In this document: one piece after another, positions 1 to 64,000 of the stretch | Numbering within the stretch: position 1 is the first letter of the stretch | Layout of the letters: every line of letters begins with the position of its first letter | Source: Candidatus Woesebacteria bacterium | GTDB taxonomy: Bacteria > Patescibacteriota > Microgenomatia > UBA8517 | Length of the DNA stretch: 64,000 bases | Direction: 5' to 3' | Assembly: GCA_013374835.1 (NCBI GenBank) | Contig: CP055307.1 | Span: 10,447-74,446, forward strand | Made by a program: the position numbers and the translations under genes | The notes under the pieces: generated by a model | What the model saw: only the letters and a program-made list of their open reading frames with translations | Database searches by the model: none | Told to the model about the DNA's origin: nothing

Positions 1-3000
1 AATGGAGTAACGCTTACCGATAACGGCACGACTGCTTCAGCAGGAGGAAAATTCAAGCTTGGGAGCGAACATATTCCTGCAAATAATGAGTATTTATCAG
101 CTGCTTCTACTATAAGCGGAGTTAAAAGTGTGAGCTTTTGGGTAAATCCAGACAGTAATACTAATTATTATATAAGCCTTACTTCATCGGCATATATTAC
201 ATCCACCTCAGGCACACTTTCTGCCAGCGGATTTAGCGATCCTAAAATTTATGTAAATGGAGTTAAGTCCAGCTCTATTTCAGCTAATACATGGTCTTTA
301 GTAACCGTTACCGACACAACTTCCATTGATGCAAACCAATTTTATGTAGGAAGGCAGGGATCAAACTATTTTGACGGGACCATGGATGAAGTTAGGCTAT
401 ATAATCGTGTTCTTTCGTCTGATGAGGTACGGTGGCTTTATGAATGGGCGCCGGGTCCAGGAGGATATTGGAAGTTCGATGAAGGTACAGGCAGTACGAC
501 CTATGATGTTTCAGGGAATTCAAATAATACAAGCTTTATAAATTCTCCTTTGTGGACAATAGGCAAAATAGGCTCTGCATTAGATTTTAACCCAACAGAT
601 ATGGATTCAGTATCTGTAGCTGGCAATAGTGTAATTTCCCCAACAACTTCTGGAACTATAATGGCATGGGTTAATTCAAATCGCAGTTACCCAAGTGACA
701 CTACTGATTTCAGATATAGAAATATAGTTAATAATTTTTCAAGCGGCAGCTGCACAGGAGCAAATTCATTTATTTTATCATGGACAGGTACAAATTCAGG
801 TGCTGATATTTATGGATGGTTGTGTGACGGGACAAATACTGATTATATTTCCTATTCAACAACTTTTACACCAGGCACTTGGTACCATGTGGCTATGGTA
901 TGGGACGGTGCTTATCAATATATATATTTAAACGGGATAATGGTAAAAAAAGAAACACAAACAATAAATGCACAGAATTCTTCAAATAATGTTAATATTG
1001 GATGCGGCTACGCTTCGACCTGTAATAACTGGGCTTACGCATGGGACGGGAAAATTGATGAAGTAAAAATTTACACTTACGCCCGTTCTCCACAACAAAT
1101 TGTGGAAGATATGAACGCCGGACATCCGACAGGTGGCTCACCTATCGGATCCCAAGTAGCAAGGTGGAAGTTTGATGATATGAATGGTACGACTGCTAAA
1201 GACAGCGGGCCGAATGGACAAAACTTGACACTTGTTAATACTCCCACCTGGACTTCTTTGGGCAAGCTTGAAGGGGCGCTTTCGTTTGCCAGTGCTTCGA
1301 GTGAATATGGATATGCCGCGGACAGTACTTCCCTTTCAATTACAGGAAGTTTAACCCTTTCGGCATGGATAAAACCAAGCTCAAATACCGCTTCAACATT
1401 CTATGATATTGCAGGCAAGTGGGATGGAACGAATGAAAGCTATCTTTTAACGCAATATGGGGATGAAATACGCTTTTATATTGATAGCAGCAGTGGGTAT
1501 ATAGAAACAACTACCGCAAACCTTGCTACAGGAACCTGGTATCATGTGGCGGGTGTTTATGATTCTGTGCTTCAAACTATGAAGATTTATATAAATGGTG
1601 TAGCGCAGTCAACTACTTCAACTACAGTGCCATCTTCAATTGGGGACGACGGAGGGAGATTCCATGTAGGTGCGAGCCATTCAACCGGCGGCAGCCCTTC
1701 AAATTTTTATAACGGTGTAATTGACGAAGTACACCTATATAATTCGGCCTTGAGCGATTCGCAGATTGCTATTGATTATAATTTCGGATCTGCAGTTAAT
1801 TATTCATCAGGTTATGAAGAAACGGATGATCTGGGAGATGGAGCGGGAAATCCGCCTATCGGCTATTGGCCTTTAGATGAAAACACAGGCACCAGCACTA
1901 CTTACGACAAATCAGGGAACGGCTATAACGGAACTCTAGGGGGTATACAAGAAGATGACTGGGTACCGGGAATGTTCGGCTCAGCTCTGGGCTTTGATGC
2001 AGCAAATGATTATGTACAAATTGCTGATAATGATGTGTTTTCCATAAACAACACAAACGAGATGACTGTGGGAGCTTGGATTAAACCTACTTCTGTATCC
2101 GGCACCACCTATATCGTCAGCAAAAGGTCCTCAAGCAATTATGAATGGCACTTGAACATAGCCTCCGGGTATTTACACGCTCATATATATACTCTTGCTG
2201 GATCTGATTATATGTATGCATTTGCTCCTACAACAATCAATGCCGGTGAATGGCATTACGTTGCATTTACAGCTGATTTAAACGCACCCGACCTTAAACT
2301 ATATATCGACGGGAAAGTGGTTGCCCAAGACACTACCTCTTCAGGAACTTATGGCAATGGCTCAGCCCCAGTCCGAATAGCAGAAGATGCAAACGGCGCG
2401 GGAGATTACAACGGAATAATTGATGAGGTGAAAATATATAATTATGCCCGCACTCAAGCCCAAATTGTCTATGATTATAACCGAGGGAGGCCAGTCGGAC
2501 ACTGGAAGTTCGACGAATGCCAAGGAACAACGGCTTATGATTCAAGCGGTAACGGCAAAAACGGTACTATAAGCCTTGGAGCTACACCTGCCGGCACTTG
2601 TACAGGATCTACAGGTGAGGCTTGGTATGAAGGCGCAAGTGGAAAGATTAATGCAAGCCTTAAGTTTGACGGAAGCGATGATTATGTTTACGTTACTAAT
2701 AACAGCATCCACAATATGGGCTCTGGGGATTTTACATTATCCGCTTGGTTTAAGACCTCAACAACCAGTACGGGAAATATAGTAGGCAAAGGCAGTACTT
2801 ATACCACGGGCAAGAGATACCAAATAAATATTAACGATACGACCGACTGTGCAAGTGGAAAGATTAAAGTTGAGATTGATGACGACACTACAAAAGAATT
2901 CATCTGCTCAACTTCAAGCTCGCTCAACAACAATTCCTGGCATCATGTGGTAATGATAAGAGACGGGAATAATTTGAGGCTTTTTATTGACGGAACTGAG

Positions 3001-3207
3001 GATACGAATTCCCCAAACGACATTACAGGATACGGAAATATAGACAGCAGCCGTGATTTTTATATTGGAGCGATTTATCAGGAAGGACTTGGCATAGCCG
3101 ATTATTACAATGGTTTGGTAGATGACGTAAGACTTTATAATTATGCTCTTTCAGCTAGTCAAGTACGAAAAGTTTATAACACAGAAGCAGCGGTGAGGTT
3201 TTGGTAA
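1..3207 (+). CDS. LamG / concanavalin-A-like lectin repeat protein, 5'-partial: frame 1 is open from nt 1, and the GTG at 130 is only the first in-window start
   Basis: Five repeats of the Laminin_G_3-type signature are visible (…DG.MDEVRLYNRVLSSDEVRWLY, IDEVKIYTYARSPQQI, IDEVHLYNSALSDSQI, IDEVKIYNYARTQAQI, VDDVRLYNYALSASQV), each preceded by a 'W.H.A..' jelly-roll core. There are no stops in frame 1 upstream of 130. Confidence 0.7.
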   Translation, partial: NGVTLTDNGTTASAGGKFKLGSEHIPANNEYLSAASTISGVKSVSFWVNPDSNTNYYISLTSSAYITSTSGTLSASGFSDPKIYVNGVKSSSISANTWSLVTVTDTTSIDANQFYVGRQGSNYFDGTMDEVRLYNRVLSSDEVRWLYEWAPGPGGYWKFDEGTGSTTYDVSGNSNNTSFINSPLWTIGKIGSALDFNPTDMDSVSVAGNSVISPTTSGTIMAWVNSNRSYPSDTTDFRYRNIVNNFSSGSCTGANSFILSWTGTNSGADIYGWLCDGTNTDYISYSTTFTPGTWYHVAMVWDGAYQYIYLNGIMVKKETQTINAQNSSNNVNIGCGYASTCNNWAYAWDGKIDEVKIYTYARSPQQIVEDMNAGHPTGGSPIGSQVARWKFDDMNGTTAKDSGPNGQNLTLVNTPTWTSLGKLEGALSFASASSEYGYAADSTSLSITGSLTLSAWIKPSSNTASTFYDIAGKWDGTNESYLLTQYGDEIRFYIDSSSGYIETTTANLATGTWYHVAGVYDSVLQTMKIYINGVAQSTTSTTVPSSIGDDGGRFHVGASHSTGGSPSNFYNGVIDEVHLYNSALSDSQIAIDYNFGSAVNYSSGYEETDDLGDGAGNPPIGYWPLDENTGTSTTYDKSGNGYNGTLGGIQEDDWVPGMFGSALGFDAANDYVQIADNDVFSINNTNEMTVGAWIKPTSVSGTTYIVSKRSSSNYEWHLNIASGYLHAHIYTLAGSDYMYAFAPTTINAGEWHYVAFTADLNAPDLKLYIDGKVVAQDTTSSGTYGNGSAPVRIAEDANGAGDYNGIIDEVKIYNYARTQAQIVYDYNRGRPVGHWKFDECQGTTAYDSSGNGKNGTISLGATPAGTCTGSTGEAWYEGASGKINASLKFDGSDDYVYVTNNSIHNMGSGDFTLSAWFKTSTTSTGNIVGKGSTYTTGKRYQININDTTDCASGKIKVEIDDDTTKEFICSTSSSLNNNSWHHVVMIRDGNNLRLFIDGTEDTNSPNDITGYGNIDSSRDFYIGAIYQEGLGIADYYNGLVDDVRLYNYALSASQVRKVYNTEAAVRFW

Positions 3208-3221
3208 AATAAAATTAAACT

Positions 3222-5342
3222 TTATACTGAATAATTATCAACCCATATCACATAATCTAGACCATCAACACGGCCATCTTCATTGAAGTCGCCTTGTGAG
3301 GGGCTGGAGACGTTTATGAATCCATAGTTGTCCACCCATATCACATAATCAAGCCCGTCAACCCGCCCATCCCCGTTTGCATCGCCGGGTTTTGAAAAAT
3401 TAATAGGAGTAGGTGTAACTGGAATAGGAATATAATTTCCACCCTGAACTAAACGGATGAATTCACTACCATTAGGCAATTCTTCAACATAAGCATAAGA
3501 TGCACCAATCTTTTTGTATTTAAACCAGTTACCAGTTTTACTTCTATAATAAGCTAAAGCCTCTGGATCCCATACCTCAGGTATATCATTGAAAAGTTCC
3601 ATATCAGTAAATAGTTTGGCTCTTTGCTGACTCCAGATGGCTTTTTCATTGCTTACCTGATAATTACCCACTAAAGAAAGTTCAGGCAAACCTCCGAGAA
3701 GAGCGGAAACAGTATCGTCTGTATTTTTTTCATTGCTTTCACGAGTCCAGGAATAACTACCAGTGAGAGCAACACGGAGGGGATGATTAATTTTTATGGA
3801 ACTGTAATAGCTTTTATAGGTTTCAGCTCCTTGCCAAGTATAAAAGGCGAATGGCATAATCCAAGGAGAAAGATATTCACTCATAATAGCAAAGTCTGGT
3901 TTGTGTACAAGAAAATTAGAGATGGCACTTACCTCCCCTGTAATATAGTCGTGGCCGTCTATAACCTTTTTCCCGGTTGAAAACATAAAGCCATGATCCA
4001 TGCCAAGAATATCCATATAAGCTCCTTGGCTTTTGTGGGTAGCAAGATAATTACCCAGATTTCTAACCAAATAGTTTTGAAATTTAGTTGAGCCAGGGTG
4101 AAGGACATACAAGGATGAACCATCAAAATAATTTACTTTAATATCTGACCAATAATTCTGCCAGTTTTGCGGAGTACTTTCGTAGTCGGGGTTAAAGCTA
4201 TACCCGGGAGGCAGATAACCCTGTGCGGATAATTGAGATAGTCTTGAAGAGGTACCCGAATCTGAATGAATAAGAGTCCAAGGGTGATAAAGAACAATAG
4301 GCATTTGATTAGCATTGAGAAGATTGGTAACCTCAGGAGTAGGCATACCGATCACTCTTGCCAGAGTATGATCACCGAATAAAACAATTCTATCACCATT
4401 CCAAAGGAAAAAAAGGATTTTTTTGGGATCAATGTTAAGCTTACCAGGGTCTTTTAACTCGCTAACTAATTGGCTAGCTCGAGAATAATTGTTTGTGCCC
4501 CAAAACATAGCATGAATATTTCTAACCCAGGGTGAAGTATTTTTCCAAAGAGGCTTTGCACCTGTTCTTTCTTCGAACTTAACACGCCAACGCTTTGCTG
4601 CTTTGTTCCAAGCTTTATATGTGCCAATACGCCATACTGGTGAAACAATTTTTTGAGAATTGGATTCTTTGGGATCGCGGCCGGTATTTAATAAGAGCGT
4701 GTCATAACTATTTTGATGATTTAGATTGATATTGTGAGGTGGATAACTGGTTGTTTCCGCCCAAAAAGCGGCCACGGAGTTATTGCCTTCGACAACTGCC
4801 ATAATTGGAGAGGGAAAGCTACTGTGATTGGAAGAATCATTGGAAGGAGGATCGCCTCGCTTGTATTTAGCACCACTCCCAAGTATAACTGAGGATTGGG
4901 TAATATTAATAATTGGTAAATCAAGCGATGATGGAATCCCATTACCCAAAGCAGTAAGCTGGATTAAAACCTCACCTGTTGTGTCAATATTGATATCAAA
5001 AATTAACTGCCTAGTCGAGATTGTGTAGATTAATCTGCCTTGGTTCGAATTTAATTTCTGAAATTCAACCGAGCTCGTTTCAGACGGCATAAATCCATTT
5101 GAAAAATATGGCCGATTAACCCAGGCACTGGTTTTAACCAACTCTTCACCTGAAGATATATCCTTAATGAAATTTATAACACCACCTTCGATAGACATTT
5201 CTAACTGAGATGTTTGAATTATGAGAATCTTATTAGCAAATAAAAAGTATTTATCTGATTGAGCTAAAATCTTAGGGGGGTTAAGGAAAATAAGTAAACC
5301 AAGCACCAAATGTAAAATTATACGACAGGTAAATTTTAACAT
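3222..5342 (-). CDS. secreted protein (signal peptide) with C-terminal tandem type-I dockerin-like module; the catalytic/binding domain is unidentified
   Basis: N-terminal hydrophobic signal (LVLGLLIFLNPPKILAQS). The C-terminus reads 'GDANGDGRVDGLDYVIWVDNYG…QGDFNEDGRVDGLDYVIWVDNY', which is two EF-hand-like D-x-N-x-D-G-x-V-D-x-x-D loops each followed by a helix, i.e. the duplicated dockerin architecture. Confidence 0.65.
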   Translation of the reverse strand: MLKFTCRIILHLVLGLLIFLNPPKILAQSDKYFLFANKILIIQTSQLEMSIEGGVINFIKDISSGEELVKTSAWVNRPYFSNGFMPSETSSVEFQKLNSNQGRLIYTISTRQLIFDINIDTTGEVLIQLTALGNGIPSSLDLPIINITQSSVILGSGAKYKRGDPPSNDSSNHSSFPSPIMAVVEGNNSVAAFWAETTSYPPHNINLNHQNSYDTLLLNTGRDPKESNSQKIVSPVWRIGTYKAWNKAAKRWRVKFEERTGAKPLWKNTSPWVRNIHAMFWGTNNYSRASQLVSELKDPGKLNIDPKKILFFLWNGDRIVLFGDHTLARVIGMPTPEVTNLLNANQMPIVLYHPWTLIHSDSGTSSRLSQLSAQGYLPPGYSFNPDYESTPQNWQNYWSDIKVNYFDGSSLYVLHPGSTKFQNYLVRNLGNYLATHKSQGAYMDILGMDHGFMFSTGKKVIDGHDYITGEVSAISNFLVHKPDFAIMSEYLSPWIMPFAFYTWQGAETYKSYYSSIKINHPLRVALTGSYSWTRESNEKNTDDTVSALLGGLPELSLVGNYQVSNEKAIWSQQRAKLFTDMELFNDIPEVWDPEALAYYRSKTGNWFKYKKIGASYAYVEELPNGSEFIRLVQGGNYIPIPVTPTPINFSKPGDANGDGRVDGLDYVIWVDNYGFINVSSPSQGDFNEDGRVDGLDYVIWVDNYSV

Positions 5343-5416
5343 TAATTAAGTATAACAATGACAACAAGAAAAATTAAAAAAATATAAGTTTGATTTTTTT
5401 AAATCTAAACTAAAAT

Positions 5417-6907
5417 TTAAACCAAATAATTATCCACCCAGATTACATAGTCGAGGCCATCTATCTTGCCATCCCTGTTGAAATCTCCCTGAGAAACACT
5501 GGCTCCTGAACTTATACCATAATTGTCAACCCAGATGACATAATCCAATCCGTCAACACGGCCGTCGCCATTAGCATCACCCAACTTAATCTGTGGGGTT
5601 GAGGAAGGGGTTTGCGTAGGACGCGGAGATCCCTCAAAACTAACGAAATCTCCCCTGCTATCTGGGATCGTTATTGAAGTTACTCTATTACCATTTCTAT
5701 CAAAGTATGTTTTGTCTGTTGGAAGCGAAATTGTTTTTGTGCTTCCGGTAAAATTCATATATATCATGCCCTTTGTTGTCTGGCGCTGGTACAAGCGATA
5801 GCCACGAGAACGGCCGGATTCTTGTTCACTTTGGAATTCACCAATTGGATCACCTATTTTGTTACGTATATCCTGAAAAATTTGCGGATTAATTTCTTTT
5901 TTAGTAGTGGCTGATTGTAAACAATGAAAAAAGTTATCTCCTCTTACCATCAAATAGCCTATATATGCTGTACGAACAACATCTTGATTATCAGGTATAT
6001 CGCGGACTCTTAGAAGCGCTACCTTATTTTGTTGGGCAAACCATTTGGTTCGATTCCACCAATCATACAGGGTATCTCGATTAATCGACGACAAATCCAT
6101 CGATGCAAATAAATCCTCGTGCATTATTCCATGAATATCTTTGTAAACATACTCAAATTTACTCCAATCTCCCATAGATCCCATATTTACCATTATCTTT
6201 ACATCGGGGTATTTTGCTTTGATTTTTCTGAAAAAAGTTGCAATATCCTCATAATACTCAGCTGGAGTTTTCCAAAAAGGATCATTCATAACAAGTCCAG
6301 AGCTTCCAAAACGAACAAAATTTCCACTGTCATCAAAAACACCATAGTTACTAGGGCTAAACATTCCATTATCAGAGCCTATCCAATCAGCAGGACCCAG
6401 GGTTGTTTGTCCAGGATAGGCAATTTTTCTGACATATTCATTAACAAAAAAATCGATAAAACGATCATCTGCCACGTCAGCAAGCTGAAAATTGTTACCC
6501 GATGGATAACCCCAAGCTGCATAAACATATCTTGTCTTACCTTGATATGTCGCGGTAACCATTACCGGAGGTCTACCTGCGGCAATCTCAGAATTATTAA
6601 GAGCAATCAGTTTTGAATAAGGAAAACCTGTGTGTCCTCCTGTTTCATCCCAAGTATTAAAATGATGAAAACGTGCGTGTTTAACTTTAAGTCCGTCCGG
6701 AGACATTTTAGTAAAAACATCATTTAAAGCGCCAAAGACTACTGCCCCCATTCCTTTCCAATCATCGTTATAGGGATAAACAAAGATGCTACCTCTCTCG
6801 CTTTTAGTGGGAACTGTTCTTTCTGCTTCTACCGGCTCTACAAGTGCAAACATTAAGGCTATAGATATAACAAGAAGAACAAATAAATTCAGAAGTTTGT
6901 TGCCCAT
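5417..6907 (-). CDS. secreted protein with Pro/Thr linker and C-terminal tandem dockerin-like module
   Basis: Signal peptide (LLVISIALMFALVEPVEA). A 'PRPTQTPSSTPQ' linker is followed by 'KLGDANGDGRVDGLDYVIWVDNYG…QGDFNRDGKIDGLDYVIWVDNY'. Confidence 0.65.
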   Translation of the reverse strand: MGNKLLNLFVLLVISIALMFALVEPVEAERTVPTKSERGSIFVYPYNDDWKGMGAVVFGALNDVFTKMSPDGLKVKHARFHHFNTWDETGGHTGFPYSKLIALNNSEIAAGRPPVMVTATYQGKTRYVYAAWGYPSGNNFQLADVADDRFIDFFVNEYVRKIAYPGQTTLGPADWIGSDNGMFSPSNYGVFDDSGNFVRFGSSGLVMNDPFWKTPAEYYEDIATFFRKIKAKYPDVKIMVNMGSMGDWSKFEYVYKDIHGIMHEDLFASMDLSSINRDTLYDWWNRTKWFAQQNKVALLRVRDIPDNQDVVRTAYIGYLMVRGDNFFHCLQSATTKKEINPQIFQDIRNKIGDPIGEFQSEQESGRSRGYRLYQRQTTKGMIYMNFTGSTKTISLPTDKTYFDRNGNRVTSITIPDSRGDFVSFEGSPRPTQTPSSTPQIKLGDANGDGRVDGLDYVIWVDNYGISSGASVSQGDFNRDGKIDGLDYVIWVDNYLV

Positions 6908-6932
6908 AATTTATGGTAACATAAAATTAAAA

Positions 6933-8216
6933 TCAAGTATTGTAATTATCCACCCAAATAACATAGTCAAGGCCATCGACCTTGCCATCCCTGTTGAAAT
7001 CTCCCTGAGAAACACTGGCCCCTGAGCTTGTACCGTAATTATCTACCCAGATGACATAATCCAATCCGTCAACACGGCCATCGCCATTAGCATCACCCCG
7101 TACAACCAGAGATGTAGCTGTTGGCATGGGAGAAAATGACGGAATTGGAATGCTTGGACAAAAGCTTGGGGAGTTTGGTGCGTTAACTTTAAGCCAACCG
7201 GGGATTATGCTTGCTGAGATGCTGTAAAGAGCACAATGCTGATTTTGATAGATATAGCTGCTACCGCTTTTTGAACCTAGCTGAGAGGAGAACATCCCAT
7301 GACGCCACGGCCACCAAGAAATTGTGTCAGCACCACCTGACTGTGAGACAAGACAAGCCCACCGTTCCATAGTAGATGGGCTTGGCATGTATTCTGCACC
7401 CATGGCTCCTAGAAGCATGTTTATTTTTACATTCGGATCGCGAGATTTAATATAATTTCGCTCTCTTTCAAAAAATATTTGCATTTCTTCTGCCGTATCG
7501 GTTGAAGGATCAGAGTCTTTCTCGTGAGTTTCATAATTAGGATAATCGTGAAGAAGAGCTATGTCTGCCTCCCCCGCTTCAAAGCCACGTTTTATTCCAT
7601 CACCGTTAATATTATCGTACCCCTCCATTTGTATCGCAGATCGGTAGTGAACAAACATTGGCACCCAAGTTCCATCATCTCTCATTGTTATTTCCTTATT
7701 TTTTTGATAAATCTCTTTACGTTGCGCCGTAACAAGATAATTTAGCCTGTTACCAATTCTCCAATCATCCATTACCTGATGATTCATTGTATAAGCATAA
7801 TTTCCTGCTATAGCAGGATGATATTTAAGGGCTTTGTTTGGAGCATATTTGTTATTAACTGGTATTTGATAATTAAAAAGATGATTAAATTTATTATATG
7901 CATCTGTCGGATCAAAAGTTGATCCCCCGAAACCACCCTTTTGATAAAGGGTGTTAAATACCACCTTTATATTGTTATCAGCTGCAGCATTTAAAACTTT
8001 TAAACCTTCGATTGGATCGCTATTATAAAGGGGGTACATTATCCAATTGATTCCGATCGACTTCAAATACGGAAAATCCGAAGTTTCCCAAACGCCATAA
8101 ACACCGTGGTATGTAGAATGCTTGGAGCCAATACACTGCATTGCATATGATTTGTTGGGAGTAATTAAAAAAGTGACAACTAAAATAAATATTATAAAAA
8201 TCAATTTTTTTCTCAT
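6933..8216 (-). CDS. secreted protein, possibly a TIM-barrel glycoside-hydrolase-like domain, with C-terminal tandem dockerin-like module
   Basis: Signal peptide. The C-terminus reads 'RGDANGDGRVDGLDYVIWVDNYG…QGDFNRDGKVDGLDYVIWVDNY'. The dockerin-coding DNA is near-identical to that of the 5417..6907 gene. Confidence 0.6.
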   Translation of the reverse strand: MRKKLIFIIFILVVTFLITPNKSYAMQCIGSKHSTYHGVYGVWETSDFPYLKSIGINWIMYPLYNSDPIEGLKVLNAAADNNIKVVFNTLYQKGGFGGSTFDPTDAYNKFNHLFNYQIPVNNKYAPNKALKYHPAIAGNYAYTMNHQVMDDWRIGNRLNYLVTAQRKEIYQKNKEITMRDDGTWVPMFVHYRSAIQMEGYDNINGDGIKRGFEAGEADIALLHDYPNYETHEKDSDPSTDTAEEMQIFFERERNYIKSRDPNVKINMLLGAMGAEYMPSPSTMERWACLVSQSGGADTISWWPWRHGMFSSQLGSKSGSSYIYQNQHCALYSISASIIPGWLKVNAPNSPSFCPSIPIPSFSPMPTATSLVVRGDANGDGRVDGLDYVIWVDNYGTSSGASVSQGDFNRDGKVDGLDYVIWVDNYNT

Positions 8217-9295
8217 AATTCATAATTATTTATCCAGATTACGTAGTCAAGGCCATCGACCTTGTGGTCGTTATTAAAATCCCCTTGAGAAACACTCTTT
8301 TCTTCTGAATTCATACCATAATTATCTACCCAAATAACATAATCAAGGCCATCGACCTTGCCATCCCCGTTTGCATCTCCCAACTTAGAAGGAGTAATTG
8401 AAGGGCTAGGAGAAATAGAGGGAAAAGTAGTAGGGATAGATGAGGGTGACTGTGTGGGGGTAGAAGTTTGTGTGGGATAGGGGGTAAAGACTGGACTAGC
8501 GGTAGGTAAAGGGGTATGATTTGTATGAGATTGCGAGATAGCAACATCATCGACGTAAATACTTACATGAGAGGGGGAGATGCTGTCTGTATAATTATTT
8601 ACACTCCACTGAATAGGAGTATCTGTAAGGGCTGTATGAGCTGATGGTACGTCAAAAATCTTCTGACCGTCCTGCCAGATAGCTACTCGTCCAGAATTTC
8701 CTGTATCAAGACGATAAAACCCTTCAATTAAAAACCACCTATCCCTAGGTACAGCAATGGGGTTAGTTTGCCGATATATCTTTTTTAAGCTATTACTATC
8801 AGGACGATAATAGAGCATAAGACTTACCGGATTTGTATTACCAGCAGTTCCTGCGTCTAAAGACCACATTGGAGTTGAGACGTTTGATGAACTTAGAGAT
8901 TTCCATTGCCAGATGTTCCACCATGCCCCGGGATTAATATTTGAGGGAATATAGTACCACGCCGAGAAATAGTTTTCTTTTGTAGGAAGCGCTTTCCACC
9001 TAAACAGATAGGCAGCTTGGGATCCCCCAGCAGAGAGGTCGATTTCGAGTGCTACTGCGTATTTTCCTGAATGAACGGGGAAGCTAACAACTGTTGCTTT
9101 ACCACTTACTCCCTGCCTAATAAAATCACCTCCGCCATCAGAATTCCAATCGGATATGTTCCCACTTTCAAAGCCAGTAGACCACAAGACTGAACTTTGA
9201 GCATAAGAGAAGGAAGGAAATAAATAAATACATAAAAATAAAATAAAAGAGATTGATATAAATACTTTTCTTATGTACATAAACAATTTTCTCAA
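8213..9295 (-). CDS. secreted jelly-roll-type protein with PT-rich linker and C-terminal tandem dockerin-like module
   Basis: Signal peptide (ISFILFLCIYLFPSFSYA). A 'PTQTSTPTQSPSSIPTTFPSISPSPSITP' linker is followed by 'KLGDANGDGKVDGLDYVIWVDNYG…QGDFNNDHKVDGLDYVIWINNY'. The stop overlaps the upstream gene's start (ATGA-type overlap). Confidence 0.6.
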   Translation of the reverse strand: MRKLFMYIRKVFISISFILFLCIYLFPSFSYAQSSVLWSTGFESGNISDWNSDGGGDFIRQGVSGKATVVSFPVHSGKYAVALEIDLSAGGSQAAYLFRWKALPTKENYFSAWYYIPSNINPGAWWNIWQWKSLSSSNVSTPMWSLDAGTAGNTNPVSLMLYYRPDSNSLKKIYRQTNPIAVPRDRWFLIEGFYRLDTGNSGRVAIWQDGQKIFDVPSAHTALTDTPIQWSVNNYTDSISPSHVSIYVDDVAISQSHTNHTPLPTASPVFTPYPTQTSTPTQSPSSIPTTFPSISPSPSITPSKLGDANGDGKVDGLDYVIWVDNYGMNSEEKSVSQGDFNNDHKVDGLDYVIWINNYEL

Positions 9296-9319
9296 ACATT
9301 AAGACTTTATTCAAATATA

Positions 9320-10417
9320 TTAAAGATTGAGGGAATCAACTAGCTGTTTGAGCATGGAGACCATAACTGCAGGCGCCATTAGGGATACACTTTCAACGCC
9401 GTTGTCATCCAAAATTCTCCATGGTTTTTCTTTGATATTTACTTTTTTGTTCTTTTTATCATAGCTTAAAATAAATTCAGGAGTAATTTCATAAGGGTCA
9501 AAATATTTACCCACTTCTTTAGCTGGAACGTGATTTCTTAATAAAACCTTTGGAATTCCATGAAGCGAAAATGCTTTTCTTAGTATATCCTCGTCTTTTT
9601 CAAGGCGGGGGCGAATGGGCTCGATACCAAGTTCATCCCCCTCTTTTGCTATCATTCTTTCACCTTTGCAAGAGGGATTGTCACACAGAAGGTAGAATTT
9701 GTGTTCTTTTTCATCGTAGCCTACTTTACTTGTTACCAAAAGTTTTAAGTTTCTTGAAGTTTGGCATTTGGGGCAGATGACGCGGTACTTAATCCGTTCT
9801 GCTATTACCGACTCGGGAATATCAATAAGGACAAAAACATCTGGATCATCACGGTAGTTTATTAAATCCCTGAAATACAGCGAATAGCTCACCTGATCAA
9901 GTTCACGGGGAAGACCGTCGATAAAAAGCACTTTTCCTTCGTGCTCTTTGATATAAAGCTTCATTAGAGCTAGGACAAATTCCGTCGGGAGAAGGTTCGC
10001 AGTAGAACGGCCTTTAAGTGCTTTTACAGCCTCTTCAAAGGATATAAAACCCCGGTAGTAGCTTTTGAGCTCATCTAATTTGTTTTTTGCAATTTTGTCC
10101 CAGTTTGCATCTGCATCACGGACTACATCTCCTACTGAAACGTGGGCTACTTTTTCCTCGCCGAAGATTTCGGTAAAAAGTTTTGAGTAAGTGCCTTTGC
10201 CAGAGTTTTTTTTGCCAAGAAGAAATGCTACAAAAGTGTTTGACTGCATGTAATTTTTGAGGGCTGCTATCTCGCCACCGGCTTTGGCTTCAAAATACTC
10301 ACTTCTCCCTTTTGGGCTATTGATATCAAATTTTTTGTTAAGCCCTTTTACTTTTGTCCCTATTATTGGGAATTCAAGTTTTTTCATCTTAATATTAATT
10401 AGAAATAATTCTATCAA
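9320..10417 (-). CDS. adenylate kinase family protein (NMP kinase) with N- and C-terminal extensions
   Basis: P-loop 'GKKNSGKGT', NMP-binding 'HVSVGDVVRD', 'LFIDGLPRELDQ', LID-domain Zn knuckles 'CPKC…CDNPSC' and 'RDDPD' are present in adenylate-kinase order. At 365 aa it is longer than a canonical Adk. Confidence 0.6.
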   Translation of the reverse strand: MIELFLINIKMKKLEFPIIGTKVKGLNKKFDINSPKGRSEYFEAKAGGEIAALKNYMQSNTFVAFLLGKKNSGKGTYSKLFTEIFGEEKVAHVSVGDVVRDADANWDKIAKNKLDELKSYYRGFISFEEAVKALKGRSTANLLPTEFVLALMKLYIKEHEGKVLFIDGLPRELDQVSYSLYFRDLINYRDDPDVFVLIDIPESVIAERIKYRVICPKCQTSRNLKLLVTSKVGYDEKEHKFYLLCDNPSCKGERMIAKEGDELGIEPIRPRLEKDEDILRKAFSLHGIPKVLLRNHVPAKEVGKYFDPYEITPEFILSYDKKNKKVNIKEKPWRILDDNGVESVSLMAPAVMVSMLKQLVDSLNL

Positions 10418-11705
10418 AACCGGCTTTATTTTTAAAAGGCCCGATGATTGCTAAATTTAGCCTTTCTTTGGAAAAAAAATTATTTGCTAGCTCTAAAAGT
10501 TCTTCTTTTTTTACCTTATCTATTTTCTCGAAAATTTCTTCAAGACTTTTTATTTTTCCAAGAAGAAGCTCCTCTTCTCCAAAAAATTGGTTTATTGCGC
10601 TTGTGTCCTCAAGGGCGAGCGATATCTTCCCTTTTATGTATTCTTTTGCTTTGGCAAGCTCTTTAGCCGTTATTTTGATTTTTTCATTTTTTAAATCTTC
10701 AAATACTTTAAGCATGATTTTGAGGGCGTCTTCAGCTTTGTTTGGTTCGACTCCAGCATATGCAGTAAAACGGCCAGTATCCGTATAGTGATCGCTATAA
10801 GTTTTTACAGCGTATGCGAGGCCTCTTTTTTCGCGAACCTCGGTAAACATCCTACTGCTCATGCCACCACCGAGAATAGCATTTAAGACTGCTTCAGCGT
10901 AGCGGTTTTTATGCCCAAGTCTTTCCCCTAGAAATCCAATCATTATATGCGCCTGATCCGTTTTTTTGTTTACCATTTTAATCTTCGGCGCCTTCTGAGA
11001 CGAAACAAACTTAACAGGAGGATTTTTTACTCCCCTTTTGATTGATCCGAAATATTTTTCTGAAAGCTTAAGTGCTTTGCTCTCTTCGATACTTCCCGAA
11101 AGAGTAATGAGCATATTTTGAGAAAAATAATATTTTTCGAGATAATTCTTGAAATCTTTGGCTGATATCCCATCTATTGCCTTTTTAGTGCCGATGATAT
11201 CACGGGCTAAGCTATTGCCCTCAAAGACTATATTTTCAAGAAATTCCTCCACTCTTCTTATCGGAAGATCCTCATACATATCCATTTCAGCCTTTATTAC
11301 TCCCTTTTCTCTTTCTATATCGGAAGGCTTAAGAAGTGGTGACAAAAGCATATCGGAGAGCACGTCAAAAGCTTTTTCAATTTTGTCCGCCCTTACTTTT
11401 ATATAAAAAAGGGTAATTTCTTTTCCTGTTGAAGCGTTAAATTCACCTCCTATTGAATCTATTGCTTCTGAAATTTTTTTAGCTGAATTGTATTTTTTAC
11501 CTCCTTTAAACACAATATGCTCCAAAAAATGGCTTATACCGGCTTTTGACTCATCTTCGTAGCGCGAGCCTACGTTTACCCACACTGTTAATGTTACTGA
11601 TTCTATCTTTTTAATAGATGTTGTGAGAATTTTTAAGTCATTAGAAAGAGTTGAGATATCCGGTTTCATGAAAGCTAGTATATCAGTATGAACTAAGATT
11701 AACAA
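10395..11705 (-). CDS. M16 family zinc metallopeptidase (pitrilysin/insulinase-like)
   Basis: The inverted zinc-binding motif HxxEH ('HFLEHIVFKG') lies near the N-terminus. The size and layout fit the M16 family. The gene overlaps the adenylate-kinase-like gene by 23 nt. Confidence 0.7.
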   Translation of the reverse strand: MLILVHTDILAFMKPDISTLSNDLKILTTSIKKIESVTLTVWVNVGSRYEDESKAGISHFLEHIVFKGGKKYNSAKKISEAIDSIGGEFNASTGKEITLFYIKVRADKIEKAFDVLSDMLLSPLLKPSDIEREKGVIKAEMDMYEDLPIRRVEEFLENIVFEGNSLARDIIGTKKAIDGISAKDFKNYLEKYYFSQNMLITLSGSIEESKALKLSEKYFGSIKRGVKNPPVKFVSSQKAPKIKMVNKKTDQAHIMIGFLGERLGHKNRYAEAVLNAILGGGMSSRMFTEVREKRGLAYAVKTYSDHYTDTGRFTAYAGVEPNKAEDALKIMLKVFEDLKNEKIKITAKELAKAKEYIKGKISLALEDTSAINQFFGEEELLLGKIKSLEEIFEKIDKVKKEELLELANNFFSKERLNLAIIGPFKNKAGFDRIISN

Positions 11706-11731
11706 TAAAATCTAAAAGACTGCGACAATGC

Positions 11732-13378
11732 TTACACGCTATAGTGATCTATCCAGATGACATAATCTAGGCCATCAACGCGGCTGTCGGCATTAAAATC
11801 GCCTTGAGAGGGGCCAGAAGAGTTTGAACGACCATAATTATCAACCCATATCACATAATCAAGCCCATCGACACGTCCGTCTCCGTTGGCATCACCTGGT
11901 TTAACTGTGGGTGAGGTTGCTTTTGGACTCGCAGATGGCGTAGGAGAAGCAGTTGCAGGGGTGGGTGAAGGTGTTGGAGTTGGAACAACCCCGCCACACG
12001 TTGAATCTGTACATCTTATTAACCTTATTCTGCCATAACTAAAATTGGGATAACCTGTTTCGTATGTTCCAAGACCCGCGCTGGCAGCGGCCTGATATAC
12101 CACCCGCGGTTCTCCACCTGGAAAAGAATTGTTATTAAAAGTCGCAATATAATCAATCATTACTGAATCTACTGCGATAGGATCAGTTGAAATAAAAATC
12201 GAACTTGGCCACGGTTTTATTCCATGAGCTGAATCTGGACTTTGACTCGGACCCCCGCTTTTTAGCCCGTACATTGCGTCTCCTACTACAAGAATTGTCT
12301 TATTTTTTATCCATGGTTGTGAATTTAAAACTACCAAAGAATAGCTACCATTATACGGCGAGGCTAAACCATAGTGAAAAGAAGACGGATTATTAGTACT
12401 GCCAAGATGATTTTTAAGGCTAAGAGTAACTCTCCCACCCTCGTGAGTACTAAGAAGTGGCATATTAATTAAATATTTTGCATCGCTTAAAATACAAGTA
12501 AGTCTAGCCGAACCATTTGGTCCAGTCCAAATATCGCTTCCACAAAAACCACCACCCGGATTCATCTGTACGTTTGGAAAACGCGACCTAATCCCAGCTT
12601 GAAACGGAGATTGAATAGGTCTTGAAGCATCGTAAAGAATTATATTTGACTGGCTAACTCCGACTTCGTTGACAAGCTGCCTTAGGAGAGAGTTAACAAC
12701 CTGATAGTTGGGGTTACGATTCGTGATCACTCCACTATTATTAAAATTAAGCTTTATTGCAATTTTTTCACCTTGAGTATAATCGGATCCTCCATTGAAA
12801 TTCTTAAAAATCTGTGACCACGAGGCCTTAACAGTTGATTGTCCGGTAAGCCTTTTAATCGCTGTATCCATCATCTCATCTGAAACAGAAGCGTTTACTC
12901 TTGCGCTTAAATCACTGCTCCATCCAGTTGCCGCCCTTGTATCTCTTATCCAAACAACAGTCGGCGCAGTCTGCCCTATGGACGTCTGAACTAGCTTTCT
13001 CTCCATCTGAAGCACGTAAACGCTATGCAACTTAGAGACCAAAAACAGTGCTGTGAGACCAAGAACAACCCCTCTTGCCAACAATTTTCCTCGTCTTTTT
13101 AGGCGATATGAAAGTACAGTAGATACAAACAATCCCGAAATCCAGCTTAAAAAAACAACGGAATTAGCAGCTGCTACTTTTTGACAAGGATATGTTAATC
13201 GACTCGGTTTCCTTCCAGACCTAATAATTAACCATAGCATACTCCCCAAACCAACAAGCAAAAATAACAAAGAGGGTGTATGCTTTTTTTTGTGTTGCAA
13301 AAGCCTTGCCTCTTCGTGAACCCTATAAAAGATATAACTGATAAATTTGTTTATATGCTTATTTAACTTTTTTTTCAT
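11732..13378 (-). CDS. membrane-anchored or secreted protein with PT-rich linker and C-terminal tandem dockerin-like module
   Basis: N-terminal TM/signal segment. A 'PTPTPSPTPATASPTPSASPKATSPTV' linker is followed by 'KPGDANGDGRVDGLDYVIWVDNYG…QGDFNADSRVDGLDYVIWIDHY'. Confidence 0.6.
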   Translation of the reverse strand: MKKKLNKHINKFISYIFYRVHEEARLLQHKKKHTPSLLFLLVGLGSMLWLIIRSGRKPSRLTYPCQKVAAANSVVFLSWISGLFVSTVLSYRLKRRGKLLARGVVLGLTALFLVSKLHSVYVLQMERKLVQTSIGQTAPTVVWIRDTRAATGWSSDLSARVNASVSDEMMDTAIKRLTGQSTVKASWSQIFKNFNGGSDYTQGEKIAIKLNFNNSGVITNRNPNYQVVNSLLRQLVNEVGVSQSNIILYDASRPIQSPFQAGIRSRFPNVQMNPGGGFCGSDIWTGPNGSARLTCILSDAKYLINMPLLSTHEGGRVTLSLKNHLGSTNNPSSFHYGLASPYNGSYSLVVLNSQPWIKNKTILVVGDAMYGLKSGGPSQSPDSAHGIKPWPSSIFISTDPIAVDSVMIDYIATFNNNSFPGGEPRVVYQAAASAGLGTYETGYPNFSYGRIRLIRCTDSTCGGVVPTPTPSPTPATASPTPSASPKATSPTVKPGDANGDGRVDGLDYVIWVDNYGRSNSSGPSQGDFNADSRVDGLDYVIWIDHYSV

Positions 13379-15408
13379 CCCCCATAATTATCCACCCAAA
13401 TAACATAATCAAGCCCATCGACTCTATGGTCATTATTAAAATCACCCAGAGAAACACTCGCCCCTGAGTTCGTACCATAATTATCCACCCAAATAACATA
13501 ATCAAGCCCATCGACACGTCCGTCTCCGTTGGCATCACCTGGTTTACCAGATGGAGTTGCGCTGGGCGAACCAATTGGCGGCTGTATTCCTGGCTCAAAT
13601 CCCGGAAAAGGTATTGGAGTTGGTATAGGTAAGGATGAACAGTTATCGGTTGTTACAGTACCGCTTGTTCCTGTCTCGATAATTTTGCCAGTATTTTTAC
13701 ATAATGTTATACCTACTGCATTACGCAGATAGATATCCGCATACGGATGATTGTGTCCAGAATTATTGGAAACCAAAGAGTTATGAGCACGAATTACAAA
13801 ACCATTTCGCGCTAGACCGTAACCCGTATAATATGAATGGTTGTTAATAATTTTCATATTACTTGCTGAATCTGTACAAATTCCACCCAAACCATTGCTA
13901 CTGGGATTAACCCATTGGTTGTCATACATAACGTTGTTGCGAGCTTCGTTTCCATTACCGTTAAACCAGATAGCACAGGCACCTTGATGGATAATTGTAT
14001 TGCCCTCCACAAGATTGTTATATCCATTAAGCGTAACACCCATGTCCTCTCCGTCTGCAATATAGTTGCCGATAACTTTTACATTAGGGCCGCCAAAAAA
14101 CGATAGCTGGTCTGACCAGCCGCGAAGCGCCACATTGCCTTTAATTAAACTGTCGTGCATTCCCGGTTCAGCATGAACGGCGGTATAGTTAGTTCGCCTT
14201 GTTAAAACCTCATAGCGCGTACCATTTGGCGGAGTTACTCTTTTACCTGTTAAATCCCACCAATCATGTACATTAATACGAGTAGAAGTAAAATTTCCTC
14301 CACCCCAAAGAGCGCCTAAATAAACACCGTAGGCGGTATATGGAGTACCATCTGGCGGTGCAGAACGCGGAAGTCTATCGCTGTCGTTAAGCCATTCTTC
14401 AACCGTAATTTTTGTTTCCGAGTCAACTTTTAAAACCACGCCAAAAGCACCATCGCTTGTCTTAATAATTTCTCCTTTTAAAATTCCGCTGGAAACAAAC
14501 TTTGCGGTGGGATCGGTAAGAGTGTTTTTGGTATAAGTTGCTGAACCCTGTTCGCGTACAGGCATTACTCTAATATTTACCACTACATCAGTCGACCTTC
14601 GCTCTTGCTCTGGAAAATTACCAAAACGAGCATTGGTATCAGTAAGAGAATTACTGGTATAAGTAACGCTATTTCCCTGTCCTGTGTGTGGACCGGCTTT
14701 AACCAACCACCAGTAACCATCAAACCAATTATCTTCAATAGTTATATTTCGAGCATTATAAACTCTATCCTGCTCAGAATTAAAAATAATTCCCTCGTGT
14801 AGCCAAAGAAATTTATTTCTACGAAAAACTAAATTATTAGCGTCGAAATTAACAAGTACTGCCCTCCCCATAACAACCCCAGGTGAATGAAAAAGAGAGT
14901 CTTCAATTACTACATCTTGTGCGTTGGTAAGCACAATTATATTCATGTCTCTTGTATTCCAAAAACGGCACCTGCTTATTCTAAAGGGACGCGGAGCCCC
15001 AGAACCATTAATATCAATCTGCGTTGACCCGCCGCTAGTCGTGTCAAAACCAAGATCTTCAATAGCTACATTAGAAACATTCGCTGTACTTTCAACAGTT
15101 CTACCTGTTGCCACTAGGACAGACTGGTACATTCCTGCGCCTTTAAAGGTTACATTTGATTTAGTTAAAGGCAGTGCTCTGCTGCCAACTTTGTAACGCC
15201 CTGGTGGAAAATAAACCACACCCCCACCCGCCGGTAAGGCATTAAATGCCGCATGGATTGCTCCTGTATCATCTGCTGTGCCGTTACCAAGGGCACCATA
15301 GTCTTTTACATTGACGGTAGTTTGAGCTTTAGTAGAGGAGAAAAAAATGAAAAAAAATGAAATACTGATAATTTGAAAAATAAAAAATAAATAAATTTTT
15401 TTAAACAT
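13375..15408 (-). CDS. right-handed parallel beta-helix (pectate-lyase superfamily) secreted protein with C-terminal tandem dockerin-like module
   Basis: The N-terminal 'VNVKDYGALGNGTADDTGAIHAAFNA…GGVVYFPPGRYKV' is the classic pectate-lyase_3 / GH28-like start. The C-terminus reads 'KPGDANGDGRVDGLDYVIWVDNYG…LGDFNNDHRVDGLDYVIWVDNY'. Confidence 0.7.
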   Translation of the reverse strand: MFKKIYLFFIFQIISISFFFIFFSSTKAQTTVNVKDYGALGNGTADDTGAIHAAFNALPAGGGVVYFPPGRYKVGSRALPLTKSNVTFKGAGMYQSVLVATGRTVESTANVSNVAIEDLGFDTTSGGSTQIDINGSGAPRPFRISRCRFWNTRDMNIIVLTNAQDVVIEDSLFHSPGVVMGRAVLVNFDANNLVFRRNKFLWLHEGIIFNSEQDRVYNARNITIEDNWFDGYWWLVKAGPHTGQGNSVTYTSNSLTDTNARFGNFPEQERRSTDVVVNIRVMPVREQGSATYTKNTLTDPTAKFVSSGILKGEIIKTSDGAFGVVLKVDSETKITVEEWLNDSDRLPRSAPPDGTPYTAYGVYLGALWGGGNFTSTRINVHDWWDLTGKRVTPPNGTRYEVLTRRTNYTAVHAEPGMHDSLIKGNVALRGWSDQLSFFGGPNVKVIGNYIADGEDMGVTLNGYNNLVEGNTIIHQGACAIWFNGNGNEARNNVMYDNQWVNPSSNGLGGICTDSASNMKIINNHSYYTGYGLARNGFVIRAHNSLVSNNSGHNHPYADIYLRNAVGITLCKNTGKIIETGTSGTVTTDNCSSLPIPTPIPFPGFEPGIQPPIGSPSATPSGKPGDANGDGRVDGLDYVIWVDNYGTNSGASVSLGDFNNDHRVDGLDYVIWVDNYGG

Positions 15409-15439
15409 TTACATATTATTTATATTTTTATAATACTAT

Positions 15440-15620
15440 ATTTTTATAATACATAAAAAAATACACACATTAAAGAGAGAGAGCTTTTTTAAGGATATCC
15501 TCGTCTTTTTTAGGGCAAGACGAACTGACTCGATACCAAATTGGAGATTATCGCAAAAGAAAGTGCTACCAAAAATGCGGCTATGTATGAAGGTGTGATA
15601 AATAATTTTTGCCTATCCCA
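15440..15620 (-). pseudogene. degenerate relic of the C-terminal part of an adenylate-kinase-like gene, paralogous to 9320..10417
   Basis: The minus-strand translation '…TFFCDNLQFGIESVRLALKKDEDILKKALSL*' aligns with '…FYLLCDNPSCKGERMIAKEGDELGIEPIRPRLEKDEDILRKAFSL' of the intact gene. About 50 nt are near-identical between 9583-9640 and 15490-15545. There is no start codon, and an internal deletion is present. Confidence 0.55.
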
Positions 15621-15703
15621 TGAAAAAACTCAATAAGATGGAGGTAATTTGTTTTTTAATTTTCTGATTCATATAAAATTCATATAAAAAGATTATAAAT
15701 TAT

Positions 15704-17389
15704 TTACATTTTTTCCGGGGCTTTTATTCCCAGAAGCAAAAGGCCGTTTTTGAGGACAGTACCGGTTGCAACAGTTATGGCAAGGCGGAATTGACTCATG
15801 ACTGATGACTTATCACTAATATCTAATATTCTGTGTTTAGAATAGAAAGTATTGTATTTTTGGGCTAAATTGAATAAGTAACTACAAAGAATGTTTGGTG
15901 AGTAATTTTTGGCGGCATTAACTAAAACGTCTTGATATTGGGACAAAATACGAAGTAAAGAAAGTTCTTCTTTGTTAAATTGCATCTTCCAAGCACCAAG
16001 ATCCAAAGATTTTTTATTTGGGATTTGAGATTTATTTATTATGCTTTGTGTTCGGGCATAAGTGTACTGAAGATATGGTCCTGAGTTTCCTTTAAGATTA
16101 AATATGCTATTCCAATCAAAATTTATATCACTCTCAGGGTGATGCATAAGATCAAAATATTTTATAGCTCCGATGCCAACTTTTTTAATAATCTCCTTTT
16201 TTTCTTCTGAATCGATATCTTTTGCCACTTTTGCTTTTTCAAACAACTCTGCCGCCTTATCCATCGCTTTTTCGAGAATATCTTCAAGTTTTATAGTAGT
16301 TCCTTTTCTTGTCGACATTTTTTTGCCGCCTATTAAGACAAGACCGTGAGCTATGTGTACAAAACTCGTCTTTTTTGCCCATCCTAAAAGTTCTGCTGCC
16401 TTAAAAACTTGCCTAAAGTGAAGCTTTTGTTCGCTTCCAACTTCATAGATAATGAGCGAGGGGTTCCATTTTTTGAGGCGAAAGTCTATAGCTGCAAGAT
16501 CGCGCGTAAGATATGTTGTTGTACCGTCGGATTTTATAAGCATTGCTGGCGGTAAATCTTTACCGAGATCTATTATAAGTGCACCCCGGCTTTTCTTAGC
16601 TAATTTCTTTGCTTTTGCTAGGCTTATTATTTTTGCCATTTTATCTTCATAGAAGCTTTCGCCGTAGGTATAGTCTATTTTTATATCAAGAAGATCGTAA
16701 ATTTTTTGATATTCGGCGAGTGATATTTTGTTTACTATCTCCCAAATTTGGCGGGCTTTTTTGTCTTTATCTTCCAAACGCTTGAACCAATCTTTAGCTT
16801 TTTCTTTTAGAGCGAGGTTTTCTTTTGCTCTTTTGGAATAATCAACATAAAGCTCTTCAAGTTCATTAAGAGTAATACTATCCGGATTAAAACTCTTTTC
16901 TTCAATAGCTGAAAGGATTATGCCAAACTGTGTTCCCCAATCCCCCAGATGATTGTCCCCAACTGTATCAAAACCTAAAAAAGTATATAAATTGTATACA
17001 GCTTGACCTATTACAGTACTTCTTAAGTGCCCTATTGAAAAGCGTTTTGCAACATTTGGGGACGAATAATCTATAACTACACATTTACCCTTTCCAATTT
17101 CATCTTTTCCGTAATTGTCTTTTTGCTTTAGTATTTTTTCTAGATTATCAATAAGAGCTTCTTTTGAAAGCCAAAAATTGATAAAACCTTCTTTAATTTC
17201 AATTTTTGATACTATTTGTGAAAGGCTTTTATCTTTTGTGAGATTTTTTTTAATTTCTTCAGGATTACCCTTTTTTAACCCTATGTTTGTACTGAAATCA
17301 CCATAAGCTGGATTCGCCGGTATTTCTAATTCCACTTTATCTACTTTCGCTGCTTTTTTCAAAGATGATTCGATAAGTTTTTTATACAT
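15704..17389 (-). CDS. argS: arginine--tRNA ligase
   Basis: Class-I HIGH-type motif 'PNVAKRFSIGHLRS' and 'KMSTRKG' (KMSKS-like) are present, with a DALR-type C-terminal anticodon-binding region. The length is 561 aa. Confidence 0.85.
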   Translation of the reverse strand: MYKKLIESSLKKAAKVDKVELEIPANPAYGDFSTNIGLKKGNPEEIKKNLTKDKSLSQIVSKIEIKEGFINFWLSKEALIDNLEKILKQKDNYGKDEIGKGKCVVIDYSSPNVAKRFSIGHLRSTVIGQAVYNLYTFLGFDTVGDNHLGDWGTQFGIILSAIEEKSFNPDSITLNELEELYVDYSKRAKENLALKEKAKDWFKRLEDKDKKARQIWEIVNKISLAEYQKIYDLLDIKIDYTYGESFYEDKMAKIISLAKAKKLAKKSRGALIIDLGKDLPPAMLIKSDGTTTYLTRDLAAIDFRLKKWNPSLIIYEVGSEQKLHFRQVFKAAELLGWAKKTSFVHIAHGLVLIGGKKMSTRKGTTIKLEDILEKAMDKAAELFEKAKVAKDIDSEEKKEIIKKVGIGAIKYFDLMHHPESDINFDWNSIFNLKGNSGPYLQYTYARTQSIINKSQIPNKKSLDLGAWKMQFNKEELSLLRILSQYQDVLVNAAKNYSPNILCSYLFNLAQKYNTFYSKHRILDISDKSSVMSQFRLAITVATGTVLKNGLLLLGIKAPEKM

Positions 17390-17419
17390 TTGTGCTAATT
17401 TTAATATTTTTGCTACTAT

Positions 17420-17851
17420 TTGTATATGGACGAAGAAGAACTTCCAAAACCGGATAACGCTGAAGGTAAAGACGACCCAAATCTTTTAATACTCGAGCAA
17501 CTTATAAAAAAGGCAGGCAGTATAAGCGATCCACTAAAATCCGCAGTTAAAGCCAATGCTCTTTCTTACCTTAAGGCAATTTATACAAGTTCACTGACGA
17601 TTAAAGATGACGACGATTACCAGAAAACTCTTGATATGTATAAAAATTTTGTAGAATCTTTAAAAAATTCCGAAATATATTTAGAGATTAAGAATATCGA
17701 TGAAGAAGAACTGCAGGAACTTACTCCTGTTATTTCGGTTATTGAAGATGCTCTAAAAATAGCGAATGATGAAAGGATAGTAACTCCTAAAAATAGTCAT
17801 TTCGCTTCTGGTTCAACTACTAACGATCCTAGTTTACCTTCTCAAGAGTAA
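17420..17851 (+). CDS. hypothetical acidic protein
   Basis: Complete ORF with an ATG start, and the only plus-strand gene in a minus-strand block. No recognisable motifs. Confidence 0.35.
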   Translation: MYMDEEELPKPDNAEGKDDPNLLILEQLIKKAGSISDPLKSAVKANALSYLKAIYTSSLTIKDDDDYQKTLDMYKNFVESLKNSEIYLEIKNIDEEELQELTPVISVIEDALKIANDERIVTPKNSHFASGSTTNDPSLPSQE

Positions 17852-18659
17852 AACCGTTTGTAGCTATCACAACATCCCCTTCTTCTTTGGTTACAAATGT
17901 TCTTATATTTCTAGCGGAGAGCATGTCTAAAACTTCTTTATGGGGATGTCCCCAAGGGTTTCTACCTGCCGATATTACTGCTATCTGAGGATTGGTTGCA
18001 TCAAGAAGGCTTTCGGTAAGACCATTTTTACTTCCATGATGAGGTATTTTGATATATTCCAAGTTTGGCAGCCTGTGTGCTTTTAGTAAATCTTCAATTG
18101 CGTCCGGACCAATATCTCCTGTAAATAATCCCTCAAAATCAGCGTATTTTAAAAGAAGAACCACCGAATTGTTATTATTTCCTTTCTGAGGATATTCTTC
18201 TAAAGGCCAGAGTATATCTAAATATATCAATCCTATTTTTAACTTTTTTGTCCTTTGAGTGCTTATGAGCTTGACATTTTCTTTTTCTATTAAATTTTTT
18301 AGCACTCCGAATGATTGATTGCCAGATTCAGCCTCGTTTGATAAAAAATATAAAACTTTAAAATTGTTGAACACTTCTAAAAGGCCATGATAGTGATCCT
18401 CTTCCGGGTGCGTTAGAACAACAAGTTCTATTTTTCTGTCCCAAAACGGAATATTCTTAGAAAGGCAATTTGCGACTTTGTTTCCCGGTCCGCCATCAAT
18501 CAATATTTGGGTATTCCTCTTTGTGATCAGAAACGCGTCTCCCTGCCCGACGTTGCATGCTATAATTCTCAAATTTTTCTCCGGAAGCGTAAAAACAGCT
18601 ATCCAAAAAAGCGCCGCTATAAGCGTAAGCAATGAAAGGGTTAATATAGTTTTTCTCAT
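17829..18659 (-). CDS. comEC: ComEC/Rec2 C-terminal metallo-beta-lactamase-fold domain protein (split comEC, 3' part)
   Basis: MBL motif 'THPEEDHYHG' follows an N-terminal TM helix. The gene lies directly downstream of the competence-domain ORF with an ATGA overlap. Confidence 0.7.
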   Translation of the reverse strand: MRKTILTLSLLTLIAALFWIAVFTLPEKNLRIIACNVGQGDAFLITKRNTQILIDGGPGNKVANCLSKNIPFWDRKIELVVLTHPEEDHYHGLLEVFNNFKVLYFLSNEAESGNQSFGVLKNLIEKENVKLISTQRTKKLKIGLIYLDILWPLEEYPQKGNNNNSVVLLLKYADFEGLFTGDIGPDAIEDLLKAHRLPNLEYIKIPHHGSKNGLTESLLDATNPQIAVISAGRNPWGHPHKEVLDMLSARNIRTFVTKEEGDVVIATNGFTLEKVN

Positions 18660-19720
18660 CAGCTAAAAAAATTTATTACAAGCAAAAACCAGCTTGAAAG
18701 CGGGTATATCAAATAAAGTATGGGGAGCGAGAGACTAGTTGATATTATGCCAAGCAAAGAAGAGATCATTCCGAGAATTGTTATGGGGGCTATTGTCCAA
18801 AGGATGAGTGTGTTTATCAGAGGAGAAATGGGATTAAAACTTCCAAAGGATATGAAAAGAATCGGAGCAACGCCGATTTGTGCTGCTAGGGATGTTGAGA
18901 AGTCTTGCCTAAAGAATTTTGGTAAAAAGTATATCAATCTATTAATTTTGTTTTCAAAAAGTATCAATGACAATGTTGCCATAAAGGAAAGGATAAAACC
19001 CAGATCCCAAATCCAAAGAGGATTTATTATAAGCATTGTAAAAGCAGAAATAAAAAGCGCTCTTTTGGCAAAATAGATTTTTCCTAAACCCTGAGCAATA
19101 AAGGCTACAGAACCCATTATACCTGCACGAACAAGAGGAGCTTCCAAGCCGCAAAATAACACATAAAGCCAGATGACTGCGATTGAAACCAAGACTGCTT
19201 TTTTTCTTTTAGTTAAGAGTATAAGTGAATTAAGGGTAAAGCCTCCTACTAAAGAAACATTCATACCTGAAGCGACGACAACATGTGCCGTACCTGTTGA
19301 TTTTAAGTCTTGCCAAAAATCCTCAAAGATATTCTTTTTAGAACCAATGACTACCCCAGAAACTAATGCTGAATGAGGATAAGGAAGCGTGCTATTAATG
19401 TTACTAAGTATTTTTTCCCTTAGTGGATAAAAAAATCCTTTTGATTTTTCCAGACTTAAAAGAGCCGGGTCTTTAAGCTTTCGCCCATCTACTACCCCCT
19501 CTACCACCAACCTATCTCCATAGCTTATTTCTGGATATGGATCGAAGTAAATTTTAATGCCTTTTAGTGTAATTGATTGATAATTTTCTCCCCGAAACGG
19601 CTCTTGGGTAACTCGAGACCTTATCCTTATCCTATCTCCATCTTGATATTTCGGAATGGCTATCATATAGCGAAAGAAAAATAAAGCAAATAGAAGAAGC
19701 CCCAAAAAATATTTAATCAT
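18659..19720 (-). CDS. comEC: ComEC/Rec2 N-terminal membrane (DUF4131 + competence domain) protein (split comEC, 5' part)
   Basis: Polytopic membrane protein downstream of comEA. The start of the MBL ORF overlaps this gene's stop by 1 nt. Confidence 0.65.
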   Translation of the reverse strand: MIKYFLGLLLFALFFFRYMIAIPKYQDGDRIRIRSRVTQEPFRGENYQSITLKGIKIYFDPYPEISYGDRLVVEGVVDGRKLKDPALLSLEKSKGFFYPLREKILSNINSTLPYPHSALVSGVVIGSKKNIFEDFWQDLKSTGTAHVVVASGMNVSLVGGFTLNSLILLTKRKKAVLVSIAVIWLYVLFCGLEAPLVRAGIMGSVAFIAQGLGKIYFAKRALFISAFTMLIINPLWIWDLGFILSFMATLSLILFENKINRLIYFLPKFFRQDFSTSLAAQIGVAPILFISFGSFNPISPLINTLILWTIAPITILGMISSLLGIISTSLSLPILYLIYPLSSWFLLVINFFS

Positions 19721-19729
19721 TTAGACTAA

Positions 19730-20347
19730 TTAGTATACTGAAAAGAGATCTTTGTTTTTATCGTAAACGTTTTGTTTTAAAATCTTTTTGGTAAGTAATT
19801 CCTCTACTGTTGAGTAAGGTCTTTGTTCAATGATTTTTTGGGCTGTAACAGGGCCTATTCCCCATAATGATTCCAGCTCTTTTTGGCTTGCAGTATTAAT
19901 GTTTATCGTTTTTTCCGACGCCTGAAATATGTCATCCGAAACACCCAGATACCCCCCTTGATTATTAGCACTCATGTCTATTGACTGCTCACTGCTTGAC
20001 GGAATATAAATTTTTTGTCCGTCTTTGAGAGGGCTTGCGCGATTAAGGTATTTTGAAATCCATTCGTTGTCGGCGTCTTTGGATAATCCACCTGCTTTGT
20101 TTAACGCATCCTCTACTCTTTCGCTACTTTCAAAGGAATATACTCCGGGATTTTTTACGCTTCCTGATACTTCGACAATTATTTGACTTTGCTGTGCTTG
20201 TTTGGTGCCATTGCCTTTTTCTATTATTTCAATGCTATCTTGAGCGAACGGATTGGAAGCATAAAGAATTATTCCTGAGGCTACAAATATTAAACCCGTA
20301 AGGAAAAAAGCAATCTGCCAACGAAATTTATAGATTAGCTCTTCCAT
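19730..20347 (-). CDS. comEA: competence protein ComEA (SLBB + helix-hairpin-helix DNA-binding)
   Basis: N-terminal TM segment. The C-terminal tandem HhH reads 'INTASQKELESLWGIGPVTAQKIIEQRPYSTVEELL'. Confidence 0.8.
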   Translation of the reverse strand: MEELIYKFRWQIAFFLTGLIFVASGIILYASNPFAQDSIEIIEKGNGTKQAQQSQIIVEVSGSVKNPGVYSFESSERVEDALNKAGGLSKDADNEWISKYLNRASPLKDGQKIYIPSSSEQSIDMSANNQGGYLGVSDDIFQASEKTININTASQKELESLWGIGPVTAQKIIEQRPYSTVEELLTKKILKQNVYDKNKDLFSVY

Positions 20348-20377
20348 CTATAATATTATTATAGTTATAATATCCTT

Positions 20378-20968
20378 ATGAAAAGAATTGTTTTTGTGGC
20401 CGGATTGATGATATCGCTATCTTTTTTTAAAATTTCGCTACCTGCCAAAGTCAAGGCTTCTGAGGGTATATTTGAGCTAAAAAACCAAACTGGAGAAGAT
20501 GCGAGGTGTTATGCATTATCCGTACTTATGGCGGACCTTTCTTATGAGATTCTTGCTTCGTGCAGAGATATCCTCTACCCCGGAGGAACCGAGGTTTTTA
20601 GCTATGTTGCTTGGATTAATCCAGTTGACGGAGGTAATCCCCAAAGGCTCGGTACGCTGGGGGTTGGAAAAGTAGAGTTCAAAACAAAAACGCCTTTTAC
20701 AAGCATTTTTGTTACCAAGGAGCTAAACAGCAACGCACGCCAACCCGGAGGAACTATTGTAATGCAAGGCGGACTTCAAAGAATTACTCTCCTTGAAAAC
20801 CCAAATCTAGCCAAAATCGAAGCTCCTGAGCTTGGCGAACCGGAAACATCCCCAAGCCCTACCCCCAAAGCAAGAAGTAGAATTAATATTTTCAGGATTG
20901 GAGGGGCAGCTGCTTTTGTAGGGATATTTTTAATAATTCTACTTGTGCTCTTTTTAACCAGAAGATAA
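20378..20968 (+). CDS. hypothetical secreted protein with C-terminal membrane anchor
   Basis: Signal peptide, PT-rich stretch 'PETSPSPTPK', and a C-terminal hydrophobic helix plus 'TRR'. Confidence 0.45.
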   Translation: MKRIVFVAGLMISLSFFKISLPAKVKASEGIFELKNQTGEDARCYALSVLMADLSYEILASCRDILYPGGTEVFSYVAWINPVDGGNPQRLGTLGVGKVEFKTKTPFTSIFVTKELNSNARQPGGTIVMQGGLQRITLLENPNLAKIEAPELGEPETSPSPTPKARSRINIFRIGGAAAFVGIFLIILLVLFLTRR

Positions 20969-20969
20969 T

Positions 20970-23597
20970 TTACTTCAGAACAAAATTTATAATTTTTTGA
21001 GGTACAAATATCGTTTTTACAACCTTTTTACCTTTTAACCATTGATTTATTTTAGGATCGGCAATTGCTTTTTTAGCTACAACATCTTGGTCCAAAGCTT
21101 CGTGGTGCGCAAACCTAAGAACCTTTCTAACTTTTCCGTTAACTTGGATTGCTATATTAACCGGCTGATTTTTGATTATTTTGGTATTAATTTTAGGCCA
21201 AGTAGACTTATGGATCGAGAAATCCTTTCCCAGAACCTCTACCCAGACTTCTTCCGCCAAATGTGGTGTAAAGGGAGCGAGTAGTTTACAAAGTACAATT
21301 AACGAATCTTGACTAATCCTTTTTTGTTCTTTTAGGAAATTTACCAATTCCATTATGGATGCTATTGCCGTATTGTATCTAAATTTTTTTATATCTTTGG
21401 TTACTTTTTTTATAGTTTGATTTACTTTGATTGACTCTTTTTTACTTGTTTTCAGTGAATATTTTGTGTTGAATAGTAGCCAGAGGCGCTCAAGAAACTT
21501 TCTCATTCCTTCAATTCCCGTATCGCGAAAATCCGGATAACCGTCCATAGGGCCTAAAAACATGGTGTAGAGCCTTAATGTATCTGCACCGTATTTTTGG
21601 ATGTAGTCATCCGGATTTACTACATTTCCACGGCTTTTGCTCATTTTAGCTCCGTCTTTAATCAAAAGGCCGTGAGCAAAAAAGCGTGGAAATGGCTCCT
21701 CAAAACTTATAATTCCAAGATCAAAAAGAGCCATTGAAATAAATCTTGCGTACATTAGATGCAACACAGCGTGCTCTGCTCCGCCGAAATACAGATCAAC
21801 AGGCAACCAATTTGAGAGAATTTCATCATTAAAAGGCTTAGCACTCTCTTTATTTGTCTGCTTAATTTGTGCTCGAAGATCTTGTCCATATTCTTTAGTG
21901 CCGACGTTTGGATAAGCCAAAAAATACCACGAACTATCTAAAAATGTATCAGAAACATCAGTTTCTCTTTTTGCGACAGATCCGCATACAGGACATCTTG
22001 TTTTATAAAATTCAGGATGGTCTGCAAGAGGGCCTTTGCCTGTACCTTGAGGCAGATAGTACTTGAGTTTGGGAAGAAGTACTGGAAGGTTTTCCTCCGG
22101 ATACCAACCTGCCGACTGCCAGTCATCGGAATTTCTAGAATTTTCAGGTAGACTATTTTTTGTAAACCAGCTTTTTCCCTGTCTAGCGCATTTTTCGCAA
22201 TAGATCATTGGAATAGGCGGACCCCAATAGCGTTGCCTTGAAATGAGCCAGTCGCGAAGGTGATATGTAGTTTTTCGCTTACCCCAACCTTGTTTTTCCA
22301 AATAGTCCAAAATTTTCTCTGTTGCTTTATGAGTATTCATTCCGTTTAAAAATTCGGAGTTTATTGCTATTCCTTCGCCTTCCTCTACCTTGTCTAAAGT
22401 TGTTATCTCAGAAGTATCCCCATTTGAACCAACAACTACTCTTTTTACGGGAATGTTAAACTCTTTTGCGAACTCAAAATCGCGTTTGTCATGCCCCGGA
22501 ACGCCGACAACAGCTCCCGTTCCAAAACCACCCAGTACAAAATCCGACACCCAAATGGGCATTTTATAATTATTTAGCCGATTAATGGCATAAAGTCCTG
22601 TAAAGACGCCTGTTTTTACTCTACCTTCTTTTTTCCTTTGTTGCTCGGTTTTGTTTAAGGCATTATTGACATACTTTGTTACTTTTTGAATATTTTTAGG
22701 AGGAATTAAATTTACTAGATTCTTGCGGGCGTATTCAGGTGAAACAACAATAAAAGTCGCTCCAAAATTTGTGTCAGGGCGGGTTGTAAAGCAATCTATG
22801 GATGCATTTTTACCATCAACTGGATAAGTAATTATGATCCCCTCTTTTTTGCCTATCCACTCTTTTTGAGTTTTAACTACTCTTTCGGACCAATTAATGT
22901 TATCAAGATTTTTAAGTAGTCTTTCAGCGTAATGCGTAATCTTTAAGAACCATTGTTTAAGAATCTTTCGCTCAACTACAGTTCCACATCTTTCGCAGAC
23001 CATCACATCCTCGTCGGAGCCAACTGGCTTCCCGTCTGCACGAATCGGGTCTTTACCTGCCTGAGCCGGAGTCATAACCTGTTCATCCGCAAGTACTGTC
23101 TTACAAGACGGGCACCAATTTACCTCTGCTTCCTTTCTGTATGCCAAGCCCGCTTTAAAAAGCTTTACAAATAGCCACTGAGTCCATTTGTAATAGTCCG
23201 GATCTGATGTTGTTAGCGAATGAGTCCAGTCATAGCCATGCCCCATGCTTTTAAGCTGGTTTGTATAAGTCTTTAAAGTTCGCAAAAGCATTTTCTGGGG
23301 TGTTTCATTTACTTTTATTGCGTAATTTTCAGAGTGAATTCCAAATGAATCGTAGCCTATGGGCTGAAATACTTCTTTCTCGTTCATTCGCATAAATCGA
23401 CCAAATATATCGCTTCCGGTCGAGGAAAAGGCATGCCCTGCGTGTAAACCTTCAGCCGAAGGGTAAGGGAACATAAAAAGGTTATAAAAGGTCTGCTTGC
23501 CGCGAGCTTTCATATCGGTATTATAAATACCCTTTCTCTCCCATATTTTTTGCCACTTTTTTTCTACGACACTGTGGTTATAATTGTATTTTGACAT
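20970..23597 (-). CDS. leuS: leucine--tRNA ligase
   Basis: 'FPYPSAEGLHAGHAFS' (HxGH) and 'KMSKSRGN' are present, with a CP1 editing-domain insert. The length is 875 aa. Confidence 0.9.
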   Translation of the reverse strand: MSKYNYNHSVVEKKWQKIWERKGIYNTDMKARGKQTFYNLFMFPYPSAEGLHAGHAFSSTGSDIFGRFMRMNEKEVFQPIGYDSFGIHSENYAIKVNETPQKMLLRTLKTYTNQLKSMGHGYDWTHSLTTSDPDYYKWTQWLFVKLFKAGLAYRKEAEVNWCPSCKTVLADEQVMTPAQAGKDPIRADGKPVGSDEDVMVCERCGTVVERKILKQWFLKITHYAERLLKNLDNINWSERVVKTQKEWIGKKEGIIITYPVDGKNASIDCFTTRPDTNFGATFIVVSPEYARKNLVNLIPPKNIQKVTKYVNNALNKTEQQRKKEGRVKTGVFTGLYAINRLNNYKMPIWVSDFVLGGFGTGAVVGVPGHDKRDFEFAKEFNIPVKRVVVGSNGDTSEITTLDKVEEGEGIAINSEFLNGMNTHKATEKILDYLEKQGWGKRKTTYHLRDWLISRQRYWGPPIPMIYCEKCARQGKSWFTKNSLPENSRNSDDWQSAGWYPEENLPVLLPKLKYYLPQGTGKGPLADHPEFYKTRCPVCGSVAKRETDVSDTFLDSSWYFLAYPNVGTKEYGQDLRAQIKQTNKESAKPFNDEILSNWLPVDLYFGGAEHAVLHLMYARFISMALFDLGIISFEEPFPRFFAHGLLIKDGAKMSKSRGNVVNPDDYIQKYGADTLRLYTMFLGPMDGYPDFRDTGIEGMRKFLERLWLLFNTKYSLKTSKKESIKVNQTIKKVTKDIKKFRYNTAIASIMELVNFLKEQKRISQDSLIVLCKLLAPFTPHLAEEVWVEVLGKDFSIHKSTWPKINTKIIKNQPVNIAIQVNGKVRKVLRFAHHEALDQDVVAKKAIADPKINQWLKGKKVVKTIFVPQKIINFVLK

Positions 23598-24091
23598 TTA
23601 GTGGCATTATTTTAATTGACTTGAGGTCTAAAAAGCAAGGAAACAAAATAAATTCCTTAATATAGCCATAAACTTCATAAAAAAAAGCTTAGCAGTTATT
23701 ACCCTCCAGTGCTAAAATATGAATTTGTTATCTAAGTTAAAAGAATTAATTTCCATGCATTTATTTTATGATTTATCTAATCTGTGAAAATAATTAAAAT
23801 TATGCGTGAAATATAAACGTATCATAAAATATTTCTCTTATCTGTAATAAGCATTTTAATAAATATAATTATATTAACAATTTCCCTGTAGTATTTTTGC
23901 ATAATTGAGCTCGTGTAAAATGCGGAAATGTAATAAAAATATTTTTAGAGGATAAATTTAGTATTTATAATTGATTAAATTTTAAGATAAATCTTCTTTG
24001 CGGAAATTTTGTTATTAGGATATGTGAAATATTATTGTATATTGATACTTGTTTATAGCGTTTTATTTATTTCCTTTTTCTTTTCTAAGTA

Positions 24092-24121
24092 TTGACAATT
24101 GTAGTTAACAAGTTATAGATT
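24092..24121 (+). promoter_or_regulatory. candidate sigma70-like promoter (TTGACA-18-TAGATT) in the 575-nt AT-rich divergent intergenic region
   Basis: TTGACA at 24092-97 and TAGATT at 24116-21 lie about 50 nt upstream of the ATG at 24174. Confidence 0.25.
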
Positions 24122-24173
24122 AAAAGTATAATTTGATATAATTTATGTAAATTAGCCTCATTTTTTATATACC

Positions 24174-25361
24174 ATGAAAAATATTAAAAATATAGAAAAA
24201 AATTTTCTAAATTACCTTAATGAAATGAATCTTTCGAGATCTACAATTAAGAATTACAAATCTGATATTTACTACTTTATAAAATGGTTTAATTACAAAT
24301 ACCCTAGAGTTTCTTTGTCGAAATTTAGTTTATCTGCGATTGACGAATATATTAATTTTCTTCGCTCTTCAAAAACTTCTTATGTAACTATTAATAGAAG
24401 GCTTACTACTCTTAGACATTTTACTAACTTTTTGGTTGAGAGAGGTTTTATTGATCGCAATTTTATGAAGCAATACAGAAATGTGGATAAACGATCTGAA
24501 AGTGATGTACGTAGACTTTTGGGTTTTTTCGAAGAAGATCTCCTTTATAAAGGAGTCAGTAGGAAAAGTGCAAAAAATTATAAATCGGATATAAAGTCTT
24601 ATATTCGCTGGCTATACAAACTCGGTATGGGACAGGAGGATATAAATACTAAAACCTCAAACGCATATCATAAAGAGCTTTTAAAAATCAGGGCCGAAAG
24701 AAGCGTTAAGAGAAGTAGAACCTCTGTCAATAGATTTATAAGGTGGTTTAACAAGGACGAAGACGGTTTTGTACTCAACGGTGTAAAAAGAGAAAAAGAA
24801 ATTACAGATTTGCCAAAAAAGCCTACCGTCCCCATAATACTATTTATAACAGCAATTATTCTTCTAATTACACAAATCGTAATCAGCACTGATCCTGCTG
24901 CTCCCCCAGCTACTGTATCGGCGCTTGACAGTTATTCTTTGGATACCGTTGAGAGTGAGACATCTGAAAAAGAGCTTTATTCAAACTTAAAAGACAAAAA
25001 AATATCTATAATCCTTGATGATAAGACCCTTCCGCATTCCGTTACTGCCAATGCGCATTTTAATGAGGAGAATATGCTCGTTCTTGAGCTTGTGGATGAA
25101 GAGTCACCGGACAGCGTGCTTAATATGAGCGAAAGCGGTAATTATATTGCCGGTGTGTCTTTTATACCAGCGGGTAAAACTGAATACTTTATATATAATC
25201 CAGAAGTAAAAGAGAATTCGTTTATTTATATTACGCCAAAAACCTCTAGTGAAAACCAAATAATTTATGTCAAAAACCAGGGTGAGGGTTTTTTTGTAGC
25301 AGCTATAGATAAGCCTCTTAACAGACAGCTTGATTTTAACTGGGTATTGATTAATATATAA
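24174..25361 (+). CDS. membrane-anchored protein with two tandem phage-integrase-N-terminal SAM-like (core-binding) domains and no catalytic domain
   Basis: '…LSRSTIKNYKSDIYYFIKWF…' and '…VSRKSAKNYKSDIKSYIRWL…' are two copies of the Phage_int_SAM-type helix bundle. A TM helix (PIILFITAIILLITQIV) follows, then a C-terminal beta-rich domain. No R..H..R..Y tyrosine-recombinase catalytic residues are present. Confidence 0.5.
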   Translation: MKNIKNIEKNFLNYLNEMNLSRSTIKNYKSDIYYFIKWFNYKYPRVSLSKFSLSAIDEYINFLRSSKTSYVTINRRLTTLRHFTNFLVERGFIDRNFMKQYRNVDKRSESDVRRLLGFFEEDLLYKGVSRKSAKNYKSDIKSYIRWLYKLGMGQEDINTKTSNAYHKELLKIRAERSVKRSRTSVNRFIRWFNKDEDGFVLNGVKREKEITDLPKKPTVPIILFITAIILLITQIVISTDPAAPPATVSALDSYSLDTVESETSEKELYSNLKDKKISIILDDKTLPHSVTANAHFNEENMLVLELVDEESPDSVLNMSESGNYIAGVSFIPAGKTEYFIYNPEVKENSFIYITPKTSSENQIIYVKNQGEGFFVAAIDKPLNRQLDFNWVLINI

Positions 25362-25465
25362 AGTATTATTTCTATATCATTCTATATAAATTAATATATA
25401 GAATAATAATTTGAGATAATCAGGTCTTGACAAAACAAATATATTAAGAGAATAATTATCAAAAC

Positions 25466-27487
25466 ATGAACGCTAACTTGGAAAAAATCGAATCCTTTGT
25501 AACATATTTGATTGTAGCTTTGGTTCCCGTAGTGATATTGGCAGTATTCCCCAATGCCTTTACTACACCAAAATTGATTGTGCTTTCTTTTGGTGTTTTT
25601 ATATTAATTCTATTTAAAGTAGCCAAAGTTTTTTTAAAAGGTAATATAGAATTTAGCGTAGGAAGTTTTGATATTCCAATACTACTTTTGATAATTGCGT
25701 ATCTTGCAAGCGCTATTGTTAATACTCCTAATAAGCCGGAGGCGTTCTTTTTGCCGGGTACTGCAACAATATTTATAGCAGGAGCTTTTTTGTATTTCTT
25801 GCTTAATCAAGCCTCTTCATCCACCAGAAAAAATACTATGATTGCCCTTTATATTTCGGGGATTATTGTAGCAGTTTTTTCTCTATTTTCTACCGCTGGC
25901 ATATTTAGCAGAATGGAGTCTTTGCCTGCATTTATGAAAGAGACTGGCTTTACTCCCGTAGGAGGAAGCCTTCCATCATTTATCATGTTTGTTACTCTTA
26001 TCCCAGTTGGTATTAACTACATGCTCAAAGAAAAGGATATTTCACAGAAAGCTTTTTGGGGTGTAAGCTTAGCGCTTCTTTTATTTGGCACAGTGACTTC
26101 ACTTATTAATATAGTTCCGGGAAAATCAAGCTCTCCCCAACTTCCAAGCTTCAAAACTTCTTGGGTAGTTACTGTTGATACACTGAAAAACAGTCCCCTC
26201 CTTGGTATTGGTGCAGGAAATTATTTGACTGCATTTAATAGATTTAGACCCATTGAATACAATCAAACCGATTTATGGAGGCTTAGATTTACCTCTGCGA
26301 GAAACTTTTACTTTACAGTTATTACCGAAACAGGATTGCTGGGATTTGCGGCTTTGGCAATGATTGCTTACAGCACTTATAAGACAATCAAAAGTGAAGA
26401 CAAAGAGAAAAAGCTTGTCGGCTGGAGCACCAAAGATACATCTATAATACTACCGCTTGTAATTTTAGCTGCTCTTATGCTTCTATTTCCATCTAACATT
26501 GTATTTGTAATGATGATTTTTGTTTTTTTAGCATTGAATTCGGAACTACATCCTATTAAGCTCGGAGCATTTTCTGTAGCACAAAGTGAAGGTAGTCGAA
26601 CAAACAATCTGGGGATGAAGCTACCTATTATTATAATTACCTTACCAATTATAATCGGATTTATTGTATTTAGCTATTATGCTTCCAGAGCTATTGCGGC
26701 AGAGCACTCTTATAAAAAATCACTTGACGCTATTGCCAGAAACGACGGAAAAAATGCTTATGATTTGTTAAGAAATGCAATTAATACCAATCCATATGTT
26801 GACAGGTATCATACAACTTATGCTCAAATAAACCTTGCGCTAGCAAACACAATAGCCTCAAAAGAAGATTTTTCCGATCAAGACAGAGAAACCGTTGCCC
26901 AGTTAATACAGCAGGCAATAAGAGAGGGCAAATCTACCGTGACTCTAAACCCACAAAGAGCTGCAAACTGGGAAGTTCTTGCAAGAATTTATCAGGCAAT
27001 AATACCTTTGGCTAATAATGCGAATGCATTTGCTGCTGAGACTTACAGACAAGCTGTAGCTCTTGATCCAATAAATCCCGAACTTAGGATAGCTCTTGGA
27101 GGAATTTACTATGCAGCAGGAGACTATAATAACGCCATCAGAATCTTTGAATTGGCTACTGTTACTAAACCCGATTTCGCAAATGCTTATTATAATCTTG
27201 CTTATGCTTTGTATGGAAATGAGCAGTATGACCAGGCGATACAGCAGATGTCTGTGGTATTGTCTTTAGTTGAATCCAATAGCCAAGATTATGAAACAGC
27301 CAGACAGGCTTTGGAGAACTTCCAAGAGAAAAAAGAGACCAAAGCTCCCAGTACGGATAACTTAACCCCACCTAAAGAGCAAGAAAAATCTATTATAGAG
27401 CCTCCCATTGAACTCCCCAAAGAGGCTGAACCTCCAGAACAATCTGCTTCACCAAGTCCGACAGTTTCCCCTACTCCACTACCTTAA
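25466..27487 (+). CDS. O-antigen-ligase/Wzy-like polytopic membrane protein fused to C-terminal TPR repeats
   Basis: About 12 TM helices precede a C-terminal TPR-like 'A..Y…A…P…A' periodicity and a PT-rich tail. Confidence 0.55.
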   Translation: MNANLEKIESFVTYLIVALVPVVILAVFPNAFTTPKLIVLSFGVFILILFKVAKVFLKGNIEFSVGSFDIPILLLIIAYLASAIVNTPNKPEAFFLPGTATIFIAGAFLYFLLNQASSSTRKNTMIALYISGIIVAVFSLFSTAGIFSRMESLPAFMKETGFTPVGGSLPSFIMFVTLIPVGINYMLKEKDISQKAFWGVSLALLLFGTVTSLINIVPGKSSSPQLPSFKTSWVVTVDTLKNSPLLGIGAGNYLTAFNRFRPIEYNQTDLWRLRFTSARNFYFTVITETGLLGFAALAMIAYSTYKTIKSEDKEKKLVGWSTKDTSIILPLVILAALMLLFPSNIVFVMMIFVFLALNSELHPIKLGAFSVAQSEGSRTNNLGMKLPIIIITLPIIIGFIVFSYYASRAIAAEHSYKKSLDAIARNDGKNAYDLLRNAINTNPYVDRYHTTYAQINLALANTIASKEDFSDQDRETVAQLIQQAIREGKSTVTLNPQRAANWEVLARIYQAIIPLANNANAFAAETYRQAVALDPINPELRIALGGIYYAAGDYNNAIRIFELATVTKPDFANAYYNLAYALYGNEQYDQAIQQMSVVLSLVESNSQDYETARQALENFQEKKETKAPSTDNLTPPKEQEKSIIEPPIELPKEAEPPEQSASPSPTVSPTPLP

Positions 27488-27506
27488 TTACTAATGACTA
27501 ATAATG

Positions 27507-27577
27507 TGGACCTAGCCAGAATCGAACTGGCAATTTACCCATGCGAAGGGTACGGTATACCATTTACCTATAGGCCC
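27507..27577 (-). tRNA. tRNA-Ala (anticodon CGC)
   Basis: Manual fold of the minus-strand sequence GGGCCTA-TA-GGTA…TACC-G-TACCC-TTCGCAT-GGGTA-AATT-GCCAG-TTCGATT-CTGGC-TAGGTCC-A. A G3·U70 Ala identity pair is present. It is 71 nt, and CCA is not encoded. Confidence 0.75.
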
Positions 27578-27597
27578 GCTTGATAAATTATAGATTG

Positions 27598-28704
27598 TTA
27601 AAGAATGGTCAAGGGATCGAGGAATGTACCTCCACGACGAATTTCAAAGTGAAGATGAGTCCCTGTTGAACGACCTGTTGAGCCCATCTTACCTATCGCA
27701 TCCCCTCTTCTTACTGTTTGGCCTACTAAAACATAGATTAATGACATGTGGGCATAAAGCGTTTGATAGCCGTTTCCATGATCTATCATTACTCTATTTC
27801 CATAGCCATATCCATCCGGCCATCCTGCTACTATTACAGTTCCCGAATCAGCAGCCAGAATATTTGGAGCTGCGCTGTTAGCAATATCTATACCCTTGTG
27901 GTACCAAGCAAAACGCTGCGTGATTGTACCACTTACTGGCCATACGAACTGTCCTGAGGCTACGACCGTACCTGCATCCGGTGTAACCTGCCTGACTCTT
28001 GCTACTGGTGACCAAGGTATGGCTTCGGGCATTATACCATCCGGAACAATTATTGTTTGACCTATTGCAAGCTCAAATGTTTCATCGTTTATAAACGCGT
28101 TGTATGGATAATCAACGATTGCCTGAGGAGAAGTGTCGTATTTTTTAGCTATTGAATAAACAGTATCACCCTTTTGAACTTTATGGGATACGCCGGTGAT
28201 TGGTAAAATTTCGAGTGTTTGGCCGACTTTTATCTGGTCTTTTGATTTAAGCTTATTCTGCCAACGGACAGTATCAACAGATACTCCGAATTTTTCCGCT
28301 ATTGTACTTACTGTATCCCCTTCTTCTACGGTATATTCAATAACTTTATCCCTCATTTTCTCGGAAATCATTGTAGAAGTTCCGGAAGAATTGTCTATTG
28401 TAGCCGAAAGCACTGTTCCGGGTGACGGGGTATCCCAGGGATCCACCTTGCTTTGAGGAAATTCCTGCGCAACTATCGGAGCAATCATTATACCGAAAGC
28501 CGTAATGCCTGCCATACCAGAATGCATAAGCCGTCTTGCCATTTTACCTCTCTGCCTATATAAAGAGGTGACAAAAACACTTTTATAAATTTCTATCTTG
28601 CGAGCGTGAATTCTTGTAAGCTTTAGTAGATAAGAAAACAGCTCGCGTAAAAAGATTAAAAAATCAGTCAAAAGGGACTTAAAATTTAAAAACAGCTTGT
28701 TCAT
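27598..28704 (-). CDS. LysM-domain M23 family peptidase (peptidoglycan endopeptidase)
   Basis: Two LysM motifs ('YTVEEGDTVSTIAEKFGVS', 'HKVQKGDTVYSIAKKYDTS') are present. The C-terminal M23 signature reads 'GSTGRSTGTHLHFEIRRGG'. Confidence 0.8.
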   Translation of the reverse strand: MNKLFLNFKSLLTDFLIFLRELFSYLLKLTRIHARKIEIYKSVFVTSLYRQRGKMARRLMHSGMAGITAFGIMIAPIVAQEFPQSKVDPWDTPSPGTVLSATIDNSSGTSTMISEKMRDKVIEYTVEEGDTVSTIAEKFGVSVDTVRWQNKLKSKDQIKVGQTLEILPITGVSHKVQKGDTVYSIAKKYDTSPQAIVDYPYNAFINDETFELAIGQTIIVPDGIMPEAIPWSPVARVRQVTPDAGTVVASGQFVWPVSGTITQRFAWYHKGIDIANSAAPNILAADSGTVIVAGWPDGYGYGNRVMIDHGNGYQTLYAHMSLIYVLVGQTVRRGDAIGKMGSTGRSTGTHLHFEIRRGGTFLDPLTIL

Positions 28705-28751
28705 TGCTGTGGGAATACATTACCACAAGATGGCTTACGAAATCAATTATT

Positions 28752-29978
28752 TTAAGCTGGGGTTTTTAGGGAATTTAAGAATTCGTCGTTGTCTTCGGTT
28801 TTTTTGAGTCGCTCCAGAAGCATTTCGGTTCGCTCATCATCCGGCATCATTTCAAGCATACGCCTTAGGGTCTGTACCTTTTTGAGTTTATCTTCTCCGT
28901 AAAGAAGCTCTTCGTGCCTTGTGCCAGATCTTGATACATCTATTGCGGGAAAAATCCTTTTTTCAGCAAGTTTTCTTACCAGGTGAAGCTCCATATTTCC
29001 TGTGCCCTTGAATTCCTCATAGATTAAATCATCCATTCTAGATCCTGTATCAACAAGGCAAGTTCCTATAATTGTGAGAGAGCCTCCATCTTCAATCTTT
29101 CTTGCTGCGCCAAAGAATCTTTTGGCGGGGAAAAGAGCCTGGGGATCAAAGCCTCCTGTAAGGGTTCTACCCGATGTCGGAAGAGCAAGGTTATAAGCCC
29201 GTGCTAAGCGCGTGATTGAATCAAGCAGCATTACCACGTTGTTTCCCTCTTCTACTAATCTTTTTGCTCGGTCAAGGGCAAGTTCGGCAACTCGGGTCTG
29301 ATTTTCCGGCGGTTCGTCAAAATTACTTGCTGCAACATCCCCTTCTCCATCTGTAACCGAACTTACGTGACGCTTGATATCTGTTACCTCTTCGGGGCGT
29401 TCACCTATAAGAACTGCAATTATATGTGCTTTAATTTCCTTCCCCTTTGAGTTTTCAGGGTAATTTTTGGCAAGACCCCCAATTATATCTTTAAGAAGCC
29501 ATGTTTTACCTGCTTTTGGAGCTGAAACTATCAAACCTCTCTGGCCAAAGCCTATTGGCGCTATCAAATCTATCACTCTTGTTGTTAAGGGCTCTTTACC
29601 CGTAGAAAGTTTGATTTGAGAATCTGGATAAATTGCTACCAAATTTTCGAAATCGGAGCGTTTTTGCAATTCCACCGCTTCTTTTCCATTTACTTTTTCT
29701 ACTTTAAGAAGACCCCAGTAGCGCTCGTTTTCTTTTGGCCTTCTGGCAAGGCCTGTGATCATATCTCCATTTCTAAGATTAAATCTTCTTATCTGCGAGG
29801 CCGAGATATAGATATCGTTATCCGATGCAGAAAATTGAGGTCTTAATAGGCCTGAACCTTCATTTGCAACGTCTAATACTCCCTTAACTTCTTCTGTCGG
29901 CAAGCCCGAATCAGGAAGAACTCGATCATCAACAATCAGTTTCTTTTGGGAATCTTCTGTTTTTGAATCTGAAACCAT
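28752..29978 (-). CDS. rho: transcription termination factor Rho
   Basis: Rho N-terminal/OB fold, Walker A '[15 protein letters not shown]', and the RecA-like core '[14 protein letters not shown]'. Confidence 0.9.
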
Positions 29979-30107
29979 GAAATTAATTCTCTATATTTAA
30001 GAGGCAGGTAATTCATTCATTGTGTGGAAAACCTTCTTTTTGAGAAGTTATTAAATTATATTTTTATCCTTACAACTTGTCAATATCAAAGTTCTTTGAA
30101 TTCTTTA

Positions 30108-31124
30108 TTAGAATCCGATTAATTGCACCTCGGGAACGAGTGTAACTTTGTATTTTTGTTTAACATCCAGTACTATTTTTTCAGCCAGATTTTTAATGTC
30201 ATTTGCTTTTGCTTTGCCATCGGGGTTTATTAATATTAGCGCGTGTTTATCCGAAACTGCTGCTGTTTTGAAAGATTTTCCCTTCCAGCCTGCTTTTTCA
30301 ATAAGAAAGGCAGCCGATATCTTAAACTTGTTTCCCGCCGGATAGGCAGAAACTTCACCAATAATTTTTTTTAATTTTTGAAATTCGTTTTTACTGATTT
30401 CGGGATTTTTGAAAAATGATCCTGCATTTCCAATAATATTCCAATCCTCAAGCTTCGCCTTCCTTATTGCAAGCACAGCATTTCTTACATCCCACAAAGA
30501 AGGATTGTTGATACCGTTTTCATTTAGATAAAACGACAATGAGTCGTATTTAATTTTTGGAGTATTATCTTTCCTAAGTTTTAGGGTGACTTCAAAAATA
30601 ATAAACCTTCCCATTTCTTTTTTAAAGATGCTGTCTCTGTAGGCAAAACGGCAGTCTTTTTTATTCATCTTTATAAATTCCTCATTTTTTCTGTCAAAGG
30701 CTATAAGGCTTTCAAATGTGTCGGCAAGTTCTTGGCCGTAAGCTCCGATATTTTGGATAGGGGCGGCTCCAAGAGTGCCAGGTATGCCAGATAAACATTC
30801 AATACCGGATAAGCCTTTTTGAATTGATTTTTCTACCAGATAATCCCAAACTACTCCTGCTCTGCCGACTACAATATTACCTTTAATTTTAAGGCTTTTA
30901 TCGGTTATTTTTATAACCATGCCTTTTATGCCTTTGTCACTTACTAGGATATCGCTTCCCCCACCAAGAACAAACAAATTAATTTTTTTCTTTTTTGCAA
31001 AATCGTGAGCATAAATAATATCTTTTTTGTTTTTAACCTCAAAATAGAATTCTGCCGGACCTCCCAAATGAAAGGTTGTTAAATCTCTAAGTATTAAATT
31101 TTTTTTAATATTTCTTTTAACCAT
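30108..31124 (-). CDS. murB: UDP-N-acetylenolpyruvoylglucosamine reductase
   Basis: FAD-binding PCMH domain ('LTTFHLGGPAEFYF', 'GGGSDILV') and a MurB C-terminal domain. Confidence 0.8.
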   Translation of the reverse strand: MVKRNIKKNLILRDLTTFHLGGPAEFYFEVKNKKDIIYAHDFAKKKKINLFVLGGGSDILVSDKGIKGMVIKITDKSLKIKGNIVVGRAGVVWDYLVEKSIQKGLSGIECLSGIPGTLGAAPIQNIGAYGQELADTFESLIAFDRKNEEFIKMNKKDCRFAYRDSIFKKEMGRFIIFEVTLKLRKDNTPKIKYDSLSFYLNENGINNPSLWDVRNAVLAIRKAKLEDWNIIGNAGSFFKNPEISKNEFQKLKKIIGEVSAYPAGNKFKISAAFLIEKAGWKGKSFKTAAVSDKHALILINPDGKAKANDIKNLAEKIVLDVKQKYKVTLVPEVQLIGF

Positions 31125-31159
31125 CTAACTTCAGGTAAATCCTAGTTGGCTATAACAAT

Positions 31160-31603
31160 TTATGGCGCCACTTCTTTCCATCTAATTTTCTTTTTGTTTA
31201 AAGTTCTGGGGTAATTCCAGAGTATTTCAGGGGAGTATGTGAAGGATTCTGCAGGGGTATTTACATTTCCCTCTCTAAGATCCCTTTTAAGTGAAACACT
31301 CTGGGCATATACAGATCCGCGTATTTTTAGGGGTGAATCAGGATTTGGGTAGGAGGAGGCTGTTTCAAACTCACCCTGGGTGTAGAAAACCCCCTCAAGA
31401 GCATATTCATTTGCTGGGCTTGTTACTGATGGGATTACTGTGGTATTTCCACCTACTATTGCCATGAAGAAGTCTTGGGAAGGATTTGCCAGAGTTATCC
31501 TTCCTGCTATTGTTAGATTCCCCTCTACCATAAGGACTACCTTTCTTCCACCTGATATTGTTATGTTTCCGTTTATTGTTAAGTTTCCATTTCTTTGTAC
31601 CAT
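31160..31603 (-). CDS. hypothetical protein with short beta-helix-like 'NGN.TI.G' repeats
   Basis: ORF with an AAGGA RBS-like sequence upstream. It overlaps the 3' end of the upstream surface-protein gene in another frame. Confidence 0.4.
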   Translation of the reverse strand: MVQRNGNLTINGNITISGGRKVVLMVEGNLTIAGRITLANPSQDFFMAIVGGNTTVIPSVTSPANEYALEGVFYTQGEFETASSYPNPDSPLKIRGSVYAQSVSLKRDLREGNVNTPAESFTYSPEILWNYPRTLNKKKIRWKEVAP

Positions 31604-33507
31604 TCGTATCCTTCAGCGTCTGATCTTGCTCCAGAGAGGTTTGAGATGGCTGAACTGCTTATGGAGGTTACTAAAATGCGGGTTGGAATCAATGTTTGGA
31701 AAAGACGGTAGGAATAGTCTGTTTTTATATTTGAAATTGAATTTGCAAGCCAGAGGGTTTCTGAGACAATCCCCCTTGAATCTGCCTGTGCTGAGAAGTC
31801 TGCTCTTCTTCCTCCATAGATACCAACACCTGGTGTACCCCCAGAACCAGTTAGAATGAACACTGGGTTGCAAGCTGGGGGTGTACATGTTGGCGGTATG
31901 GGTGAGTCAAGATCCCCTGTGCCTGATATTACATCTCCTTCTTTTGCTTGTATCCATGGGTCTGGGGCTTGTATGTTTAGGGTTGATGTATCCTGACAGC
32001 GGACTACTCCATACATAACCCCCTCCCCTATTATTCTTGTGTTTCCTATTGAAAGGGCTGTTATGTCTGATCTAAAAGGCTGGGATGTATCAGGGGATGT
32101 AGCACTAGCTAAGGATGGGTTTTCAATTCTAAATCTTACTTCTGAGACAGTGCCGTTTGTTCCGTTTGCTATGGCTGCTATTTCCCTTTGTTCACCTATA
32201 ACCATATTTAAAGGATCTGGAAGAAGGTTAAGAGTACAGCTTGGGGCTGAAACAGTAAAGGATGCTGTATCTGAGCAGGTTGGACTGCCATTAACATATA
32301 CTGTTCCTGTTATTGTTACAGTTCCTGGGGAAATGGCGGTAATTCTGGTATTAAAAGGAAAGGAAAAATCAGGTGAAACCACATTTGCTATTGAGCTGTT
32401 GCTGGAGGAAAAAGAAACAAAAGAAACTGATCCGTTTCTAACGCTTATTGAAGCATTTAAAGTAGCACTCTGACCGATATTTGTTGTCATAGATCTTGGA
32501 TTAAGGGAGATGCTGCAGCTTGGAGGAGGTGGTGGTGTGGGACGAGGTGTGGGAACAGGTGGCACAGGTGTTGAGCCAGGGCGGGGTGTGGGTGTTGATG
32601 GTGCTGGTGTTGAGCCAGGGCGAGGAGTTGGGGTTCTGGGGGGAGTTGTTGGAGCAAATGTTGGTGTTACAGATGAATCTGTTATTGTAATTAATGCACT
32701 TGAATGGCAGCGCTCTACTCCATTTACCAAGCCTCTTGCATATATTCTTGTTTGTCCTGCTGATACTGGTCTGAAATACATATAATAGTAAGGCCCACTT
32801 GTTGAAGGATTTATTATTGGTCCACCCCAGGGAGCATTTCTAATCCTTACTACATTTGTATCATTAACTGTCCAGAGAACTTTAAAATCTGCTTCTGGAG
32901 GATTAAATTGAAGGTAGCAGTTATTAACCTTTATTCTACTGCAATCAGGGAGAATCCCTCTTCTGAAGTATGCTGTTGAGATGTCAAATGTTCCACTGTC
33001 AACTCTTCCCAAAAGACACCACTGGGGGGCTGAACCACCTCCACTGGGTGCACACCTTGCTGGATCCCATACACAATTTCCTTCCCAAAGGACACATTCT
33101 GAAGTGGGATGACCACAGCTACTACAAGAGCCACAGCCACCACTTCCACCTGGAGCAGTGGTTGGAGTGGGGGTTGACCCACCTCCTCCACCACCAGTTG
33201 TGTAGCAACCGTCAGTCGATCGAACTGTTGAATCACTAATCACACATCCAGAAGGACCAGCAGAACAATAATAATCAACTCTCCTTATTAATCCCCTACA
33301 GTCATAGCCATCAAAAGCACAGCTAACAGATGCTATTCTTGGTCTACCGACACACTGGTATGAACCGGGATCGCCTTCACAACTATATGCAGTATATGTT
33401 GTTGATGCTGTTCCACTGCATGTTTGTGCATTAACTGATTTATTTGTTAGAAAAAAAAGAAAAAATACGCCAAAGATTAAAAGAGCTGTTTTTAAGTGCT
33501 TAGTCAT
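31579..33507 (-). CDS. large secreted surface protein: Cys-rich N-domain, poly-Gly, Pro/Thr-rich repeats, Ig-like (Big) domains
   Basis: Signal peptide and an N-terminal domain with 18 Cys. The 'GGGGGGSTPTPTTAPGGSGGCGSCS' segment is shared with the small Cys-rich protein at 39079..39468. PTPRPGSTP repeats are present. Confidence 0.6.
   Translation of the reverse strand: MTKHLKTALLIFGVFFLFFLTNKSVNAQTCSGTASTTYTAYSCEGDPGSYQCVGRPRIASVSCAFDGYDCRGLIRRVDYYCSAGPSGCVISDSTVRSTDGCYTTGGGGGGSTPTPTTAPGGSGGCGSCSSCGHPTSECVLWEGNCVWDPARCAPSGGGSAPQWCLLGRVDSGTFDISTAYFRRGILPDCSRIKVNNCYLQFNPPEADFKVLWTVNDTNVVRIRNAPWGGPIINPSTSGPYYYMYFRPVSAGQTRIYARGLVNGVERCHSSALITITDSSVTPTFAPTTPPRTPTPRPGSTPAPSTPTPRPGSTPVPPVPTPRPTPPPPPSCSISLNPRSMTTNIGQSATLNASISVRNGSVSFVSFSSSNSSIANVVSPDFSFPFNTRITAISPGTVTITGTVYVNGSPTCSDTASFTVSAPSCTLNLLPDPLNMVIGEQREIAAIANGTNGTVSEVRFRIENPSLASATSPDTSQPFRSDITALSIGNTRIIGEGVMYGVVRCQDTSTLNIQAPDPWIQAKEGDVISGTGDLDSPIPPTCTPPACNPVFILTGSGGTPGVGIYGGRRADFSAQADSRGIVSETLWLANSISNIKTDYSYRLFQTLIPTRILVTSISSSAISNLSGARSDAEGYEWYKEMET
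32567..32644. repeat. two tandem 39-nt coding repeats (ggtgttgagccagggcg.gg.gt.gg…) encoding the TPRPGSTP(A/V)P linker
   Basis: 'ggtgttgagccaggg' occurs at 32567 and 32606, and the flanking bases match. Confidence 0.6.
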
Positions 33508-33973
33508 ATTTATGGATTACAATATTTATTCTGCCATAGCCTTCTTTTCCCACCTTTGGATCAATATTTATGTTTTCGTCAAAAAACAGAACTGTTACCG
33601 GTGTATTTCTCTGAAAGCTTTGGTAAAGCTCCGAAGACTCAAATATTCTCCACAAAAATTCGCTTTGTCTTTCGTCGGTATTTAAAGTAATCATTGTGGA
33701 ACTTGGATCAAAAAAAATTTTTGTTCTTGAATCTTCAGCACTTGCCAGAGTTAATTCTGCTTGATCCTTATTCAAACTAAAACCACTAACTACCCCGGTA
33801 AATACGCTTTTACCCAAAGTATTATTAAAAACCAACCCATAAATCATCTTTTCTCCTTTGTAATAAACGCTTGGAAAACCAAGCTTCCTGTTCTGATACT
33901 CAAGTAACACAAACAAAAAAACAAAAACCATAATAAAAAGAAGAGCCACAACAGCAAAAAGTATCTTTTTCAT
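33500..33973 (-). CDS. hypothetical small membrane-anchored protein
   Basis: N-terminal TM helix (ILFAVVALLFIMVFVFLFVLL). Lies downstream of paralog P1. Confidence 0.45.
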   Translation of the reverse strand: MKKILFAVVALLFIMVFVFLFVLLEYQNRKLGFPSVYYKGEKMIYGLVFNNTLGKSVFTGVVSGFSLNKDQAELTLASAEDSRTKIFFDPSSTMITLNTDERQSEFLWRIFESSELYQSFQRNTPVTVLFFDENINIDPKVGKEGYGRINIVIHKYD

Positions 33974-34042
33974 ACCAACGCTCCCAGATAATTCACTTTA
34001 ACATAGCGCAAGAAGTTAACTCAAGCGTTGGTATATAATCAA

Positions 34043-35944
34043 TTATCTTCTTATATTCAGTGAATGGCTTATGCCAATATAGTAGATGTTATCTTTATTA
34101 AGAGACGCATCCCCTAAACCAATTGCTAAGCTTCTAAACTGATTATTGTACTCTTTTACTGAATAAGCTATTTGATCTGTTAACTTAACTAAACTTACAC
34201 GATTATTAACAATATCAACAAGCTGACCCAAATATTCCTCCCACGAATCCAAATAAAACGATATCCACGGCGATATTTTGGTACCAGGAATTAATTTCGG
34301 CAACACATACGTTTGAGTGTCTCGATCAACATCCACCCTGCCTCCCGAGATAATTTTCTCTTTTGGTATCGACACTGCAATTAAATAATCTTTACCGCTA
34401 TCCTTGTGGCGCGCAAGCATTAGGATGTCAATAACTTCAAGCTCACCTCCAAAATTAGCTTCTTCTATGATTTGATTTGTTTCAGGATCCCTAAGAAAAA
34501 GTCCTGTTATTACCCTCTCCCCCAAAAAACCAACAAAGGCACCATCGGGTGAAATTGAAATGTCTTTATAATACGAGTAGTTTTCAGACTTAAAAAGACT
34601 AACACCATCATGATAACCATCTGATTTAATCTGATAACTCTTTCCATCTACCACTATACTTCCTGAAATCACATTACGATCAACTCCAGAATAATACACC
34701 TTTGTATCTGGAGTTACAGCATATTCCCCCTGCCAAGGTCTTCCAAGATATTCTCCGTTGGTTCCAAATATTTCATTTGAATAGCCTAAAAATATTTCCT
34801 CCGACTCCCTAAAATAGTTAAAGCTATTAATATTTGGACCTACTGCTACTTTTCTTAAGGGGATATTTCCCTGAAACAGAGAGTAAGCAACCCAGGCGTA
34901 TTCTACCTGATCTTCTGGTGTGGGAGTTTCTACAAGGATCCATGTATAGCCTTCATTTGACACCTCTATCATTTCATCTTCGTTTATAATTGCCCCTAAA
35001 AGGTCTAAATTATCAGGTATTCCCTCAGGGTTGGGGATCACAACTTTATCGTTTATCTGCCCCAAGATTTGAGAGGTGGTATTTGGCTCTTTTCTTAAAT
35101 TTACATTTGCTCCTTGTGAGAAGGTTCTGAGTGTAAGAAAGTATGCAGCTTCCTTAGTAATTATTTGTGATATGTTTCCATCTTTGTCTACCTCCACAGG
35201 GATGAGTGATCCATTGGCTGGGAATTCAAAGGATCTGTTTTCATTTATGTATCCACATCTTGTCAGAGCTTTTAGTAGATCCTCCTTGAGTGTATCGTCT
35301 AATTTTGCAATGACTATTTTTGATCCTTCCTCCGCTGGATTAATCCAATGAAGGTCTCCTTCACTTCCATAAAATATTACTCCACCACTTTTATATTCTA
35401 CTTCATTCCAAGTAAAATCATTTTGTGCTTCAAGTACAACTGAAACTTTTTTGATTTCAGAATCTTTGTTTGTTTGGGTAAGAAGCTTTATGGACAGTTC
35501 TCCACCCCAGTTTTTTGCTTCTTCCTGCAAAAAAAGAACTCTTTCAAAACTTTGGGAAAGATCTGGATTGGTGATATTTTGAAGTTTTTCCATCTTTTCC
35601 GGATCAAGAGATACTGCCATCAGGGTGTCTGGAGCTTTCCTTGTTACTATCTCTGAGACAAGTCTTGATTCTTCATCCTCAAGGCTGATTGATGGTATTT
35701 CAGGAAGAAATTCTTTTTGAATTTGATTTTCTTTTGTTTCAAAGTCTGGAATAACTACATCACCCATTTGAGAAGCTCTAAACTCATCTACTGAACCTAT
35801 GTTTTGTGTGTGGGAATTTAATGAATTTGGATATGACTTTTGGGGATTTTTTTGATATTTTTCAGAAATAGGTCCAAGTGTTGAAGAAGAAAAAAATACA
35901 CCTGTAAAAAGAGCATCCACAGTCCCTTTAAACCTATCTTTCAT
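34043..35944 (-). CDS. paralog 1 of a three-member family of ~640-aa secreted SH3b-domain proteins
   Basis: Shares 'EAQNDFTWNEVEYKSGGVIFY' and the SH3b-like 'GANVNLRKEPNTTSQILGQI…GYTWILV' block with 36396..38312 and 39490..41433. Preceded by the conserved leader. Confidence 0.55.
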   Translation of the reverse strand: MKDRFKGTVDALFTGVFFSSSTLGPISEKYQKNPQKSYPNSLNSHTQNIGSVDEFRASQMGDVVIPDFETKENQIQKEFLPEIPSISLEDEESRLVSEIVTRKAPDTLMAVSLDPEKMEKLQNITNPDLSQSFERVLFLQEEAKNWGGELSIKLLTQTNKDSEIKKVSVVLEAQNDFTWNEVEYKSGGVIFYGSEGDLHWINPAEEGSKIVIAKLDDTLKEDLLKALTRCGYINENRSFEFPANGSLIPVEVDKDGNISQIITKEAAYFLTLRTFSQGANVNLRKEPNTTSQILGQINDKVVIPNPEGIPDNLDLLGAIINEDEMIEVSNEGYTWILVETPTPEDQVEYAWVAYSLFQGNIPLRKVAVGPNINSFNYFRESEEIFLGYSNEIFGTNGEYLGRPWQGEYAVTPDTKVYYSGVDRNVISGSIVVDGKSYQIKSDGYHDGVSLFKSENYSYYKDISISPDGAFVGFLGERVITGLFLRDPETNQIIEEANFGGELEVIDILMLARHKDSGKDYLIAVSIPKEKIISGGRVDVDRDTQTYVLPKLIPGTKISPWISFYLDSWEEYLGQLVDIVNNRVSLVKLTDQIAYSVKEYNNQFRSLAIGLGDASLNKDNIYYIGISHSLNIRR

Positions 35945-36049
35945 ATTATCCTATAATACCATAAATGGGTAGGATTTCCAGTATGAACATTCTTAACCGA
36001 AGCTCTACTTGGCCTTAATTCAAAACCCACTTTAATTATTATACTACAG
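35945..36049 (-). promoter_or_regulatory. conserved promoter / ~85-nt 5'UTR element (copy 1 of 3)
   Basis: About 90% identical to 38313..38418 and 41434..41577. The minus strand reads '(c)TGTAGTATAATAATTAAAGTGGGTTTTGAATTAAGGCCAAGTAGAGCTTCAG…TATAGGATAAnATG', with a -10 TATAAT and an AGGA SD. Confidence 0.5.
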
Positions 36050-36350
36050 TGGCAGGATTGCTTATTCTGCAGGAACCGGTCCAGTAATCACAGCCACTGG
36101 TATTGGGCATAATATTACAATCCGGATATACTCCACAACCTCTGTTTTGAGAGCCTTTGCAGTTATAATATTGGTGCGTAACCTCGTTATAGTCACAATT
36201 CCAATAACATGTAAATCCAGAACCTGTACATGTTTGAGCATTGATATCTTGGGGTATCAAAAAAAATACTAATAAAAAATAAAAAGAAAGAAGTGTGAAT
36301 AATAAAAATGTAATGTTAGTTTTCTTATCAACAAAAAGATAAGATGTCAT
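36039..36350 (-). CDS. small secreted Cys-rich protein (10 Cys), copy 1
   Basis: The signal peptide is followed by 'AQTCTGSGFTCYWNCDY…CKGSQNRGCGVYPDCNIMPNTSGCDYWTGSCRISNP'. The 3' coding DNA is near-identical to 39079..39468, and the 3' end abuts and overlaps leader copy 1. Confidence 0.6.
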   Translation of the reverse strand: MTSYLFVDKKTNITFLLFTLLSFYFLLVFFLIPQDINAQTCTGSGFTCYWNCDYNEVTHQYYNCKGSQNRGCGVYPDCNIMPNTSGCDYWTGSCRISNPATVV

Positions 36351-36395
36351 AATTATAATAATATTAAACTACTGAAGCTAAAAAAAGCAATGCTG

Positions 36396-38312
36396 TTAGC
36401 CAATAAGAACAAGATGTCGTTCACGGATCATTTTTGATTTTGTTCCTGCTGGGGTTACTACCTCTTGTTCATCTCCGATTACATTCTTTACTACGCTTTC
36501 TATCTCATTAACAAACCCTCCGACAACCGGCTTAAGTTTTACAAGTTCACCTCCATAACCTAAGCTATAAGCCATAAAAATGAAGAGTACATCCTCTGAA
36601 AGATAACTTTGAATCAATAAATTGCCATAATCATTCCGATTACTTGGTATTTCATATAATATTCTGCCCAACACATAATTTTGTTTCTTTTCAGGCTTAT
36701 AGCCATTTGCCACAGTATTATAACCCCAAGTAATTGTTTTATAAACATCCGCGGTCATATCCGAAGCTATTTGAATAAATAATCTATTGTTAGGATTTCC
36801 CATCCTAAATCTAGGGTGATCTTTAAAGGTGTCAATTATCCTGTTTATTAACTCCTCATCGTGATTGAATCTAGATCTTGACAAATCCTCCTGCCCCCTT
36901 AGGGTTCTATTTGCAAGATGAGTTGGATTTCCCTCTAGTCTCGCGTTTATTCCAAGCTCTGGAATAATAAGTGTATCAAGCGTTGTAACCCAACCGCTTT
37001 CAACATTTTGCCCCATCCCAGGCCTCCAAACAAATACTTTTCCATCCATGATCTTTACATATCCCCTTAGTTCATGGGAGTATTTTCCCTCTGCTTCATC
37101 TATTACTTCTTGGGGTGTATATTCTGTAACAGTTTCTTTTGTTCTCCTGTATTCTTCTTCTGTTATTCCGTATCTCTCCCATGGAGCTTCACCTGAATCA
37201 AAGTAGTATATTTCTTCTAAGGTTTTGAATCTTTTTTCATCAAGATTGTCAATTTTTATCCCCAAAACTTGAAATTCTCTTTTTAGTGTTATCAGGTTTC
37301 CTGCGGTCCAGCCTATTTTTCCATCTTTTGTCATTACCATTACCCACTCATTTACGCCCACTTTTTTGACTAACATCCTATTTTCTTCATCTTCTACTAC
37401 ACCATCTTCTCTTAAGGCAGGTGGTACTAAAGTGGGATCAACAATTATATTATTGTCTATTGAATTTTCTAATATGTTCTCATTTGTTGTTGTATCTGGG
37501 GTTTTTCTTATCCTTACTCCCTGGGTTCCTTGATACATTTGGCTCACAAAGTAAAAGCTTGCGTCTTTTGTTCTGACTTGTATGAGTTGCCCTTGCAAGT
37601 CTGTCTCTAAAACAACCCAACTACCGAGTTCAGGGAGTTTTAGTGTGTGGTAGCGATTGTATCCGGCAAGATCAAAGCCCTGCTTTATTTTGTCTACCAA
37701 ATCCCGATCTAGCTTTGTTATTGAAATATTTGTTTCTATGCCAAGATGCTTTGAGGGAACTATTGCACGAGCAAGTCCTTCACGGTCTATGAAAATTTCT
37801 GAGTCTTTTTTGATACTTACCGGGTTTCCTTCGCTATCAAGCCATTCAAAATCATTTTCGGCTTTGAGCATTATCCCCACTTGTTGGTTCTTAATATATA
37901 CTGCATCCTGATTTACCTCGGATTCATAGATAATATTTAGGTTTAGATTGCCTCCAAAACTTTCTGCATCCTTAATGGCTTCAAGTGCTGCTTGTGTGTA
38001 AGCCCAGAGCTCACTTCCCTCTTCAAGTTTAATATCTGGTACTAAGATGCCGTCTTCGCTCTCACTAAGATTGACCTTTTGAATAATCAAGCCTTCTTTA
38101 TCCACCCCTGAAGTTTCTAAAATAGACTCTGCCTCGGATTTGCGGAGAGCATGTTTGTCTATTGAGAGCAAGTCGTGAGAGAGCTTTTCTTGCTGATCTA
38201 GAAATTCTGGTCTAAGGAAAACTGAAGCGGTAGCAGCAGCAATAAGTTTTAAAAATTCACGCCTAGTTAGGTTTGCGCCAAACTCCTTCTTGGCCAAATT
38301 GTCAGGAGTCAT
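36396..38312 (-). CDS. paralog 2: Tat-signal (TRREFLKL) secreted SH3b-domain protein
   Basis: Twin-arginine motif 'LTRREFLKLIAAATASVFL'. The block 'PWERYGITEEEYRRTKETVTEYTPQEVIDEAEGKYSHELRGYVKI' is almost identical to the one in paralog 3. Confidence 0.6.
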   Translation of the reverse strand: MTPDNLAKKEFGANLTRREFLKLIAAATASVFLRPEFLDQQEKLSHDLLSIDKHALRKSEAESILETSGVDKEGLIIQKVNLSESEDGILVPDIKLEEGSELWAYTQAALEAIKDAESFGGNLNLNIIYESEVNQDAVYIKNQQVGIMLKAENDFEWLDSEGNPVSIKKDSEIFIDREGLARAIVPSKHLGIETNISITKLDRDLVDKIKQGFDLAGYNRYHTLKLPELGSWVVLETDLQGQLIQVRTKDASFYFVSQMYQGTQGVRIRKTPDTTTNENILENSIDNNIIVDPTLVPPALREDGVVEDEENRMLVKKVGVNEWVMVMTKDGKIGWTAGNLITLKREFQVLGIKIDNLDEKRFKTLEEIYYFDSGEAPWERYGITEEEYRRTKETVTEYTPQEVIDEAEGKYSHELRGYVKIMDGKVFVWRPGMGQNVESGWVTTLDTLIIPELGINARLEGNPTHLANRTLRGQEDLSRSRFNHDEELINRIIDTFKDHPRFRMGNPNNRLFIQIASDMTADVYKTITWGYNTVANGYKPEKKQNYVLGRILYEIPSNRNDYGNLLIQSYLSEDVLFIFMAYSLGYGGELVKLKPVVGGFVNEIESVVKNVIGDEQEVVTPAGTKSKMIRERHLVLIG

Positions 38313-38418
38313 GTTATCCTATAATATCATAAAATGAATAAATTTTCCAGTTTGAAGATTCTTAACTGAAGCTCTACTTGGCCTTAATTCAAAACCCACT
38401 TTAATTATTATACTACAA
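38313..38418 (-). promoter_or_regulatory. conserved promoter / 5'UTR element (copy 2 of 3)
   Basis: See copy 1; it lies immediately upstream of the paralog-2 ATG. Confidence 0.5.
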
Positions 38419-38458
38419 GGTGGGGACAGCCCGTGGTGAGATGAATTATAAAAAGAAA

Positions 38459-38941
38459 TCAAGAGGAAACTGGCAGTTCAAACCAAAAACTGCTCCCCTT
38501 ACCCGGTTCGGATTCAACACCAATATTCCCTTTAAATTTCTCAATCAAAAGCTTTGAGATATAAAGCCCCAATCCACTGCCTATTGTCTTGCCGACTTTT
38601 GATTTAACTCTATAAAACTTGCTAAAAAGCTTTTTTTGCTCCTCCTTTGATATACCCATTCCAGTATCAATAACTTCAAGCCTTACTATTTTCGAACCTT
38701 TATTGAATAACTTTATGGTGATTCCACCCTCCTCTGTATATTTAGTAGCGTTGCTTAAGAAATTAATAACCACCTCATGGAGTCTATCACGATCAACACG
38801 TACACGGTCCCGCAAATCGCTTTGGACTTCTAATCTAAACTCAAGATTCTTTCTCTCCGCTTTTTCATTTCTAAGTTGACCTAAAATAGACTCTTTCTCC
38901 TCTAAAAACATCTCTTTGAACGATTCCTTTATTCCCCACAT
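38459..38941 (-). pseudogene. sensor histidine kinase fragment: HATPase_c domain only, lacking the H-box and sensor
   Basis: N, G1 and G2 boxes are visible ('FLSNATKYT', 'VIDTGMGI', 'GSGLGLYISK'). The upstream in-frame sequence '…KYITRLVENLESRFDQISFNDTAT' has no HisKA phospho-acceptor His and hits a stop. Confidence 0.55.
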
Positions 38942-39078
38942 AGTGGCGGTGTCATTAAAACTTATCTGATCAAACCTTGATTCAAGATTTTCAACTAATC
39001 TTGTGATGTATTTTTATAATCGGTTCTGTTTTTATATACAAAAATCAAAGGGCCAATGTTTCCGTTTTCTATATCTGA

Positions 39079-39468
39079 TCAAAGTCCAAAATATCTTTCT
39101 TTAATATATTTACTGCATGAACCGCAGCCGCCGCTTCCACCCGGAGATGTGGTAGGTGCGGCAGTGGGAGCTGCTGTTGGTGCGGGTGTAGGATTGCTTA
39201 TTCTGCAGGAACCGGTCCAGTAATCACACCCACTTGTATTGGGCATGATTCCACAATCAGGATATATTCCACATCCTCTATTTTGGGAGTTACAGTTTGT
39301 CCAACGACAAGTGTGGTCACAGACTTGTCTGCACCCAAAGTAGCAAATAAACCCCGGTCCTGTGCAAGATTGAGAGTAAACATTTTTAGGTTCAACATAA
39401 AATAACAAAAGCGCACAAGACATAAAAAACAAAGATAGGTATTTTTTCATCAAATCCGTCCTAAGCAC
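39079..39468 (-). CDS. small secreted Cys-rich protein, copy 2, with a PAPTAAPT/GGSGGCGSCS tail
   Basis: 'SQSCTGPGFICYFGCRQVCDHTCRWTNCNSQNRGCGIYPDCGIMPNTSGCDYWTGSCRISNP' is followed by 'TPAPTAAPTAAPTTSPGGSGGCGSCSKY'. Confidence 0.6.
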   Translation of the reverse strand: MLRTDLMKKYLSLFFMSCALLLFYVEPKNVYSQSCTGPGFICYFGCRQVCDHTCRWTNCNSQNRGCGIYPDCGIMPNTSGCDYWTGSCRISNPTPAPTAAPTAAPTTSPGGSGGCGSCSKYIKERYFGL

Positions 39469-39489
39469 AATATATCAAAGAATCAGAAG

Positions 39490-41433
39490 TTAATCTACAA
39501 TAACTAAACTTTTAGGTCGGACAGCATATGCATGCATCATTAAATCAAGATCGCCCAATACATTTGAGATATACCCTTCAATCTTTGAATTAAACCTGTA
39601 TTTTACCGGTTTTCCACCCCAAATAACATTTTTTGGATCGCCCAAATCACCAGTTAAAAATTGGTATGTTGAAATCATGATCATCTCGGAAAACGCAGTT
39701 TCTGCAATACCTTCTTTTTGGTTATCGTATTCTTCTTTTAATCCATAAAAAAGCCTTCCTGTTGCGAATTTATCAGTATAATATGCATCAATCTTAAAAG
39801 CTTCTAGCGCGTCTCCTAGGTTTGGAGTTAGTATAATAGGTTTATATATATCAACATCTTCATCTAATTCTGTTACTATCTGAAAAAATATTTTACTTCC
39901 CTCCCTAAATCTTGTGTTGCGATTAATCTTTCTGCTTTGATTTTCTAACAACTCTTTCTCAAAATTTAACATTTCTTCCTCCAAGAATCTTATATTATTA
40001 AGGTCTGCCAGTCCTTTCTGACTCTTTGAACGCTTACTCAACTCTATATCTCTACCTTCTAAGATTATCTCGAGCCAACCATCTTTTTTGTTATGGAATT
40101 TAAAACTTCCTAACTGCTTATACCATCCGTTCTTGCCTGCTCCTGGTCTCCAAACCATGACATCAGAGGTTTCTTCATCGATTTTTACATATCCCCTTAG
40201 TTCATGGGAGTATCTTCCCTCTGCTTCACTTATCACTTCTTGGGGTGTGTATTCATTTACAGTTGCCTTTGTTTCAAGGTATTCTTCTTCTGTTATCCCA
40301 TATCTTTCCCAGGGCTTATCTTCAAAATCAAAGTAATTTATTTCATCAATGCTTCTGAAAATTGACTCCCTTGGTATTTGAGGCCCGGCTGCTACATTTA
40401 CAGTATCTGGATTTTTTACATCTAAAGCACTCCAGCCATACCGTCCATCGCTGTACCGGACTAAGTACCATTTATATCCATTGGCTTGTGTTACAAAAAC
40501 TTTACTTTCTTTATATGTGTCTACAGAAACATTTCTGGGATCTACGTTTCCAGGTAACTCAGGAGGTAGTCCAGTGGGTGTAACTATTGATGTATTGGCA
40601 TCCAGGGTTTGTGTTATTATGTTTTGATTATTTGAAGTATTTGGTTCACTTCGAACATTAAGCTCAACCGGACCAACAAACACTCTCTTTGTTAAAAATA
40701 CAGCTTCTCCTTCGGTAATTATCTGGACAATATTTCCTTCTCCATCTAATTCCGCCATTATCCAAGAGCCGGCTCCTTCGGTTATTAGTTCTCCATATCC
40801 GAGTTCTTTGTATTTTGCTTTCAACTGGGAGTCTGTCTGTTCATTAAGTTTTATGGTTTTAATTTTTGATCCAGGGAGAAATCCGGATTCTTTGATGAAG
40901 TGTAAACTAAATTCTCCACCATCTTTCTCTCTTATGATAATGGGTTCGCCTGCCTTTACATCTCTTTCTCCCATCTTTAGATCGCTTTTTGCCCTCATTA
41001 TCACAGCTGCTTCTTTTGGAGGGTTTACCCCATCGTAATCAAAGAGTATTTCCAGCCCCATGTCGGCACCTTCTATACGCAGGTCGTTTATCCAACCCAG
41101 TGCATAATCAATCTGTTCTTTTAAGCCTTGGGTTTCAAACTGAATTTCGGGAGTTAAATACCCATTTAGATTTTCCTCGAGTTTAAGTTCTCTGAAAGTA
41201 AGCGCAGGCTCTATTGGCCTGTTATACTCAGGCTCTATCAATCTGGCGGCATCGGTATCTGTAAGATTAAATTTCTCAATCGATGCCTGAACTTGAATCT
41301 CGGATTGCCTTTCCTTTATCTCCAAACCTGGAAGCGCAGTCATAGTAAGTGCTGAAGCCGCACCCCATTCCAAGACTTGGCGCCTTGTTAGCTTTGTATC
41401 AAACACCTTCTCTACCAAATTATCAGGTGTCAT
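39490..41433 (-). CDS. paralog 3: Tat-signal-like secreted SH3b-domain protein
   Basis: 'LTRRQVLEWGAASALTMTALPG', with a shared C-terminal block and SH3b-like 'VELNVRSEPNTSNNQNI…GYKWYLVRYSDGRYGWSA'. By manual counting the start codon lies about 1 nt from the ORF-track coordinate. Confidence 0.6.
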   Translation of the reverse strand: MTPDNLVEKVFDTKLTRRQVLEWGAASALTMTALPGLEIKERQSEIQVQASIEKFNLTDTDAARLIEPEYNRPIEPALTFRELKLEENLNGYLTPEIQFETQGLKEQIDYALGWINDLRIEGADMGLEILFDYDGVNPPKEAAVIMRAKSDLKMGERDVKAGEPIIIREKDGGEFSLHFIKESGFLPGSKIKTIKLNEQTDSQLKAKYKELGYGELITEGAGSWIMAELDGEGNIVQIITEGEAVFLTKRVFVGPVELNVRSEPNTSNNQNIITQTLDANTSIVTPTGLPPELPGNVDPRNVSVDTYKESKVFVTQANGYKWYLVRYSDGRYGWSALDVKNPDTVNVAAGPQIPRESIFRSIDEINYFDFEDKPWERYGITEEEYLETKATVNEYTPQEVISEAEGRYSHELRGYVKIDEETSDVMVWRPGAGKNGWYKQLGSFKFHNKKDGWLEIILEGRDIELSKRSKSQKGLADLNNIRFLEEEMLNFEKELLENQSRKINRNTRFREGSKIFFQIVTELDEDVDIYKPIILTPNLGDALEAFKIDAYYTDKFATGRLFYGLKEEYDNQKEGIAETAFSEMIMISTYQFLTGDLGDPKNVIWGGKPVKYRFNSKIEGYISNVLGDLDLMMHAYAVRPKSLVIVD

Positions 41434-41577
41434 ATTATCCTATAATATCATAAAATGAATAAATTTTACAGTATGAAGTTTTCTTTGAGGTGAGCCTTCC
41501 CTCCCCCGATTAAAACGGGGCTTGACGAAGCATCTATATAATCCAAAACCCACTTTAGTTATTATACTACAAGGTGA
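41434..41577 (-). promoter_or_regulatory. conserved promoter / 5'UTR element (copy 3 of 3; carries a ~45-nt insertion)
   Basis: See copies 1 and 2. The inserted segment reads 'ggtgagccttccctcccccgattaaaacggggcttgacgaagc'. Confidence 0.45.
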
Positions 41578-41584
41578 GAAGGGA

Positions 41585-41956
41585 TTAATTAACTTTTTGT
41601 TTTTTGTAATAATTTATAATTTCCTGAAACAATTCTTTGTAATATCCTGTTTTCTCCTTATAATTAAATATCAATTCTGCTCCAGCATACATAGCTTTCC
41701 CTAAACTTTTATCTTTTTCTTCAATATCCCTAAGCCACCATATTTCTCCATTAAAAGTAAGGTATTCACATATTGCAGAAAATTCTTGAATAGAAATCTT
41801 TTTTTCTAGGAAATCTTCAACTGCCAGTAAAAATACTTTTTTAATGTCTTCCATTTTAAACCTGTTCCAAAAAAATTTGGGTTTTATTCCGAAACTTCTT
41901 TGATATTTATGAATAATATCGCTTACGTCTGGAAGTTTGTTGTTTTTATAATTCAT
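41585..41956 (-). CDS. hypothetical protein
   Basis: ORF with an ATG start. Basic, with no motifs recognised. Confidence 0.4.
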   Translation of the reverse strand: MNYKNNKLPDVSDIIHKYQRSFGIKPKFFWNRFKMEDIKKVFLLAVEDFLEKKISIQEFSAICEYLTFNGEIWWLRDIEEKDKSLGKAMYAGAELIFNYKEKTGYYKELFQEIINYYKKQKVN

Positions 41957-42074
41957 AATTTTAAAAATAGAAGGACATGGGGTTTATACCCTATCGTGGT
42001 AGCTGACACGATTAACTGCTCTTATGTGCAGCAAGTCCTTCTTTGATAGCTACTTATTCAATTATAACTCGGCA

Positions 42075-42308
42075 TTATCCGATATTTGGATATTGTCGAG
42101 TCACTCGACCAGTGTTCTGGTTTACTTCATGGATGCCCCAGCAATTACCACTCTGGTCAGTGTCGAACGATCTGCGATAGTTCGAGCTTGGATCGTAAGA
42201 CACAACATGCCAATGGTCGCCTCTGTTATAGGCATTGCTGTGATTGAAGCTCCATCCACTCTGGTAAACAGTTATTCCTGGTCCTGATGGAAACACAGGA
42301 AAGGACAT
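42075..42308 (-). CDS. small hypothetical protein S1 (77 aa, from the ATG preceded by a GGAGG SD, not the TTG-extended ORF-track start)
   Basis: 'gagaaaggaggaaggcggATGtcc' reads SD-8nt-ATG, located at the 3' edge of repeat R1. No signal peptide. Confidence 0.45.
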   Translation of the reverse strand: MSFPVFPSGPGITVYQSGWSFNHSNAYNRGDHWHVVSYDPSSNYRRSFDTDQSGNCWGIHEVNQNTGRVTRQYPNIG

Positions 42309-42315
42309 CCGCCTT

Positions 42316-42617
42316 CCTCCTTTCTCAGATCTCAACTGGCGCAACTGCCAGCTAGTCTGCCCGGGATTGGGCGGAGGAGATTGGCTTTCTTGGAGTTTTT
42401 TAGCTTTACTTCTTTGGCTTTTTCTACCTTAGTGGCTTTTTTATGTTTGGCCTCTATTCCTCCCGCTTTTGGGAGTCGGCCGGCTATACAAGCATGAAGT
42501 TAGAAAACAGGCCTTTGAAGTTTGAGCCTAAAACCCAAGCTTTTGAAGGTGCAAAAGCGAATTTCGCACGCTTTGGGAGGTAGATTAGCAGAAGAAGAAG
42601 AAGAAGAAGTCAAGGGG
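42316..42617 (-). repeat. R1: ~300-nt conserved structured element / long 5' leader (copy 1), containing a (GAA)6 tract
   Basis: About 88% identical over ~300 nt to 44178..44474. It has the same orientation and an SD+start codon at its 3' (minus-strand) end. Several conserved hairpins (CTGGC-AGTTGC-GCCAG, CTCCC-AAAAGC-GGGAG, AAAGCG-TGCGAAATT-CGCTTT) are present. Confidence 0.7.
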
Positions 42618-42619
42618 TG

Positions 42620-43840
42620 TTACCTGATATTTCTTGATATCAAATTTCCTGCTGCCACAGCATGGGGCAATGAATTAAAAGGCTTTAATACTATCTGATC
42701 ATCTAGTATATATAGCGGGTTTTCTTTCTGCTTTGCTCCTTTAAAACAACGGTTAAAAGTCTCTGCATATAATTTGCTTAAATTTTGGTTTGGGTTTTTA
42801 TAAATCTCAATCTCAAACAAAATCCTTCGAAATACTAACAAAAAATCCACGATCCTTGACTGGTATAGTCTATCGGATAAATTTCTTAACTCTTTGAACT
42901 CAATTTCATATGCCTCAACTTCAGCCTGATATTTTCCTTTTTCAAGAAGATCAATTTCGTTTTCAAAATTTTTTAAATAACTCAAAACATGACCAAGCTC
43001 ATGAATCAAAAATAAAGATTGGTGACGAACATTAAAATTATTGTTTATATATACATCAAAACCATCTTTTTTGCTGTTATAGATGGTATACGTTTTATCT
43101 GACATTAGAACATTTATTTTTGACCTAAATTTATTTAAAAGATTATATTTTTTAAACATATATTTTTTAACTTCATGAGGTGATCTTAGGGGAAAAGCCG
43201 GCAATAAACACACTAAACAGGGTTTATTAAAGATTGAATAAAAATCACGAGAAAAATCTGTTTTTGTAAGAATTTGATTATTTATGAAATCAATTATTTT
43301 ATCTACATTTATGATAAATTTATTGAAATCTGATAAAGGAATTTTGTATTTTTTCTTATAAAAATTTATAAATTCGGACCGATGTAAACTTTCAACTTCT
43401 TTTTTTCTGTTAACTAATAATTTTATAAATTTTTCTTCTATTTCAGTTAACGGCAGATCCAGTTCATCCCAGATTTTTTTCCTATCTTCAATTCTTTTGT
43501 CAAAGACTTCTTTATCAATTCTATTGGCTACTTCAGTAGGCAAAAGAAGAAAATAATCTGACATTGCTTTTTCATATTTACTATTGCCAGGATTAAAAAT
43601 ATCTAATTTCTTTAGTGTTTTTGTCACAAAATCTTTATCTATCGCTTCACGAATTCTGTGCTTTATGTATAAATTAATAGAGCATGTTTTTGGATCCCTT
43701 AAAATTTTGTAGTCTTTTTCAGCTTCAAATCCAGCATTCAAAACTAGATCTTTGATTTTTTTGGGATCAGAAAATTTAGTATGGATTTTATATTGAGGAT
43801 AATATTCTTTAAATATGTCATTTAAGTCTTGATTTCTCAT
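42620..43840 (-). CDS. cytoplasmic HExxH metallopeptidase-like protein
   Basis: 'LFLIHELGHVLSY' is an HExxH motif, and glutamates follow about 25 aa downstream ('EVEAYEIEF'). No signal peptide. The gene is flanked on both sides by the R repeats. Confidence 0.5.
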   Translation of the reverse strand: MRNQDLNDIFKEYYPQYKIHTKFSDPKKIKDLVLNAGFEAEKDYKILRDPKTCSINLYIKHRIREAIDKDFVTKTLKKLDIFNPGNSKYEKAMSDYFLLLPTEVANRIDKEVFDKRIEDRKKIWDELDLPLTEIEEKFIKLLVNRKKEVESLHRSEFINFYKKKYKIPLSDFNKFIINVDKIIDFINNQILTKTDFSRDFYSIFNKPCLVCLLPAFPLRSPHEVKKYMFKKYNLLNKFRSKINVLMSDKTYTIYNSKKDGFDVYINNNFNVRHQSLFLIHELGHVLSYLKNFENEIDLLEKGKYQAEVEAYEIEFKELRNLSDRLYQSRIVDFLLVFRRILFEIEIYKNPNQNLSKLYAETFNRCFKGAKQKENPLYILDDQIVLKPFNSLPHAVAAGNLISRNIR

Positions 43841-43950
43841 AGTTTTACAATTTTATTAAAATTAATGGAGAAAGAGTATAGCTAATATGCTATTTGGAGG
43901 GCTGGGACCCACTCTTTCTCCTTCCAGAAGTATTCGTTTAGGTCAACAAG

Positions 43951-44172
43951 CTAGGACCGCTCATCGCTTGAGACGTTCTCTGGGCTTTGACCACATCCAC
44001 CCGTTGAGCCCTGACTATTGCCAGAGGTTTCTTCAAAGCCTTTAGATGCAGAAATCGCATCTGCAGGATTCGTCTGAACAATGTGATCTGAGCCATAGTA
44101 GATTGTACGGTCAAGCTGCAATCCCCACTTGTCCGCAAGCTCTTGAGCTTTCGGCGAATACTTGTCGCTCAT
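43951..44172 (-). CDS. small hypothetical protein S2 (73 aa)
   Basis: 'ctgagaaaggaggagaagATGagc' reads SD-5nt-ATG at the 3' edge of repeat R2. Ser/Gly-rich C-terminus. Confidence 0.45.
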   Translation of the reverse strand: MSDKYSPKAQELADKWGLQLDRTIYYGSDHIVQTNPADAISASKGFEETSGNSQGSTGGCGQSPENVSSDERS

Positions 44173-44177
44173 CTTCT

Positions 44178-44474
44178 CCTCCTTTCTCAGAACTTAACTG
44201 GCGCAACTGCCAGCAAGTCTGTCCGAGATTGGGCGGGAGAGAGATCTTTCTTGGAGTTTTTTGGCCTTACTTCTTAGGCTTTTTCTATCTCAGTGGCCTT
44301 TTTTGTGTTTAGCCTGTTTCTCCTCCCGCTTTTGGGAGTTGGCCGATTTAGATAGGCATGAGGTTAGAAAATAGGCCTTTGAAGTTTTGGCCTAAAAAAC
44401 CCAAGCCTGTGAAGGTGCAAAAGCGAATTTCGCACGCTTTGGGAGGTAGATTAGCAGAAGAAGAAGTCAAGGGG
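44178..44474 (-). repeat. R2: ~300-nt conserved structured element / long 5' leader (copy 2), with a (GAA)3 tract
   Basis: See R1. Confidence 0.7.
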
Positions 44475-44477
44475 AGG

Positions 44478-45053
44478 TTAGTTTATATCTACCAGTTTGG
44501 TTTCGGTTCTTTTGAAGCGCTCGTAGGAGGAGTTGAGCATATTAAGAAAACTATTTGGATCTTTTGGATCATTATGAATCTCTTTGGTAAAGAACCAGAT
44601 TGTGTTGTGGATCGCCATCTGAACATTTTCGTTGGAGAAATTATCCGGGTTTATATAAAGATTTACTTTTAGAACACCGTTTTCAAAAGATATGCTTGCG
44701 CTACTTAGATCTTTTTCTTGTGTGCCTATTTTAAAATACGGCTGAGGTTCATTTGTAAATACAAACTCGATTTTTCTAATAGGCGTGTAAAGTTTTATAT
44801 ACTCGCTATCTGGATTTCCGTAATAAATAGTATTAATTTCACTGAATTTAGAATCGGATAATATTTCCTCCCAAGCCGTTTTATCTCCCAGCTCGGCTGA
44901 ATTAATTTGAGGGTGATTTGATTTAAAGCTAATTTCTACGCCGCCGACTTTTTCTGGAGGGAAAACAGCACTACGAATAACAAGAAACCATAAAAGAACA
45001 GGGATTAGAAGCAAAAAAAAGATGATTACCAATAAAACCTTTTTGTTAAACAT
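44478..45053 (-). CDS. hypothetical membrane-anchored protein
   Basis: N-terminal TM helix (VLLVIIFFLLLIPVLLWFLVI) followed by a soluble domain. Confidence 0.45.
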   Translation of the reverse strand: MFNKKVLLVIIFFLLLIPVLLWFLVIRSAVFPPEKVGGVEISFKSNHPQINSAELGDKTAWEEILSDSKFSEINTIYYGNPDSEYIKLYTPIRKIEFVFTNEPQPYFKIGTQEKDLSSASISFENGVLKVNLYINPDNFSNENVQMAIHNTIWFFTKEIHNDPKDPNSFLNMLNSSYERFKRTETKLVDIN

Positions 45054-45080
45054 TACTAAAATTAGTTTAGCATATTTTTG

Positions 45081-45812
45081 TCAAATATTTGAAGGGGTGG
45101 CTATTATTAGAAGTCTTTTTTTTGCTGTACCCGGCGGATCGCATGTTTGAAGAATAAGCTCTTCTTTGTCGTCTTTGGGAATGAGCCAGCTTGTTTCCGA
45201 GGGTTCTGCTATAAATTTGTAAGTTACTTTGTATTCAAATTTTTTGTTGTTATAAAATATTATTACTTTATCCCCCATCTCAAGCTCCCGTAGTCTAAAA
45301 AACACTGCATTATAATCGGCTACATTAAGGCTTGAGTCCGTTGAATGAGCGAAAAGGAAAATACTCCTTCCCTGCCCGGGGAAAAATGTATCTTTCGCAT
45401 GGGCGATGCCTTTTTTTAGAGCATCTTTATATTGATCATCATCAAAAGGATCTATGTTTGGAATTATTTTTGATTTGGCTTCAATTTTGGGAATGACTAT
45501 TGAAAAGCTTGTATCCACCCCCCACACGCGGGCTTCTTCCATTACTGCACCAACAGAATCATCTTTTACAAGATAGCGGCTTGTTTTGGGAACGGACTGG
45601 ATTACCGGTTTAGGGGTGGGAAAGGGACTAATTATTTTTTTCTCATAATAAGCGTTGAGGGGGGCGCTATAGTTAACCAAAAAAAATGTGATTGAGAGGC
45701 TTGTAAGAGAAAGGCCTAAAAGTTTAAGAATTTTTTGAAAAAGATTTAGATTTCTCATATAAAAATAGCCCCAAAAACCCAAGAGCTGCCATGGTGAGAG
45801 CAAGAAACTCAT
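45081..45812 (-). CDS. sortase family transpeptidase
   Basis: His ('FLFAHSTDS'), the catalytic 'LILQTCDP' (TLxTC) motif and a downstream Arg ('KKRLLI') are present. N-terminal TM anchor. The true start is possibly the internal M (MRNLNLF, ~45758), which reduces the overlap with the upstream gene. Confidence 0.7.
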   Translation of the reverse strand: MSFLLSPWQLLGFWGYFYMRNLNLFQKILKLLGLSLTSLSITFFLVNYSAPLNAYYEKKIISPFPTPKPVIQSVPKTSRYLVKDDSVGAVMEEARVWGVDTSFSIVIPKIEAKSKIIPNIDPFDDDQYKDALKKGIAHAKDTFFPGQGRSIFLFAHSTDSSLNVADYNAVFFRLRELEMGDKVIIFYNNKKFEYKVTYKFIAEPSETSWLIPKDDKEELILQTCDPPGTAKKRLLIIATPSNI

Positions 45813-46323
45813 CGGGCCCTGTTTCGGGCAGGGTTTGGCCTCCTTTTGTCTCTACTGTAAAGCCGGGTTTGGGTGTTCCAGTCGGCGTTGGACTGATGGT
45901 CGGTGTCGGGCTTGGTGATGGCGATTTTGTGGGAGCCGGGGTTGGGGTAGCAAACTGGGGATTTCCGGCGCTATAGAGATTACAATTATTATCCCCTTCT
46001 TTAACTCGGATGCTACAAGCTAGTGTCGCGTTTTTGGGATAATAGTGGACCTCACCGCAGTTTGATGGAGGATTTGCACAGAGCGCGTCGCTTCTTGCAT
46101 CTGTCAAACTAGCTCCCTGATCTTCCTTGGTGCAAGCACCGTCTTTATTAGTATCTCCATTTGGGCAGTTATAAGTCTCGCAACGGACGATAGCTTCCCC
46201 GTCTGGGCAATGGTACCACGGAGAGTTTTGCGCTTTTACCACGCTTTCGGCAGAAAAAAGCAGAAAAAATAATAGCAAAGATAGATTTATAAATAATTTT
46301 TTATTCATCAAAAATACTGACAA
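45724..46323 (-). CDS. secreted Cys-rich surface protein with LPXTG cell-wall sorting signal (sortase substrate)
   Basis: Signal peptide, 12 Cys and a 'PTPAPTKSPSPSPTPTISPTPTGTPKP' linker. The C-terminus carries 'LPETG' followed by a hydrophobic helix and a 'KSKSFSKNS' tail. Confidence 0.7.
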   Translation of the reverse strand: MSVFLMNKKLFINLSLLLFFLLFSAESVVKAQNSPWYHCPDGEAIVRCETYNCPNGDTNKDGACTKEDQGASLTDARSDALCANPPSNCGEVHYYPKNATLACSIRVKEGDNNCNLYSAGNPQFATPTPAPTKSPSPSPTPTISPTPTGTPKPGFTVETKGGQTLPETGPDEFLALTMAALGFLGLFLYEKSKSFSKNS

Positions 46324-46359
46324 AAAACTTTATTCAACCAAATTGAAGCGAGTCAAGTA

Positions 46360-49300
46360 TTATAACAATAAAATAAGGAATGTCAAGGGCAGAAGAAGAA
46401 AACCAATCCATTGAAGGATCTGAGGAAGATAAATTATGTAAATAGCAGTTGGTAGTTGGTAGTCAGAGCTAGGAATTTGCCAAGCATTTGCCCATGAGTT
46501 AAGCTTAAAATGTGGTAGTACTTTTATTTTCCAATTATTTATACTAAAAGCAACCCAGCCGGAGTCGTAACCTTGGGAAAGAGCTACAATCCCCTCATCG
46601 CTAACATCTGCTTTATAAAGAGCTGTGCCGAATTTCTTAGTGTCAGTTACTTCAAGGCGGTTATTTATTATTTTTTGATCATTGTTTACTATTTTTATCT
46701 TAGAAAGCCATTCTAAAGGCACCGAGTAGGTAGCTACTAAATCTACTTCATTGATACTTTTTTCACGCCCAAAGGAGCGAGTCTCGAGATTAAGAGTATA
46801 GTTACCTCTGCTTTCAAAAGGCCAGCTTAAAATCGAGAAATAGTTGTCAAAAGAGTTTGGCGAAAGAAGTACCTCAAGATCATTTTTTTGCGTTGCCGGA
46901 TTATAAAGATATGCTTTAAGGCTTCTTCCCTCTTTGTTTTCCCCTCTGATACGCAAGACAAAGCTCTCTTCCGGTGCCGGATAACCCAATATTAAATAGT
47001 CACACAATGCGGCCCTTTCTTCTGCAATATAAATAACTTTATTGTCATTAACTTTTTTTGATACCCCCCCTCTTTGGAAAAGGTCACAATTTCTTTCTCT
47101 TTGCGGGCCTCCATTTATAAAGTCTATGTCAATTTCTTTAGTAGGAATATTTAAAGTAAGGTTATCAATGTTATCAACTAAAATTTTTGTTCCATTTATT
47201 AATTTATCCCAATTAGAATTGGAAAATACAATATCAGCAGATTTATTCATTAAAGAAATATTCACAGGTCGGTAAAAAATAGTTGTTTCAGCTCCAGTTT
47301 CATCAGGAGGACGAGCCGCAAGAACCAACCAATAATTGGCCGTCTCGGGTACAATCATTTCGCGCTCAACTAATCCCCAATCTTTTGATGTGGGGGTTTT
47401 ATAAAAAATTTCTTCATGAATGCATTCGGACTCGCCTTCTTTTACTACACAGAAATGAGGCTTTGCGCCGCTATCCGACCTGTATGGCAACGCGATTTTC
47501 AAAAGCGAATCTTTTTTGAGATTGCCGATTTTCTGAGATGAGCAAGCAACCATGTCTTTTACCTTTATCTCTAGGACACCATCTGACTTTTCAATATTAA
47601 AGTTCCCTTTTGTATTCTCCCTCTGCCAACAATTTACAAATTCCGAATCAAAAAAAGAAAAATTGAATATTTCGCCAGGTATTTCGTAAATTTTTATCTG
47701 TAGAGCTTTGCTAGGGTCAAAAAGAAAAGGAGTTAATTCTTTTTTATCTCCTTGATTAAGATTAGTAACTTTTCCGTTTATAAACAGTGCAATGGATCCT
47801 GGTTTGTCTCTAAGTGTTATATAAAAAGGTTTGAAAAAATTAATCGGGGCTAGATTTTCAAAAAAAACGGGATCTAACAGATTGATTGTAATAAGATTGT
47901 CTTTCAAAGAAACGCTTCCGTGTGCTCTAAACGGATTTTTTAAGGGTGGAATCAATAACTCTTTTTTATTCTGATTAAGGGTTATTTGTGATGATATGGA
48001 CAAAAAAGTTGATCCATCTATATTTGGCTTTACTTTTATATTGTTTAGCTCTTCTCTAAGAAGATTTCCAAAGGGGTAAACAAATTTTTTTGAAGAGACG
48101 TAGTTACCATACTCCATATAAACAGGATCGTATCTTGCATAATCAAGGTCAATATCCGCAAATATGTATGTTTTGGGTGCGTAAACAAAGCTCTCCTCTG
48201 ATGGGACTTTGTAGATTACCAAAAAGCCCTTTTCCCATACCTTTTGGGCGCCAATATCGCTTAAAAGTTTTTCTGTTTCTTTGAATCTTAGAATATTTGG
48301 GTTTCCCTCCGGAACTATTACGCTTTTGTCAATCAAAGCGTAGGTGACATCGTATTTATCAAACAACTTTTTAAAAGCATCTTTGTCTTCGCGGTAGAGC
48401 GCTGTTGAGATTTCATGATAGTAGCCTTCATTGTATTTGCTCCAAACGTCAAAAGCTCTATCCAAAATAGGCTGTTCAATTCCATACCAGAGAAAGCCGC
48501 TTCCCCTGTATCCCCAATCATAGAAATCCCAACCCCAAAATGTTTGGACAGGAAAACGTGCTATCCTTGCCTCCCGGGGCTGAGACCGGAAATAGTCAAA
48601 TAAAGAAAAGTATTCTTCTGGATACTTAACTTGCATTGAATTCGAGATCAGATTTCCTTTAAAGAGCGGTCTTAATTGCAGTACAGCAAGTACGGATATA
48701 AGTAAACAAAAAATAAATGCAGTGACTAAAGTGTATTTTTTCACTAGTTTACTTATGTAAGCGACAAATAATCCTACTCCTAAAGCAAAGCTTAGAGCGT
48801 ATGCGGTAGACCATTTTGTAAACACGGATCGAAACATTTGGCCAAAAAGAGGCACCGCACGAGACATTGTGTTGTAAACTACACCAAGTACGCCTTCCCC
48901 TGCCGTAAGCATAAGAAAAGATAAAATAAACATTGCAAAAAGTGATAGTTCCCACCTGTTTCTTCGTAAAAAAGCACCAAATAAAAAGCCTACTAAGGAT
49001 ACCGCAAACAAACCAATACCGATAATCTCAAATGTTTCAGTACTTACATATTCGCGCCAAAATGGCATAAGGTAATTAAATTCACCGTTTAGTTCATCGC
49101 TATATTCCAGCCAAAAACCCCTCATAAGCATGATGTTTTCGGGATCTCCAAAACCTTGGTTCATAAGTTTTACTTCGGCTGTTGGAAGAACGCTTGTCTT
49201 TGCGCTTATAAGTACTTCGGATCCGCTAAAAGTAAAATATGCTACAGGGATTGACCAAAATGCTGTGGAAAGAGCTGTAATTATTCCAAGTTTTATTACG

Positions 49301-49971
49301 CTACTAAATAATTTTTGTTGTTTTGAAAAAAAATATTCAACAACAAAAAGAGACAAAAGCATAATAAAAACTACAAAATGTGTTTGTATGTAAAATGCTG
49401 TCGCACCCAATAACAGTGCCGTGGAATAATACAATAAGTATCTTTTCTTCGCCTTTTTTAAATATAAAATCGCCAAATAAATAAAAAATGGTAAACATCC
49501 GTAAAAGGTGATAAATGATTCAAAAGGAACAAAAAATGTTTGCACTGTTGACATGTTTAAAAGATATAGCAATCCACCTGCTAGAGCAGCGAAATTGTTA
49601 CGAGTAACATGCCGTGCCAGTAGGTATCCACCAAGCGGTCCAAGTAGAAGCATTCCAAAAGACCAAACATAGCGCAACGCTTCGCGAGGAACAACAAAGG
49701 AGAGCACGGTAAACAACAATTGCCGCGGCAAGTCCGCCGCGTGCGCCATACCACCCAGAAGCCCAACTCCCTGGTATTCCTGCCACACCGCATTAAGTGA
49801 CCTTGTAATGTTAGAGGAAATATTAAACTCCGGGTGCAGATTATCCCAACCAGACAAAACAGTACCTTCGGCAACCGTGCTGGAAATTATTAAAAACCAA
49901 GCAAAAACTATTACTATCGGCGCGATAAATTCCAGTAGTACAGAACAAGCCTTAAGCATTCTTTTCTCCAA
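46360..49971 (-). CDS. very large polytopic membrane protein (N-terminal ~14 TM helices, GT-C-like, plus ~750-aa extracytoplasmic domain)
   Basis: 1203-aa ORF. The hydrophobic N-terminal third resembles GT-C/YfhO-type glycosyltransferases. It sits immediately upstream of the GT4 and GT2 genes. Confidence 0.5.
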   Translation of the reverse strand: MEKRMLKACSVLLEFIAPIVIVFAWFLIISSTVAEGTVLSGWDNLHPEFNISSNITRSLNAVWQEYQGVGLLGGMAHAADLPRQLLFTVLSFVVPREALRYVWSFGMLLLGPLGGYLLARHVTRNNFAALAGGLLYLLNMSTVQTFFVPFESFITFYGCLPFFIYLAILYLKKAKKRYLLYYSTALLLGATAFYIQTHFVVFIMLLSLFVVEYFFSKQQKLFSSVIKLGIITALSTAFWSIPVAYFTFSGSEVLISAKTSVLPTAEVKLMNQGFGDPENIMLMRGFWLEYSDELNGEFNYLMPFWREYVSTETFEIIGIGLFAVSLVGFLFGAFLRRNRWELSLFAMFILSFLMLTAGEGVLGVVYNTMSRAVPLFGQMFRSVFTKWSTAYALSFALGVGLFVAYISKLVKKYTLVTAFIFCLLISVLAVLQLRPLFKGNLISNSMQVKYPEEYFSLFDYFRSQPREARIARFPVQTFWGWDFYDWGYRGSGFLWYGIEQPILDRAFDVWSKYNEGYYHEISTALYREDKDAFKKLFDKYDVTYALIDKSVIVPEGNPNILRFKETEKLLSDIGAQKVWEKGFLVIYKVPSEESFVYAPKTYIFADIDLDYARYDPVYMEYGNYVSSKKFVYPFGNLLREELNNIKVKPNIDGSTFLSISSQITLNQNKKELLIPPLKNPFRAHGSVSLKDNLITINLLDPVFFENLAPINFFKPFYITLRDKPGSIALFINGKVTNLNQGDKKELTPFLFDPSKALQIKIYEIPGEIFNFSFFDSEFVNCWQRENTKGNFNIEKSDGVLEIKVKDMVACSSQKIGNLKKDSLLKIALPYRSDSGAKPHFCVVKEGESECIHEEIFYKTPTSKDWGLVEREMIVPETANYWLVLAARPPDETGAETTIFYRPVNISLMNKSADIVFSNSNWDKLINGTKILVDNIDNLTLNIPTKEIDIDFINGGPQRERNCDLFQRGGVSKKVNDNKVIYIAEERAALCDYLILGYPAPEESFVLRIRGENKEGRSLKAYLYNPATQKNDLEVLLSPNSFDNYFSILSWPFESRGNYTLNLETRSFGREKSINEVDLVATYSVPLEWLSKIKIVNNDQKIINNRLEVTDTKKFGTALYKADVSDEGIVALSQGYDSGWVAFSINNWKIKVLPHFKLNSWANAWQIPSSDYQLPTAIYIIYLPQILQWIGFLLLPLTFLILLL

Positions 49972-51220
49972 TCAACTGTACATACTTTTCCCCCGCGTGT
50001 TTCCAGGAACGTTTATTTCGAATTATCTCCGAGAAGTTTGATAGCTTACGAATTAATCTTTTGTCATTCAGTCTAGTAATAAGATTTTCAAATCCTTCAT
50101 CGGTTAGCGGAAAAGTCATGTTGTCTGCTGTTAGACCACTCGCCTGCAAGCCTTCCTTCATATCTTCTGTCACAAAATAGCCGCGAAGCTCATCTGATAA
50201 AACCACCGGCTTACCGTAGGAAAATGCCCAAGATAGCGGCCCGCTACTACTGACAAATACCCGATATGGCATAACAAGTACATCGCCAGCTGCGAAGTAA
50301 AGCGAAAAATCACTCTCCGGAACAAAACCCGTAATTATAATTTTGTCACTATGTTTGCTGGCTTTGGTATGAATTCCATCAATCATTTTCTGGTATTGAC
50401 TGTCTTCCTTAAACCGCGGGTTCTCTCCCCCAGCAATTAGAAGTCTGATTTTTTGATCGGGATTTTTCTCCAAGTACCTGCTTACTGTATCCACAAGCCA
50501 ATCTGCCCCTTTGTACCAAATAAGAAAACCGAAATACATAAGCACCAGTTCATCTTCTTTAAACCCAAGCTTTTCTCGAGCTTTTTGGCGAGGCATAATA
50601 TCTTTTACCACATCCACTCCATGGGGAATTGTGACAAGCTTATCCTTTTTTCCAGTAAGCGCAATAAGCTCCTGTCGCAGTCCCTCCTCGAATAATACTA
50701 TGTAATTACTTGCAAACACGGTTAACCAGTAGTAACTCTTTAGTGTCAGTGACAGTAGTTTTGTTTTTGTACTCCCCTTCTTTGCCCCCACTTGGCCTGC
50801 TACGCTGTCCGCATCAAGAAGTACTGCATGAGATATGAAAAACACCCGCTTACCCATGAGTCGCATTGCGACAATCATCACAGGCACGAATGTCAAGTGC
50901 CAGCGCTTGTCACTAAACATTGACCACTCAAAAGCAAAAATGATATTTTTTGCCTCTTTGTGAGAAAAGACCGATCTTAATATTTTCCAATAAAGATTTA
51001 GTTTTCCTCGTTTCCAGATTCTTTCTACTTTGATGCCTTCTTCGTAATAAGACTCTTTTTGATCTTTGATTTCGGCTAGGACTATGATTTTGTTTTTTAG
51101 GTGCTTTAAAAGCTCAAGCAGAGTATTTTTGGTATAAGAGGCCGCTCCAGTCATTTTGTGACCGTAGAGGGTCCCTTTGGGGGGGTAAGCTGAAATTACC
51201 AGTAAGGCTTTCTTTCCCAT
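49952..51220 (-). CDS. glycosyltransferase family 4 (GT-B fold)
   Basis: Two-Rossmann layout with the C-terminal 'GGENPRF…ITGFVPESD…AGDVLVMPY' pattern typical of Glycos_transf_1. Confidence 0.6.
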   Translation of the reverse strand: MGKKALLVISAYPPKGTLYGHKMTGAASYTKNTLLELLKHLKNKIIVLAEIKDQKESYYEEGIKVERIWKRGKLNLYWKILRSVFSHKEAKNIIFAFEWSMFSDKRWHLTFVPVMIVAMRLMGKRVFFISHAVLLDADSVAGQVGAKKGSTKTKLLSLTLKSYYWLTVFASNYIVLFEEGLRQELIALTGKKDKLVTIPHGVDVVKDIMPRQKAREKLGFKEDELVLMYFGFLIWYKGADWLVDTVSRYLEKNPDQKIRLLIAGGENPRFKEDSQYQKMIDGIHTKASKHSDKIIITGFVPESDFSLYFAAGDVLVMPYRVFVSSSGPLSWAFSYGKPVVLSDELRGYFVTEDMKEGLQASGLTADNMTFPLTDEGFENLITRLNDKRLIRKLSNFSEIIRNKRSWKHAGEKYVQLIGEKNA

Positions 51221-51240
51221 ATTTCCAGTCTAGCTTTTTT

Positions 51241-52050
51241 TTATGATTTGGCATAGAGATATACTTTCTCTATAAGAAGTGATGGACTGAAGCGTGGCTT
51301 TGGTAAACAGTATATGCCTTTAAGATCATTTATTTTAATAACAAGTAACTCATATAACCCTCTAGCTACATCTCTTAGCACTCCCACCTTGCTTGAATCA
51401 ACATGCTTCCAAACAATCGGCAGCTCGATAATACTGTATCCGAGTTTATTGGCAATATAAAGAACCTCTGGGTCAAAACTCCAGCGCTCTTGGGTGATAC
51501 GCGGGAAAACAGTTTTGGACACACGGCGGGAATAGACCTTAAAGCCACCTGTTACATCGGCAAGCGGCAAACCCAGTAGCTGGCGAACTAAAAAACTATA
51601 GCCCCAGCCAAAGAGTTTTCTTAGGAGACTTCGTTTTACAAGTGAAACCGAGCCGACAAGCCGCTTACTGCCAACGAGTACATCGACACCATTTTCCATA
51701 TGCGGAATGAATGCTTTGAGATTTGAAAATGAGATAGACATATCTGCGTCAATGATAAGGGCGTAGTCGCTCTCCACATGCCTCATCCCACGCTTTAAGG
51801 CATAACCTTTACCGCGGTTTTTGGTATAGCTTATGATTTCTATCTCTGCCCCACTTGGAAGTTTCATCTGTTTTTCTTGCTTATATTTATTAAGCATTGC
51901 AAGGGTATTGTCGTAACTTCCGTCATTTACAAAAATAATCTTCTCCACGCGAACACCGCGCGGGTTTTTAAGTTTATTAACCGCGTTAAATGCAAGATGA
52001 ATTCGCTTCTCTTCGTTGTAAACTGGTATAACTACAGTTAAGGTTTTCAT
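51241..52050 (-). CDS. glycosyltransferase family 2 (Dpm1/GtrB-like polyprenyl-phosphate glycosyltransferase)
   Basis: 'VVIPVYNEEKRI', 'NDGSYDNT' and 'IIDADMS' (DxD) motifs are present. A 10-bp perfect hairpin (GGGTTTGTTT…AAACAAACCC) sequesters the AAGGTGG SD directly in front of the ATG. Confidence 0.7.
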   Translation of the reverse strand: MKTLTVVIPVYNEEKRIHLAFNAVNKLKNPRGVRVEKIIFVNDGSYDNTLAMLNKYKQEKQMKLPSGAEIEIISYTKNRGKGYALKRGMRHVESDYALIIDADMSISFSNLKAFIPHMENGVDVLVGSKRLVGSVSLVKRSLLRKLFGWGYSFLVRQLLGLPLADVTGGFKVYSRRVSKTVFPRITQERWSFDPEVLYIANKLGYSIIELPIVWKHVDSSKVGVLRDVARGLYELLVIKINDLKGIYCLPKPRFSPSLLIEKVYLYAKS

Positions 52051-52212
52051 ATGGGTTTGTTTCTTACCACCTTAATTAAGATGATTAAAAACAAACCCAC
52101 AACCCCAACGAACACTTCTCTAAACACATCCCACACTTTTTTGCATCAGCAAACTGATGCCAAGTATGAGGCGGCCAGAGAAGGTCGTCGAGGTTGTGGT
52201 TAATAGGCAAAC

Positions 52213-53478
52213 TTAACTACACGGACGAAGCGTTGCCGCTTCGACCAACCCGGTGAAACCAGGAGGGATCCCAACTTTAGGGTCCTCCTGACCAGGACGC
52301 GGTTCGCCAGCTTCAGCGCGATAACCGTCTTGCCAACATCCAGAGCTGTTGGTGAGACTCGTCGGCACACTCGCGACTACCCAGCAGTTTGTCTCGCCAG
52401 CGCACTGCGTGAGTGTGACTCCGACTGGGAGGGCGAACAATGTTCGCACCGTCGACTCGGACCAGTCGGCAGGCGCCGGCTGAACGGACTGTGCTGCAGG
52501 TACAGGTTGTGCGGCGGTGGTGGCCGTGGTGATGGGTGTCACTTGGACAACCCATCCTGTTACCCAAGCGCGAGTCCCGTCGGAGTCAGAAACTCGATAC
52601 CACTGCTCTTGGTCGACCAAGACATAGCCGTCCGACGAGACAATCTGACCTGGTACCAGCGTACCCACCTGGTCGAAACTCTCGCCAGGACCTGAACGCA
52701 GATTTACGTTCCCGTTCCCGCTTGGGGTAACAGAAAACAACTGCGGCTCGTCGCATGGGCGTAGTGTCGCCATTTCGGCAGCGACCTGATACGAGTGCGG
52801 CGGGATCGAAATCCGCGGGCCATCGGGATGATTCGAGAAGTCCGGTCGGACTTCACCGGGGTTGACACGGAACCCGTCCACCCAATTTGAGCAGACGTTT
52901 GTGACCAGCCAGCTCTGTCCCTCGATAAACGGGACTTCCCAGCTCTGGAGTCCGTGACGCTGAAGTGGCACAACAGGCCCCTCCAACTGATAAAAAGCTA
53001 CGGCCTCTTCCACCGACCATTGGACTTCGGATTCGCCGCGTTCCTCGAGCGAACTCTGCTGCTCAGGAGCCAGCGGTCGAGCGACCAAGACTTCGACGAA
53101 GCATTCCTGCGTCGTCACGAAATTAGGCGGTATTGAAATCCGGTCAGCTCTTTGCATCGCTGCATAAGATGGCCGCACTTCGCCCGCACACTTACGATAC
53201 CCATCCACCCACAGGGTGAACGGGTTGACCATCTGGATGCTGCCGGCGAACTTCCAGCAATTCGGTTCAACGACGCCCTCGTAAAGGCACTCCACCACGG
53301 CGTACGTGCCGGAAATGCTGTAAAGAGCGACCGCTTCTTCGATCGTCCATGAGGCTGTAGGGGTGGGGGTTGGTGTCTCCCCACCTTGTGCGTTCACTGA
53401 AGGCGTTACCGCCGACAGCGCCAGGGTTGCAACCAAAAAGGCCACAACCAAAGTCCCAAAAACTACGTTTTTGCGCAT
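52213..53478 (-). CDS. secreted protein with a bacterial SH3 (SH3b) domain and three repeats of a novel Cys-containing ~45-aa module; encoded in a ~60% GC island
   Basis: Strong SD (AAAGGAGGT-6nt-ATG) and a signal peptide. SH3b-like 'GNVNLRSGPGESFDQVGTLVPGQIV…WYRV'. The three repeats read 'W.DG(Y/F)R…GE(V/P)RP…I(S)IPP…ATLRPC'. Codon usage is clearly different from the neighbours. Confidence 0.65.
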   Translation of the reverse strand: MRKNVVFGTLVVAFLVATLALSAVTPSVNAQGGETPTPTPTASWTIEEAVALYSISGTYAVVECLYEGVVEPNCWKFAGSIQMVNPFTLWVDGYRKCAGEVRPSYAAMQRADRISIPPNFVTTQECFVEVLVARPLAPEQQSSLEERGESEVQWSVEEAVAFYQLEGPVVPLQRHGLQSWEVPFIEGQSWLVTNVCSNWVDGFRVNPGEVRPDFSNHPDGPRISIPPHSYQVAAEMATLRPCDEPQLFSVTPSGNGNVNLRSGPGESFDQVGTLVPGQIVSSDGYVLVDQEQWYRVSDSDGTRAWVTGWVVQVTPITTATTAAQPVPAAQSVQPAPADWSESTVRTLFALPVGVTLTQCAGETNCWVVASVPTSLTNSSGCWQDGYRAEAGEPRPGQEDPKVGIPPGFTGLVEAATLRPCS

Positions 53479-53738
53479 CGCTACCTCCTTTTGAGGCGCT
53501 GGTGACCCGAATGGGTCGTTTAAAAACCAGCTCCTCTGAACTAGCGCACGGAAGGAAGAACTTTTTGTTCCGCCCTCTGTGCGCTAGTTAAGGAGTAAAG
53601 TTGCCTATTTTTTTAAAGTGCATTTTTAAGTCAAGATTTGCCCTGCTAAACGGGCGGCTTAACTTAAAAAATTGTTATCATTATAGGCAGGGGGTTGGCT
53701 TTGGAAGAGGCAAAGACAACGCTCTACCTACAAACTCA

Positions 53739-54047
53739 TTAACTTTCAAGAAGTTCATCTATAAAGCGACTCTTTTTCTTATTTGAAACAAAACTGAAGG
53801 CAGCCGCCGCCATGACTGCGGCAACACCCGCTACTCTTAAATCTTCTTTAAGGCCTGCTTTGACTGTGATGTGTTCCTCTGGAGTTGTCACACCACAAAC
53901 TACACCCTGACCATAAGATGTGGTGCATGTAGCTTCTGCGGCTTTTATAGTGCCGACAGGAGTTAAAACTGCTAATGCCAGTACCAAAGAAATGATAAAC
54001 TTTTTCATATTACGAGGAATGATATCAGAAGAATATTGTTTTGTCAA
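53739..54047 (-). CDS. small secreted protein with C-terminal hydrophobic segment and a basic tail (sorting-signal-like, but no LPXTG)
   Basis: Signal peptide 'MKKFIISLVLALAVLTPVGTIKA'. The C-terminus reads '…VKAGLKEDLRVAGVAAVMAAAAFSFVSNKKKSRF'. Lies immediately downstream of the second sortase gene. Confidence 0.45.
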   Translation of the reverse strand: MTKQYSSDIIPRNMKKFIISLVLALAVLTPVGTIKAAEATCTTSYGQGVVCGVTTPEEHITVKAGLKEDLRVAGVAAVMAAAAFSFVSNKKKSRFIDELLES

Positions 54048-54102
54048 GACTACAGGATATTATTAAAGTCCAAACCGGTTGATAAAGCAATATTTTAAAA
54101 TT

Positions 54103-54813
54103 TTAGATTTTTAGGAGGCGTGCGTAAACGAAAATTCTTGTGTCGCTTGTGAGATCCTGACAGGTGTAAAGTATTAAATCTGCCGAATAATCGGAAATTT
54201 TATCACCTTTAGCTAATTCATAAACTTCGTAAATATATTTTCTTTGCTGCCAGATGATTTCGACTGTATCCCCCTTTTCAAGCTTTGGAAGATTATAAAA
54301 GGAATGTTTTCTTCTAAAGATATTGCTCCATTTTAAATATCCAAAGCGGTGTGCGGCAAGAATTATAGGTTTAGAGTTATTATCCGGTGTTGCAAAATCC
54401 GGGACTCTCCAGACGCCTTTTTTGAGAGCTTCTTCGTAATTATCGTATGCTGCTTCGTGAATTTGCGTCTCAACTCCTATTTTTTCAATAACCAAGTGCG
54501 CGCCGAGCGAAAGGGATTTATCAAAAGGCGGCTTATAGGGAGTATTATCCTCTTCAGCGCTTGAATTAACTGCTTTTGCTTCCTCGGCCGTATCTAAAAG
54601 ATAGTTTGAGATTATTTTACCTCCTTGGGAACGGAGGCTATACCAAGCCGAAGGCGCGTATGAGGCTATAAAAAGAAAAATACCCAAACCAACTAAAAAA
54701 GCTGCCAGCCTTGTAAAGATATTTGGAGGGATGTCCGAGCTTTTCCTTTTCGGGACTTTGTGTGGCTTTCGAAAGTCTTTATTTAAATATTTCTCAATAT
54801 GCTTTGATTCCAT
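54103..54813 (-). CDS. sortase family transpeptidase (second copy)
   Basis: N-terminal TM anchor, His 'ILAAHRFGY', catalytic 'LILYTCQD' (TLxTC) and a downstream Arg 'VYARL'. Confidence 0.65.
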   Translation of the reverse strand: MESKHIEKYLNKDFRKPHKVPKRKSSDIPPNIFTRLAAFLVGLGIFLFIASYAPSAWYSLRSQGGKIISNYLLDTAEEAKAVNSSAEEDNTPYKPPFDKSLSLGAHLVIEKIGVETQIHEAAYDNYEEALKKGVWRVPDFATPDNNSKPIILAAHRFGYLKWSNIFRRKHSFYNLPKLEKGDTVEIIWQQRKYIYEVYELAKGDKISDYSADLILYTCQDLTSDTRIFVYARLLKI

Positions 54814-54827
54814 TAGTTTATTTTAGA

Positions 54828-54896
54828 CCAAAAAAAATCAACCTCAAAGAGAGTGGGTAGTACGCCTGCCCTACATACCACCCACCCTATTTGAGG
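54828..54896 (-). terminator. rho-independent-terminator-like hairpin plus U-tract on the minus strand
   Basis: Minus strand: ACCTCAAATAGGGTGGGT-[18 nt]-ACCCACTCTCTTTGAGGT, followed by 'TGATTTTTTTTGG'. The element ends only ~15 nt upstream of the sortase start codon. Confidence 0.35.
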
Positions 54897-55265
54897 TTGA
54901 TCCGCTTAAACACCACTTGACTTTTTGGTGCAAATCGAGTTAGTCTTATAATGATTTATCCAGTAAAAAGAGCCTGCTCTAGCTGGATAAATTATTAAAA
55001 GAGCGTTACCTAAAGGATTGTGTACTTTGCTTTTTGTGACTTGTTTCTCTTGTGTAGAGATATGTCAACGATAAGCGAAGTTTACAAACAAACAGGTACG
55101 CTCTTTTTTGTGTGACTTAAGGTGCTAATTACTATTAAAGCAAATATATCACTTCTTGATCGAGGATGTCAAATCCTATAATTAATATTACATAATTTTT
55201 ACATATTCCTATAGTAAAAAACATAATAAAAATTGCCTTATTTTCGGTTTAAAATTAAAAACAGC

Positions 55266-56594
55266 TTATTTTGTGGATAACATGAGGATAGCTTTTTTAA
55301 GATTATTTGCGGTTTTGGCCGACACGATATTATTAAAACCTTGTTTTCTCATTTCTTTGATCCTTTTTTCTTCAGAGGTAACTTTTCTTATTTCCCCCAT
55401 GAGACCTAATTCTCCAATAGCAACCGTATTTGCTTTTATGGGTTTTTCTTTATATGCGCTTATAATTGACAAGGCAATGGCCAGATCTGCCGCCGGATCC
55501 CGAACACTAATACCCCCTACCGCATTTGCATAGATATCGAAGTTATATAAAGGAATATTCAAACGACTAATAAGCACTGCCACAATAAGCTCTAAACGGC
55601 GTGAGTCTATTCCTTGTGCAATTCTTTTAGGATAGGGCGTATTTGTTCGATTTACAAGAGCTTGAATTTCTACGAGAAGCGGCCTTGTGCCCTCGAGAAT
55701 GCTTGTGAGCACCGATCCCGGCTCGGATGAAGTTTTACTGCTTACGAATAAATCATTGAGGCTACTAACTGACATTAAACCCTTTTCCTCCATTCTGAAA
55801 AGTCCAATTTCATCAGTTGGACCAAAGCGGTTTTTAATCGAGCGGAGAATGCGAAGAAGCAGGTCTTTGTCACCCTCGAACCAGAGCACTGTATCAACAA
55901 TGTGCATTAGTGTAGCAGGCCCTGCAACCGAACCTTCTTTTGTAACGTGCCCAACCATGATTAAAGGAATACTATTTGACTTGGCAAGGCGAACGAGTCT
56001 TTGGGCTGATTCTCTTACCTGTCCTACCGATCCTGCAATGCCGGATAAATCTCTTGTTGATACCGTTTGGATAGAATCGATTATTATCAATTGAGGAAGA
56101 CTTTTCGTAGAAAGGTTTTCCAGATAGCTTATTATTGAGTCAACATCGGACTCTTCGAGAAGATTTATGCGGTTCGAGTAAATACCAAGCCTTGTAGCCC
56201 TTAGCTTAAGCTGGTGAACCGATTCTTCAGCAGATATATAAAGAATGTATGCGTTTCTACTTGTTTTGGCTAATTTTTCGGATATTTGGAGTAAAATTGT
56301 GGACTTACCAATCCCCGGTTCTCCGGCAAGGAGCACTACCTGCCCTTTTACAAAACCACCACCAAGGACATTGTCCAGCTCGGGGATATTTGTTTTTATC
56401 CTTTGGAGGTCTTTCTGAGGAACAGACGACAAAGAAACAGGTTCTAAAATTTTTGTAGTTTTCTTTTTGGATTTTGTCTCTTTTGGAATAAGCGTTTCAA
56501 CAAGAGATCCCCAAGCACCACACTGAGGACACCTTCCTCCCCAACCTGTTTGTGTATAGCCGCATTGCTGGCAGACATAACTTGACTTTGCCAT
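55266..56594 (-). CDS. radA: DNA repair protein RadA/Sms
   Basis: N-terminal C4 zinc finger 'CQQCGYTQTGWGGRCPQCGAWG', Walker A 'GEPGIGKST', the KNRFG motif ('SIKNRFGPT') and a Lon-like C-terminal domain. Confidence 0.85.
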   Translation of the reverse strand: MAKSSYVCQQCGYTQTGWGGRCPQCGAWGSLVETLIPKETKSKKKTTKILEPVSLSSVPQKDLQRIKTNIPELDNVLGGGFVKGQVVLLAGEPGIGKSTILLQISEKLAKTSRNAYILYISAEESVHQLKLRATRLGIYSNRINLLEESDVDSIISYLENLSTKSLPQLIIIDSIQTVSTRDLSGIAGSVGQVRESAQRLVRLAKSNSIPLIMVGHVTKEGSVAGPATLMHIVDTVLWFEGDKDLLLRILRSIKNRFGPTDEIGLFRMEEKGLMSVSSLNDLFVSSKTSSEPGSVLTSILEGTRPLLVEIQALVNRTNTPYPKRIAQGIDSRRLELIVAVLISRLNIPLYNFDIYANAVGGISVRDPAADLAIALSIISAYKEKPIKANTVAIGELGLMGEIRKVTSEEKRIKEMRKQGFNNIVSAKTANNLKKAILMLSTK

Positions 56595-56658
56595 AAATCA
56601 ATCTAAATATTATCAGATATCCCAAATATTGAAAATTTTCAGCCTTTTTGAAATTTAT

Positions 56659-57756
56659 CTATTTGTAACCTATCGGTTTTGTTGTGAGGACTAAACCGAG
56701 AGAGATTTTTCGCTCAGAGGCGTTTATTTCCTCTATGTAAACTTCTATTTCGTCACCCTTTTTAATATCTTTATCGGGCGGAATTTTGGTCATGTGCACC
56801 AACCCCTCAATTCCCGGCTCCAGTTCCACAAAAACTCCAAAGCCGCTTTTTCGTACAACTTTGCCTTTAAGTTTTTGTTCCTTTTGGTATTTTTCTTCCA
56901 CACTTAGCCAAGGATCTTTTTGGGCATCTTTAATCGAAAGGGAGAGCTTGCCATCTTTTGTGCCGAGTACTTTTACCTCAACTTTATCCCCCACCGAAAC
57001 TATTTTTGAAGGATCGCTTATTTTTTCCCAAGATAGCTCGGAGATATGAACCAAGCCCTCGATAGGAACAGGTTTTTTACCGATCTCCACTCTTAACTCT
57101 ACAAAGGCGCCGAATGAGGTGAGCTCTTTTACTCTTCCTTTGAGTATTTCACCTTCTTTGAGGTTTTTGAGAGCTTTTTCTTCAAGCTCTAATTCTTCTC
57201 TTTCGGAAACAGCTCTTTCTGAAAGAACAATCCTATTTTTATCCCTATCTACTTCTATTATCTTTGCCGGAAATTCTTGGTCGAGAAGCTTATCTACTTC
57301 TTTTGCCGCTTCTTTACCAAGCTGGGATGCCGGAATAAAACCGATTAATGATTTTTCAACTTCGACAACTACACCTTTTTCAGTAACGTTTTTACCTACG
57401 ACTTTTATTTCGGCTCCTTTATTTTTAGCTTTTTCCAGCTTGTTCCAAAGAGAATCGAATGCTTGATCTTTGATTGAAAGAAGTACATTCCCGTCGCGGC
57501 TTTCGGGTTCGACCACTACTGCGTTTACCACGTCCCCAACTTTGAGCTTTTTGACAAAACTTTTAACCTCATCGTAATGCGAACCTATAACAAGCGCGTC
57601 TGATTTGGCCCCTATATCCAAAGTTATTACACCTTGTTCGAGAGAAAGTATTTTTGCTTTTACTTCTTGGCCTGCTTCGAAGCTTTGAACAACAATGGGT
57701 GAGCGAGCAAGCAGCTCTTCCATTGTAATTTTTTTGTTATTTTGTTTTTTTGCCAA
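56659..57756 (-). CDS. rpsA: 30S ribosomal protein S1 (four S1 domains)
   Basis: Repeated S1 OB-fold pattern ('G.V…..GAFV.L…..GL.H.S..'). Lies directly upstream of 5S on the same strand. Confidence 0.7.
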   Translation of the reverse strand: MAKKQNNKKITMEELLARSPIVVQSFEAGQEVKAKILSLEQGVITLDIGAKSDALVIGSHYDEVKSFVKKLKVGDVVNAVVVEPESRDGNVLLSIKDQAFDSLWNKLEKAKNKGAEIKVVGKNVTEKGVVVEVEKSLIGFIPASQLGKEAAKEVDKLLDQEFPAKIIEVDRDKNRIVLSERAVSEREELELEEKALKNLKEGEILKGRVKELTSFGAFVELRVEIGKKPVPIEGLVHISELSWEKISDPSKIVSVGDKVEVKVLGTKDGKLSLSIKDAQKDPWLSVEEKYQKEQKLKGKVVRKSGFGVFVELEPGIEGLVHMTKIPPDKDIKKGDEIEVYIEEINASERKISLGLVLTTKPIGYK

Positions 57757-57830
57757 AAATCATGACCGCCTTTCTATTTTTTTATTATCGCAAATAATTT
57801 AAGCCAGGAAAAATGGATTTTAATCCGGGC

Positions 57831-57962
57831 CTAGATGGACCAGCAATGACCTATTTTCGCACAAAGTTGCCTAAGCACTATCGTAGGCGCTGCCCAGTTT
57901 TACTTCTGAGTTCGGAATGGGGTCAGGTAGTTCCAAGGCGCTTTAATCACTGGTCCATCCAG
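57831..57962 (-). rRNA. rrf: 5S ribosomal RNA
   Basis: The minus strand contains 'ACCTGACCCCATTCCGAACTCAGAAGTAAAAC', matching the universal 5S loop B/helix III region. Terminal helix I pairs 'GGATGGACCAG' with 'CTGGTCCATC'. Ends are ±5 nt. Confidence 0.8.
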
Positions 57963-58170
57963 ACCCAGACTGTGTTAACCACAATCAGGGTAGCTGGTTT
58001 AAATTTTAAAAAGGTGCGAATTCAGATTGTTATCTGAAATCTAAAGAGAAAGGTACAAAGAAAAGTCTAATGACCGATTCGTGCAAAGTAAGCTTAATTC
58101 CTTACGGAACTTCCACTTCCTGCCGATCAACCTGATGTTCTTTCAGGAGTCTAAGAGCCCTCATCTTGGG

Positions 58171-58209
<39 letters not shown>

Positions 58210-58394
58210 AGGAATGTAGCTACCCGGCGCTGCCGCTGACGCGACAACCGGCACACTAGGGATTCCCCCTTCCTGGTCCTCTCGTACTGAGGAAAGCTCC
58301 CCTCAAGGCTCCAACGCACACACCGGATAGAGTCCGAGCTGTCTCGCGACGCTCTGAACCCAGCTCACGTACCACTTTAATGGGCGAACAGACC

Positions 58395-58427
<33 letters not shown>

Positions 58428-59013
58428 GTGAGCCGACATCGAGGTAGCGAACCGCGCCGTCGATATGGACTCTCGGGCGCGACTACTCTGTTATCCCCGG
58501 GGTAACTTTTATCCGTTAAGCCCCATCCATTCCCACAATGAGATGGGGGATCACTAAGACCTGCTTTCGCACTAGCTCCACCCGTCGGTGTCGCTATCAA
58601 GCTGGCTTATAGCTTTACCCTTAATCCGCCATTTCCATCGGCGGAAAGCCAACCTTTGTACCCCTGCGTTACCTTTTGGCAGGGTACCGCCCCAGTAAAA
58701 CTGCCCATCTGACACTTTTCCTGAACCCGTCTTCAGGGCCCTTAGGTAAGCCTTTTAATCTTCGAAGGGTGGTATCACACTGGCTCCCGATTAAATCGGG
58801 ATCCCACCTATTCTTGACAATCGAGGACTAAAGGAGGCAATGCCAGACTACAGTAAAGCTCCACGGGGTCTATTTGTCCTGGTGTGTGTAGGCCGCGTCT
58901 TCACAGCCACCGCAATTTCGCCGGGTGGATTTTCAAGACAGTTGTTAGCTCGTTACGCCTTTCGTGCGGGTCTAAACTTACTAGACAAGGAACTTCGCTA
59001 CCGTAGAACAGTT

Positions 59014-59762
59014 CATTTTTGTTACATTGAATACTTAAATATTCCTTAAGTATTCAAAGATTCTGTCATTTCTGCAGAATTCTCCGACTCTCGCCGGAGA
59101 TCGGACTATATCATCCCCACTTGGTATAAAACTCTGTGGAGGCTAACGTATAGTCTCTGGGGATTCCAAAACATCACTAATTGAATATTTTCTTTTTCTT
59201 CCTTTACCTTTGTTAAGCTTCTCTCTTATTTCAAGCAGTTTCAAAAGCCCATCTTTTTCAAGATGTTTTTTGTCATACATTATTTTCACAGCTTTTTTAA
59301 AAAGAGAAAAATTTCTCTTTTTAGTGTTTGAAAAAAAACTATATTTGGTAAAGAAAGGTATTATTTTTTCCTGAATTGCGGTTGGATTAGTAACATCAAA
59401 AGAATATAAACCATCTTTTCTTTGTTTGATAATTCCACAACCTAAATAACGTTTCATCAAAGCAAGAATTGTCCTTTCTCTTTGAGAAACATTAAAAGAT
59501 AAAACAGGTTGCCATCTTTGCTTATAATCGATTTTGTGGCGGAGTGAGATATTAAAACTTCCTTCTCCGTCAACAAAACCTGCAAAATACCAACCAATTT
59601 TTTCAGGAACTTTTATTCTGGACTGTTTTGGTCTTTCCTGCTGATTATCTCTATTCATCTGATTGTCACTGCTATTAAGGTAAATTTAGCTTAACAGCAG
59701 TACAGATGACCTGTCAAGATTTCCCAGCATATAGTTAGCTTTTACAACTACTATTTAATCTA
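59014..59762 (-). mobile_element. group-I-type intron in 23S rRNA, inserted between positions equivalent to E. coli U1917 and A1918 (helix 69), carrying a homing-endonuclease ORF
   Basis: Exon sequence '…GGCAGCAGUAACUAU' | intron | 'AACUGUUCUACGGUAGCGAAGUUCC…' aligns with E. coli 'GGCCGUAACUAU|AACGGUCCUAAGGUAGCGAAAUUCC'. The upstream exon ends in U and the intron ends in G (omega-G). The 749 nt between have no 23S similarity. Confidence 0.75.
59143..59658 (-). CDS. LAGLIDADG family homing endonuclease (single-motif, I-CreI-like homodimer type), intron-encoded
   Basis: A single 'YFAGFVDGEGSF' LAGLIDADG motif followed by the typical basic DNA-binding scaffold. 171 aa, located inside the 23S intron. 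Confidence 0.8.
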   Translation of the reverse strand: MNRDNQQERPKQSRIKVPEKIGWYFAGFVDGEGSFNISLRHKIDYKQRWQPVLSFNVSQRERTILALMKRYLGCGIIKQRKDGLYSFDVTNPTAIQEKIIPFFTKYSFFSNTKKRNFSLFKKAVKIMYDKKHLEKDGLLKLLEIREKLNKGKGRKRKYSISDVLESPETIR

Positions 59763-60588
59763 ATAGTTACTGCTGCCGTTTACCGGAGCTTCGGTTCAAA
59801 GCCCTGTGCAAAGCACGGACAGATCCCCTTAACTTACCGGCACTGGGCAGGCGTCAGCCCGTATACTTAAGATTTTCTCTTTTGCACGGACCTGTGTTTT
59901 TGATAAACAGTCGACTAACAATCATTAGCTGCGGTCCCGCCATGGGCGGGACAGGACATCTTGCGAACTTACGTCCAGCTTGTTTGCCTAGTTCCTTAAA
60001 AATCCTTCTCCCGATCGCCTTAGTATTCTCTACCTACCCACCTGTGTTGGTTTACGGTACGGCTTATTTGGGCACTCACTGCGAACCTTTTCTTGCAGGC
60101 TATTAACCAGAATCACCCTACTCTCGTAAGGCTTTGCACCACCCCGATTAAACGCAAGAGCGGATTTTCCATCTCTCACTACCGAGACTTCTGCACTTTA
60201 CTTCACGAAAAAGCTCTGATTTTTTCACCTTGTCAGTCCCCAGCTACCCCGCATAGCGGGGTTTGGCGCACCCAAACAAGTACTGGAATTTTAACCAGCT
60301 ATCCATCGGCTACGCCATATGGCCTTACCTTAGGAGCCGACTAACCCCTGGCAGACGAACTTCACCAGGGAAACCTTGGGTTTTCGGCGGTCCGGATTCT
60401 CACCGGACTTGTACGCTACTCATACCGGCATTCTCACTCCCATCCGTTCCACCTAACTTTACAGTTCGGCTTCACCACGAATGGGACGCTCCCCTACCAC
60501 GTCCCGCTAAGCGGGACATCTCTAGCTTCGGCACTTGGCTTATCCTCGATAAATCTTCGGCGCACGCTCTCGGTCGACCAGTGAGCTG

Positions 60589-60639
<51 letters not shown>

Positions 60640-61154
60640 AAGAGAGTGTACTTCCTTTCAAACTTAGTCAAGATTTAGAGGCCTTAGCTGAGAGTCTGGG
60701 TTGTTTCCCTTTTGTCGTACGAGCTTAGCCCCGTACGGCTGTATGCTAAACATCCTTATCAGTATTCGGAGTTTGGTTGATCACGATTGCTTTCGCTCTC
60801 GTGACCATCCAGTAGCTCTACCCCTGATAAGTTTTTATTTAACACGGTCCCTATAGACCTTTCGGGGAGAACCAGCTATCTCCAGGTCCGATTGGCATAT
60901 TACCGCTATCCACAAGTCATCCGAGCAAATTGCAACTTACACCGGTTCGGGCGTCCGCCACGCTTTCGCGTAACCTCCCCCTGCTCATGGATAGATCACC
61001 TGGTTTCGGGTCTGCCACACAGTACAAAATCGCGCTATTAACACTCGCTTTCGCTATGCCTTCCCCTTTTAGCAGGGTTAAGCCGCACTGTGAGACAACT
61101 CGCCGGTTCATTCTTCAATAGGCACGAGATCACCCGCTCGCAGAGCAGGAAGTT

Positions 61155-61285
61155 CCAAGATCTAATAATCAAATTGTAAACAAATTCCAACTCCAAAATT
61201 ACAAGCTTGACTTCAAACTTTCGCTATTTAAGGTTTGTAATTTGGTTATTGTTTGTGATTTGATATTTGTGATTTGAAATTTCCT
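61155..61285 (-). other. AT-rich IVS-like expansion in 23S domain I (helix-25 region)
   Basis: A ~130-nt, >75% AT insertion between conserved blocks corresponding to E. coli ~530-560. It forms a long imperfect hairpin (CAAATTACAA…TTGTAATTTG). Confidence 0.5.
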
Positions 61286-61764
61286 GTTCTACGAACAGGC
61301 TCTCTCGGTTTGTCCGCAAACAGTTTCAGTTACTATTTCACTCCCCTCCCGGGGTGCTTTTCACCTTTCCCTTACGGTACTAGTTCACTATCGGTCACCA
61401 ACCATATTTAGCCTTGGAGGATGGTTCCCCCAGATTCATCCGAAGTTGTCGATCGGATTACTCAGGATACCCATAGGCGCTTTGCAAGGATTTCGTGTAC
61501 AAGACTTTCACTTTCTATGGCCAACCATTCCAGATTGTTCCACTATCCCCAAAGCTACCACGTCTGGGTCCTACAACCCCCCGATAGCCTCCCGAAGGAG
61601 ATCATCGAGGTTTGGGCTTTTGCCTTTTCGCTCGCCGCTACTTGGGCAATCTTTAATTTAATTTCTTTTCCTCACCTTACTTAGATGTTTCAGTTCAGGT
61701 GGTACCCCACTTCATCGCTATATACCCTGCATTCTATGCACAAATCACGCTCTGCTGCGACGAA

Positions 61765-61870
61765 AAATACAAGATCACAAATTGTAAATTACAAACAATA
61801 CTCAATTTACAAAATTAAAAAACCAAAACTTCATATTTTGAATTTGTAATTTTTGCAAAGCTAATTACTT
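61765..61870 (-). other. AT-rich IVS-like expansion near the 23S 5' end (helix-9/10 region)
   Basis: About 105 extra AT-rich nt between 'TTAGATGTTTCAGTTC' and 'GGGTTTCCCCATTCGG' relative to E. coli. It forms a hairpin (ACAAATTGTAAATTACAAA…TTTGTAATTTTTG) and shares the 'CAAATTGTAAA' core with the other insertion. Confidence 0.45.
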
Positions 61871-62083
61871 ATGAACAGAATGCAAGGTATTTTTACGATG
61901 AGTTACTCCGAGATAAATCGGAGTGGGTTTCCCCATTCGGAAACCGCCGGATCACAGGATCGTGGCTCCTACCCGGCGAGTATCGCCGCCATGTGCGTCC
62001 TTCATCGGTGGTTGATGCCAAGGCATCCACTGTCTGCGTTGTGTAGACTTTCGACCTTTCTCTTCAGATGTCAAAGAGCAAAG

Positions 62084-62157
62084 TGGACCGAGCCGGATTC
62101 GAACCGGCGGCCTTCCGGATGCAAACCGGATGCTCTAGCCAGCTGAGCTATCGGCCC
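62084..62157 (-). tRNA. tRNA-Ala (anticodon UGC)
   Basis: GGGCCGA-TA-GCTC-AGCTGGCTA-GAGC-A-TCCGG-TTTGCAT-CCGGA-AGGCC-GCCGG-TTCGAAT-CCGGC-TCGGTCC-A. A G3·U70 pair is present. It lies ~30 nt upstream of the 23S 5' end on the same strand. Confidence 0.85.
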
Positions 62158-62331
62158 AAGTCCAAAAAATATGTCAAAACGGTTTGAGACGGAGACTTTG
62201 GAAGCTATCCTTAAGGCAGTAAAAAAGAAACTTTTCTCATTAAATTGGTATTTATGCTTCTCATTTATTCCGAACTCAAACTATAACTATTATATAGATA
62301 AGGTCAAGGTGAGTCAATAGCCTAGCAATAC

Positions 62332-62360
62332 TTGACATTTAGCACTCTTAATGATAGAAT
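62332..62360 (+). promoter_or_regulatory. sigma70-type promoter (TTGACA-17-TAGAAT)
   Basis: A perfect -35 at 62332-37 and a near-consensus -10 at 62355-60, with a 17-nt spacer. Confidence 0.4.
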
Positions 62361-62506
62361 GCTTACATTACAGGATATCACTTCTTTAATAAACTTACTA
62401 AAAATGATTCACTTCCCATAAGTACTTGAAAAATGATTGGTTGGCTAGAAGACGTTAGACAAGGGGGTGTGGCCTACCGTGGCGACATGGGACGCGCTGC
62501 GCCTCA

Positions 62507-62821
62507 TTGTCTGAGGCCTTTTGGTCTTTTGATAATTTTTATAAAGAAGATGGAGAGCCATTAATTTTTGAGCTAAGGCAGGGTGAAAAAACTGCGAAAG
62601 CAAAAGTAGTGGATATTTCTACTGTACATGTTGACGATTATTATCAAGGAACATTTTTCAGAAGCAGTGATAATAAAAGATATTATGTTGATCGAGAAAA
62701 AATTGGTCTTCCGAAAAACGTTCTGGCAGAAGATCAAATAACATTTGTTGTATGCTCCGGGGAGTACATCGACGGCGAATGGAGTGAGCGGATGCTATTG
62801 ACAATTGAAAAAACACCTTGA
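62507..62821 (+). CDS. hypothetical protein (TTG start; the 5' end is uncertain)
   Basis: A 104-codon ORF of non-repetitive composition. It is followed immediately by a strong intrinsic terminator, and a promoter lies ~170 nt upstream. There is no ATG/GTG in frame after the upstream stop at 62456, and no clear SD. Confidence 0.4.
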   Translation: MSEAFWSFDNFYKEDGEPLIFELRQGEKTAKAKVVDISTVHVDDYYQGTFFRSSDNKRYYVDREKIGLPKNVLAEDQITFVVCSGEYIDGEWSERMLLTIEKTP

Positions 62822-62837
62822 GCTTACTTCATAAATG

Positions 62838-62925
62838 GCTTTCTGCGGTCAAGCCTGCTTAAAGGCAAGATAAACGATTAAACTTGCCGAAGAAACAGGC
62901 TTGATCGCAGAAAGCCCTTTTGTAA
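62838..62925 (+). terminator. rho-independent terminator (20-bp stem with inner helix, then CCTTTTG)
   Basis: GCTTTCTGCGGTCAAGCCTG … CAGGCTTGATCGCAGAAAGC pairs at 19 of 20 positions, with an inner GGCAAG/CTTGCC helix, then 'CCTTTTGTAAAAAAAAA'. It starts 17 nt after the stop codon. Confidence 0.6.
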
Positions 62926-63083
62926 AAAAAAACCAAGTTATGCAATAATAATTTACATGGATGAAAGAAATAGGAAGCTTACTTATTTTTTGATTATTCT
63001 TGACTTTTTTCTGATGATAGTACTTGGCCTTTTAGTGGCTGAAATTTTGAAACAGACCGTCTTTATGGTAAATTAAGTGGCGT

Positions 63084-63107
63084 GAACCCGTAGCTCAGCT
63101 GGTTAGA
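63084..63107 (+). other. 24-nt duplicate of the 5' end of tRNA-Ile (with 3 preceding nt this makes a 27-bp direct repeat with 63397..63423), i.e. a tRNA gene fragment
   Basis: 'cgtGAACCCGTAGCTCAGCTGGTTAGA' occurs at 63081-63107 and again at 63397-63423. The upstream copy diverges after 'TTAGA' into the palindrome CCTGCCTGCCGGCAGGCAGG. Confidence 0.7.
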
Positions 63108-63131
63108 CCTGCCTGCCGGCAGGCAGGGCGC

Positions 63132-63401
63132 ATGAATGTGATGAAATACTTTGTATATATCATATATAATCTTAGAGATAAAAAGTATTATACAGGAATC
63201 ACTAACGATTTATTTAGAAGGTTGAAAGAGCACAACAAAATAGGATCTAGTACGATAACTACAACTAATAGAAATTCTTTTATAATAGTGCACACAGAAC
63301 AATGTGAAGATAGGGATAAAGCTAGGGAAAGAGAATTGTTTTGGAAAAGCGGATATGGAAGAGAGTTGCGAGATAAGTTCATGAGGAATTTGATTTCGTG
63401 A
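63132..63401 (+). CDS. small stand-alone GIY-YIG nuclease (YhbQ/UPF0213-like, 89 aa)
   Basis: 'KYFVYIIYNLRDKKYYTGITNDLFRRLKEHN' contains the GIY…YIG…R…E…N catalytic core, and only the catalytic domain is present. The stop TGA overlaps the first two nt of the tRNA-Ile gene. Confidence 0.7.
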   Translation: MNVMKYFVYIIYNLRDKKYYTGITNDLFRRLKEHNKIGSSTITTTNRNSFIIVHTEQCEDRDKARERELFWKSGYGRELRDKFMRNLIS

Positions 63402-63473
63402 ACCCGTAGCTCAGCTGGTTAGAGCGCCAAACTGATAATTTGGAGGTCCCTGGTTCGAGTCCAGGCGGGTTCA
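63400..63473 (+). tRNA. tRNA-Ile (anticodon GAU)
   Basis: GAACCCG-TA-GCTC-AGCTGGTTA-GAGC-G-CCAAA-CTGATAA-TTTGG-AGGTC-CCTGG-TTCGAGT-CCAGG-CGGGTTC-A. All stems are Watson-Crick. Length 74 nt. Confidence 0.85.
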
Positions 63474-63507
63474 CAGAGAACGGTGCATAATCATATATAA
63501 TAAGATT

Positions 63508-64000
63508 ATGAGCCTTGCCACCCTTCTTCTTAAGATACCGAGAAATAATGACGTTACTCCCGAAGCAGCAAAAACATTTCTTTCGACGCTGACTCAGATA
63601 AACAGCGTTTCAAGATTAAACCGCTTGCTGGGGAAAAAACCTCTTCCCTTTTCTTTGGAGATTGCACTGATTAACCAACAGATAAAATTCTTTGTAACAT
63701 GCGATGAGAAGCTCGTGCCTTTTGTAGAAGCGCAAATTAAAAGCAGTTACCCACTTGTGATTATTGAGAAACATGCTGATCCTATTTCTGATATTGAAAA
63801 CCTTATTACTTCTTCTTTGTCCTTAAAAAAAGGCAACTATTATCCAATTGCTACTTATAAAAATTTTGAAGATGTTGATCCGCTTTCATCCCTTTTAACA
63901 ATTTTGTCCAAAGGGGATCCTAATGAATTTGCCATTATCCAATATGCAATATCAGGCGCCGGCTCCGGCTGGCAGTCTTCGGGGAAAATATTTGCAGAGC
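63508..64000 (+). CDS. hypothetical protein, 3'-partial (runs off the window end)
   Basis: ATG at 63508 and an open frame of 164 codons to the window edge ('MSLATLLLKIPRNNDVTPEAAKTFLSTLTQ…'). Absent from the ORF track because it is incomplete. Confidence 0.45.
   Translation, partial: MSLATLLLKIPRNNDVTPEAAKTFLSTLTQINSVSRLNRLLGKKPLPFSLEIALINQQIKFFVTCDEKLVPFVEAQIKSSYPLVIIEKHADPISDIENLITSSLSLKKGNYYPIATYKNFEDVDPLSSLLTILSKGDPNEFAIIQYAISGAGSGWQSSGKIFAE

Follow-up and report, generated by a model that had tools for sequence, protein, structure and literature searches.

Six minus-strand genes in the window, a 64 kb stretch of Candidatus Woesebacteria DNA, encode exported proteins that differ in their N-terminal parts and end in the same kind of duplicated module, by sequence and predicted fold a genuine, divergent dockerin. 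The array is most likely a cell-surface enzyme display, a type of system known already from this group of bacteria; that the secreted hydrolases dock in a Ca2+-dependent way to cohesins which are fixed to the cell and encoded at another place in the genome has, in our estimate, a probability of about 0.6. Cohesin and dockerin proteins of Microgenomates have been published before, and this array adds a Woesebacteria case.

The array and its C-terminal module

An earlier note on this DNA had described six minus-strand genes with unrelated N-termini, a Pro/Thr linker and a common duplicated module, and all of this is borne out by a check of the open reading frames (Table 1). Signal peptides or TM segments are predicted in six of six proteins, the N-terminal parts are mutually only 16-20% identical, and a six-frame scan of the 64 kb confines the dockerin loop motif to these genes; a chance origin of the common module is excluded.

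Table 1. Features of the window, with domain composition and profile matches
Feature	Positions	Strand	Length	Composition	Dockerin module	Matches
g1	3222-5342	(-)	706 aa	signal peptide, orphan domain of ~620 aa, short linker, dockerin	3225-3389	Dockerin_1 28.2 bits
g2	5417-6907	(-)	496 aa	signal peptide, orphan domain of ~410 aa, PT linker, dockerin	5420-5584	Dockerin_1 28.7 bits
g3	6933-8216	(-)	427 aa	signal peptide, orphan domain of ~340 aa, PT linker, dockerin	6936-7100	Dockerin_1 30.5 bits
g4	8213-9295	(-)	360 aa	signal peptide, polysaccharide-lyase domain (PF14099), long PT linker, dockerin	8216-8383	Polysacc_lyase 41.9 bits, Dockerin_1 27.1 bits
g5	11732-13378	(-)	548 aa	three N-terminal TM-like segments, DUF362 domain, PT linker, dockerin	11735-11899	DUF362 45 bits, Dockerin_1 28.2 bits
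g6	13375-15408	(-)	677 aa	signal peptide, right-handed beta-helix (pectate-lyase/rhamnogalacturonase-type), PT linker, dockerin	13378-13542	PF12708 55.3 bits, PF13229 46.2 bits, Dockerin_1 20.1 bits
LamG giant	1-3207	(+)	C-terminal 1068 codons	TM-anchored LamG-repeat surface protein flanking the array		Laminin_G_3 371 bits, 5 stretches in window
ADK-like gene	9320-10417	(-)				PF00406, 39 bits
M16 peptidase gene	10395-11705	(-)				Pfam
Sortase gene	45081-45812	(-)				
Sortase substrate	45724-46323	(-)		LPETG C-terminus plus TM		
Second sortase gene	54103-54813					

The pectate-lyase-type beta-helix named in the note is that of g6, and its jelly-roll domain corresponds to the polysaccharide lyase of g4; a TIM-barrel-like call for g2 or g3 could not be verified, the N-terminal parts of g1, g2 and g3 giving zero Pfam matches even at E<=10 and no PDB sequence relatives. 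In a set of 1.84 billion representative proteins g3 has just 2 relatives, g1 found no homolog among the fetched relatives, and the ortholog of g2 (84% identical) lies in UBA1430 (L003:10196-11692). These three of the six cargo domains are lineage-specific orphans. Orthologs of g4 (L003:9002-10162) and g5 (L002:8513-10165) are 51% and 50% identical, respectively.

The module spans 55-56 aa, is followed by the stop codon within 0-1 residue, and has the consensus (K/R/L/P)GDANGDG(R/K)VDGLDYVIWVDNYG-x8-10-GDFNxDxx(V/I)DGLDYVIW(V/I)(D/N)(N/H)Y; P, T and S make up 25-72% of the 40 preceding residues, the linker of g1 being very short. Earlier called identical, the modules do share one architecture, but identity between their sequences is 71-91% for protein and 66-88% for DNA. 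Their two loop-helix segments are near-copies of each other, with D/N at positions 1, 3, 5, 9 and 12 of both 12-residue Ca2+ loops, each of which continues into a helix that begins at loop position 10 in an AF2 model (pLDDT 91.5). Pfam Dockerin_1 scores above its gathering threshold in five of six modules (27-30.5 bits vs 22.9); that of g6 falls below it (20.1) but reaches 112 bits with an HMM built from the module, like its paralogs. With the model as query, 26 of 26 Foldseek matches in the PDB are dockerins (best 2y3n_B, TM 0.75, rmsd 1.5 A), and sequence matches in the PDB reach only E~0.02, with weak EF-hand/S100 similarities. The dockerin call thus holds on HMM scores, intact loops and predicted fold, whereas the label "type I" is not assignable because the module belongs to a divergent subfamily, which is marked by the DYVIW helix motif and also occurs in Planctomycetes and other metagenome-assembled genomes.

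Among the invariant residues of the module, 28 of 34 use different synonymous codons in the six genes; dS is saturated in most gene pairs, with a dN of 0.05-0.12. Given this synonymous saturation, the conservation reflects purifying selection, and gene conversion is rejected as its source. Such selection fits six proteins constrained by one common partner.

Cohesins of relatives and the proposed display

Pfam and two custom HMMs found no cohesin in the 64 kb window, as the earlier note had said, or in the 6.8 kb past the left end of the window. Clusters of 4-10 genes with a terminal dockerin are found repeatedly among Microgenomates genomes deposited from 2015 onward, those of Woesebacteria, Gottesmanbacteria and WWE3 included. 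In 6/8 other CPR genomes sampled, a raw count from the fetched flanks, genes for cohesin-domain proteins with a TM-helix or sortase-type anchor lie in or beside the array. Cohesins are also present in two extra contigs (L046 and L049); none was found within +/-10 kb of the large arrays of L005 and L016. Interspersed in the relatives' arrays is a gene family that joins a TM anchor, a domain of ~150 aa and a PT linker. The domain matches Pfam Cohesin in three members (37.5, 35.1 and 29.5 bits; GA 24.1), its profile retrieves only cohesins from the PDB, at full length (E 0.001), and an AF2 model has cohesins alone as its top 12 Foldseek matches (best E 9e-7). The earlier view that dockerin display is unexpected in such organisms is not supported: dockerin arrays recur in Microgenomates, and for this group cohesin and dockerin proteins have been published and also seen in proteomes.

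In two congeners, three cohesin genes directly follow an ortholog of g3 (63% identical), and one congener cohesin of this trio ends in IPDTG and a TM segment; cohesin proteins of the genus have a single cohesin domain each and a TM or sortase anchor. UBA1430, whose housekeeping proteins are 85-92% identical to those of the window, has an array gene that matches the window genes at 22/22 residues of the first dockerin segment, an identity that argues for the same docking specificity. The window lacks the congeners' synteny, g3 being followed by g2 and g1, and the cohesins of this genome may have been lost; that the partner is encoded elsewhere, as suggested earlier, is plausible, since relatives, the two congeners included, carry cohesins in or next to equivalent arrays.

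On the best reading, g1-g6 encode exported enzymes (a polysaccharide lyase, a beta-helix depolymerase-type protein, a DUF362 protein and three orphan-domain proteins), each of which bears, beyond a flexible Pro/Thr linker, a dockerin of two Ca2+-binding loop-helix segments. These dockerins most likely bind, in a Ca2+-dependent manner, small cohesin-domain proteins that a membrane helix at the N-terminus or a sortase signal at the C-terminus holds to the cell and that would be encoded outside the window in this genome. As a result, an ultra-small cell would carry an exchangeable set of hydrolases non-covalently on its surface, so that enzymes and products stay at the cell; environmental or host-envelope polymers would be the substrates. 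By analogy with the congeners, the two sortases of the window, which match PF04203 (75 and 45 bits), could possibly anchor a sortase-signal cohesin; the LPETG substrate encoded here has no cohesin domain.

Alternative roles of the module

A window devoid of cohesins would also suit dockerins that do without them, serving as Ca2+-dependent adhesins or anchors for the cell's own wall or S-layer, a pilus, the LamG giant or host-cell glycans, and so targeting the enzymes to a host or substrate surface. Two giant LamG adhesin-like proteins flank the array, and for Omnitrophota and Saccharibacteria a role of non-cellulosomal dockerins in adhesion or glycan binding has been discussed. Besides the two CPR arrays without a nearby cohesin, Planctomycetes with the same dockerin subfamily have no nearby cohesins and a covalent anchor of their own, so the subfamily does not always act through adjacent cohesins. 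We nevertheless consider this reading unlikely: the array-linked cohesin genes of six of eight CPR genomes and of both congeners, a fold that matches cohesin-binding dockerins only and a dockerin segment identical to that of a cohesin-bearing congener all speak against it.

Less probable still is a true cellulosome, in which one multivalent, CBM-bearing scaffoldin would gather several enzymes for synergistic degradation of plant cell walls. One Gottesmanbacteria protein does combine CBM96 with two cohesin-like domains, GH5 cellulases occur among the dockerin cargo of relatives, and the literature labels Microgenomates parts "cellulosome", but the window encodes a lyase, a beta-helix protein, DUF362 and orphans and no cellulase, the same-genus cohesin proteins are monovalent and TM- or sortase-anchored, and CPR cargo consists mostly of non-cellulolytic hydrolases (sulfatases, S8 proteases, phytase, phosphoesterases), with lyases too. 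"Cellulosome-like", the earlier wording, holds only loosely, as neither cellulases nor a multi-cohesin scaffoldin is seen here; enzyme display, not a true cellulosome, is the best reading.

The intact Ca2+ loops and the weak EF-hand/S100 similarity would also be expected of a structural duplicate that stabilises or folds secreted proteins, or senses Ca2+, with no docking partner. This is very improbable: DYVIW(V/I)xNY does not vary among the six unrelated proteins although their synonymous sites are saturated, a helix identity well beyond the Ca2+ ligands that points to a common binding surface; autonomous docking modules are typically set apart, as here, by a flexible PT linker; and the module co-occurs with cohesins. 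As for a secretion or sorting signal read by a sortase-, exosortase- or T9SS-like system, the extreme C-terminal position and the sortases of the window recommend it, but it is effectively refuted by modules that stand N-terminally after the signal peptide in several Gottesmanbacteria proteins, internally in others, and upstream of a separate PEP-CTERM anchor in Planctomycetes, while the module, a folded 55-aa domain in the AF2 model, lacks a hydrophobic or charged tail and the genuine sortase substrate of the window bears LPETG plus TM instead.

Related systems and neighbouring genes

The display proposed here is closest to the cohesin and dockerin proteins of Cand. Shapirobacterales (Microgenomates), detected by proteomics (Bell et al. 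2021, bioRxiv 10.1101/2021.08.21.457207 = PMC9123182), and the "cellulosome" proteins of Cand. Roizmanbacterium (Geesink et al. 2020, as cited in PMC9123182). These belong to the same superphylum and accompany polysaccharide lyases and glycoside hydrolases; the passages concerned are short domain-annotation statements, which do not cover gene-array organisation, TM- or sortase-anchored single-cohesin partners, non-CAZyme or orphan cargo, or this Woesebacteria lineage. Non-cellulosomal dockerins (Peer et al. 2009 survey, via a citing paper; C. perfringens NagH/NagJ, PDB 2ozn) are likewise unrelated to cellulose breakdown and come from organisms that do not produce cellulosomes, but they are usually described as scattered single modules, whereas the window holds a multi-gene array with paralogous tails and unrelated heads, with cohesins co-localised in relatives, and is in that respect more system-like.

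In Clostridium thermocellum, the envelope-fixed monovalent cohesins of OlpA and OlpC (PDB 3ul4, 4dh2, both top-ranking fold matches of the CPR cohesin-like model) bind individual type I dockerin enzymes, which is display, and by analogy the CPR system would be nearer to these single-cohesin anchors than to a multi-enzyme cellulosome. In clostridia, SLH domains attach the anchors to a Gram-positive wall, whereas in CPR an N-terminal TM helix or a sortase-type signal, IPDTG, takes that part, and binding by the divergent dockerins of the window (PDB sequence E ~0.02) is predicted only. Classical type I dockerins (Cel48S/CipA, PDB 1ohz; B. cellulosolvens, 2y3n) share with the module two segments of ~22 residues, each a 12-residue Ca2+ loop plus helix, the strong internal symmetry of dual-binding-mode dockerins and a C-terminal place after a PT linker; the window module differs in being shorter (55 aa), in having Gly-Leu at loop positions 10-11, where classical dockerins have the Ser-Thr recognition pair, in its invariant DYVIW helix motif and in cargo other than cellulases.

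The Ruminococcus bromii amylosome, a cohesin-dockerin assembly of non-cellulolytic enzymes, may be likened to the CPR system, as may ScaE of Ruminococcus flavefaciens (PDB 2zf9), a cohesin anchored by sortase through an LPXTG-type signal. Ruminococcus belongs to a different phylum, and its systems combine multi-cohesin scaffoldins arranged in a hierarchy with type III modules that have X-domains, whereas no X-module precedes the window dockerins.

The LamG protein beside the array, which has neither a dockerin nor a cohesin HMM match, had been described as five-repeat; this is true of the window, whose edge cuts the gene, but the full protein (L001) has 1681 aa, 7 Laminin_G_3 stretches, DUF2341 and an N-terminal TM segment, and a second LamG giant of at least 1645 aa lies upstream. 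The ADK-like and M16 genes, rightly named earlier as two interrupting housekeeping genes, are syntenic residents that split the array (9320-11705) and probably stand outside the display system; the order ArgRS-M16-ADK-dockerin genes is kept in the UBA1430 locus (L003) at 90-92% identity.

Dockerin modules on six unrelated proteins

The modules that close the six array proteins (g1-g6) are dockerins, as the earlier note had proposed, and four lines of analysis agree on this: the Pfam match, the pattern of the Ca2+ loops, an AF2 model and a Foldseek search. Five of the six C-termini reach the Pfam gathering score (GA, 22.9 bits) of Dockerin_1 (PF00404; g1 28.2, g2 28.7, g3 30.5, g4 27.1 and g5 28.2 bits), and that of g6, whose module is 75-85% identical to the other five, stays under it at 20.1 bits; the same profile is matched by 56 of 69 relatives from CPR bacteria (Patescibacteria, including Microgenomates) at E<0.001. 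All six modules contain tandem 12-residue loops, DANGDGRVDGLD and DFNxDxxVDGLD, with Asp or Asn at positions 1, 3, 5, 9 and 12 of both EF-hand-like loops, the canonical ligand pattern of established dockerin structures, and a helix after each loop; the two duplicated segments of ~22 residues are 75-90% identical to each other. The AF2 model of the g3 module (34 sequences; a 62-residue construct of 7 linker residues plus the module) has a mean pLDDT of 91.5 and a pTM of 0.76, and places helices at residues 19-28 and 50-59, each from loop position 10 onward. All 26 of its Foldseek matches in the PDB are dockerins, led by 2y3n_B (probability 1.00, TM 0.75, rmsd 1.5 A), with E-values no better than 7e-3, a modest level explained by the small size of the domain. 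A module profile compared with PDB sequences likewise has dockerins as its best matches, at E 0.02-0.04 only, as befits a divergent sequence to which, in our view, none of the types I, II and III is assignable, the "type-I" of the earlier note included. No X-module precedes the dockerins of g1-g6.

The ORF listing agrees, coordinates included, with the original description of six successive minus-strand genes. Genes in the run g6-g5-M16-ADK-g4-g3-g2-g1 lie very close together (gaps of -23 to +74 bp, with 295 bp upstream of g6), and promoter and terminator scans gave site counts no higher than shuffled controls. Each gene ends in a Pro/Thr/Ser-rich linker of variable length and a module of 55-56 aa, (K/R/L/P)GDANGDG(R/K)VDGLDYVIWVDNYG plus 8-10 variable residues plus GDFNxDxx(V/I)DGLDYVIW(V/I)(D/N)(N/H)Y, with the stop codon 0-1 residues downstream. 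These tails had been called identical, which holds for their architecture but not for their sequences, whose pairwise identity is 71-91% at the protein and 66-88% at the DNA level; a six-frame motif scan of the 64 kb located no further copy of the loop motif. The N-terminal parts are unrelated (16-20% identical). Five of the six proteins begin with a signal-peptide-like N-terminus, and g5 has three TM-like segments instead. Recognizable cargo domains are confined to g4, g5 and g6 (Table); the N-terminal domains of g1, g2 and g3 match no Pfam family even at E<=10 and no PDB sequence, and that of g3 has two relatives only among 1.84 billion representative proteins. The NCBIfam names TafC (190 against a cut-off of 410) and rhamnogalacturonidase (32 against 500) were rejected at scores far too low.

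Codon usage bears on how the modules came to be so alike. Over the two segments of the six paralogs 34 residues are invariant, and more than one synonymous codon is used at 28 of them; of the other six, two are Trp residues, for which only one codon exists. This rules out gene conversion as the cause of the identity. With dS saturated in most module pairs, dN at 0.05-0.12 and dN/dS at 0.03-0.09 where computable, the substitution pattern indicates strong purifying selection on the module surface across six unrelated proteins, and the preservation of one surface in such different settings fits a single shared binding partner.

Table. Coordinates of features in the window and in fetched loci (L-numbers)
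Feature	Location	Strand	Match or description
Dockerin array g1-g6	3222-15408	-	six genes
g6 N-terminal domain	in 13375-15408	-	right-handed beta-helix, pectate-lyase/rhamnogalacturonase type (PF12708, PF13229)
g5 N-terminal domain		-	DUF362 (Pfam)
g4 N-terminal domain		-	Polysacc_lyase (PF14099)
LamG giant, cut	1-3207	+	surface protein
Tandem LamG giants	L001:2288-12270 / window 1-3207
Cohesin match	L013:5411-6937		37.5 bits
Cohesin match	L045:11434-12258		35.1 bits
Cohesin match	L011:2756-3601		29.5 bits
P0047, half-dockerin protein	L049:1-1224		g3 ortholog
Cohesin-dockerin cluster	L026:10227-18122		Gottesmanbacteria RIFCSPHIGHO2_01_FULL_40_15
ComEC metallo-beta-lactamase domain	17829-18659	-
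ComEC 'Competence' domain	18659-19720	-
ComEA	19730-20347	-
SAM-like ORF	24174-25361	+	395 aa
tRNA	27507-27577	-
Big_2 protein	31579-33507		PT-rich
~640-aa paralogs, no Pfam match	34043-35944, 36396-38312, 39490-41433	-	within 34043-41433
Small secreted Cys-rich proteins	36039-36350, 39079-39468
Sortase	45081-46323 (with the overlapping LPETG-protein gene)	-
SH3_3 ORF	52213-53478	-	in 2 kb block
Sortase neighbour	53739-54047	-	102 aa
Sortase	54103-54813	-
23S rRNA	58058-62053	-	3996 nt
Homing-endonuclease ORF	59143-59658	-	LAGLIDADG, PF00961, 70.9 bits

Arrays and cohesin partners in relatives

A scan for this dockerin variant, one genome per GTDB species, found it in Woesebacteria, Gottesmanbacteria, Amesbacteria, WWE3 and other Microgenomates, and also in MAGs labelled Planctomycetes, Gammaproteobacteria/Pseudomonadales and Anaerolineales. 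Such display had been thought unexpected in a reduced-genome organism, and the scan points the other way: the CPR genomes that it found typically have arrays. Woesebacteria GW2011_GWB1_38_8b has 8 consecutive dockerin genes, one Gottesmanbacteria genome at least 15, a groundwater Microgenomates MAG 9, WWE3 4, and UBA1430, a Candidatus Woesebacteria congener, 5+3. The cargo of the 69 CPR relatives comprises sulfatases, S8 subtilases, GH5, polysaccharide and alginate lyases, beta-lactamase-fold proteins, phytase, phosphoesterases, PQQ propellers and glucose/sorbosone dehydrogenase; GH5 occurs in just two of the 69, and other hydrolases predominate. So broad a range implies that the tag marks exo-hydrolases generally, with cellulases not the sole kind.

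The module lies at the extreme C-terminus as a rule, and the earlier note had named a general secretion or sorting tag as the alternative to a dockerin. A sorting signal of the LPXTG, PEP-CTERM or T9SS CTD kind is excluded by the positional freedom of the module, which is N-terminal or internal in some relatives: several Gottesmanbacteria proteins carry it straight after the signal peptide, with the PT linker following, and in Planctomycetes a separate PEP-CTERM anchor lies downstream of it. The module also has no TM tail. Two sequence types of it can be told apart in CPR bacteria, a Woesebacteria type (…IWVDNYG) and a Gottesmanbacteria type (…IWLNNYN).

Clustering of the non-dockerin ORFs of CPR loci yielded one family interspersed in the arrays of six genomes, built of an N-terminal TM helix, a beta-rich domain of ~150 aa and a PT/ST linker, many members also having one or two dockerin-like segments C-terminally. 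Three Pfam Cohesin matches (PF00963) exceed the GA of 24.1 bits (Table); other members, at 15-23 bits, fall short of it. In the PDB the family profile finds nothing but cohesins (6kg8/6kgc, E 0.001, full domain), and two independently built cohesin HMMs each detect the other's members. An AF2 model of one member, P0032, has about 11 strands after a TM helix (domain pLDDT ~70-86), and cohesins fill the 12 best places among its Foldseek matches, at E down to 9e-7; UniRef names two members "Cohesin domain-containing protein". An hhalign comparison with three C. thermocellum cohesins reached a probability of only 9%, owing to the narrow template. By its HMM matches and predicted fold, the domain is a cohesin.

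Cohesin genes lie within the fetched flanks of six of eight other CPR genomes, and an HMM search of the flanks of 15 Planctomycetes loci found none. In UBA1430 (L002/L045) three cohesin genes (L045:9998-10819, 10863-11483 and 11434-12258) directly follow five dockerin genes, the third cohesin ending in an ST-rich linker, IPDTG and a hydrophobic tail, an LPXTG-type sortase signal. A g3 ortholog and then three cohesins, in the same order, occur in a third congener (L049/L050), and an unrelated CPR-like contig (L046) runs from ribosomal genes through a Dockerin_1 protein to a Cohesin and a cohesin-like gene. The cohesin proteins of the congeners have one cohesin domain apiece. A metagenome scan with a single cohesin-like protein returned a UBA1430-type contig as its sole match.

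The term "cellulosome-like" applies at most in a loose sense, and the window system fails the definition of a cellulosome: it has no multi-cohesin CBM scaffoldin, and its cargo consists of a PF14099 lyase, a beta-helix protein, DUF362 and three orphans, with no cellulase. A protein with CBM96 and two cohesins was seen in one distant Gottesmanbacteria genome only. Among the closest functional analogues are the single-cohesin surface anchors OlpA/OlpC of C. thermocellum and the sortase-anchored ScaE of R. flavefaciens, and the R. bromii amylosome and C. perfringens NagH/J offer non-cellulolytic cohesin-dockerin parallels. Cohesin-dockerin proteins are not new for Microgenomates: one preprint reports expression of cohesin- and dockerin-domain proteins by a Microgenomates bacterium (Bell et al., bioRxiv 10.1101/2021.08.21.457207) and cites "cellulosomes" in Cand. 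Roizmanbacterium (Geesink et al. 2020). A single essential dockerin-domain protein has been noted in a cultivated Saccharibacterium. In a literature search of incomplete coverage, neither the organisation in arrays nor the anchored partners with single cohesins nor the wide range of cargo turned up in any paper.

Several loci stand apart. The Gottesmanbacteria cluster L026 has five cohesin-bearing genes adjoining a dockerin gene, and its 969-aa protein with CBM96 and two cohesin-like domains brings the classical scaffoldin architecture into a CPR genome. P0047, the g3 ortholog of the third congener, stops just after the first dockerin segment (…GDANGDFRVDGLDYVIWVDNYGT-stop), leaving a half-dockerin directly upstream of three cohesin genes. 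In Planctomycetes MAG loci (L023, L029, L031-L043) the same subfamily (…VDGLDYVIWSNNY) sits directly upstream of PEP-CTERM (VPEP, TM, RRRR); this fusion recurs in dozens of proteins from that group, whose flanks lack cohesins, and covalent anchoring of the dockerin implies a role there other than self-anchoring. The MAG CAYRUS01, labelled Gammaproteobacteria (L008, L012, L017, L018, L020, L025), has many such dockerins with long PT linkers, and L019 and L021, with Gammaproteobacteria/Pseudomonadales-type labels, have cohesin-like genes besides dockerin proteins. Gene style in all eight loci resembles that of CPR loci; either the system is more widely shared or the taxonomic labels are doubtful.

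A putative exoenzyme rack and its presumed cohesin

CPR bacteria combine tiny genomes with a way of life that is thought to depend on other cells or on scavenged polymers; to our knowledge, how they hold extracellular enzymes is poorly understood. The most likely mechanism for the six proteins is that Sec signal peptides direct their export and that the dockerin at the end of each folds around two Ca2+ ions. The dockerin would then bind a monovalent cohesin fixed to the cell, either through a TM helix or through sortase; since its two halves are almost perfectly symmetrical, it could probably do so in two orientations, and the PT linker would lend reach to the catalytic domain. A bolder reading, at a probability of roughly one in four, is that Microgenomates have repurposed the cohesin-dockerin pair as a general plug-and-socket exoenzyme rack, maybe directed at host-cell envelopes or EPS, not plant biomass. 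A few membrane- or sortase-fixed cohesins would hold fast-turnover dockerin-tagged hydrolases, many of them lineage-specific orphans, the array content differing at ~90% housekeeping identity while the plug stays frozen.

Housekeeping proteins of the window are 85-92% identical to those of UBA1430, with which it shares the synteny LeuRS…ArgRS-M16-ADK-dockerin genes, whereas the catalytic domains of orthologs share 50-84% identity among congeners and array content differs; judged by these identities, the cargo evolves much faster than the plug. Orthologs of g4 and g2 adjoin ADK in L003, and those of g5 and g3 lie in L002 (UBA1430), so that the window array looks like a merger of two UBA1430 arrays; the fetched loci hold no ortholog of g1 or g6.

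The cohesin trio of UBA1430 is absent from the window array, and the earlier statement that no cohesin is visible in the window was borne out over the 64 kb by Pfam, run on all large and small secreted ORFs, and by two custom cohesin HMMs. The same tools found none in L001, a 12 kb Logan contig of run SRR6186653 that includes g1 and reaches 6.8 kb past the left edge of the window; an exact-match lookup of g3 found nothing. A search with the full sortase-anchored cohesin gave no window-organism ortholog (best non-self match 39% identical) and was swamped by the low-complexity S/T/P linker in the query. Retention of a cohesin partner elsewhere in this genome nonetheless appears the more likely case: g1, g5 and g6 agree with one UBA1430 array gene at 22 of 22 positions of their first dockerin segment, and the window encodes two sortases and one LPETG substrate.

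Were the rack to exist, it would non-covalently keep hydrolases and their products at the surface of a 0.2-µm cell, with the enzyme set exchangeable by simple gene gain and loss. Enzymes directed at host envelopes or EPS would make the arrays hot spots at which episymbiotic CPR bacteria adapt their host range or niche. Since this type of system is known and has been noted in Microgenomates, the value of the present case lies in its detail and in enzyme and binding-pair candidates, not in a new principle. As an example the window is clean: six genes, with catalytic domains that in three cases are complete orphans. Candidate partner pairs come from arrays in at least 8 genomes, the anchored single cohesins and the one CBM96 plus two-cohesin scaffoldin.

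The LamG giants beside the array are a separate matter. The five-repeat LamG protein described at the array's flank is there, cut by the window edge; its full form has 1681 aa, seven LamG stretches and DUF2341. A second giant of at least 1645 aa adjoins it on L001, and each of the pair has an N-terminal TM segment and DUF2341. With a sub-threshold NCBIfam match to TafC (fimbrial), they are probably adhesins; a scaffold role was rejected, as they give no cohesin signal, and no dockerin signal either.

Other features of the window

The 23S rRNA gene exceeds the 2925-nt model by about 1.07 kb. The insertion contains a homing-endonuclease ORF and matches no Rfam intron family at gathering score; such endonuclease-bearing insertions are typical of CPR rRNA genes, and this one is a CPR hallmark of the window.

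Both sortase sites represent sortase-dependent surface proteins in a CPR genome. One sortase overlaps the gene of a small Cys-rich, PT-linker protein ending in LPETG and a TM segment, and the other adjoins a small protein with a C-terminal TM segment. Two of the three ~640-aa paralogs start with twin-arginine-like sequences (TRREFLK, TRRQVLE), and a small secreted Cys-rich protein comes after each of these two, in what looks like a repeated two-gene cassette; the nearby Big_2 protein, with a Cys-rich N-terminal part, may by eye be related.

The SH3_3 ORF, with internally repeated segments of ~120 aa, lies in a block of 52.8% GC (about 38% elsewhere) that may be foreign DNA. In the window's lowest-GC block (31.8%), with a tRNA gene some 2 kb away, an ORF matches phage-integrase N-terminal SAM-like domains only, with no match to a catalytic integrase domain, and may be the remnant of an integrated element. 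Finally, the competence genes are split into three separate adjacent ORFs (17829-20347), an arrangement conserved in UBA1430.

What the first reader, a model, noticed from the sequence alone, without database searches (positions are those of the whole stretch)
34043..41584. Triplicated cassette: conserved leader + ~640-aa Tat/SH3b secreted protein, two copies followed by a small 10-Cys secreted protein
Three paralogous large proteins are present (633, 638 and 647 aa). Two have twin-arginine signals (TRREFLKL, TRRQVL). All carry an SH3b-like domain and a near-identical block 'PWERYGITEEEY…TEYTPQEVI.EAEG.YSHELRGYVKI'. They are arranged head-to-tail on the minus strand. Copies 2 and 3 are each followed by a gene for a small secreted protein with ~10 cysteines. 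Their CxxGxGFxCYxxC…C…NCxSQNRGCGxYPDCxIMPNTSGCDYWTGSCRISNP region is near-identical between the two at the DNA level. The Cys-rich motif and the 'PGGSGGCGSCS' tail recur in the N-terminus of the big surface protein at 31579-33507. A histidine-kinase C-terminal fragment (38459-38941) sits at the junction between cassette units, as expected from duplication by unequal recombination. The large-enzyme plus small disulfide-rich partner pairing, repeated and diversifying, resembles an effector/toxin-immunity or enzyme/inhibitor (or adhesin-pair) arrangement. No protein family could be assigned to either partner from sequence alone.
Basis: partly seen in the sequence, partly recalled or inferred. Interest (0 to 1): 0.8.

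Follow-up and report, generated by a model that had tools for sequence, protein, structure and literature searches.

The report
Recombining surface-protein gene array (Woesebacteria)
An uncultured ultra-small bacterium (Candidatus Woesebacteria) carries three tandem, recombination-shuffled copies of a very rare exported-protein gene whose conserved neighbour is a long surface protein with a cysteine-rich head. The two "small cysteine-rich proteins" are cut-off front ends of that surface-protein gene, not antidotes or inhibitors.

Summary
The ORFs, the shared upstream leader, the histidine-kinase fragment and the near-identical blocks are all real. Large1, however, lacks the ITEEEY/SHELR block and has an unrelated C-terminal half.

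In related strains the same Cys-rich heads continue in frame into full-length surface proteins: poly-Gly or Pro/Thr linkers, Ig-like Big_2 domains and a DUF7305-like C-terminus. Small2 and small3 are therefore truncated 5' ends of surface-protein genes. Small2 runs straight into the next leader repeat. Small3 is cut inside a second Cys module, at a junction with the kinase remnant.

The large proteins form a very rare family: 21 representatives among 1.84 billion proteins. They have a Tat signal, an unassigned N-domain, an SH3b-like domain and interchangeable C-terminal domains. The large2/large3 C-domain is predicted to have a zincin metallopeptidase fold but has no HExxH and no conserved His.

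Paralogs are mosaics, and synonymous divergence collapses in the shared blocks, which indicates gene conversion. The gene order large gene, then (small membrane protein), then Cys-rich-headed surface protein recurs in distant relatives.

Best reading: a lineage-specific, recombining cell-surface (probably attachment) module. It is not a toxin–immunity pair. The biochemical function remains inferred.

The parts
41434..41576 (-). Leader3: long form of the shared upstream region of the large genes (promoter and/or 5' UTR)
   Evidence: Both ends match leader1 and leader2; the middle differs and is longer. The long form also occurs in L001 and L003. No Rfam match.
39490..41433 (-). Large3 (647 aa): Tat-type signal, N-domain, SH3b-like domain, zincin-like C-domain (subtype A3)
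   Evidence: The ortholog P0004 is 92% identical at DNA level with conserved synteny. dN/dS is 0.20.
40180..40359 (-). Conserved block inside large3 (PWERYGITEEEY...SHELRGYVK); partner of 37050-37229; recombination or gene-conversion tract
   Evidence: 81% nt identity over 180 nt, where the flanks have no detectable nt similarity. dS is 0.66 against 2.4 or more in the flanks. The P0006 breakpoint lies here.
39079..39468 (-). Small3: truncated 5' end of a surface-protein gene. It holds a signal peptide, a 10-Cys head, a Pro/Thr linker and the start of a second Cys module, then out-of-context codons KYIKERYFGL and a stop. The likely true start is the ATG at 39450.
   Evidence: In L002 and L004 homologous heads continue into full-length surface proteins. 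The junction was assembled independently in L092, at 99.96% over 2821 nt.
38459..38941 (-). Histidine-kinase remnant (HATPase_c only), a rearrangement scar between unit 3 and unit 2
   Evidence: HATPase_c E 4.7e-28 with no HisKA; stop codons lie upstream in frame; no parent gene is in the window.
38313..38422 (-). Leader2: short form of the shared upstream region
   Evidence: 89.9% identical to leader1 over 109 nt. It contains a promoter-like TGGAAA-17-TGaTATTAT just before AGGA-N-ATG.
36396..38312 (-). Large2 (638 aa): TRREFLK Tat signal (about aa 14-33), N-domain (about 44-262), SH3b-like domain (about 263-349), zincin-like C-domain without HExxH (350-638)
37050..37229 (-). Conserved block inside large2 (partner of 40180-40359)
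36039..36350 (-). Small2: truncated 5' end of a surface-protein gene (signal peptide plus 8-Cys head). Its last codons (...ISNP-ATVV-stop) run into the leader1 repeat.
   Evidence: L089 encodes the identical head up to ...WTGSC, continuing in frame into a poly-Gly linker and a full surface protein. The junction is visible in alignment A2.
36054..36153 (-). Conserved 3' half of the head (QNRGCG.YPDC.IMPNTSGCDYWTGSCRISNP); partner of 39190-39289; gene-conversion tract
   Evidence: 89% nt identity. dS is 0.51, against saturated dS in the 5' half.
35945..36053 (-). Leader1: short form of the shared upstream region
34043..35944 (-). Large1 (633 aa): no RR motif; N-domain and SH3b-like domain shared with the family; unrelated C-terminal domain (type B, from about aa 390)
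   Evidence: Residues 1-270 are 100% identical to P0002, a fourth paralog elsewhere on the same 901,682-bp contig that carries a large2-like C-domain. P0005 is its ortholog.
33500..33973 (-). 157-aa protein with an N-terminal membrane anchor, lying between large1 and the surface-protein gene
   Evidence: Anchored proteins of 192 and 196 aa hold the same position in L006 and L090, and those two are homologous to each other (E 7e-11). They are not detectably homologous to this protein.
31160..33507 (-). Full-length surface-protein gene of unit 1: signal peptide, a different Cys-rich head, the GGSGGCGSCS...CVLWEGNC module, Pro/Thr linkers, Big_2 Ig-like domains and a DUF7305-like C-terminus ending RWKEVAP. 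In this assembly a 1-nt deletion near 31590 splits it into 31579-33507 and 31160-31603.
   Evidence: Big_2 E 7.6e-9; DUF7305 E 2e-5, below the cutoff. An intact 782-aa version, P0029, exists in another assembly.

Best explanation
WHAT IT IS
This is a lineage-specific cell-surface gene module of a Candidatus Woesebacteria (CPR/Patescibacteria) genome. It has been amplified in tandem and is being shuffled by recombination.

THE CANONICAL MODULE
- A shared promoter/leader.
- A gene for an exported multi-domain protein ('large'): a Tat signal, an N-domain of unknown fold, an SH3b-like wall-binding domain and an exchangeable C-terminal domain.
- Optionally, a small membrane-anchored protein.
- A Sec-exported long surface protein: a roughly 60-aa disulfide-rich head carried on poly-Gly or Pro/Thr linkers, Ig-like domains and a beta-helix-like C-terminus.

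THIS GENOME
Unit 1 is complete. Units 2 and 3 keep the leader, the large gene and only the signal peptide plus head of the surface-protein gene. Small2 and small3 are these truncated genes. One rearrangement trapped a histidine-kinase remnant.

SHOWN
- The truncations.
- The mosaic paralogs.
- The gene-conversion tracts.
- The conserved gene order in relatives.
- The predicted zincin-like fold without metal ligands.

INFERRED MECHANISM
- The large protein is exported folded by Tat.
- It sits on peptidoglycan, its own or a host's, through the SH3b-like domain.
- It uses its catalytically dead zincin-like C-domain as a binding module for the cognate Cys-rich head, or for the same external target.
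- Together the two proteins form a variable attachment/recognition apparatus.
- Recombination at the conserved blocks creates new N-domain, C-domain and head combinations.
For: TRUNCATION
- L089 has small2's exact head continuing in frame into a full surface protein.
- L002 and L004 have small3-like heads fused to the Big_2 protein.
- The small3 junction was assembled independently in L092.

CONSERVED GENE ORDER
- L005: large, large, Tat remnant, head-bearing surface protein.
- L094: P0007, then P0009 (Tat signal plus C-domain only), then a head-bearing surface protein ending WKEVVP.
- L006 and L090: large, roughly 190-aa anchored protein, Cys-rich secreted protein.

MOSAICISM
- Large1 and P0002, in the same genome, are 100% identical over aa 1-270 and unrelated after about aa 390.
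- P0006 is large3-like at aa 360-419 and large2-identical from aa 435.
- dS is 0.66 and 0.51 in the shared blocks, against 2.4 or more in the flanks.

PURIFYING SELECTION
- The large genes have dN/dS of 0.20-0.27.

FOLDS
- The full-length model also matches SH3b domains.

EXPORT
- RR motifs occur across the family.
- TatA and TatC have been reported in Microgenomatia (PMC9166423).

PAIRING
- C-domain similarity tracks head similarity across 7 loci (Mantel r 0.75, p 0.004).

CONTEXT
- Sortases, glycosyltransferases and an M23/LysM protein lie in the window, and type IV pilus genes lie next to the L005 copy.
Against: - No direct evidence exists for expression, localisation or any interaction.
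- The Mantel correlation rests on about four independent groups, and plain linkage would also produce it.
- The N-domain has no fold assignment: Foldseek against PDB gave nothing with E below 0.03.
- SH3b hits are below Pfam thresholds.
- The unit-1 surface gene is frameshifted in this assembly. Together with the truncated heads, this could mean the locus is decaying rather than functioning.
- Large1 lacks the RR motif.
- Host attachment is an extrapolation from the general biology of CPR bacteria.
Confidence: 0.55

Rival explanations
1. The head-only ORFs are functional stand-alone secreted proteins. Small2 and small3 would be kept by selection as soluble cognate ligands, decoys or inhibitors of the adjacent large protein's C-domain.
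For: - Both truncated genes keep a ribosome-binding site, a start codon, an intact signal peptide and every head cysteine.
- Each lies 37-43 nt behind its large gene.
- Each zincin-type large gene keeps a head directly downstream in all loci seen.
- Heads as a domain are under purifying selection, with dN/dS of 0.19-0.45.
Against: - Head-only genes were seen only in this genome and its two sister-run assemblies.
- Every more distant locus has the head fused to the long protein.
- Small2 differs from the L089 head by only 5 nt, so selection on the truncated form cannot be measured.
- The truncation points are rearrangement scars: a leader repeat and a kinase remnant.
Confidence: 0.3
2. The locus is a cassette reservoir for surface variation. 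Partial head copies here, and partial 3' copies elsewhere in the genome, would serve as donors for gene conversion into a full-length expression copy, in the manner of pilE/pilS or MgPa/MgPar, to vary the exposed head.
For: - Partial 5' copies (small2, small3) and partial 3' copies (P0030 and P0031, on the same contig) of the surface-protein gene coexist with one full-length copy.
- The conserved blocks have low dS.
- Mosaic variants occur among strains.
- L093 may be a within-population structural variant.
Against: - The head of the full-length unit-1 gene is a different sequence type from the small2 and small3 heads.
- The partial copies are not silent: they have their own signal peptide and start codon and sit in an operon-like position.
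- Related strains have several full-length copies.
- L093 could be a k-mer chimera across a 38-nt exact repeat.
Confidence: 0.15
3. The locus is a polymorphic toxin/effector system with immunity or inhibitor genes. The large protein's variable C-terminus would be a toxin, and the small Cys-rich protein would neutralise it.
For: - The family has a conserved N-terminal part with exchangeable C-terminal domains.
- A conserved block lies at the junction of N- and C-terminal parts.
- The units are arranged as tandem 'orphan-like' copies.
Against: - The downstream gene product is Sec-secreted and is really the N-terminus of a surface protein.
- No Pfam, NCBIfam, PADLOC or PHROG family hit exists for the large or small proteins.
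- The C-domain has a zincin fold but no HExxH and no conserved His or Cys.
- Export is by a Tat signal, not by a toxin-delivery system.
- dN/dS of 0.2-0.27 shows no arms-race signature.
Confidence: 0.06
4. The large proteins are active SH3b-targeted cell-wall hydrolases, either autolysins or host-wall-attacking enzymes, that use a non-canonical active site in the zincin-like domain.
For: - An SH3b domain joined to a peptidase-fold domain is the classic architecture of wall hydrolases.
- A Glu is conserved in the position of the HExxH glutamate, in the S-E motif of helix 563-585.
Against: - Both zinc-binding His residues are replaced, by Ser and by a hydrophobic residue, in every family member, and no alternative metal triad is conserved.
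- One member has Gln instead of the Glu (P0003).
- The C-domain is swapped for unrelated domains in large1 and in distant relatives.
Confidence: 0.1
5. The arrangement is an assembly artefact: strain variants from a metagenome were stitched into a false tandem array.
For: - The source is a metagenome-derived genome.
- Related contigs break inside the surface-protein gene.
- L093 joins small2 to the small3 tail.
- The unit-1 surface gene carries a 1-nt indel relative to another assembly.
Against: - The three large genes are only 21-31% identical, so they cannot be collapsed or duplicated strain variants.
- L092 reproduces 2.8 kb across large3, small3 and the kinase remnant at 99.96%.
- Assemblers do not invent junction k-mers.
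- L005 and L094 also carry tandem large paralogs.
Confidence: 0.05

Closest known systems
SH3b-targeted cell-wall hydrolases (lysostaphin/ALE-1, NlpC/P60 proteins with SH3b, AtlE repeats)
   Different: The large proteins have no M23, NlpC/P60 or amidase domain. Their peptidase-like domain is a zincin fold that lacks all metal ligands. Pfam SH3_3 hits are below threshold.
Catalytically dead zincin-fold proteins that act as binding partners (for example ADAM22, and NTNH of botulinum toxin complexes)
   Different: No sequence relationship exists (5-10% identity). The domain context differs (Tat signal plus SH3b), and the binding role here is only inferred.
Polymorphic toxin systems with orphan cassettes (CdiA-CT/CdiI, Rhs)
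   Same: Both show a conserved N-terminal part, exchangeable C-terminal domains, a conserved junction block, tandem partial copies and recombination between copies.
   Different: Here there is no toxin domain, no cytoplasmic immunity gene and no T5, T6 or T7 delivery context. The downstream partner is a secreted surface protein.
Gene-conversion surface-variation loci (Neisseria pilE/pilS, Mycoplasma genitalium MgPa/MgPar, Borrelia vlsE)
   Same: Full-length and partial copies of a surface-protein gene coexist in one small genome, with conversion tracts bounded by conserved segments.
   Different: The partial copies here are translatable and lie in an operon-like position. The full-length copy has a different head type, and no within-population switching has been demonstrated.
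Ig-domain (Big_2) surface adhesins of monoderm bacteria
   Same: The partner protein has a signal peptide, low-complexity stalk linkers and Big_2 domains.
   Different: It has no LPXTG sorting signal at its C-terminus, which ends RWKEVAP. Its roughly 60-aa, 8-10-Cys head and its DUF7305-like C-terminus match no characterised adhesin.

Membership tests
Polymorphic toxin / toxin-immunity systems | Conserved N-terminal region with exchangeable C-terminal domains | tested here: met
   Distant relatives align only over about the first 350 positions. Large1 and P0002 share residues 1-270 at 100% identity but have unrelated C-termini.
Polymorphic toxin / toxin-immunity systems | C-terminal domain is a recognisable toxin (nuclease, deaminase, peptidase and so on) with catalytic residues | tested here: not met
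   No family hit. The C-domain has a zincin-like fold without HExxH or any conserved His or Cys.
Polymorphic toxin / toxin-immunity systems | Small cytoplasmic immunity gene immediately downstream | tested here: not met
   The downstream ORFs carry signal peptides and are truncated N-termini of surface proteins.
Zincin (HExxH) metallopeptidases | Zincin fold: mixed beta-sheet followed by an active-site helix | tested here: met
Zincin (HExxH) metallopeptidases | HExxH zinc-binding motif plus a third ligand | tested here: not met
   No HExxH occurs in any of the three proteins. The equivalent long helix carries S-E-x-x-[hydrophobic], and no His is conserved in 11 family members.
SH3b-containing peptidoglycan hydrolases | SH3b domain | tested here: inconclusive
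SH3b-containing peptidoglycan hydrolases | Catalytic M23, NlpC/P60, amidase or glucosaminidase domain | tested here: not met
   No such Pfam or NCBIfam hit. The structural hits to these proteins cover only about 65-75 residues, which corresponds to the SH3b part.
Tat-exported proteins | S/T-R-R-x-F-L-K motif followed by a hydrophobic stretch at the N-terminus | tested here: met
   Large2 has TRREFLKLIAAATASVFL and large3 has TRRQVLEWGAASALTM. Relatives have SRRDFLK, TRREFLE and NRRDFLK. TAT_signal E reaches 5.5e-5 in family members. The motif is not met in large1.
Tat-exported proteins | TatA and TatC encoded in the genome | not tested
   Only 64 kb of a 901,682-bp genome is visible, and none of the ORFs scanned there is a Tat component. 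TatA and TatC have been reported for the class Microgenomatia (PMC9166423).
Stand-alone small disulfide-rich secreted proteins (knottin- or defensin-like) | An independent small gene conserved as such | tested here: not met
   In L002, L004, L005, L089 and L094 the head is the N-terminal module of a protein of about 780 aa or more, up to roughly 1,080 aa where the gene is complete. Head-only ORFs occur only in this genome's assemblies.
Stand-alone small disulfide-rich secreted proteins (knottin- or defensin-like) | Cystine-knot or defensin fold | not tested
The alignment is too shallow (5 sequences).
Gene-conversion antigenic-variation loci | Segmental sequence exchange between paralogous copies | tested here: met
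   dS is 0.51-0.66 in the shared tracts against 2.4 or more in the flanks. Mosaic proteins are seen.
Gene-conversion antigenic-variation loci | One expression site plus silent, promoterless partial donor cassettes, with switching within a population | tested here: inconclusive
   Partial 5' and 3' copies exist, but the 5' copies are translatable and lie behind promoter-bearing leaders. L093 may be a real variant or a chimera.
Histidine kinases (ORF 38459-38941) | HisKA dimerisation domain with a phospho-accepting His, plus a HATPase_c domain | tested here: not met
   Only HATPase_c is present (E 4.7e-28). Stop codons lie upstream and there is no H-box. It is a gene remnant.

The most novel reading that the evidence does not exclude
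The array could be a head-switching system of a CPR episymbiont. Each exposed disulfide-rich head would work only with a cognate, Tat-exported pseudo-zincin partner. The genome would keep extra leader, partner and head cassettes, plus 3' fragments elsewhere, that recombine at four conserved junction blocks: the leader, the YGITEEEY block, the head 3' half and the GGSGGCGSCS module. Such recombination would change attachment specificity as matched pairs. This would be programmed variation of a two-component adhesin in an ultra-small bacterium.
Probability: 0.12. Interest if true: 0.75.

Novelty: new variant of a known kind. Interest (0 to 1): 0.45.

Why it matters
CPR/Patescibacteria are thought to live attached to other microbes, yet almost none of their attachment or recognition proteins are known. 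This locus offers a concrete, testable candidate:
- two uncharacterised protein families that always travel together;
- one member with a wall-binding domain and a dead-protease fold;
- the other with an exposed cysteine-rich head;
- both being reshuffled by recombination in a 0.9-Mb genome that can afford few paralogs.

It is also a cautionary case. The "small secreted partner proteins" of the finding are gene fragments.

Tried and rejected
FAMILY AND SEQUENCE SEARCHES THAT FOUND NOTHING
- Pfam, NCBIfam, PHROGs and PADLOC scans of the large and small proteins gave no family. The only hits were sub-threshold TAT_signal, SH3_3 and GW, plus generic hits for the kinase fragment (HATPase_c in Pfam and one PADLOC model that also matches that domain).
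- A profile search against PDB sequences gave nothing below E 0.7. Phmmer of the large1 C-terminus against PDB gave nothing.
- Foldseek of the full model against PDB gave nothing with E below 0.03. The afdb50 library was not available.
- A genome-contig scan with the family alignment confirmed no relative in 185,579 species representatives.
- A word-indexed profile search added only fragments. A search with the head gave one weak Chloroflexi hit, to the second Cys module only.

LEADER AS A STRUCTURED RNA: NOT SUPPORTED
- There is no Rfam hit, even at E up to 1.
- Folding z-scores are only -1.1 to -2.0.
- The apparent hairpin change in L003 is not compensatory (read).
- In the more distant L005, only TGATATTATAGGAT next to the start codon is conserved, which fits a promoter or ribosome-binding site.

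IDEAS ABOUT 'SHELR' REJECTED
- As a degenerate HExxH: rejected. In the model it lies in a coil/strand, not a helix, and it is not conserved in P0009 or the L005 848-aa protein.
- As a histidine-kinase H-box: chance resemblance.

SELECTION
- A dN/dS test on the truncated small ORFs was uninformative, with only 5 nt differences.

ERROR TO DISREGARD
It is discarded and not used. The analysis was redone from real ids.

LITERATURE
- DUF7305 and CPR surface-protein or gene-conversion searches found nothing relevant.

Full report
**Organism and source**

The window comes from a single 901,682-bp NCBI contig. It belongs to a Candidatus Woesebacteria (Microgenomates, CPR/Patescibacteria) genome. Its Rho protein is 98% identical to that of Woesebacteria bacterium UBA1430, and the next best matches are other Woesebacteria at 70-81%. 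The 23S rRNA gene carries about 1 kb of insertions, including a LAGLIDADG endonuclease ORF. To my knowledge this is typical of CPR bacteria.

**Checking the observation**

All the ORFs exist as described. Read 5'->3' on the minus strand, the layout is:

| Coordinates | Feature |
|---|---|
| 41585-41956 | 123-aa ORF |
| 41434-41576 | leader3 |
| 39490-41433 | large3 |
| 39079-39468 | small3 |
| 38459-38941 | kinase fragment |
| 38313-38422 | leader2 |
| 36396-38312 | large2 |
| 36039-36350 | small2 |
| 35945-36053 | leader1 |
| 34043-35944 | large1 |
| 33500-33973 | 157-aa membrane-anchored protein |
| 31160-33507 | surface-protein gene |

- The three large proteins are paralogs at 21-31% identity.
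- At DNA level, similarity between units is confined to four short tracts:
  - the leader (89.9% over 109 nt between leader1 and leader2);
  - the leader 3' end plus the first ~60 coding nt (83-85%);
  - a 180-nt block inside large2 and large3 (81%);
  - the 3' half of the Cys-rich head (89% over 100 nt).
- The kinase ORF is a HATPase_c-only remnant (E 4.7e-28). It has no H-box and has stop codons upstream.
  - Large1 lacks the ITEEEY/SHELR block and has an unrelated C-terminal half.
  - The 642-aa protein shares only the signal-peptide junction and the GGSGGCGSCS module with the small ORFs, not the head motif.
  - SH3b support from sequence is sub-threshold.
  - Small2 has 8 head cysteines, not 10.

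**What the small Cys-rich ORFs are**

Related sequences settle this point.

- In a strain about 92% identical at DNA level (JGI contigs L001/L002), the ortholog of large3 is followed by the same kind of head. There the ORF continues through poly-Gly linkers, further Cys modules, a Pro/Thr stalk and Big_2 domains for more than 516 aa.
- L003/L004 show the same for another unit. There the head is followed by '...TSPGGSGGCGSCSTCGHATSECVLWEGNC...', which is the part that the window's 642-aa protein retains.
- L089 is the clearest case. It encodes small2's head with an identical amino-acid sequence up to ...DYWTGSC, continuing in frame into the full-length protein.
- In the window, small2 instead ends ...ISNP-ATVV-stop, and those last codons are the start of the leader1 repeat (CCACTGTAGTATAA-TAATT).
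- Small3 is cut after GGSGGCGSCS, inside the second Cys module. It reads on into 10 unrelated codons and a stop, followed by the kinase remnant.
- The small3 junction is reproduced at 99.96% over 2,821 nt by an independent assembly of SRR6825875 (L092).
- The head is a real, conserved domain of about 60 aa with 8 invariant cysteines. It is extremely rare: three loci in the metagenome collection and no useful protein hits.
- The unit-1 surface gene is itself split in this assembly by a 1-nt deletion. An intact 782-aa version, P0029, exists in another assembly.

**What the large proteins are**

- The family is very rare. It has four clusters among 5.8 billion proteins and 21 representatives among 1.84 billion with a profile search. 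None were found in 185,579 species-representative genomes. No Pfam or NCBIfam family covers it.
- Distant members share only the N-terminal ~350 positions: an RR signal, an N-domain and an SH3b-like region. Their C-termini differ.
- An AlphaFold2 model of large2 built from 23 sequences has pLDDT 76.3 and pTM 0.63.
  - zincin-fold metallopeptidases.
- None of the three proteins has HExxH.
  - The long helix that corresponds to the active-site helix carries a conserved S-E followed by hydrophobic residues.
  - No His or Cys is conserved among 11 members.
  - The invariant residues are Y.D, P, YGITEEEY, WRPG, several Gly and Arg, and IQI.
- I therefore call the C-domain a zincin-like fold without a metal site, most likely a binding module. 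This is a fold-level inference from predicted structures with modest Z.
- The N-domain remains unassigned.

**Mosaicism and gene conversion**

- Large1 and P0002, a fourth paralog elsewhere on the same contig, are 100% identical over residues 1-270. They then decay and are unrelated after about residue 390. From about residue 377, P0002 matches large2: 90-100% through the conserved block to about residue 466, and about 45% beyond.
- P0006 (L089) is large3-like through the ITEEEY block and large2-identical from residue 435.
- Synonymous divergence between large2 and large3 is 0.66 in the block. It is 2.4 or more, that is saturated, on both sides.
- Between small2 and small3, dS is 0.51 in the head 3' half and saturated in the 5' half.
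- The near-identical blocks therefore reflect recent sequence exchange on top of protein constraint. YGITEEEY is also conserved in distant relatives.
- Orthologous comparisons give dN/dS of 0.20-0.27 for the large genes, against 0.10-0.14 for neighbouring genes. This is purifying selection, somewhat relaxed, with no gene-wide positive selection.
- L093, an assembly of the sister run SRR6825879, joins small2's head to small3's tail and the kinase remnant exactly at the end of the repeat. It is either a real structural variant or a chimera across a 38-nt exact repeat. I cannot tell which.

**Conserved gene order**

| Locus | Gene order |
|---|---|
| L005 | large (P0008), a second large paralog (848 aa), a degraded Tat-signal remnant, then a head-bearing surface protein ending ...AWKEVVP; type IV pilus genes upstream |
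| L094 | large (P0007), P0009 (a Tat signal fused directly to the zincin-like C-domain), then a head-bearing surface protein of about 1,080 aa |
| L006 and L090 | large proteins sharing only the N-terminal part, then a ~190-aa N-anchored protein, then a signal-peptide Cys-rich protein with TSP1-like repeats and Ig domains |
| Window, unit 1 | large1, 157-aa anchored protein, Cys-rich-headed Big_2 protein |

- The L006/L090 order is the same as that of the window's unit 1.
- The type of C-domain goes with the type of downstream Cys-rich protein.
- Among the seven zincin-type loci, C-domain similarity correlates with head similarity (Mantel r 0.75, p 0.004).
- This correlation rests on about four independent groups, and plain linkage would also produce it.

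**The leader**

- It is a shared ~110-145-nt upstream region with two promoter-like elements:
  - a TATAAT at its 5' end;
  - TGGAAA-17-TGaTATTAT just before AGGA-N-ATG.
- It has no Rfam match and only weak predicted structure.
- In the more distant L005, only the TGATATTATAGGAT segment next to the start codon persists.
- I read the leader as a common promoter/5' region that also serves as a recombination substrate, not as a riboswitch.

**Interpretation**

The best-supported picture is a lineage-specific cell-surface module that has been tandemly amplified and is being recombined. Two of the three surface-protein genes are truncated to their heads.

The proposed mechanism is inferred, not shown:
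- Tat exports the large protein in a folded state.
- The protein anchors to the cell wall through its SH3b-like domain.
- Its dead zincin-like domain binds the cognate head or a shared external target.
- Recombination creates new combinations of domains and heads.

Tat machinery has been reported for Microgenomatia (PMC9166423).

**Rivals**

- Toxin-immunity is disfavoured. The downstream product is secreted and is part of a surface protein. No toxin or defence family is hit. Catalytic residues are absent.
- An active wall hydrolase is unlikely for the same reason.
- An assembly artefact cannot explain three genes at 21-31% identity, nor L092.
- Two readings remain open and are the interesting ones:
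  - the head-only ORFs may be functional soluble partners;
  - the partial copies may act as a conversion reservoir.

**Novelty and score**

The protein families are undescribed, and the pairing is new. The phenomenon itself is a known kind: a paralogous surface-protein array with truncated copies and gene conversion. Interest is moderate (0.45).

Noticed in passing
window 42344-42620 and 44172-44480 (minus strand); also L001 8824-9119 and L003 719-914: A second repeated upstream element of about 280-300 nt lies in front of unrelated small ORFs and ends in GAAAGGAGGA-N5-6-ATG. The two window copies are about 77% identical. RNAalifold predicts 38 pairs, 2 of them with compensatory changes (for example ACTCCC...GGGAG versus ACTCTC...GAGAG). 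There is no Rfam match at E up to 1. It may be an undescribed structured 5' leader, but only 4 sequences are available.
   Followed up: partly
window 58058-62053 (minus strand): The 23S rRNA gene spans 3,996 nt against a 2,925-position Rfam model, so it holds about 1 kb of insertions. One insertion contains a LAGLIDADG homing-endonuclease ORF (59143-59658, E 1.9e-19). To my knowledge this is typical of CPR bacteria.
   Followed up: partly
window about 31585-31600: A 1-nt deletion relative to the intact 782-aa version in another assembly (P0029...EWYRRNGNLTING...) splits the surface-protein gene into 642-aa and 147-aa ORFs. It could be a sequencing error or a real pseudogenisation.
   Followed up: yes
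outside the window, same 901,682-bp contig (P0002, P0030, P0031): A fourth large paralog, P0002, combines large1's N-terminus with a large2-like C-domain. Separate 3' fragments of the surface-protein gene also lie on the contig (P0030 314 aa, P0031 251 aa; these two may be alternative start calls of a single fragment). Their DNA could not be retrieved.
   Followed up: partly
L006 about 10953-11782 and L090 about 2900-3700: The Cys-rich proteins downstream of distant large homologs carry tandem repeats of the form CSCxxWSxQSCGGGxC...YQTRSCxPxxC. These resemble thrombospondin type-1 repeats; the resemblance is from memory and was not tested.
   Followed up: no
window 42620-43840 (minus strand) versus L001 6197-8350: The position that holds a 406-aa protein with an HELGH motif in the window holds a 717-aa Peptidase_C39_2 protein in the 92%-identical strain. 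This is a strain-variable slot immediately upstream of the array.
   Followed up: no
window 41585-41956 (minus strand) versus L003 1283-1693: Different small cytoplasmic-looking proteins (123 aa here, an unrelated 136 aa in L003) lie directly upstream of the leader in different units. No family could be assigned and their role is unknown.
   Followed up: no
window 45081-45812, 54103-54813, 52213-53478, 27598-28704: Cell-envelope genes surround the array: two sortases, a 421-aa protein with a bona fide SH3_3 domain (E 1.9e-9), glycosyltransferases and an M23/LysM peptidase.
   Followed up: no
P0025 (Chloroflexi protein, NCBI): The second Cys module (GxCGSCSTCGxxTSECV...CLWDPAxCA) also occurs in a Chloroflexi hypothetical protein, at 70% identity over a short stretch (E 5.5e-5). 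This module is therefore more widespread than the head.
   Followed up: no

Follow-up and report, generated by a model that had tools for sequence, protein, structure and literature searches.

The question raised by this locus is why three neighbouring, divergent genes of a tiny uncultured Woesebacteria-like bacterium should each be preceded by nearly the same piece of non-coding DNA. A first-pass annotation had noticed the repeated block before the three start codons and had read it as an ~85-nt leader under selection as a cis-acting structured RNA. The block is indeed present at all three places, on the '-' strand; the RNA reading fares poorly, and the block is instead probably a family-specific promoter cassette that acts as DNA and is kept alike by recombination and selection.

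Architecture of the repeated module

The block (called the module here) measures 112–146 bp and lies directly before each of three paralogs on the '-' strand of the window, by which is meant the whole 64-kb stretch of DNA that was analysed. Searched with an nhmmer model of the block, the window yields exactly three copies (E 6e-27 to 2e-33): copy 1 (35945..36056, short type, E 8e-30, alignments A1 and A3) directly upstream of paralog c1, copy 2 (38313..38425, short type, E 2e-33) directly upstream of c2, and copy 3 (41434..41579, long type, E 6e-27) directly upstream of c3, all on the '-' strand. An independent repeat search recovers all three copies (D5, D6 and D7), and two module sub-patterns match only the same three sites in the window, where shuffles expect 0. 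Exact-match scans of genome and metagenome collections returned seven stretches, all at the paralog family or at a slot linked to a histidine-kinase (HK) gene, and across all loci examined the module occurs only upstream of family genes or at this HK-linked slot. Its edges are identical in 10 of 10 copies despite differing contexts; copy 1 adjoins, at its 5' edge, a truncated Cys-rich ORF that takes its TAA stop from within the TATAAT of the module, and copy 2 begins 33 nt past the stop of a truncated histidine-kinase gene. This remnant, upstream of module copy 2, retains the HATPase domain only (38459..38941, '-' strand); in L005, L006 and L011 the corresponding position holds the full-length gene (533 aa).

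The identity of ~90% originally claimed for the three copies holds in two blocks, a 5' block of 38 nt and a 3' block of 25 nt that are 89–96% identical across all three, and not overall, where identity is 86% for copies 1 and 2 (95/110) and, over ungapped columns, 82% for copies 2 and 3 and 74% for copies 1 and 3. Between the two blocks lies a segment that differs in kind. What had been described as a 45-nt insertion in copy 3 is a replacement, in which a GC-richer long-type middle segment (41480..41538, '-' strand; CCCCG-N7-CGGGG) stands in for the short-type middle, with 62 nt in the long type vs 29 nt in the short type and a net gain of 33 nt. In other strains (L003, L009) the long-type allele of copy 3 precedes further members of the family, and short and long middles are interchangeable at one locus between strains (L010 vs copy 3 of the window). 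The middles of two long subtypes are ~87% identical, and the segment is thus less constrained than blocks A and B.

The genes behind the module are paralogs c1 (633 aa, 34043..35944), c2 (638 aa, 36396..38312) and c3 (647 aa, 39490..41433), all on the '-' strand and all without a match in Pfam and NCBIfam searches. The N-termini of c2 (LTRREFLK) and c3 (LTRRQVLE) are twin-arginine-signal-like. Many members of the family have twin-arginine-like N-termini. The family has 21 matches among 1.84 billion representative proteins, and an AlphaFold model of a paralog, built on a 9-sequence alignment, has a mean pLDDT of 54, too low to support a fold search; these paralogs are a rare, fast-evolving, mosaic family of predicted secreted proteins. 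That their coding sequences have diverged far more than the DNA before them, as the annotation had also claimed, is borne out: pairwise identity among c1, c2 and c3 is 25–30% for the proteins and 42–50% for the coding nucleotides, and four-fold-degenerate sites, at 35–48% identity vs 31% expected by chance, are near saturation. A neutral recent duplication would leave the module no more alike than neighbouring synonymous sites, and the identity between copies 1 and 2 has P = 4e-17 under the synonymous-site rate, which speaks against such a duplication.

The structured-RNA reading and a probable proximal promoter

Greater conservation in a leader than in its coding sequence need not imply an RNA element, and this locus serves as a warning to that effect. 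The structured-leader explanation supposes that transcription starts at the upstream TATAAT and that the resulting leader of 88 nt (short) or 121 nt (long) is a cis-regulatory RNA (a riboswitch, a thermosensor, or an sRNA or protein binding site) controlling AGGA as ribosome-binding site. Although TATAAT and the next 25 nt are invariant in 10 copies, as is AGGA, and although the 5' and 3' blocks pair with each other in MFE folds, Rfam gives no match in the window at gathering scores and none in the module when 10 kb and 161 nt are searched at E<=10, and folding energies of four copies compared with shuffled sequences are not significant (z = -1.26, -1.72, -0.83 and +0.58). Single-sequence folds of module sub-parts are likewise not significant, nor is the fold of the long-type middle. 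In the alignment of the leaders, compensatory changes number 0 among 22 named pairs in three candidate helices and 0 among 35 RNAalifold pairs, with power limited by the fact that only ~22 columns vary. A neighbouring ~300-nt repeat, with copies taken from the window and relatives, has 9 covarying pairs and provides a positive control for covariation.

The hairpin on which the RNA reading had partly been founded, CAGUU…AACUG, is not a conserved feature of the module. A candidate of the form CAGTT-N11-AACTG exists in copy 2 (38348..38368, '-' strand), where its 3' arm overlaps the -35 element of the proximal promoter described below, and it is weakened to CGGTT...TACTG in copy 1 (35979-35999, '-' strand); it belongs to the short type only, its 5' arm being absent from copy 3 and all long alleles, and the middle segment that should carry it can be exchanged at one and the same locus. 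A distant lineage dispenses with the 5' block and keeps the proximal promoter only, and the most variable stretch of the module coincides exactly with the spacer of that promoter. Many putative promoters of this genome, like the upstream TATAAT, lack a -35 element or TG, which speaks for a start there; even so, a structured leader is an unlikely account of the conservation. What stands of the proposal that the duplicated unit included its own regulatory module is a discrete module, conserved far beyond the coding sequence, that contains promoter elements and travels with the family; what is not supported is its identity as an RNA leader.

In the promoter cassette that we favour, the 3' 45 nt of the module can be read as a sigma70-type extended -10 promoter (P2) made up of TGGAAA, a 17-nt spacer, TRTG-n-TATTAT and AGGA. 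A -35-like hexamer, a spacer within 16–18 nt and a TG one base before the -10 hexamer are all found there. On the '-' strand, P2 of copy 2 (38321..38349) has TGGAAA (38344-38349), a 17-nt spacer and TG-A-TATTAT (38321-38329); that of copy 1 (35953-35980) has TGGAAA, a 16-nt spacer and TG-G-TATTAT; and that of copy 3 (41442-41470) has TGTAAA as its -35. A consensus scan calls TGGAAA and TATTAT with upstream TG in copies 1 and 2, the -35 itself matching the consensus at only 3–4 of 6 positions. Across 10 copies, variation affects all nine columns in the 5' part of the spacer, as against 3 of 12 around the -35 and 2 of 19 in the extended -10 together with AGGA. In this model TGGAAA and TGATATTAT would be the elements that drive each paralog.

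The -10 hexamer of P2 ends 8 nt before the ATG, a geometry that predicts leaderless or near-leaderless mRNA, and each paralog would most likely be transcribed in this form from the predicted P2 start. Hexamers that resemble a -10 box and end 5–10 nt before the ATG are enriched among 37 other window genes (13 vs ~4 per bin, P=3e-4), and leaderless or near-leaderless mRNA appears common in this organism. The AGGA directly after the -10 hexamer (38317..38320, 35949-35952 and 41438-41441, '-' strand) had been called a Shine-Dalgarno (SD) sequence. Its invariance is real, but its position is fixed relative to the -10 box and not to the ATG, from which it lies 4–8 nt away in different copies, and the majority of window genes have no SD. 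AGGA may be a discriminator, and it could serve as an SD for transcripts starting upstream.

Conservation of P2 extends beyond the lineage of the window. L012 and L013 are distant from that lineage (PilM 44% identical). In two or three of their family genes the core TGRTATTATAGGA stands 5–6 nt ahead of the ATG, together with a -35 element at a distance of 17 nt; the spacer is again variable, the upstream block is common to their own paralogs and different from that of the window, and the core is the sole module part conserved in this lineage. As an exact 13-mer, TGRTATTATAGGA occurs in the window only at the three modules and in L012 only at two family genes. Exact conservation across lineages exceeds the needs of a generic -10 and hints at an extra bound factor. 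An alternative source of the same conservation is an antisense promoter, since on the opposite strand the invariant TATTATAGGA gives a perfect TATAAT.

Exchange between copies, block A and the remaining alternatives

The N-terminal part of c3 is 35–39% identical to L012 and L013 proteins vs 24–28% to c1 or c2, and the divergence of the paralogs appears to predate the split between the lineage of the window and that of L012 and L013. If so, the identity of the modules within a lineage requires gene conversion or cassette copying. That gene conversion acts in the family is shown, at the level of sequence, by a patch in c2 (residues 384-428) that has 80% amino acid identity to c3 and in which, among the identical residues, the third codon position agrees in 20 of 24. 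Mosaics are also seen between strains: L003 and L009 have the same upstream gene and module and different CDS starts; L010 and L011 have a short module with a c3-type N-terminus; L005 and L006 have the HK gene and module followed by a non-homologous RR-motif protein; and in L011_602 a c3-type signal is joined to a c1-type body. The mechanism we propose is that cassettes are copied, or converted, among paralogs and between strains, with breakpoints falling at the cassette edges and inside them, while purifying selection would maintain the promoter elements. Selection on the module can be inferred from orthologs, in which its conservation is 3–10 times that of the coding DNA on its flanks; between copy 3 and L001, whose ortholog of c3 is 91.5% identical, it differs at 1 of 144 positions vs a local baseline of 8.4% (P=5e-5), and at 6 of 111 between copy 2 and L011 vs 13% (P=0.006).

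A single proximal promoter leaves block A, the 5' block, unexplained, and block A is the most conserved part of the module. In copy 2 it is CCACCTTGTAGTATAATAATTAAAGTGGGTTTTGAATTA (38385..38423, '-' strand), with TATAAT (38407-38412) lying between CCCAC (38420-38424) and GTGGG (38395-38399) and followed by TTTT; its counterparts, on the same strand, are at 36016-36052 in copy 1 and about 41539-41577 in copy 3. It is common to c1, c2 and c3, absent in L012 and L013, and near-invariant in 10 copies, varying only at the 5' edge, at one Y position and at one R position. The -10 TATAAT reported earlier for this region is real and invariant in all 10 copies, ~90–120 nt upstream of the ATG, and might drive transcripts with a long leader. 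An additional promoter upstream of P2, called P1, is the foremost of the possible roles for block A, and one that we hold tentatively. A role as insulating terminator for the gene upstream is less probable; the CCCAC/GUGGG stem is paired in 92% of cells, changes only from C-G to U-G and is followed by UUUU, but its loop is ~20 nt, its fold z is +0.44, and the consensus scan does not call a terminator in block A; GTGGGTTTT would be the candidate site. A role as operator is somewhat less probable again. Whatever block A does, its spacing from P2 would not matter, since alleles differ by 33 nt in this spacing; in the proposed cassette, block A would be joined to P2 by the exchangeable middle segment.

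The evidence of exchange invites the reading that the conserved cassette is primarily a recombination handle by which hypervariable secreted proteins could swap their promoters, signal peptides and gene bodies. The mosaic junctions seen between strains all fall within the module, at its edges or in the signal-peptide region; insertion of the module has truncated the Cys-rich gene of the window and, in L012, an ORF with a twin-arginine signal; contig ends often fall at genes of the family, and the 5' recombination sites of mycoplasma vsp/vpma offer a precedent (PMC2268961). All copies, however, are direct repeats with a promoter each, no flanking inverted repeats were found at the modules, and no recombinase is adjacent: Pfam and NCBIfam searches give none between 27.6 and 57.7 kb, and the nearest Xer-like ORF (24174-25361), in which the N-terminal domain only is detected, is 8.7 kb away. 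Homologous recombination, moreover, uses any conserved stretch, and junctions there are not proof of a dedicated function. A primary function as handle is improbable. A broader, speculative proposal, which we regard as doubtful, is that the cassette is the 5' handle of recombination-driven diversification of a lineage-restricted secreted family in Candidate Phyla Radiation (CPR) bacteria, with a variant in which block A drives a leaderless leader peptide of 26–37 codons. Were it true, promoters, signal peptides and protein halves would be reshuffled between tandem paralogs and strains by way of the conserved promoter block, with the signal-peptide region or without it, making the locus a functional analogue of mycoplasma surface-antigen loci that has no dedicated invertase, and in the variant the peptide would tune expression of the exported protein.

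It might also be argued that nothing beyond a generic core promoter has a selected function and that the identity of the copies is only a footprint left by tracts that were recently converted or duplicated. Conversion tracts do exist inside the coding sequences and the upstream blocks are lineage-specific; such a footprint, on the other hand, would have to produce the same edges in every copy and context and the conservation between orthologs described above, and both the short and the long allele persist across strains that differ by 8–13%. We give this explanation little credence.

Least probable of the four main alternatives, and in our view very improbable, is that block A is the promoter of a leaderless small ORF whose product is a regulatory leader peptide or is translationally coupled to the paralog. 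The frame begins with GTG 7 nt after TATAAT, a distance that fits the leaderless geometry of the genome, runs for 26 codons (short) or 37 codons (long) and stops at a TAG inside TATTATAGG, leaving 6 nt to the main ATG. Of 10 copies, 9 keep this frame open, the long and short forms differ by 33 nt, or 11 codons, and two of the few substitutions in its first 14 codons are synonymous. Yet a 1-nt deletion in copy 1 shifts the frame, substitutions show no third-position bias, the middle of the peptide changes radically (KFI, NLV, NPT, NSI), and in L012 two upstream blocks that are nearly identical apart from an indel are put into different frames by it. Few stops occur in any frame of the GC-richer long middle, and the probability of the open frame by chance, only ~0.02, is an estimate from a post hoc test. 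Three further candidates were set aside: a MITE-like element (the ends pair only through G-U wobbles, 7/10 at the DNA level, and the three copies in 64 kb are all at the family), an invertible promoter (no flanking inverted repeats were found), and the upstream HK of L005, L006, L011 and the window as regulator of the module (it is truncated in the window and absent from L012, with no response regulator adjacent).

Significance and comparison with known systems

To our knowledge, the signals for transcription and translation in CPR bacteria have hardly been studied by experiment. With a strong predicted extended -10 promoter abutting the start codon, the locus offers a clean, testable example in support of leaderless expression being widespread. 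The promoter has been conserved between lineages with a PilM identity of only 44%, and the locus suggests that in these small genomes promoter cassettes undergo concerted evolution even as the genes downstream diverge.

Like the Correia elements of Neisseria and the pneumococcal BOX and RUP elements, the module is a short, sharp-edged non-coding repeat that brings promoter signals to the gene downstream; unlike them, it has no terminal inverted repeats and is not dispersed, its copies occurring only at the family or the HK-linked slot. The resemblance to mycoplasma vsp/vpma loci is one of organization: a tandem family of exported proteins has a near-identical region of ~70–110 nt directly upstream of the start codon, present here in all family members, the signal peptide is partly in common while the remaining coding sequence is unrelated or very divergent, and rearrangements join at the common 5' region. 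In the mycoplasma systems (PMC2268961), the locus has a single promoter, genes in both orientations and a tyrosine recombinase gene (xer1/mbr), and switching is by site-specific inversion, whereas here promoter elements come with each copy, the copies are all direct repeats, and neither flanking inverted repeats nor an adjacent recombinase were found.

Promoters of leaderless mRNAs, with a -10 box ~7 nt before the start codon, are reported to have been mapped genome-wide in Mycobacterium and other bacteria (general background in PMC3898074 and PMC4633059). The -10 of P2, ending 8 nt before the ATG, similarly leaves no room for a functional 5' UTR, and this geometry is enriched among window genes; the module differs in having AGGA between the -10 and the ATG and a second conserved TATAAT ~90–120 nt upstream. 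There is a correspondence in sequence with extended -10 promoters of the sigma70/sigmaA type. Their consensus is TRTG-n-TATAAT (the '-16 region') with a G-rich discriminator. P2 matches this type in that AGGA comes after TATG-A-TATTAT and a weak -35 lies at 17 nt, and departs from it in that an exact 13-mer is conserved across lineages and restricted to one family, beyond what a housekeeping promoter would need.

A repeated module upstream of three divergent paralogs

Three tandem paralogs on the minus strand, c1 (34043-35944), c2 (36396-38312) and c3 (39490-41433), are each directly preceded by a copy of a repeated module, and an nhmmer model finds exactly three copies of it in the window, all likewise on the minus strand: copy 1 (35945-36056), copy 2 (38313-38425) and copy 3 (41434-41579). 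The three copies were also recovered by an independent repeat search, and two sub-patterns of the module match these three sites only (chance expectation, none); thus the repeated block conserved far beyond the coding sequence, as described in the first-pass annotation, is real and specific. Module identity is 86% for c1-c2, and 82% (c2-c3) and 74% (c1-c3) over ungapped columns, with a 38-nt 5' block and a 25-nt 3' block that are 89-96% identical. The coding regions share 42-50% nucleotide identity (25-30% in protein), and their four-fold sites are 35-48% identical vs 31% expected by chance. A neutral recent duplication, in which leader and synonymous sites would be equally alike, is therefore excluded, as the c1-c2 module identity lies far above that of the near-chance four-fold sites (P=4e-17). 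What had been described as an insertion in copy 3 is a replacement of the middle segment, 62 nt in place of 29 nt.

Pfam and NCBIfam searches of c1, c2 and c3 gave no match, and the family is rare: of 1.84 billion representative proteins, a full profile search matched 21; among species-representative genomes the module is carried only by a Candidatus Woesebacteria MAG (locus L005). An S/T-R-R-x-F/V-L motif stands at the N-terminus of c2, c3 and several distant relatives, and these N-termini resemble twin-arginine signals; by comparison with the published consensus they are putative Tat signals. P0002 appears to be a fourth family member, encoded outside the window and apparently on the same contig; it matches c1 at 92.6% identity over its first 391 residues, and its C-terminal half is c2-like.

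The window resembles a Candidate Phyla Radiation (CPR) genome. Its 23S rRNA gene (58058-62053, minus strand) extends ~1 kb beyond the bacterial model length and contains a LAGLIDADG homing-endonuclease ORF (59143-59658); the extra ~1 kb is an intron-type insertion, and such insertions are common in CPR rRNA genes. Elsewhere, at 3222-13378 (minus strand), five dockerin-domain proteins are encoded in a row, of which two also have polysaccharide-lyase or DUF362 domains; the regions upstream of 6933-8216 and of 11732-13378 visibly resemble each other.

Putative promoter elements and the question of an RNA leader

Pattern scans and protein look-ups yielded seven more independent module copies in related loci (L001, L003, L005, L006, L009, L010 and L011), where flanking genes show 80-97% DNA identity to the window. 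These copies sit directly upstream of a family member, save those of L005 and L006; there the module occupies the same slot, after the gene of a 533-aa histidine kinase, and is followed by a non-homologous RR-motif protein. The middle segment is short in c1, c2, L005, L006, L010 and L011 and long in c3, L001, L003 and L009. A column-variation profile of these ten copies (three from the window, seven from close relatives) is sharply segmented: the 16 nt preceding the module vary in every column; block A, the 5' part (CCACCTTGTAGTATAATAAYTAAAGTGGGTTTTGRATTA), is invariant bar its 5' edge and two positions; the middle segment is allele-specific; TCAWACTGGAAA varies in 3 of 12 columns, the following 9 nt in 9 of 9, and TTTTATGRTATTATAGGAT in 2 of 19. 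This segmented conservation reads as a promoter signature. A consensus scan, called independently of the profile, places in copies 1 and 2 a TGGAAA, a 16-17-nt spacer and a TG-n-TATTAT, whose TATTAT hexamer ends 8 nt before the ATG, and we consider it fairly probable that the 3' part of the module is a proximal promoter. The same geometry is enriched elsewhere in the window: across 37 other genes, hexamers resembling a -10 box are over-represented with their ends 5-10 nt upstream of the ATG (13 vs ~4 per bin, P=3e-4). SD-like motifs are few, and from these features a leaderless or nearly leaderless mRNA is predicted.

Family genes of a distant lineage bear on the age of these elements. Two lie in L012, at a syntenic locus downstream of pilM and pseudopilin genes (PilM 44% identical to that of the window), and one more in L013; each carries TGRTATTATAGGA 5-6 nt before its ATG and a -35-like TTGTAG or TTGTGG at 17 nt, the spacer being again variable. 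The promoter-core 13-mer was not found elsewhere in the window or L012. The two L012 copies have in common a ~76-nt GC-rich upstream block ending in a T-run, unlike the block of the window. Since the core is kept and the upstream blocks differ, only the proximal promoter is old, and the blocks further upstream are lineage-specific.

The first-pass annotation had seen in the module signs of a cis-acting RNA, an ~85-nt leader after the TATAAT with a conserved CAGUU/AACUG hairpin and an AGGA SD. The hairpin is not conserved: every long allele lacks its 5' arm, and the -35 box forms its 3' arm. Neither Rfam comparison (no match for the module) nor folding supports structure, the z-scores of four copies (-1.26, -1.72, -0.83 and +0.58) not being significant; nor does covariation in the alignment, with compensatory changes at 0 of 22 named and 0 of 35 RNAalifold pairs, a comparison of limited power as few columns vary. 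Structure is nevertheless detectable at this divergence, since a neighbouring ~300-nt repeat gives 9 covarying pairs, and a structured leader in the module is improbable.

In block A the inverted arms CCCAC and GTGGG enclose a perfect TATAAT, and TTTT follows; the arms pair in 92% of cells and change only from C-G to U-G. This TATAAT has no -35 and no TG, as is true of many putative promoters in the window. The alleles differ by 33 nt in the spacing between block A and the proximal promoter, so block A probably acts independently, whether as a second promoter, as a weak terminator or insulator, or as an operator. Starting at a GTG 7 nt downstream of the TATAAT is a frame of 26 or 37 codons ending in TATTATAGG. 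It is open in 9 of the 10 copies, but its substitutions do not follow a coding pattern and the copies in L012 disagree in frame, which speaks against a small ORF.

The neighbouring ~300-nt repeat

The non-coding ~300-nt repeat occurs twice in the window (42305-42603 and 44172-44475, minus strand; 88% identical) and in L001 (8833-9134), L009 (1140-1446, 3030-3328) and L010 (1573-1861, 3432-3735). The end of each window copy is GAGAAAGGAGGA, immediately followed by the ATG of a small ORF that differs between the two (77 aa from 42308 and 73 aa from 44172). Copies from the window, L001, L009 and L010 give 9 pairs with compensatory changes vs 0-3 in slid controls; 76 pairs are predicted (94.7% paired; MFE -92 kcal/mol, z -2.4), and the 5' CUUCUUCUUCUUCU stretch is predicted to pair with the SD region. 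Rfam holds no match to the repeat, which behaves like a structured RNA and is a candidate for a new SD-sequestering leader or ncRNA. The segment between the window copies (42603-44475) contains a 406-aa ORF (42620-43840), and L001 has a 717-aa Peptidase_C39_2 gene in its place; the repeats flank a variable cassette here.

Probable concerted evolution and mosaic genes

On the most probable reading, the module is a promoter cassette confined to this family, and its copies evolve in concert. The N-terminal part of c3 is 35-39% identical to the L012/L013 proteins vs 24-28% to c1 or c2, so that the paralogs appear to be older than the split from that lineage; if so, the block A common to c1, c2 and c3 would require later copying or gene conversion. 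Conversion is directly visible inside the genes: c2 residues 384-428 show 77-80% amino-acid identity to c3, third positions of identical residues match in 20 of 24, and the repeat search gives 81% DNA identity over the 180-nt patch of c2 and c3 whose core they form (37050-37229 and 40180-40359). Because the genes around it are saturated, this patch is a gene-conversion tract. Selection also acts on the module: between orthologous positions its conservation exceeds that of flanking coding DNA by a factor of 3-10 (differences at 1 of 144 positions vs an 8.4% baseline, P=5e-5, and at 6 of 111 vs 13%, P=0.006).

Several loci and genes are mosaics. L003 and L009 agree in the upstream gene and the module and part company in the coding sequence that comes next. 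In L010 the c3-type gene that a long module precedes in the window stands behind a short one. L011_602 consists of a c3-type signal and a c1-type body, and L003_652 and P0002 combine a c1-type N-half with a c2-type C-half. In the window the c1 module truncates a Cys-rich ORF, the stop codon of which falls within the TATAAT, and the L012 module cuts an ORF beginning with a twin-arginine-like signal motif. Recombination thus uses both the edges and the interior of the cassette.

Two small Cys-rich ORFs, after c2 (36039-36350) and c3 (39079-39468), both on the minus strand, share a 100-nt stretch with 89% identity (36054-36153, 39190-39289). In L001, from 12051 onward, this segment forms the N-terminal end of a long protein, and the 3' part of that protein corresponds to the Big_2 gene of the window; in the window the c1 module has cut the Cys-rich segment off. 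The histidine-kinase gene upstream of module copy 2 (38459-39121) is truncated, lacking ~1.2 kb that corresponds to L011 7746-8944 (sensor and HisKA parts); the HATPase domain alone is left, and it is joined to the tail end of the 293-aa gene that comes before it. In L012 a short ORF starting with the same twin-arginine signal (MKEINRRDFLKITAVG) follows each family gene (7869-8009 and 10578-10682), one of the two being cut by the next paralog's upstream block; these ORFs are leftovers of cassette shuffling in the distant lineage too.

The closest analogy to the module is offered by the vsp/vpma genes of mycoplasmas, with their shared 5' regions (PMC2268961); unlike that system, the module of the window has no adjacent recombinase, lies in direct orientation and brings a promoter in every copy.
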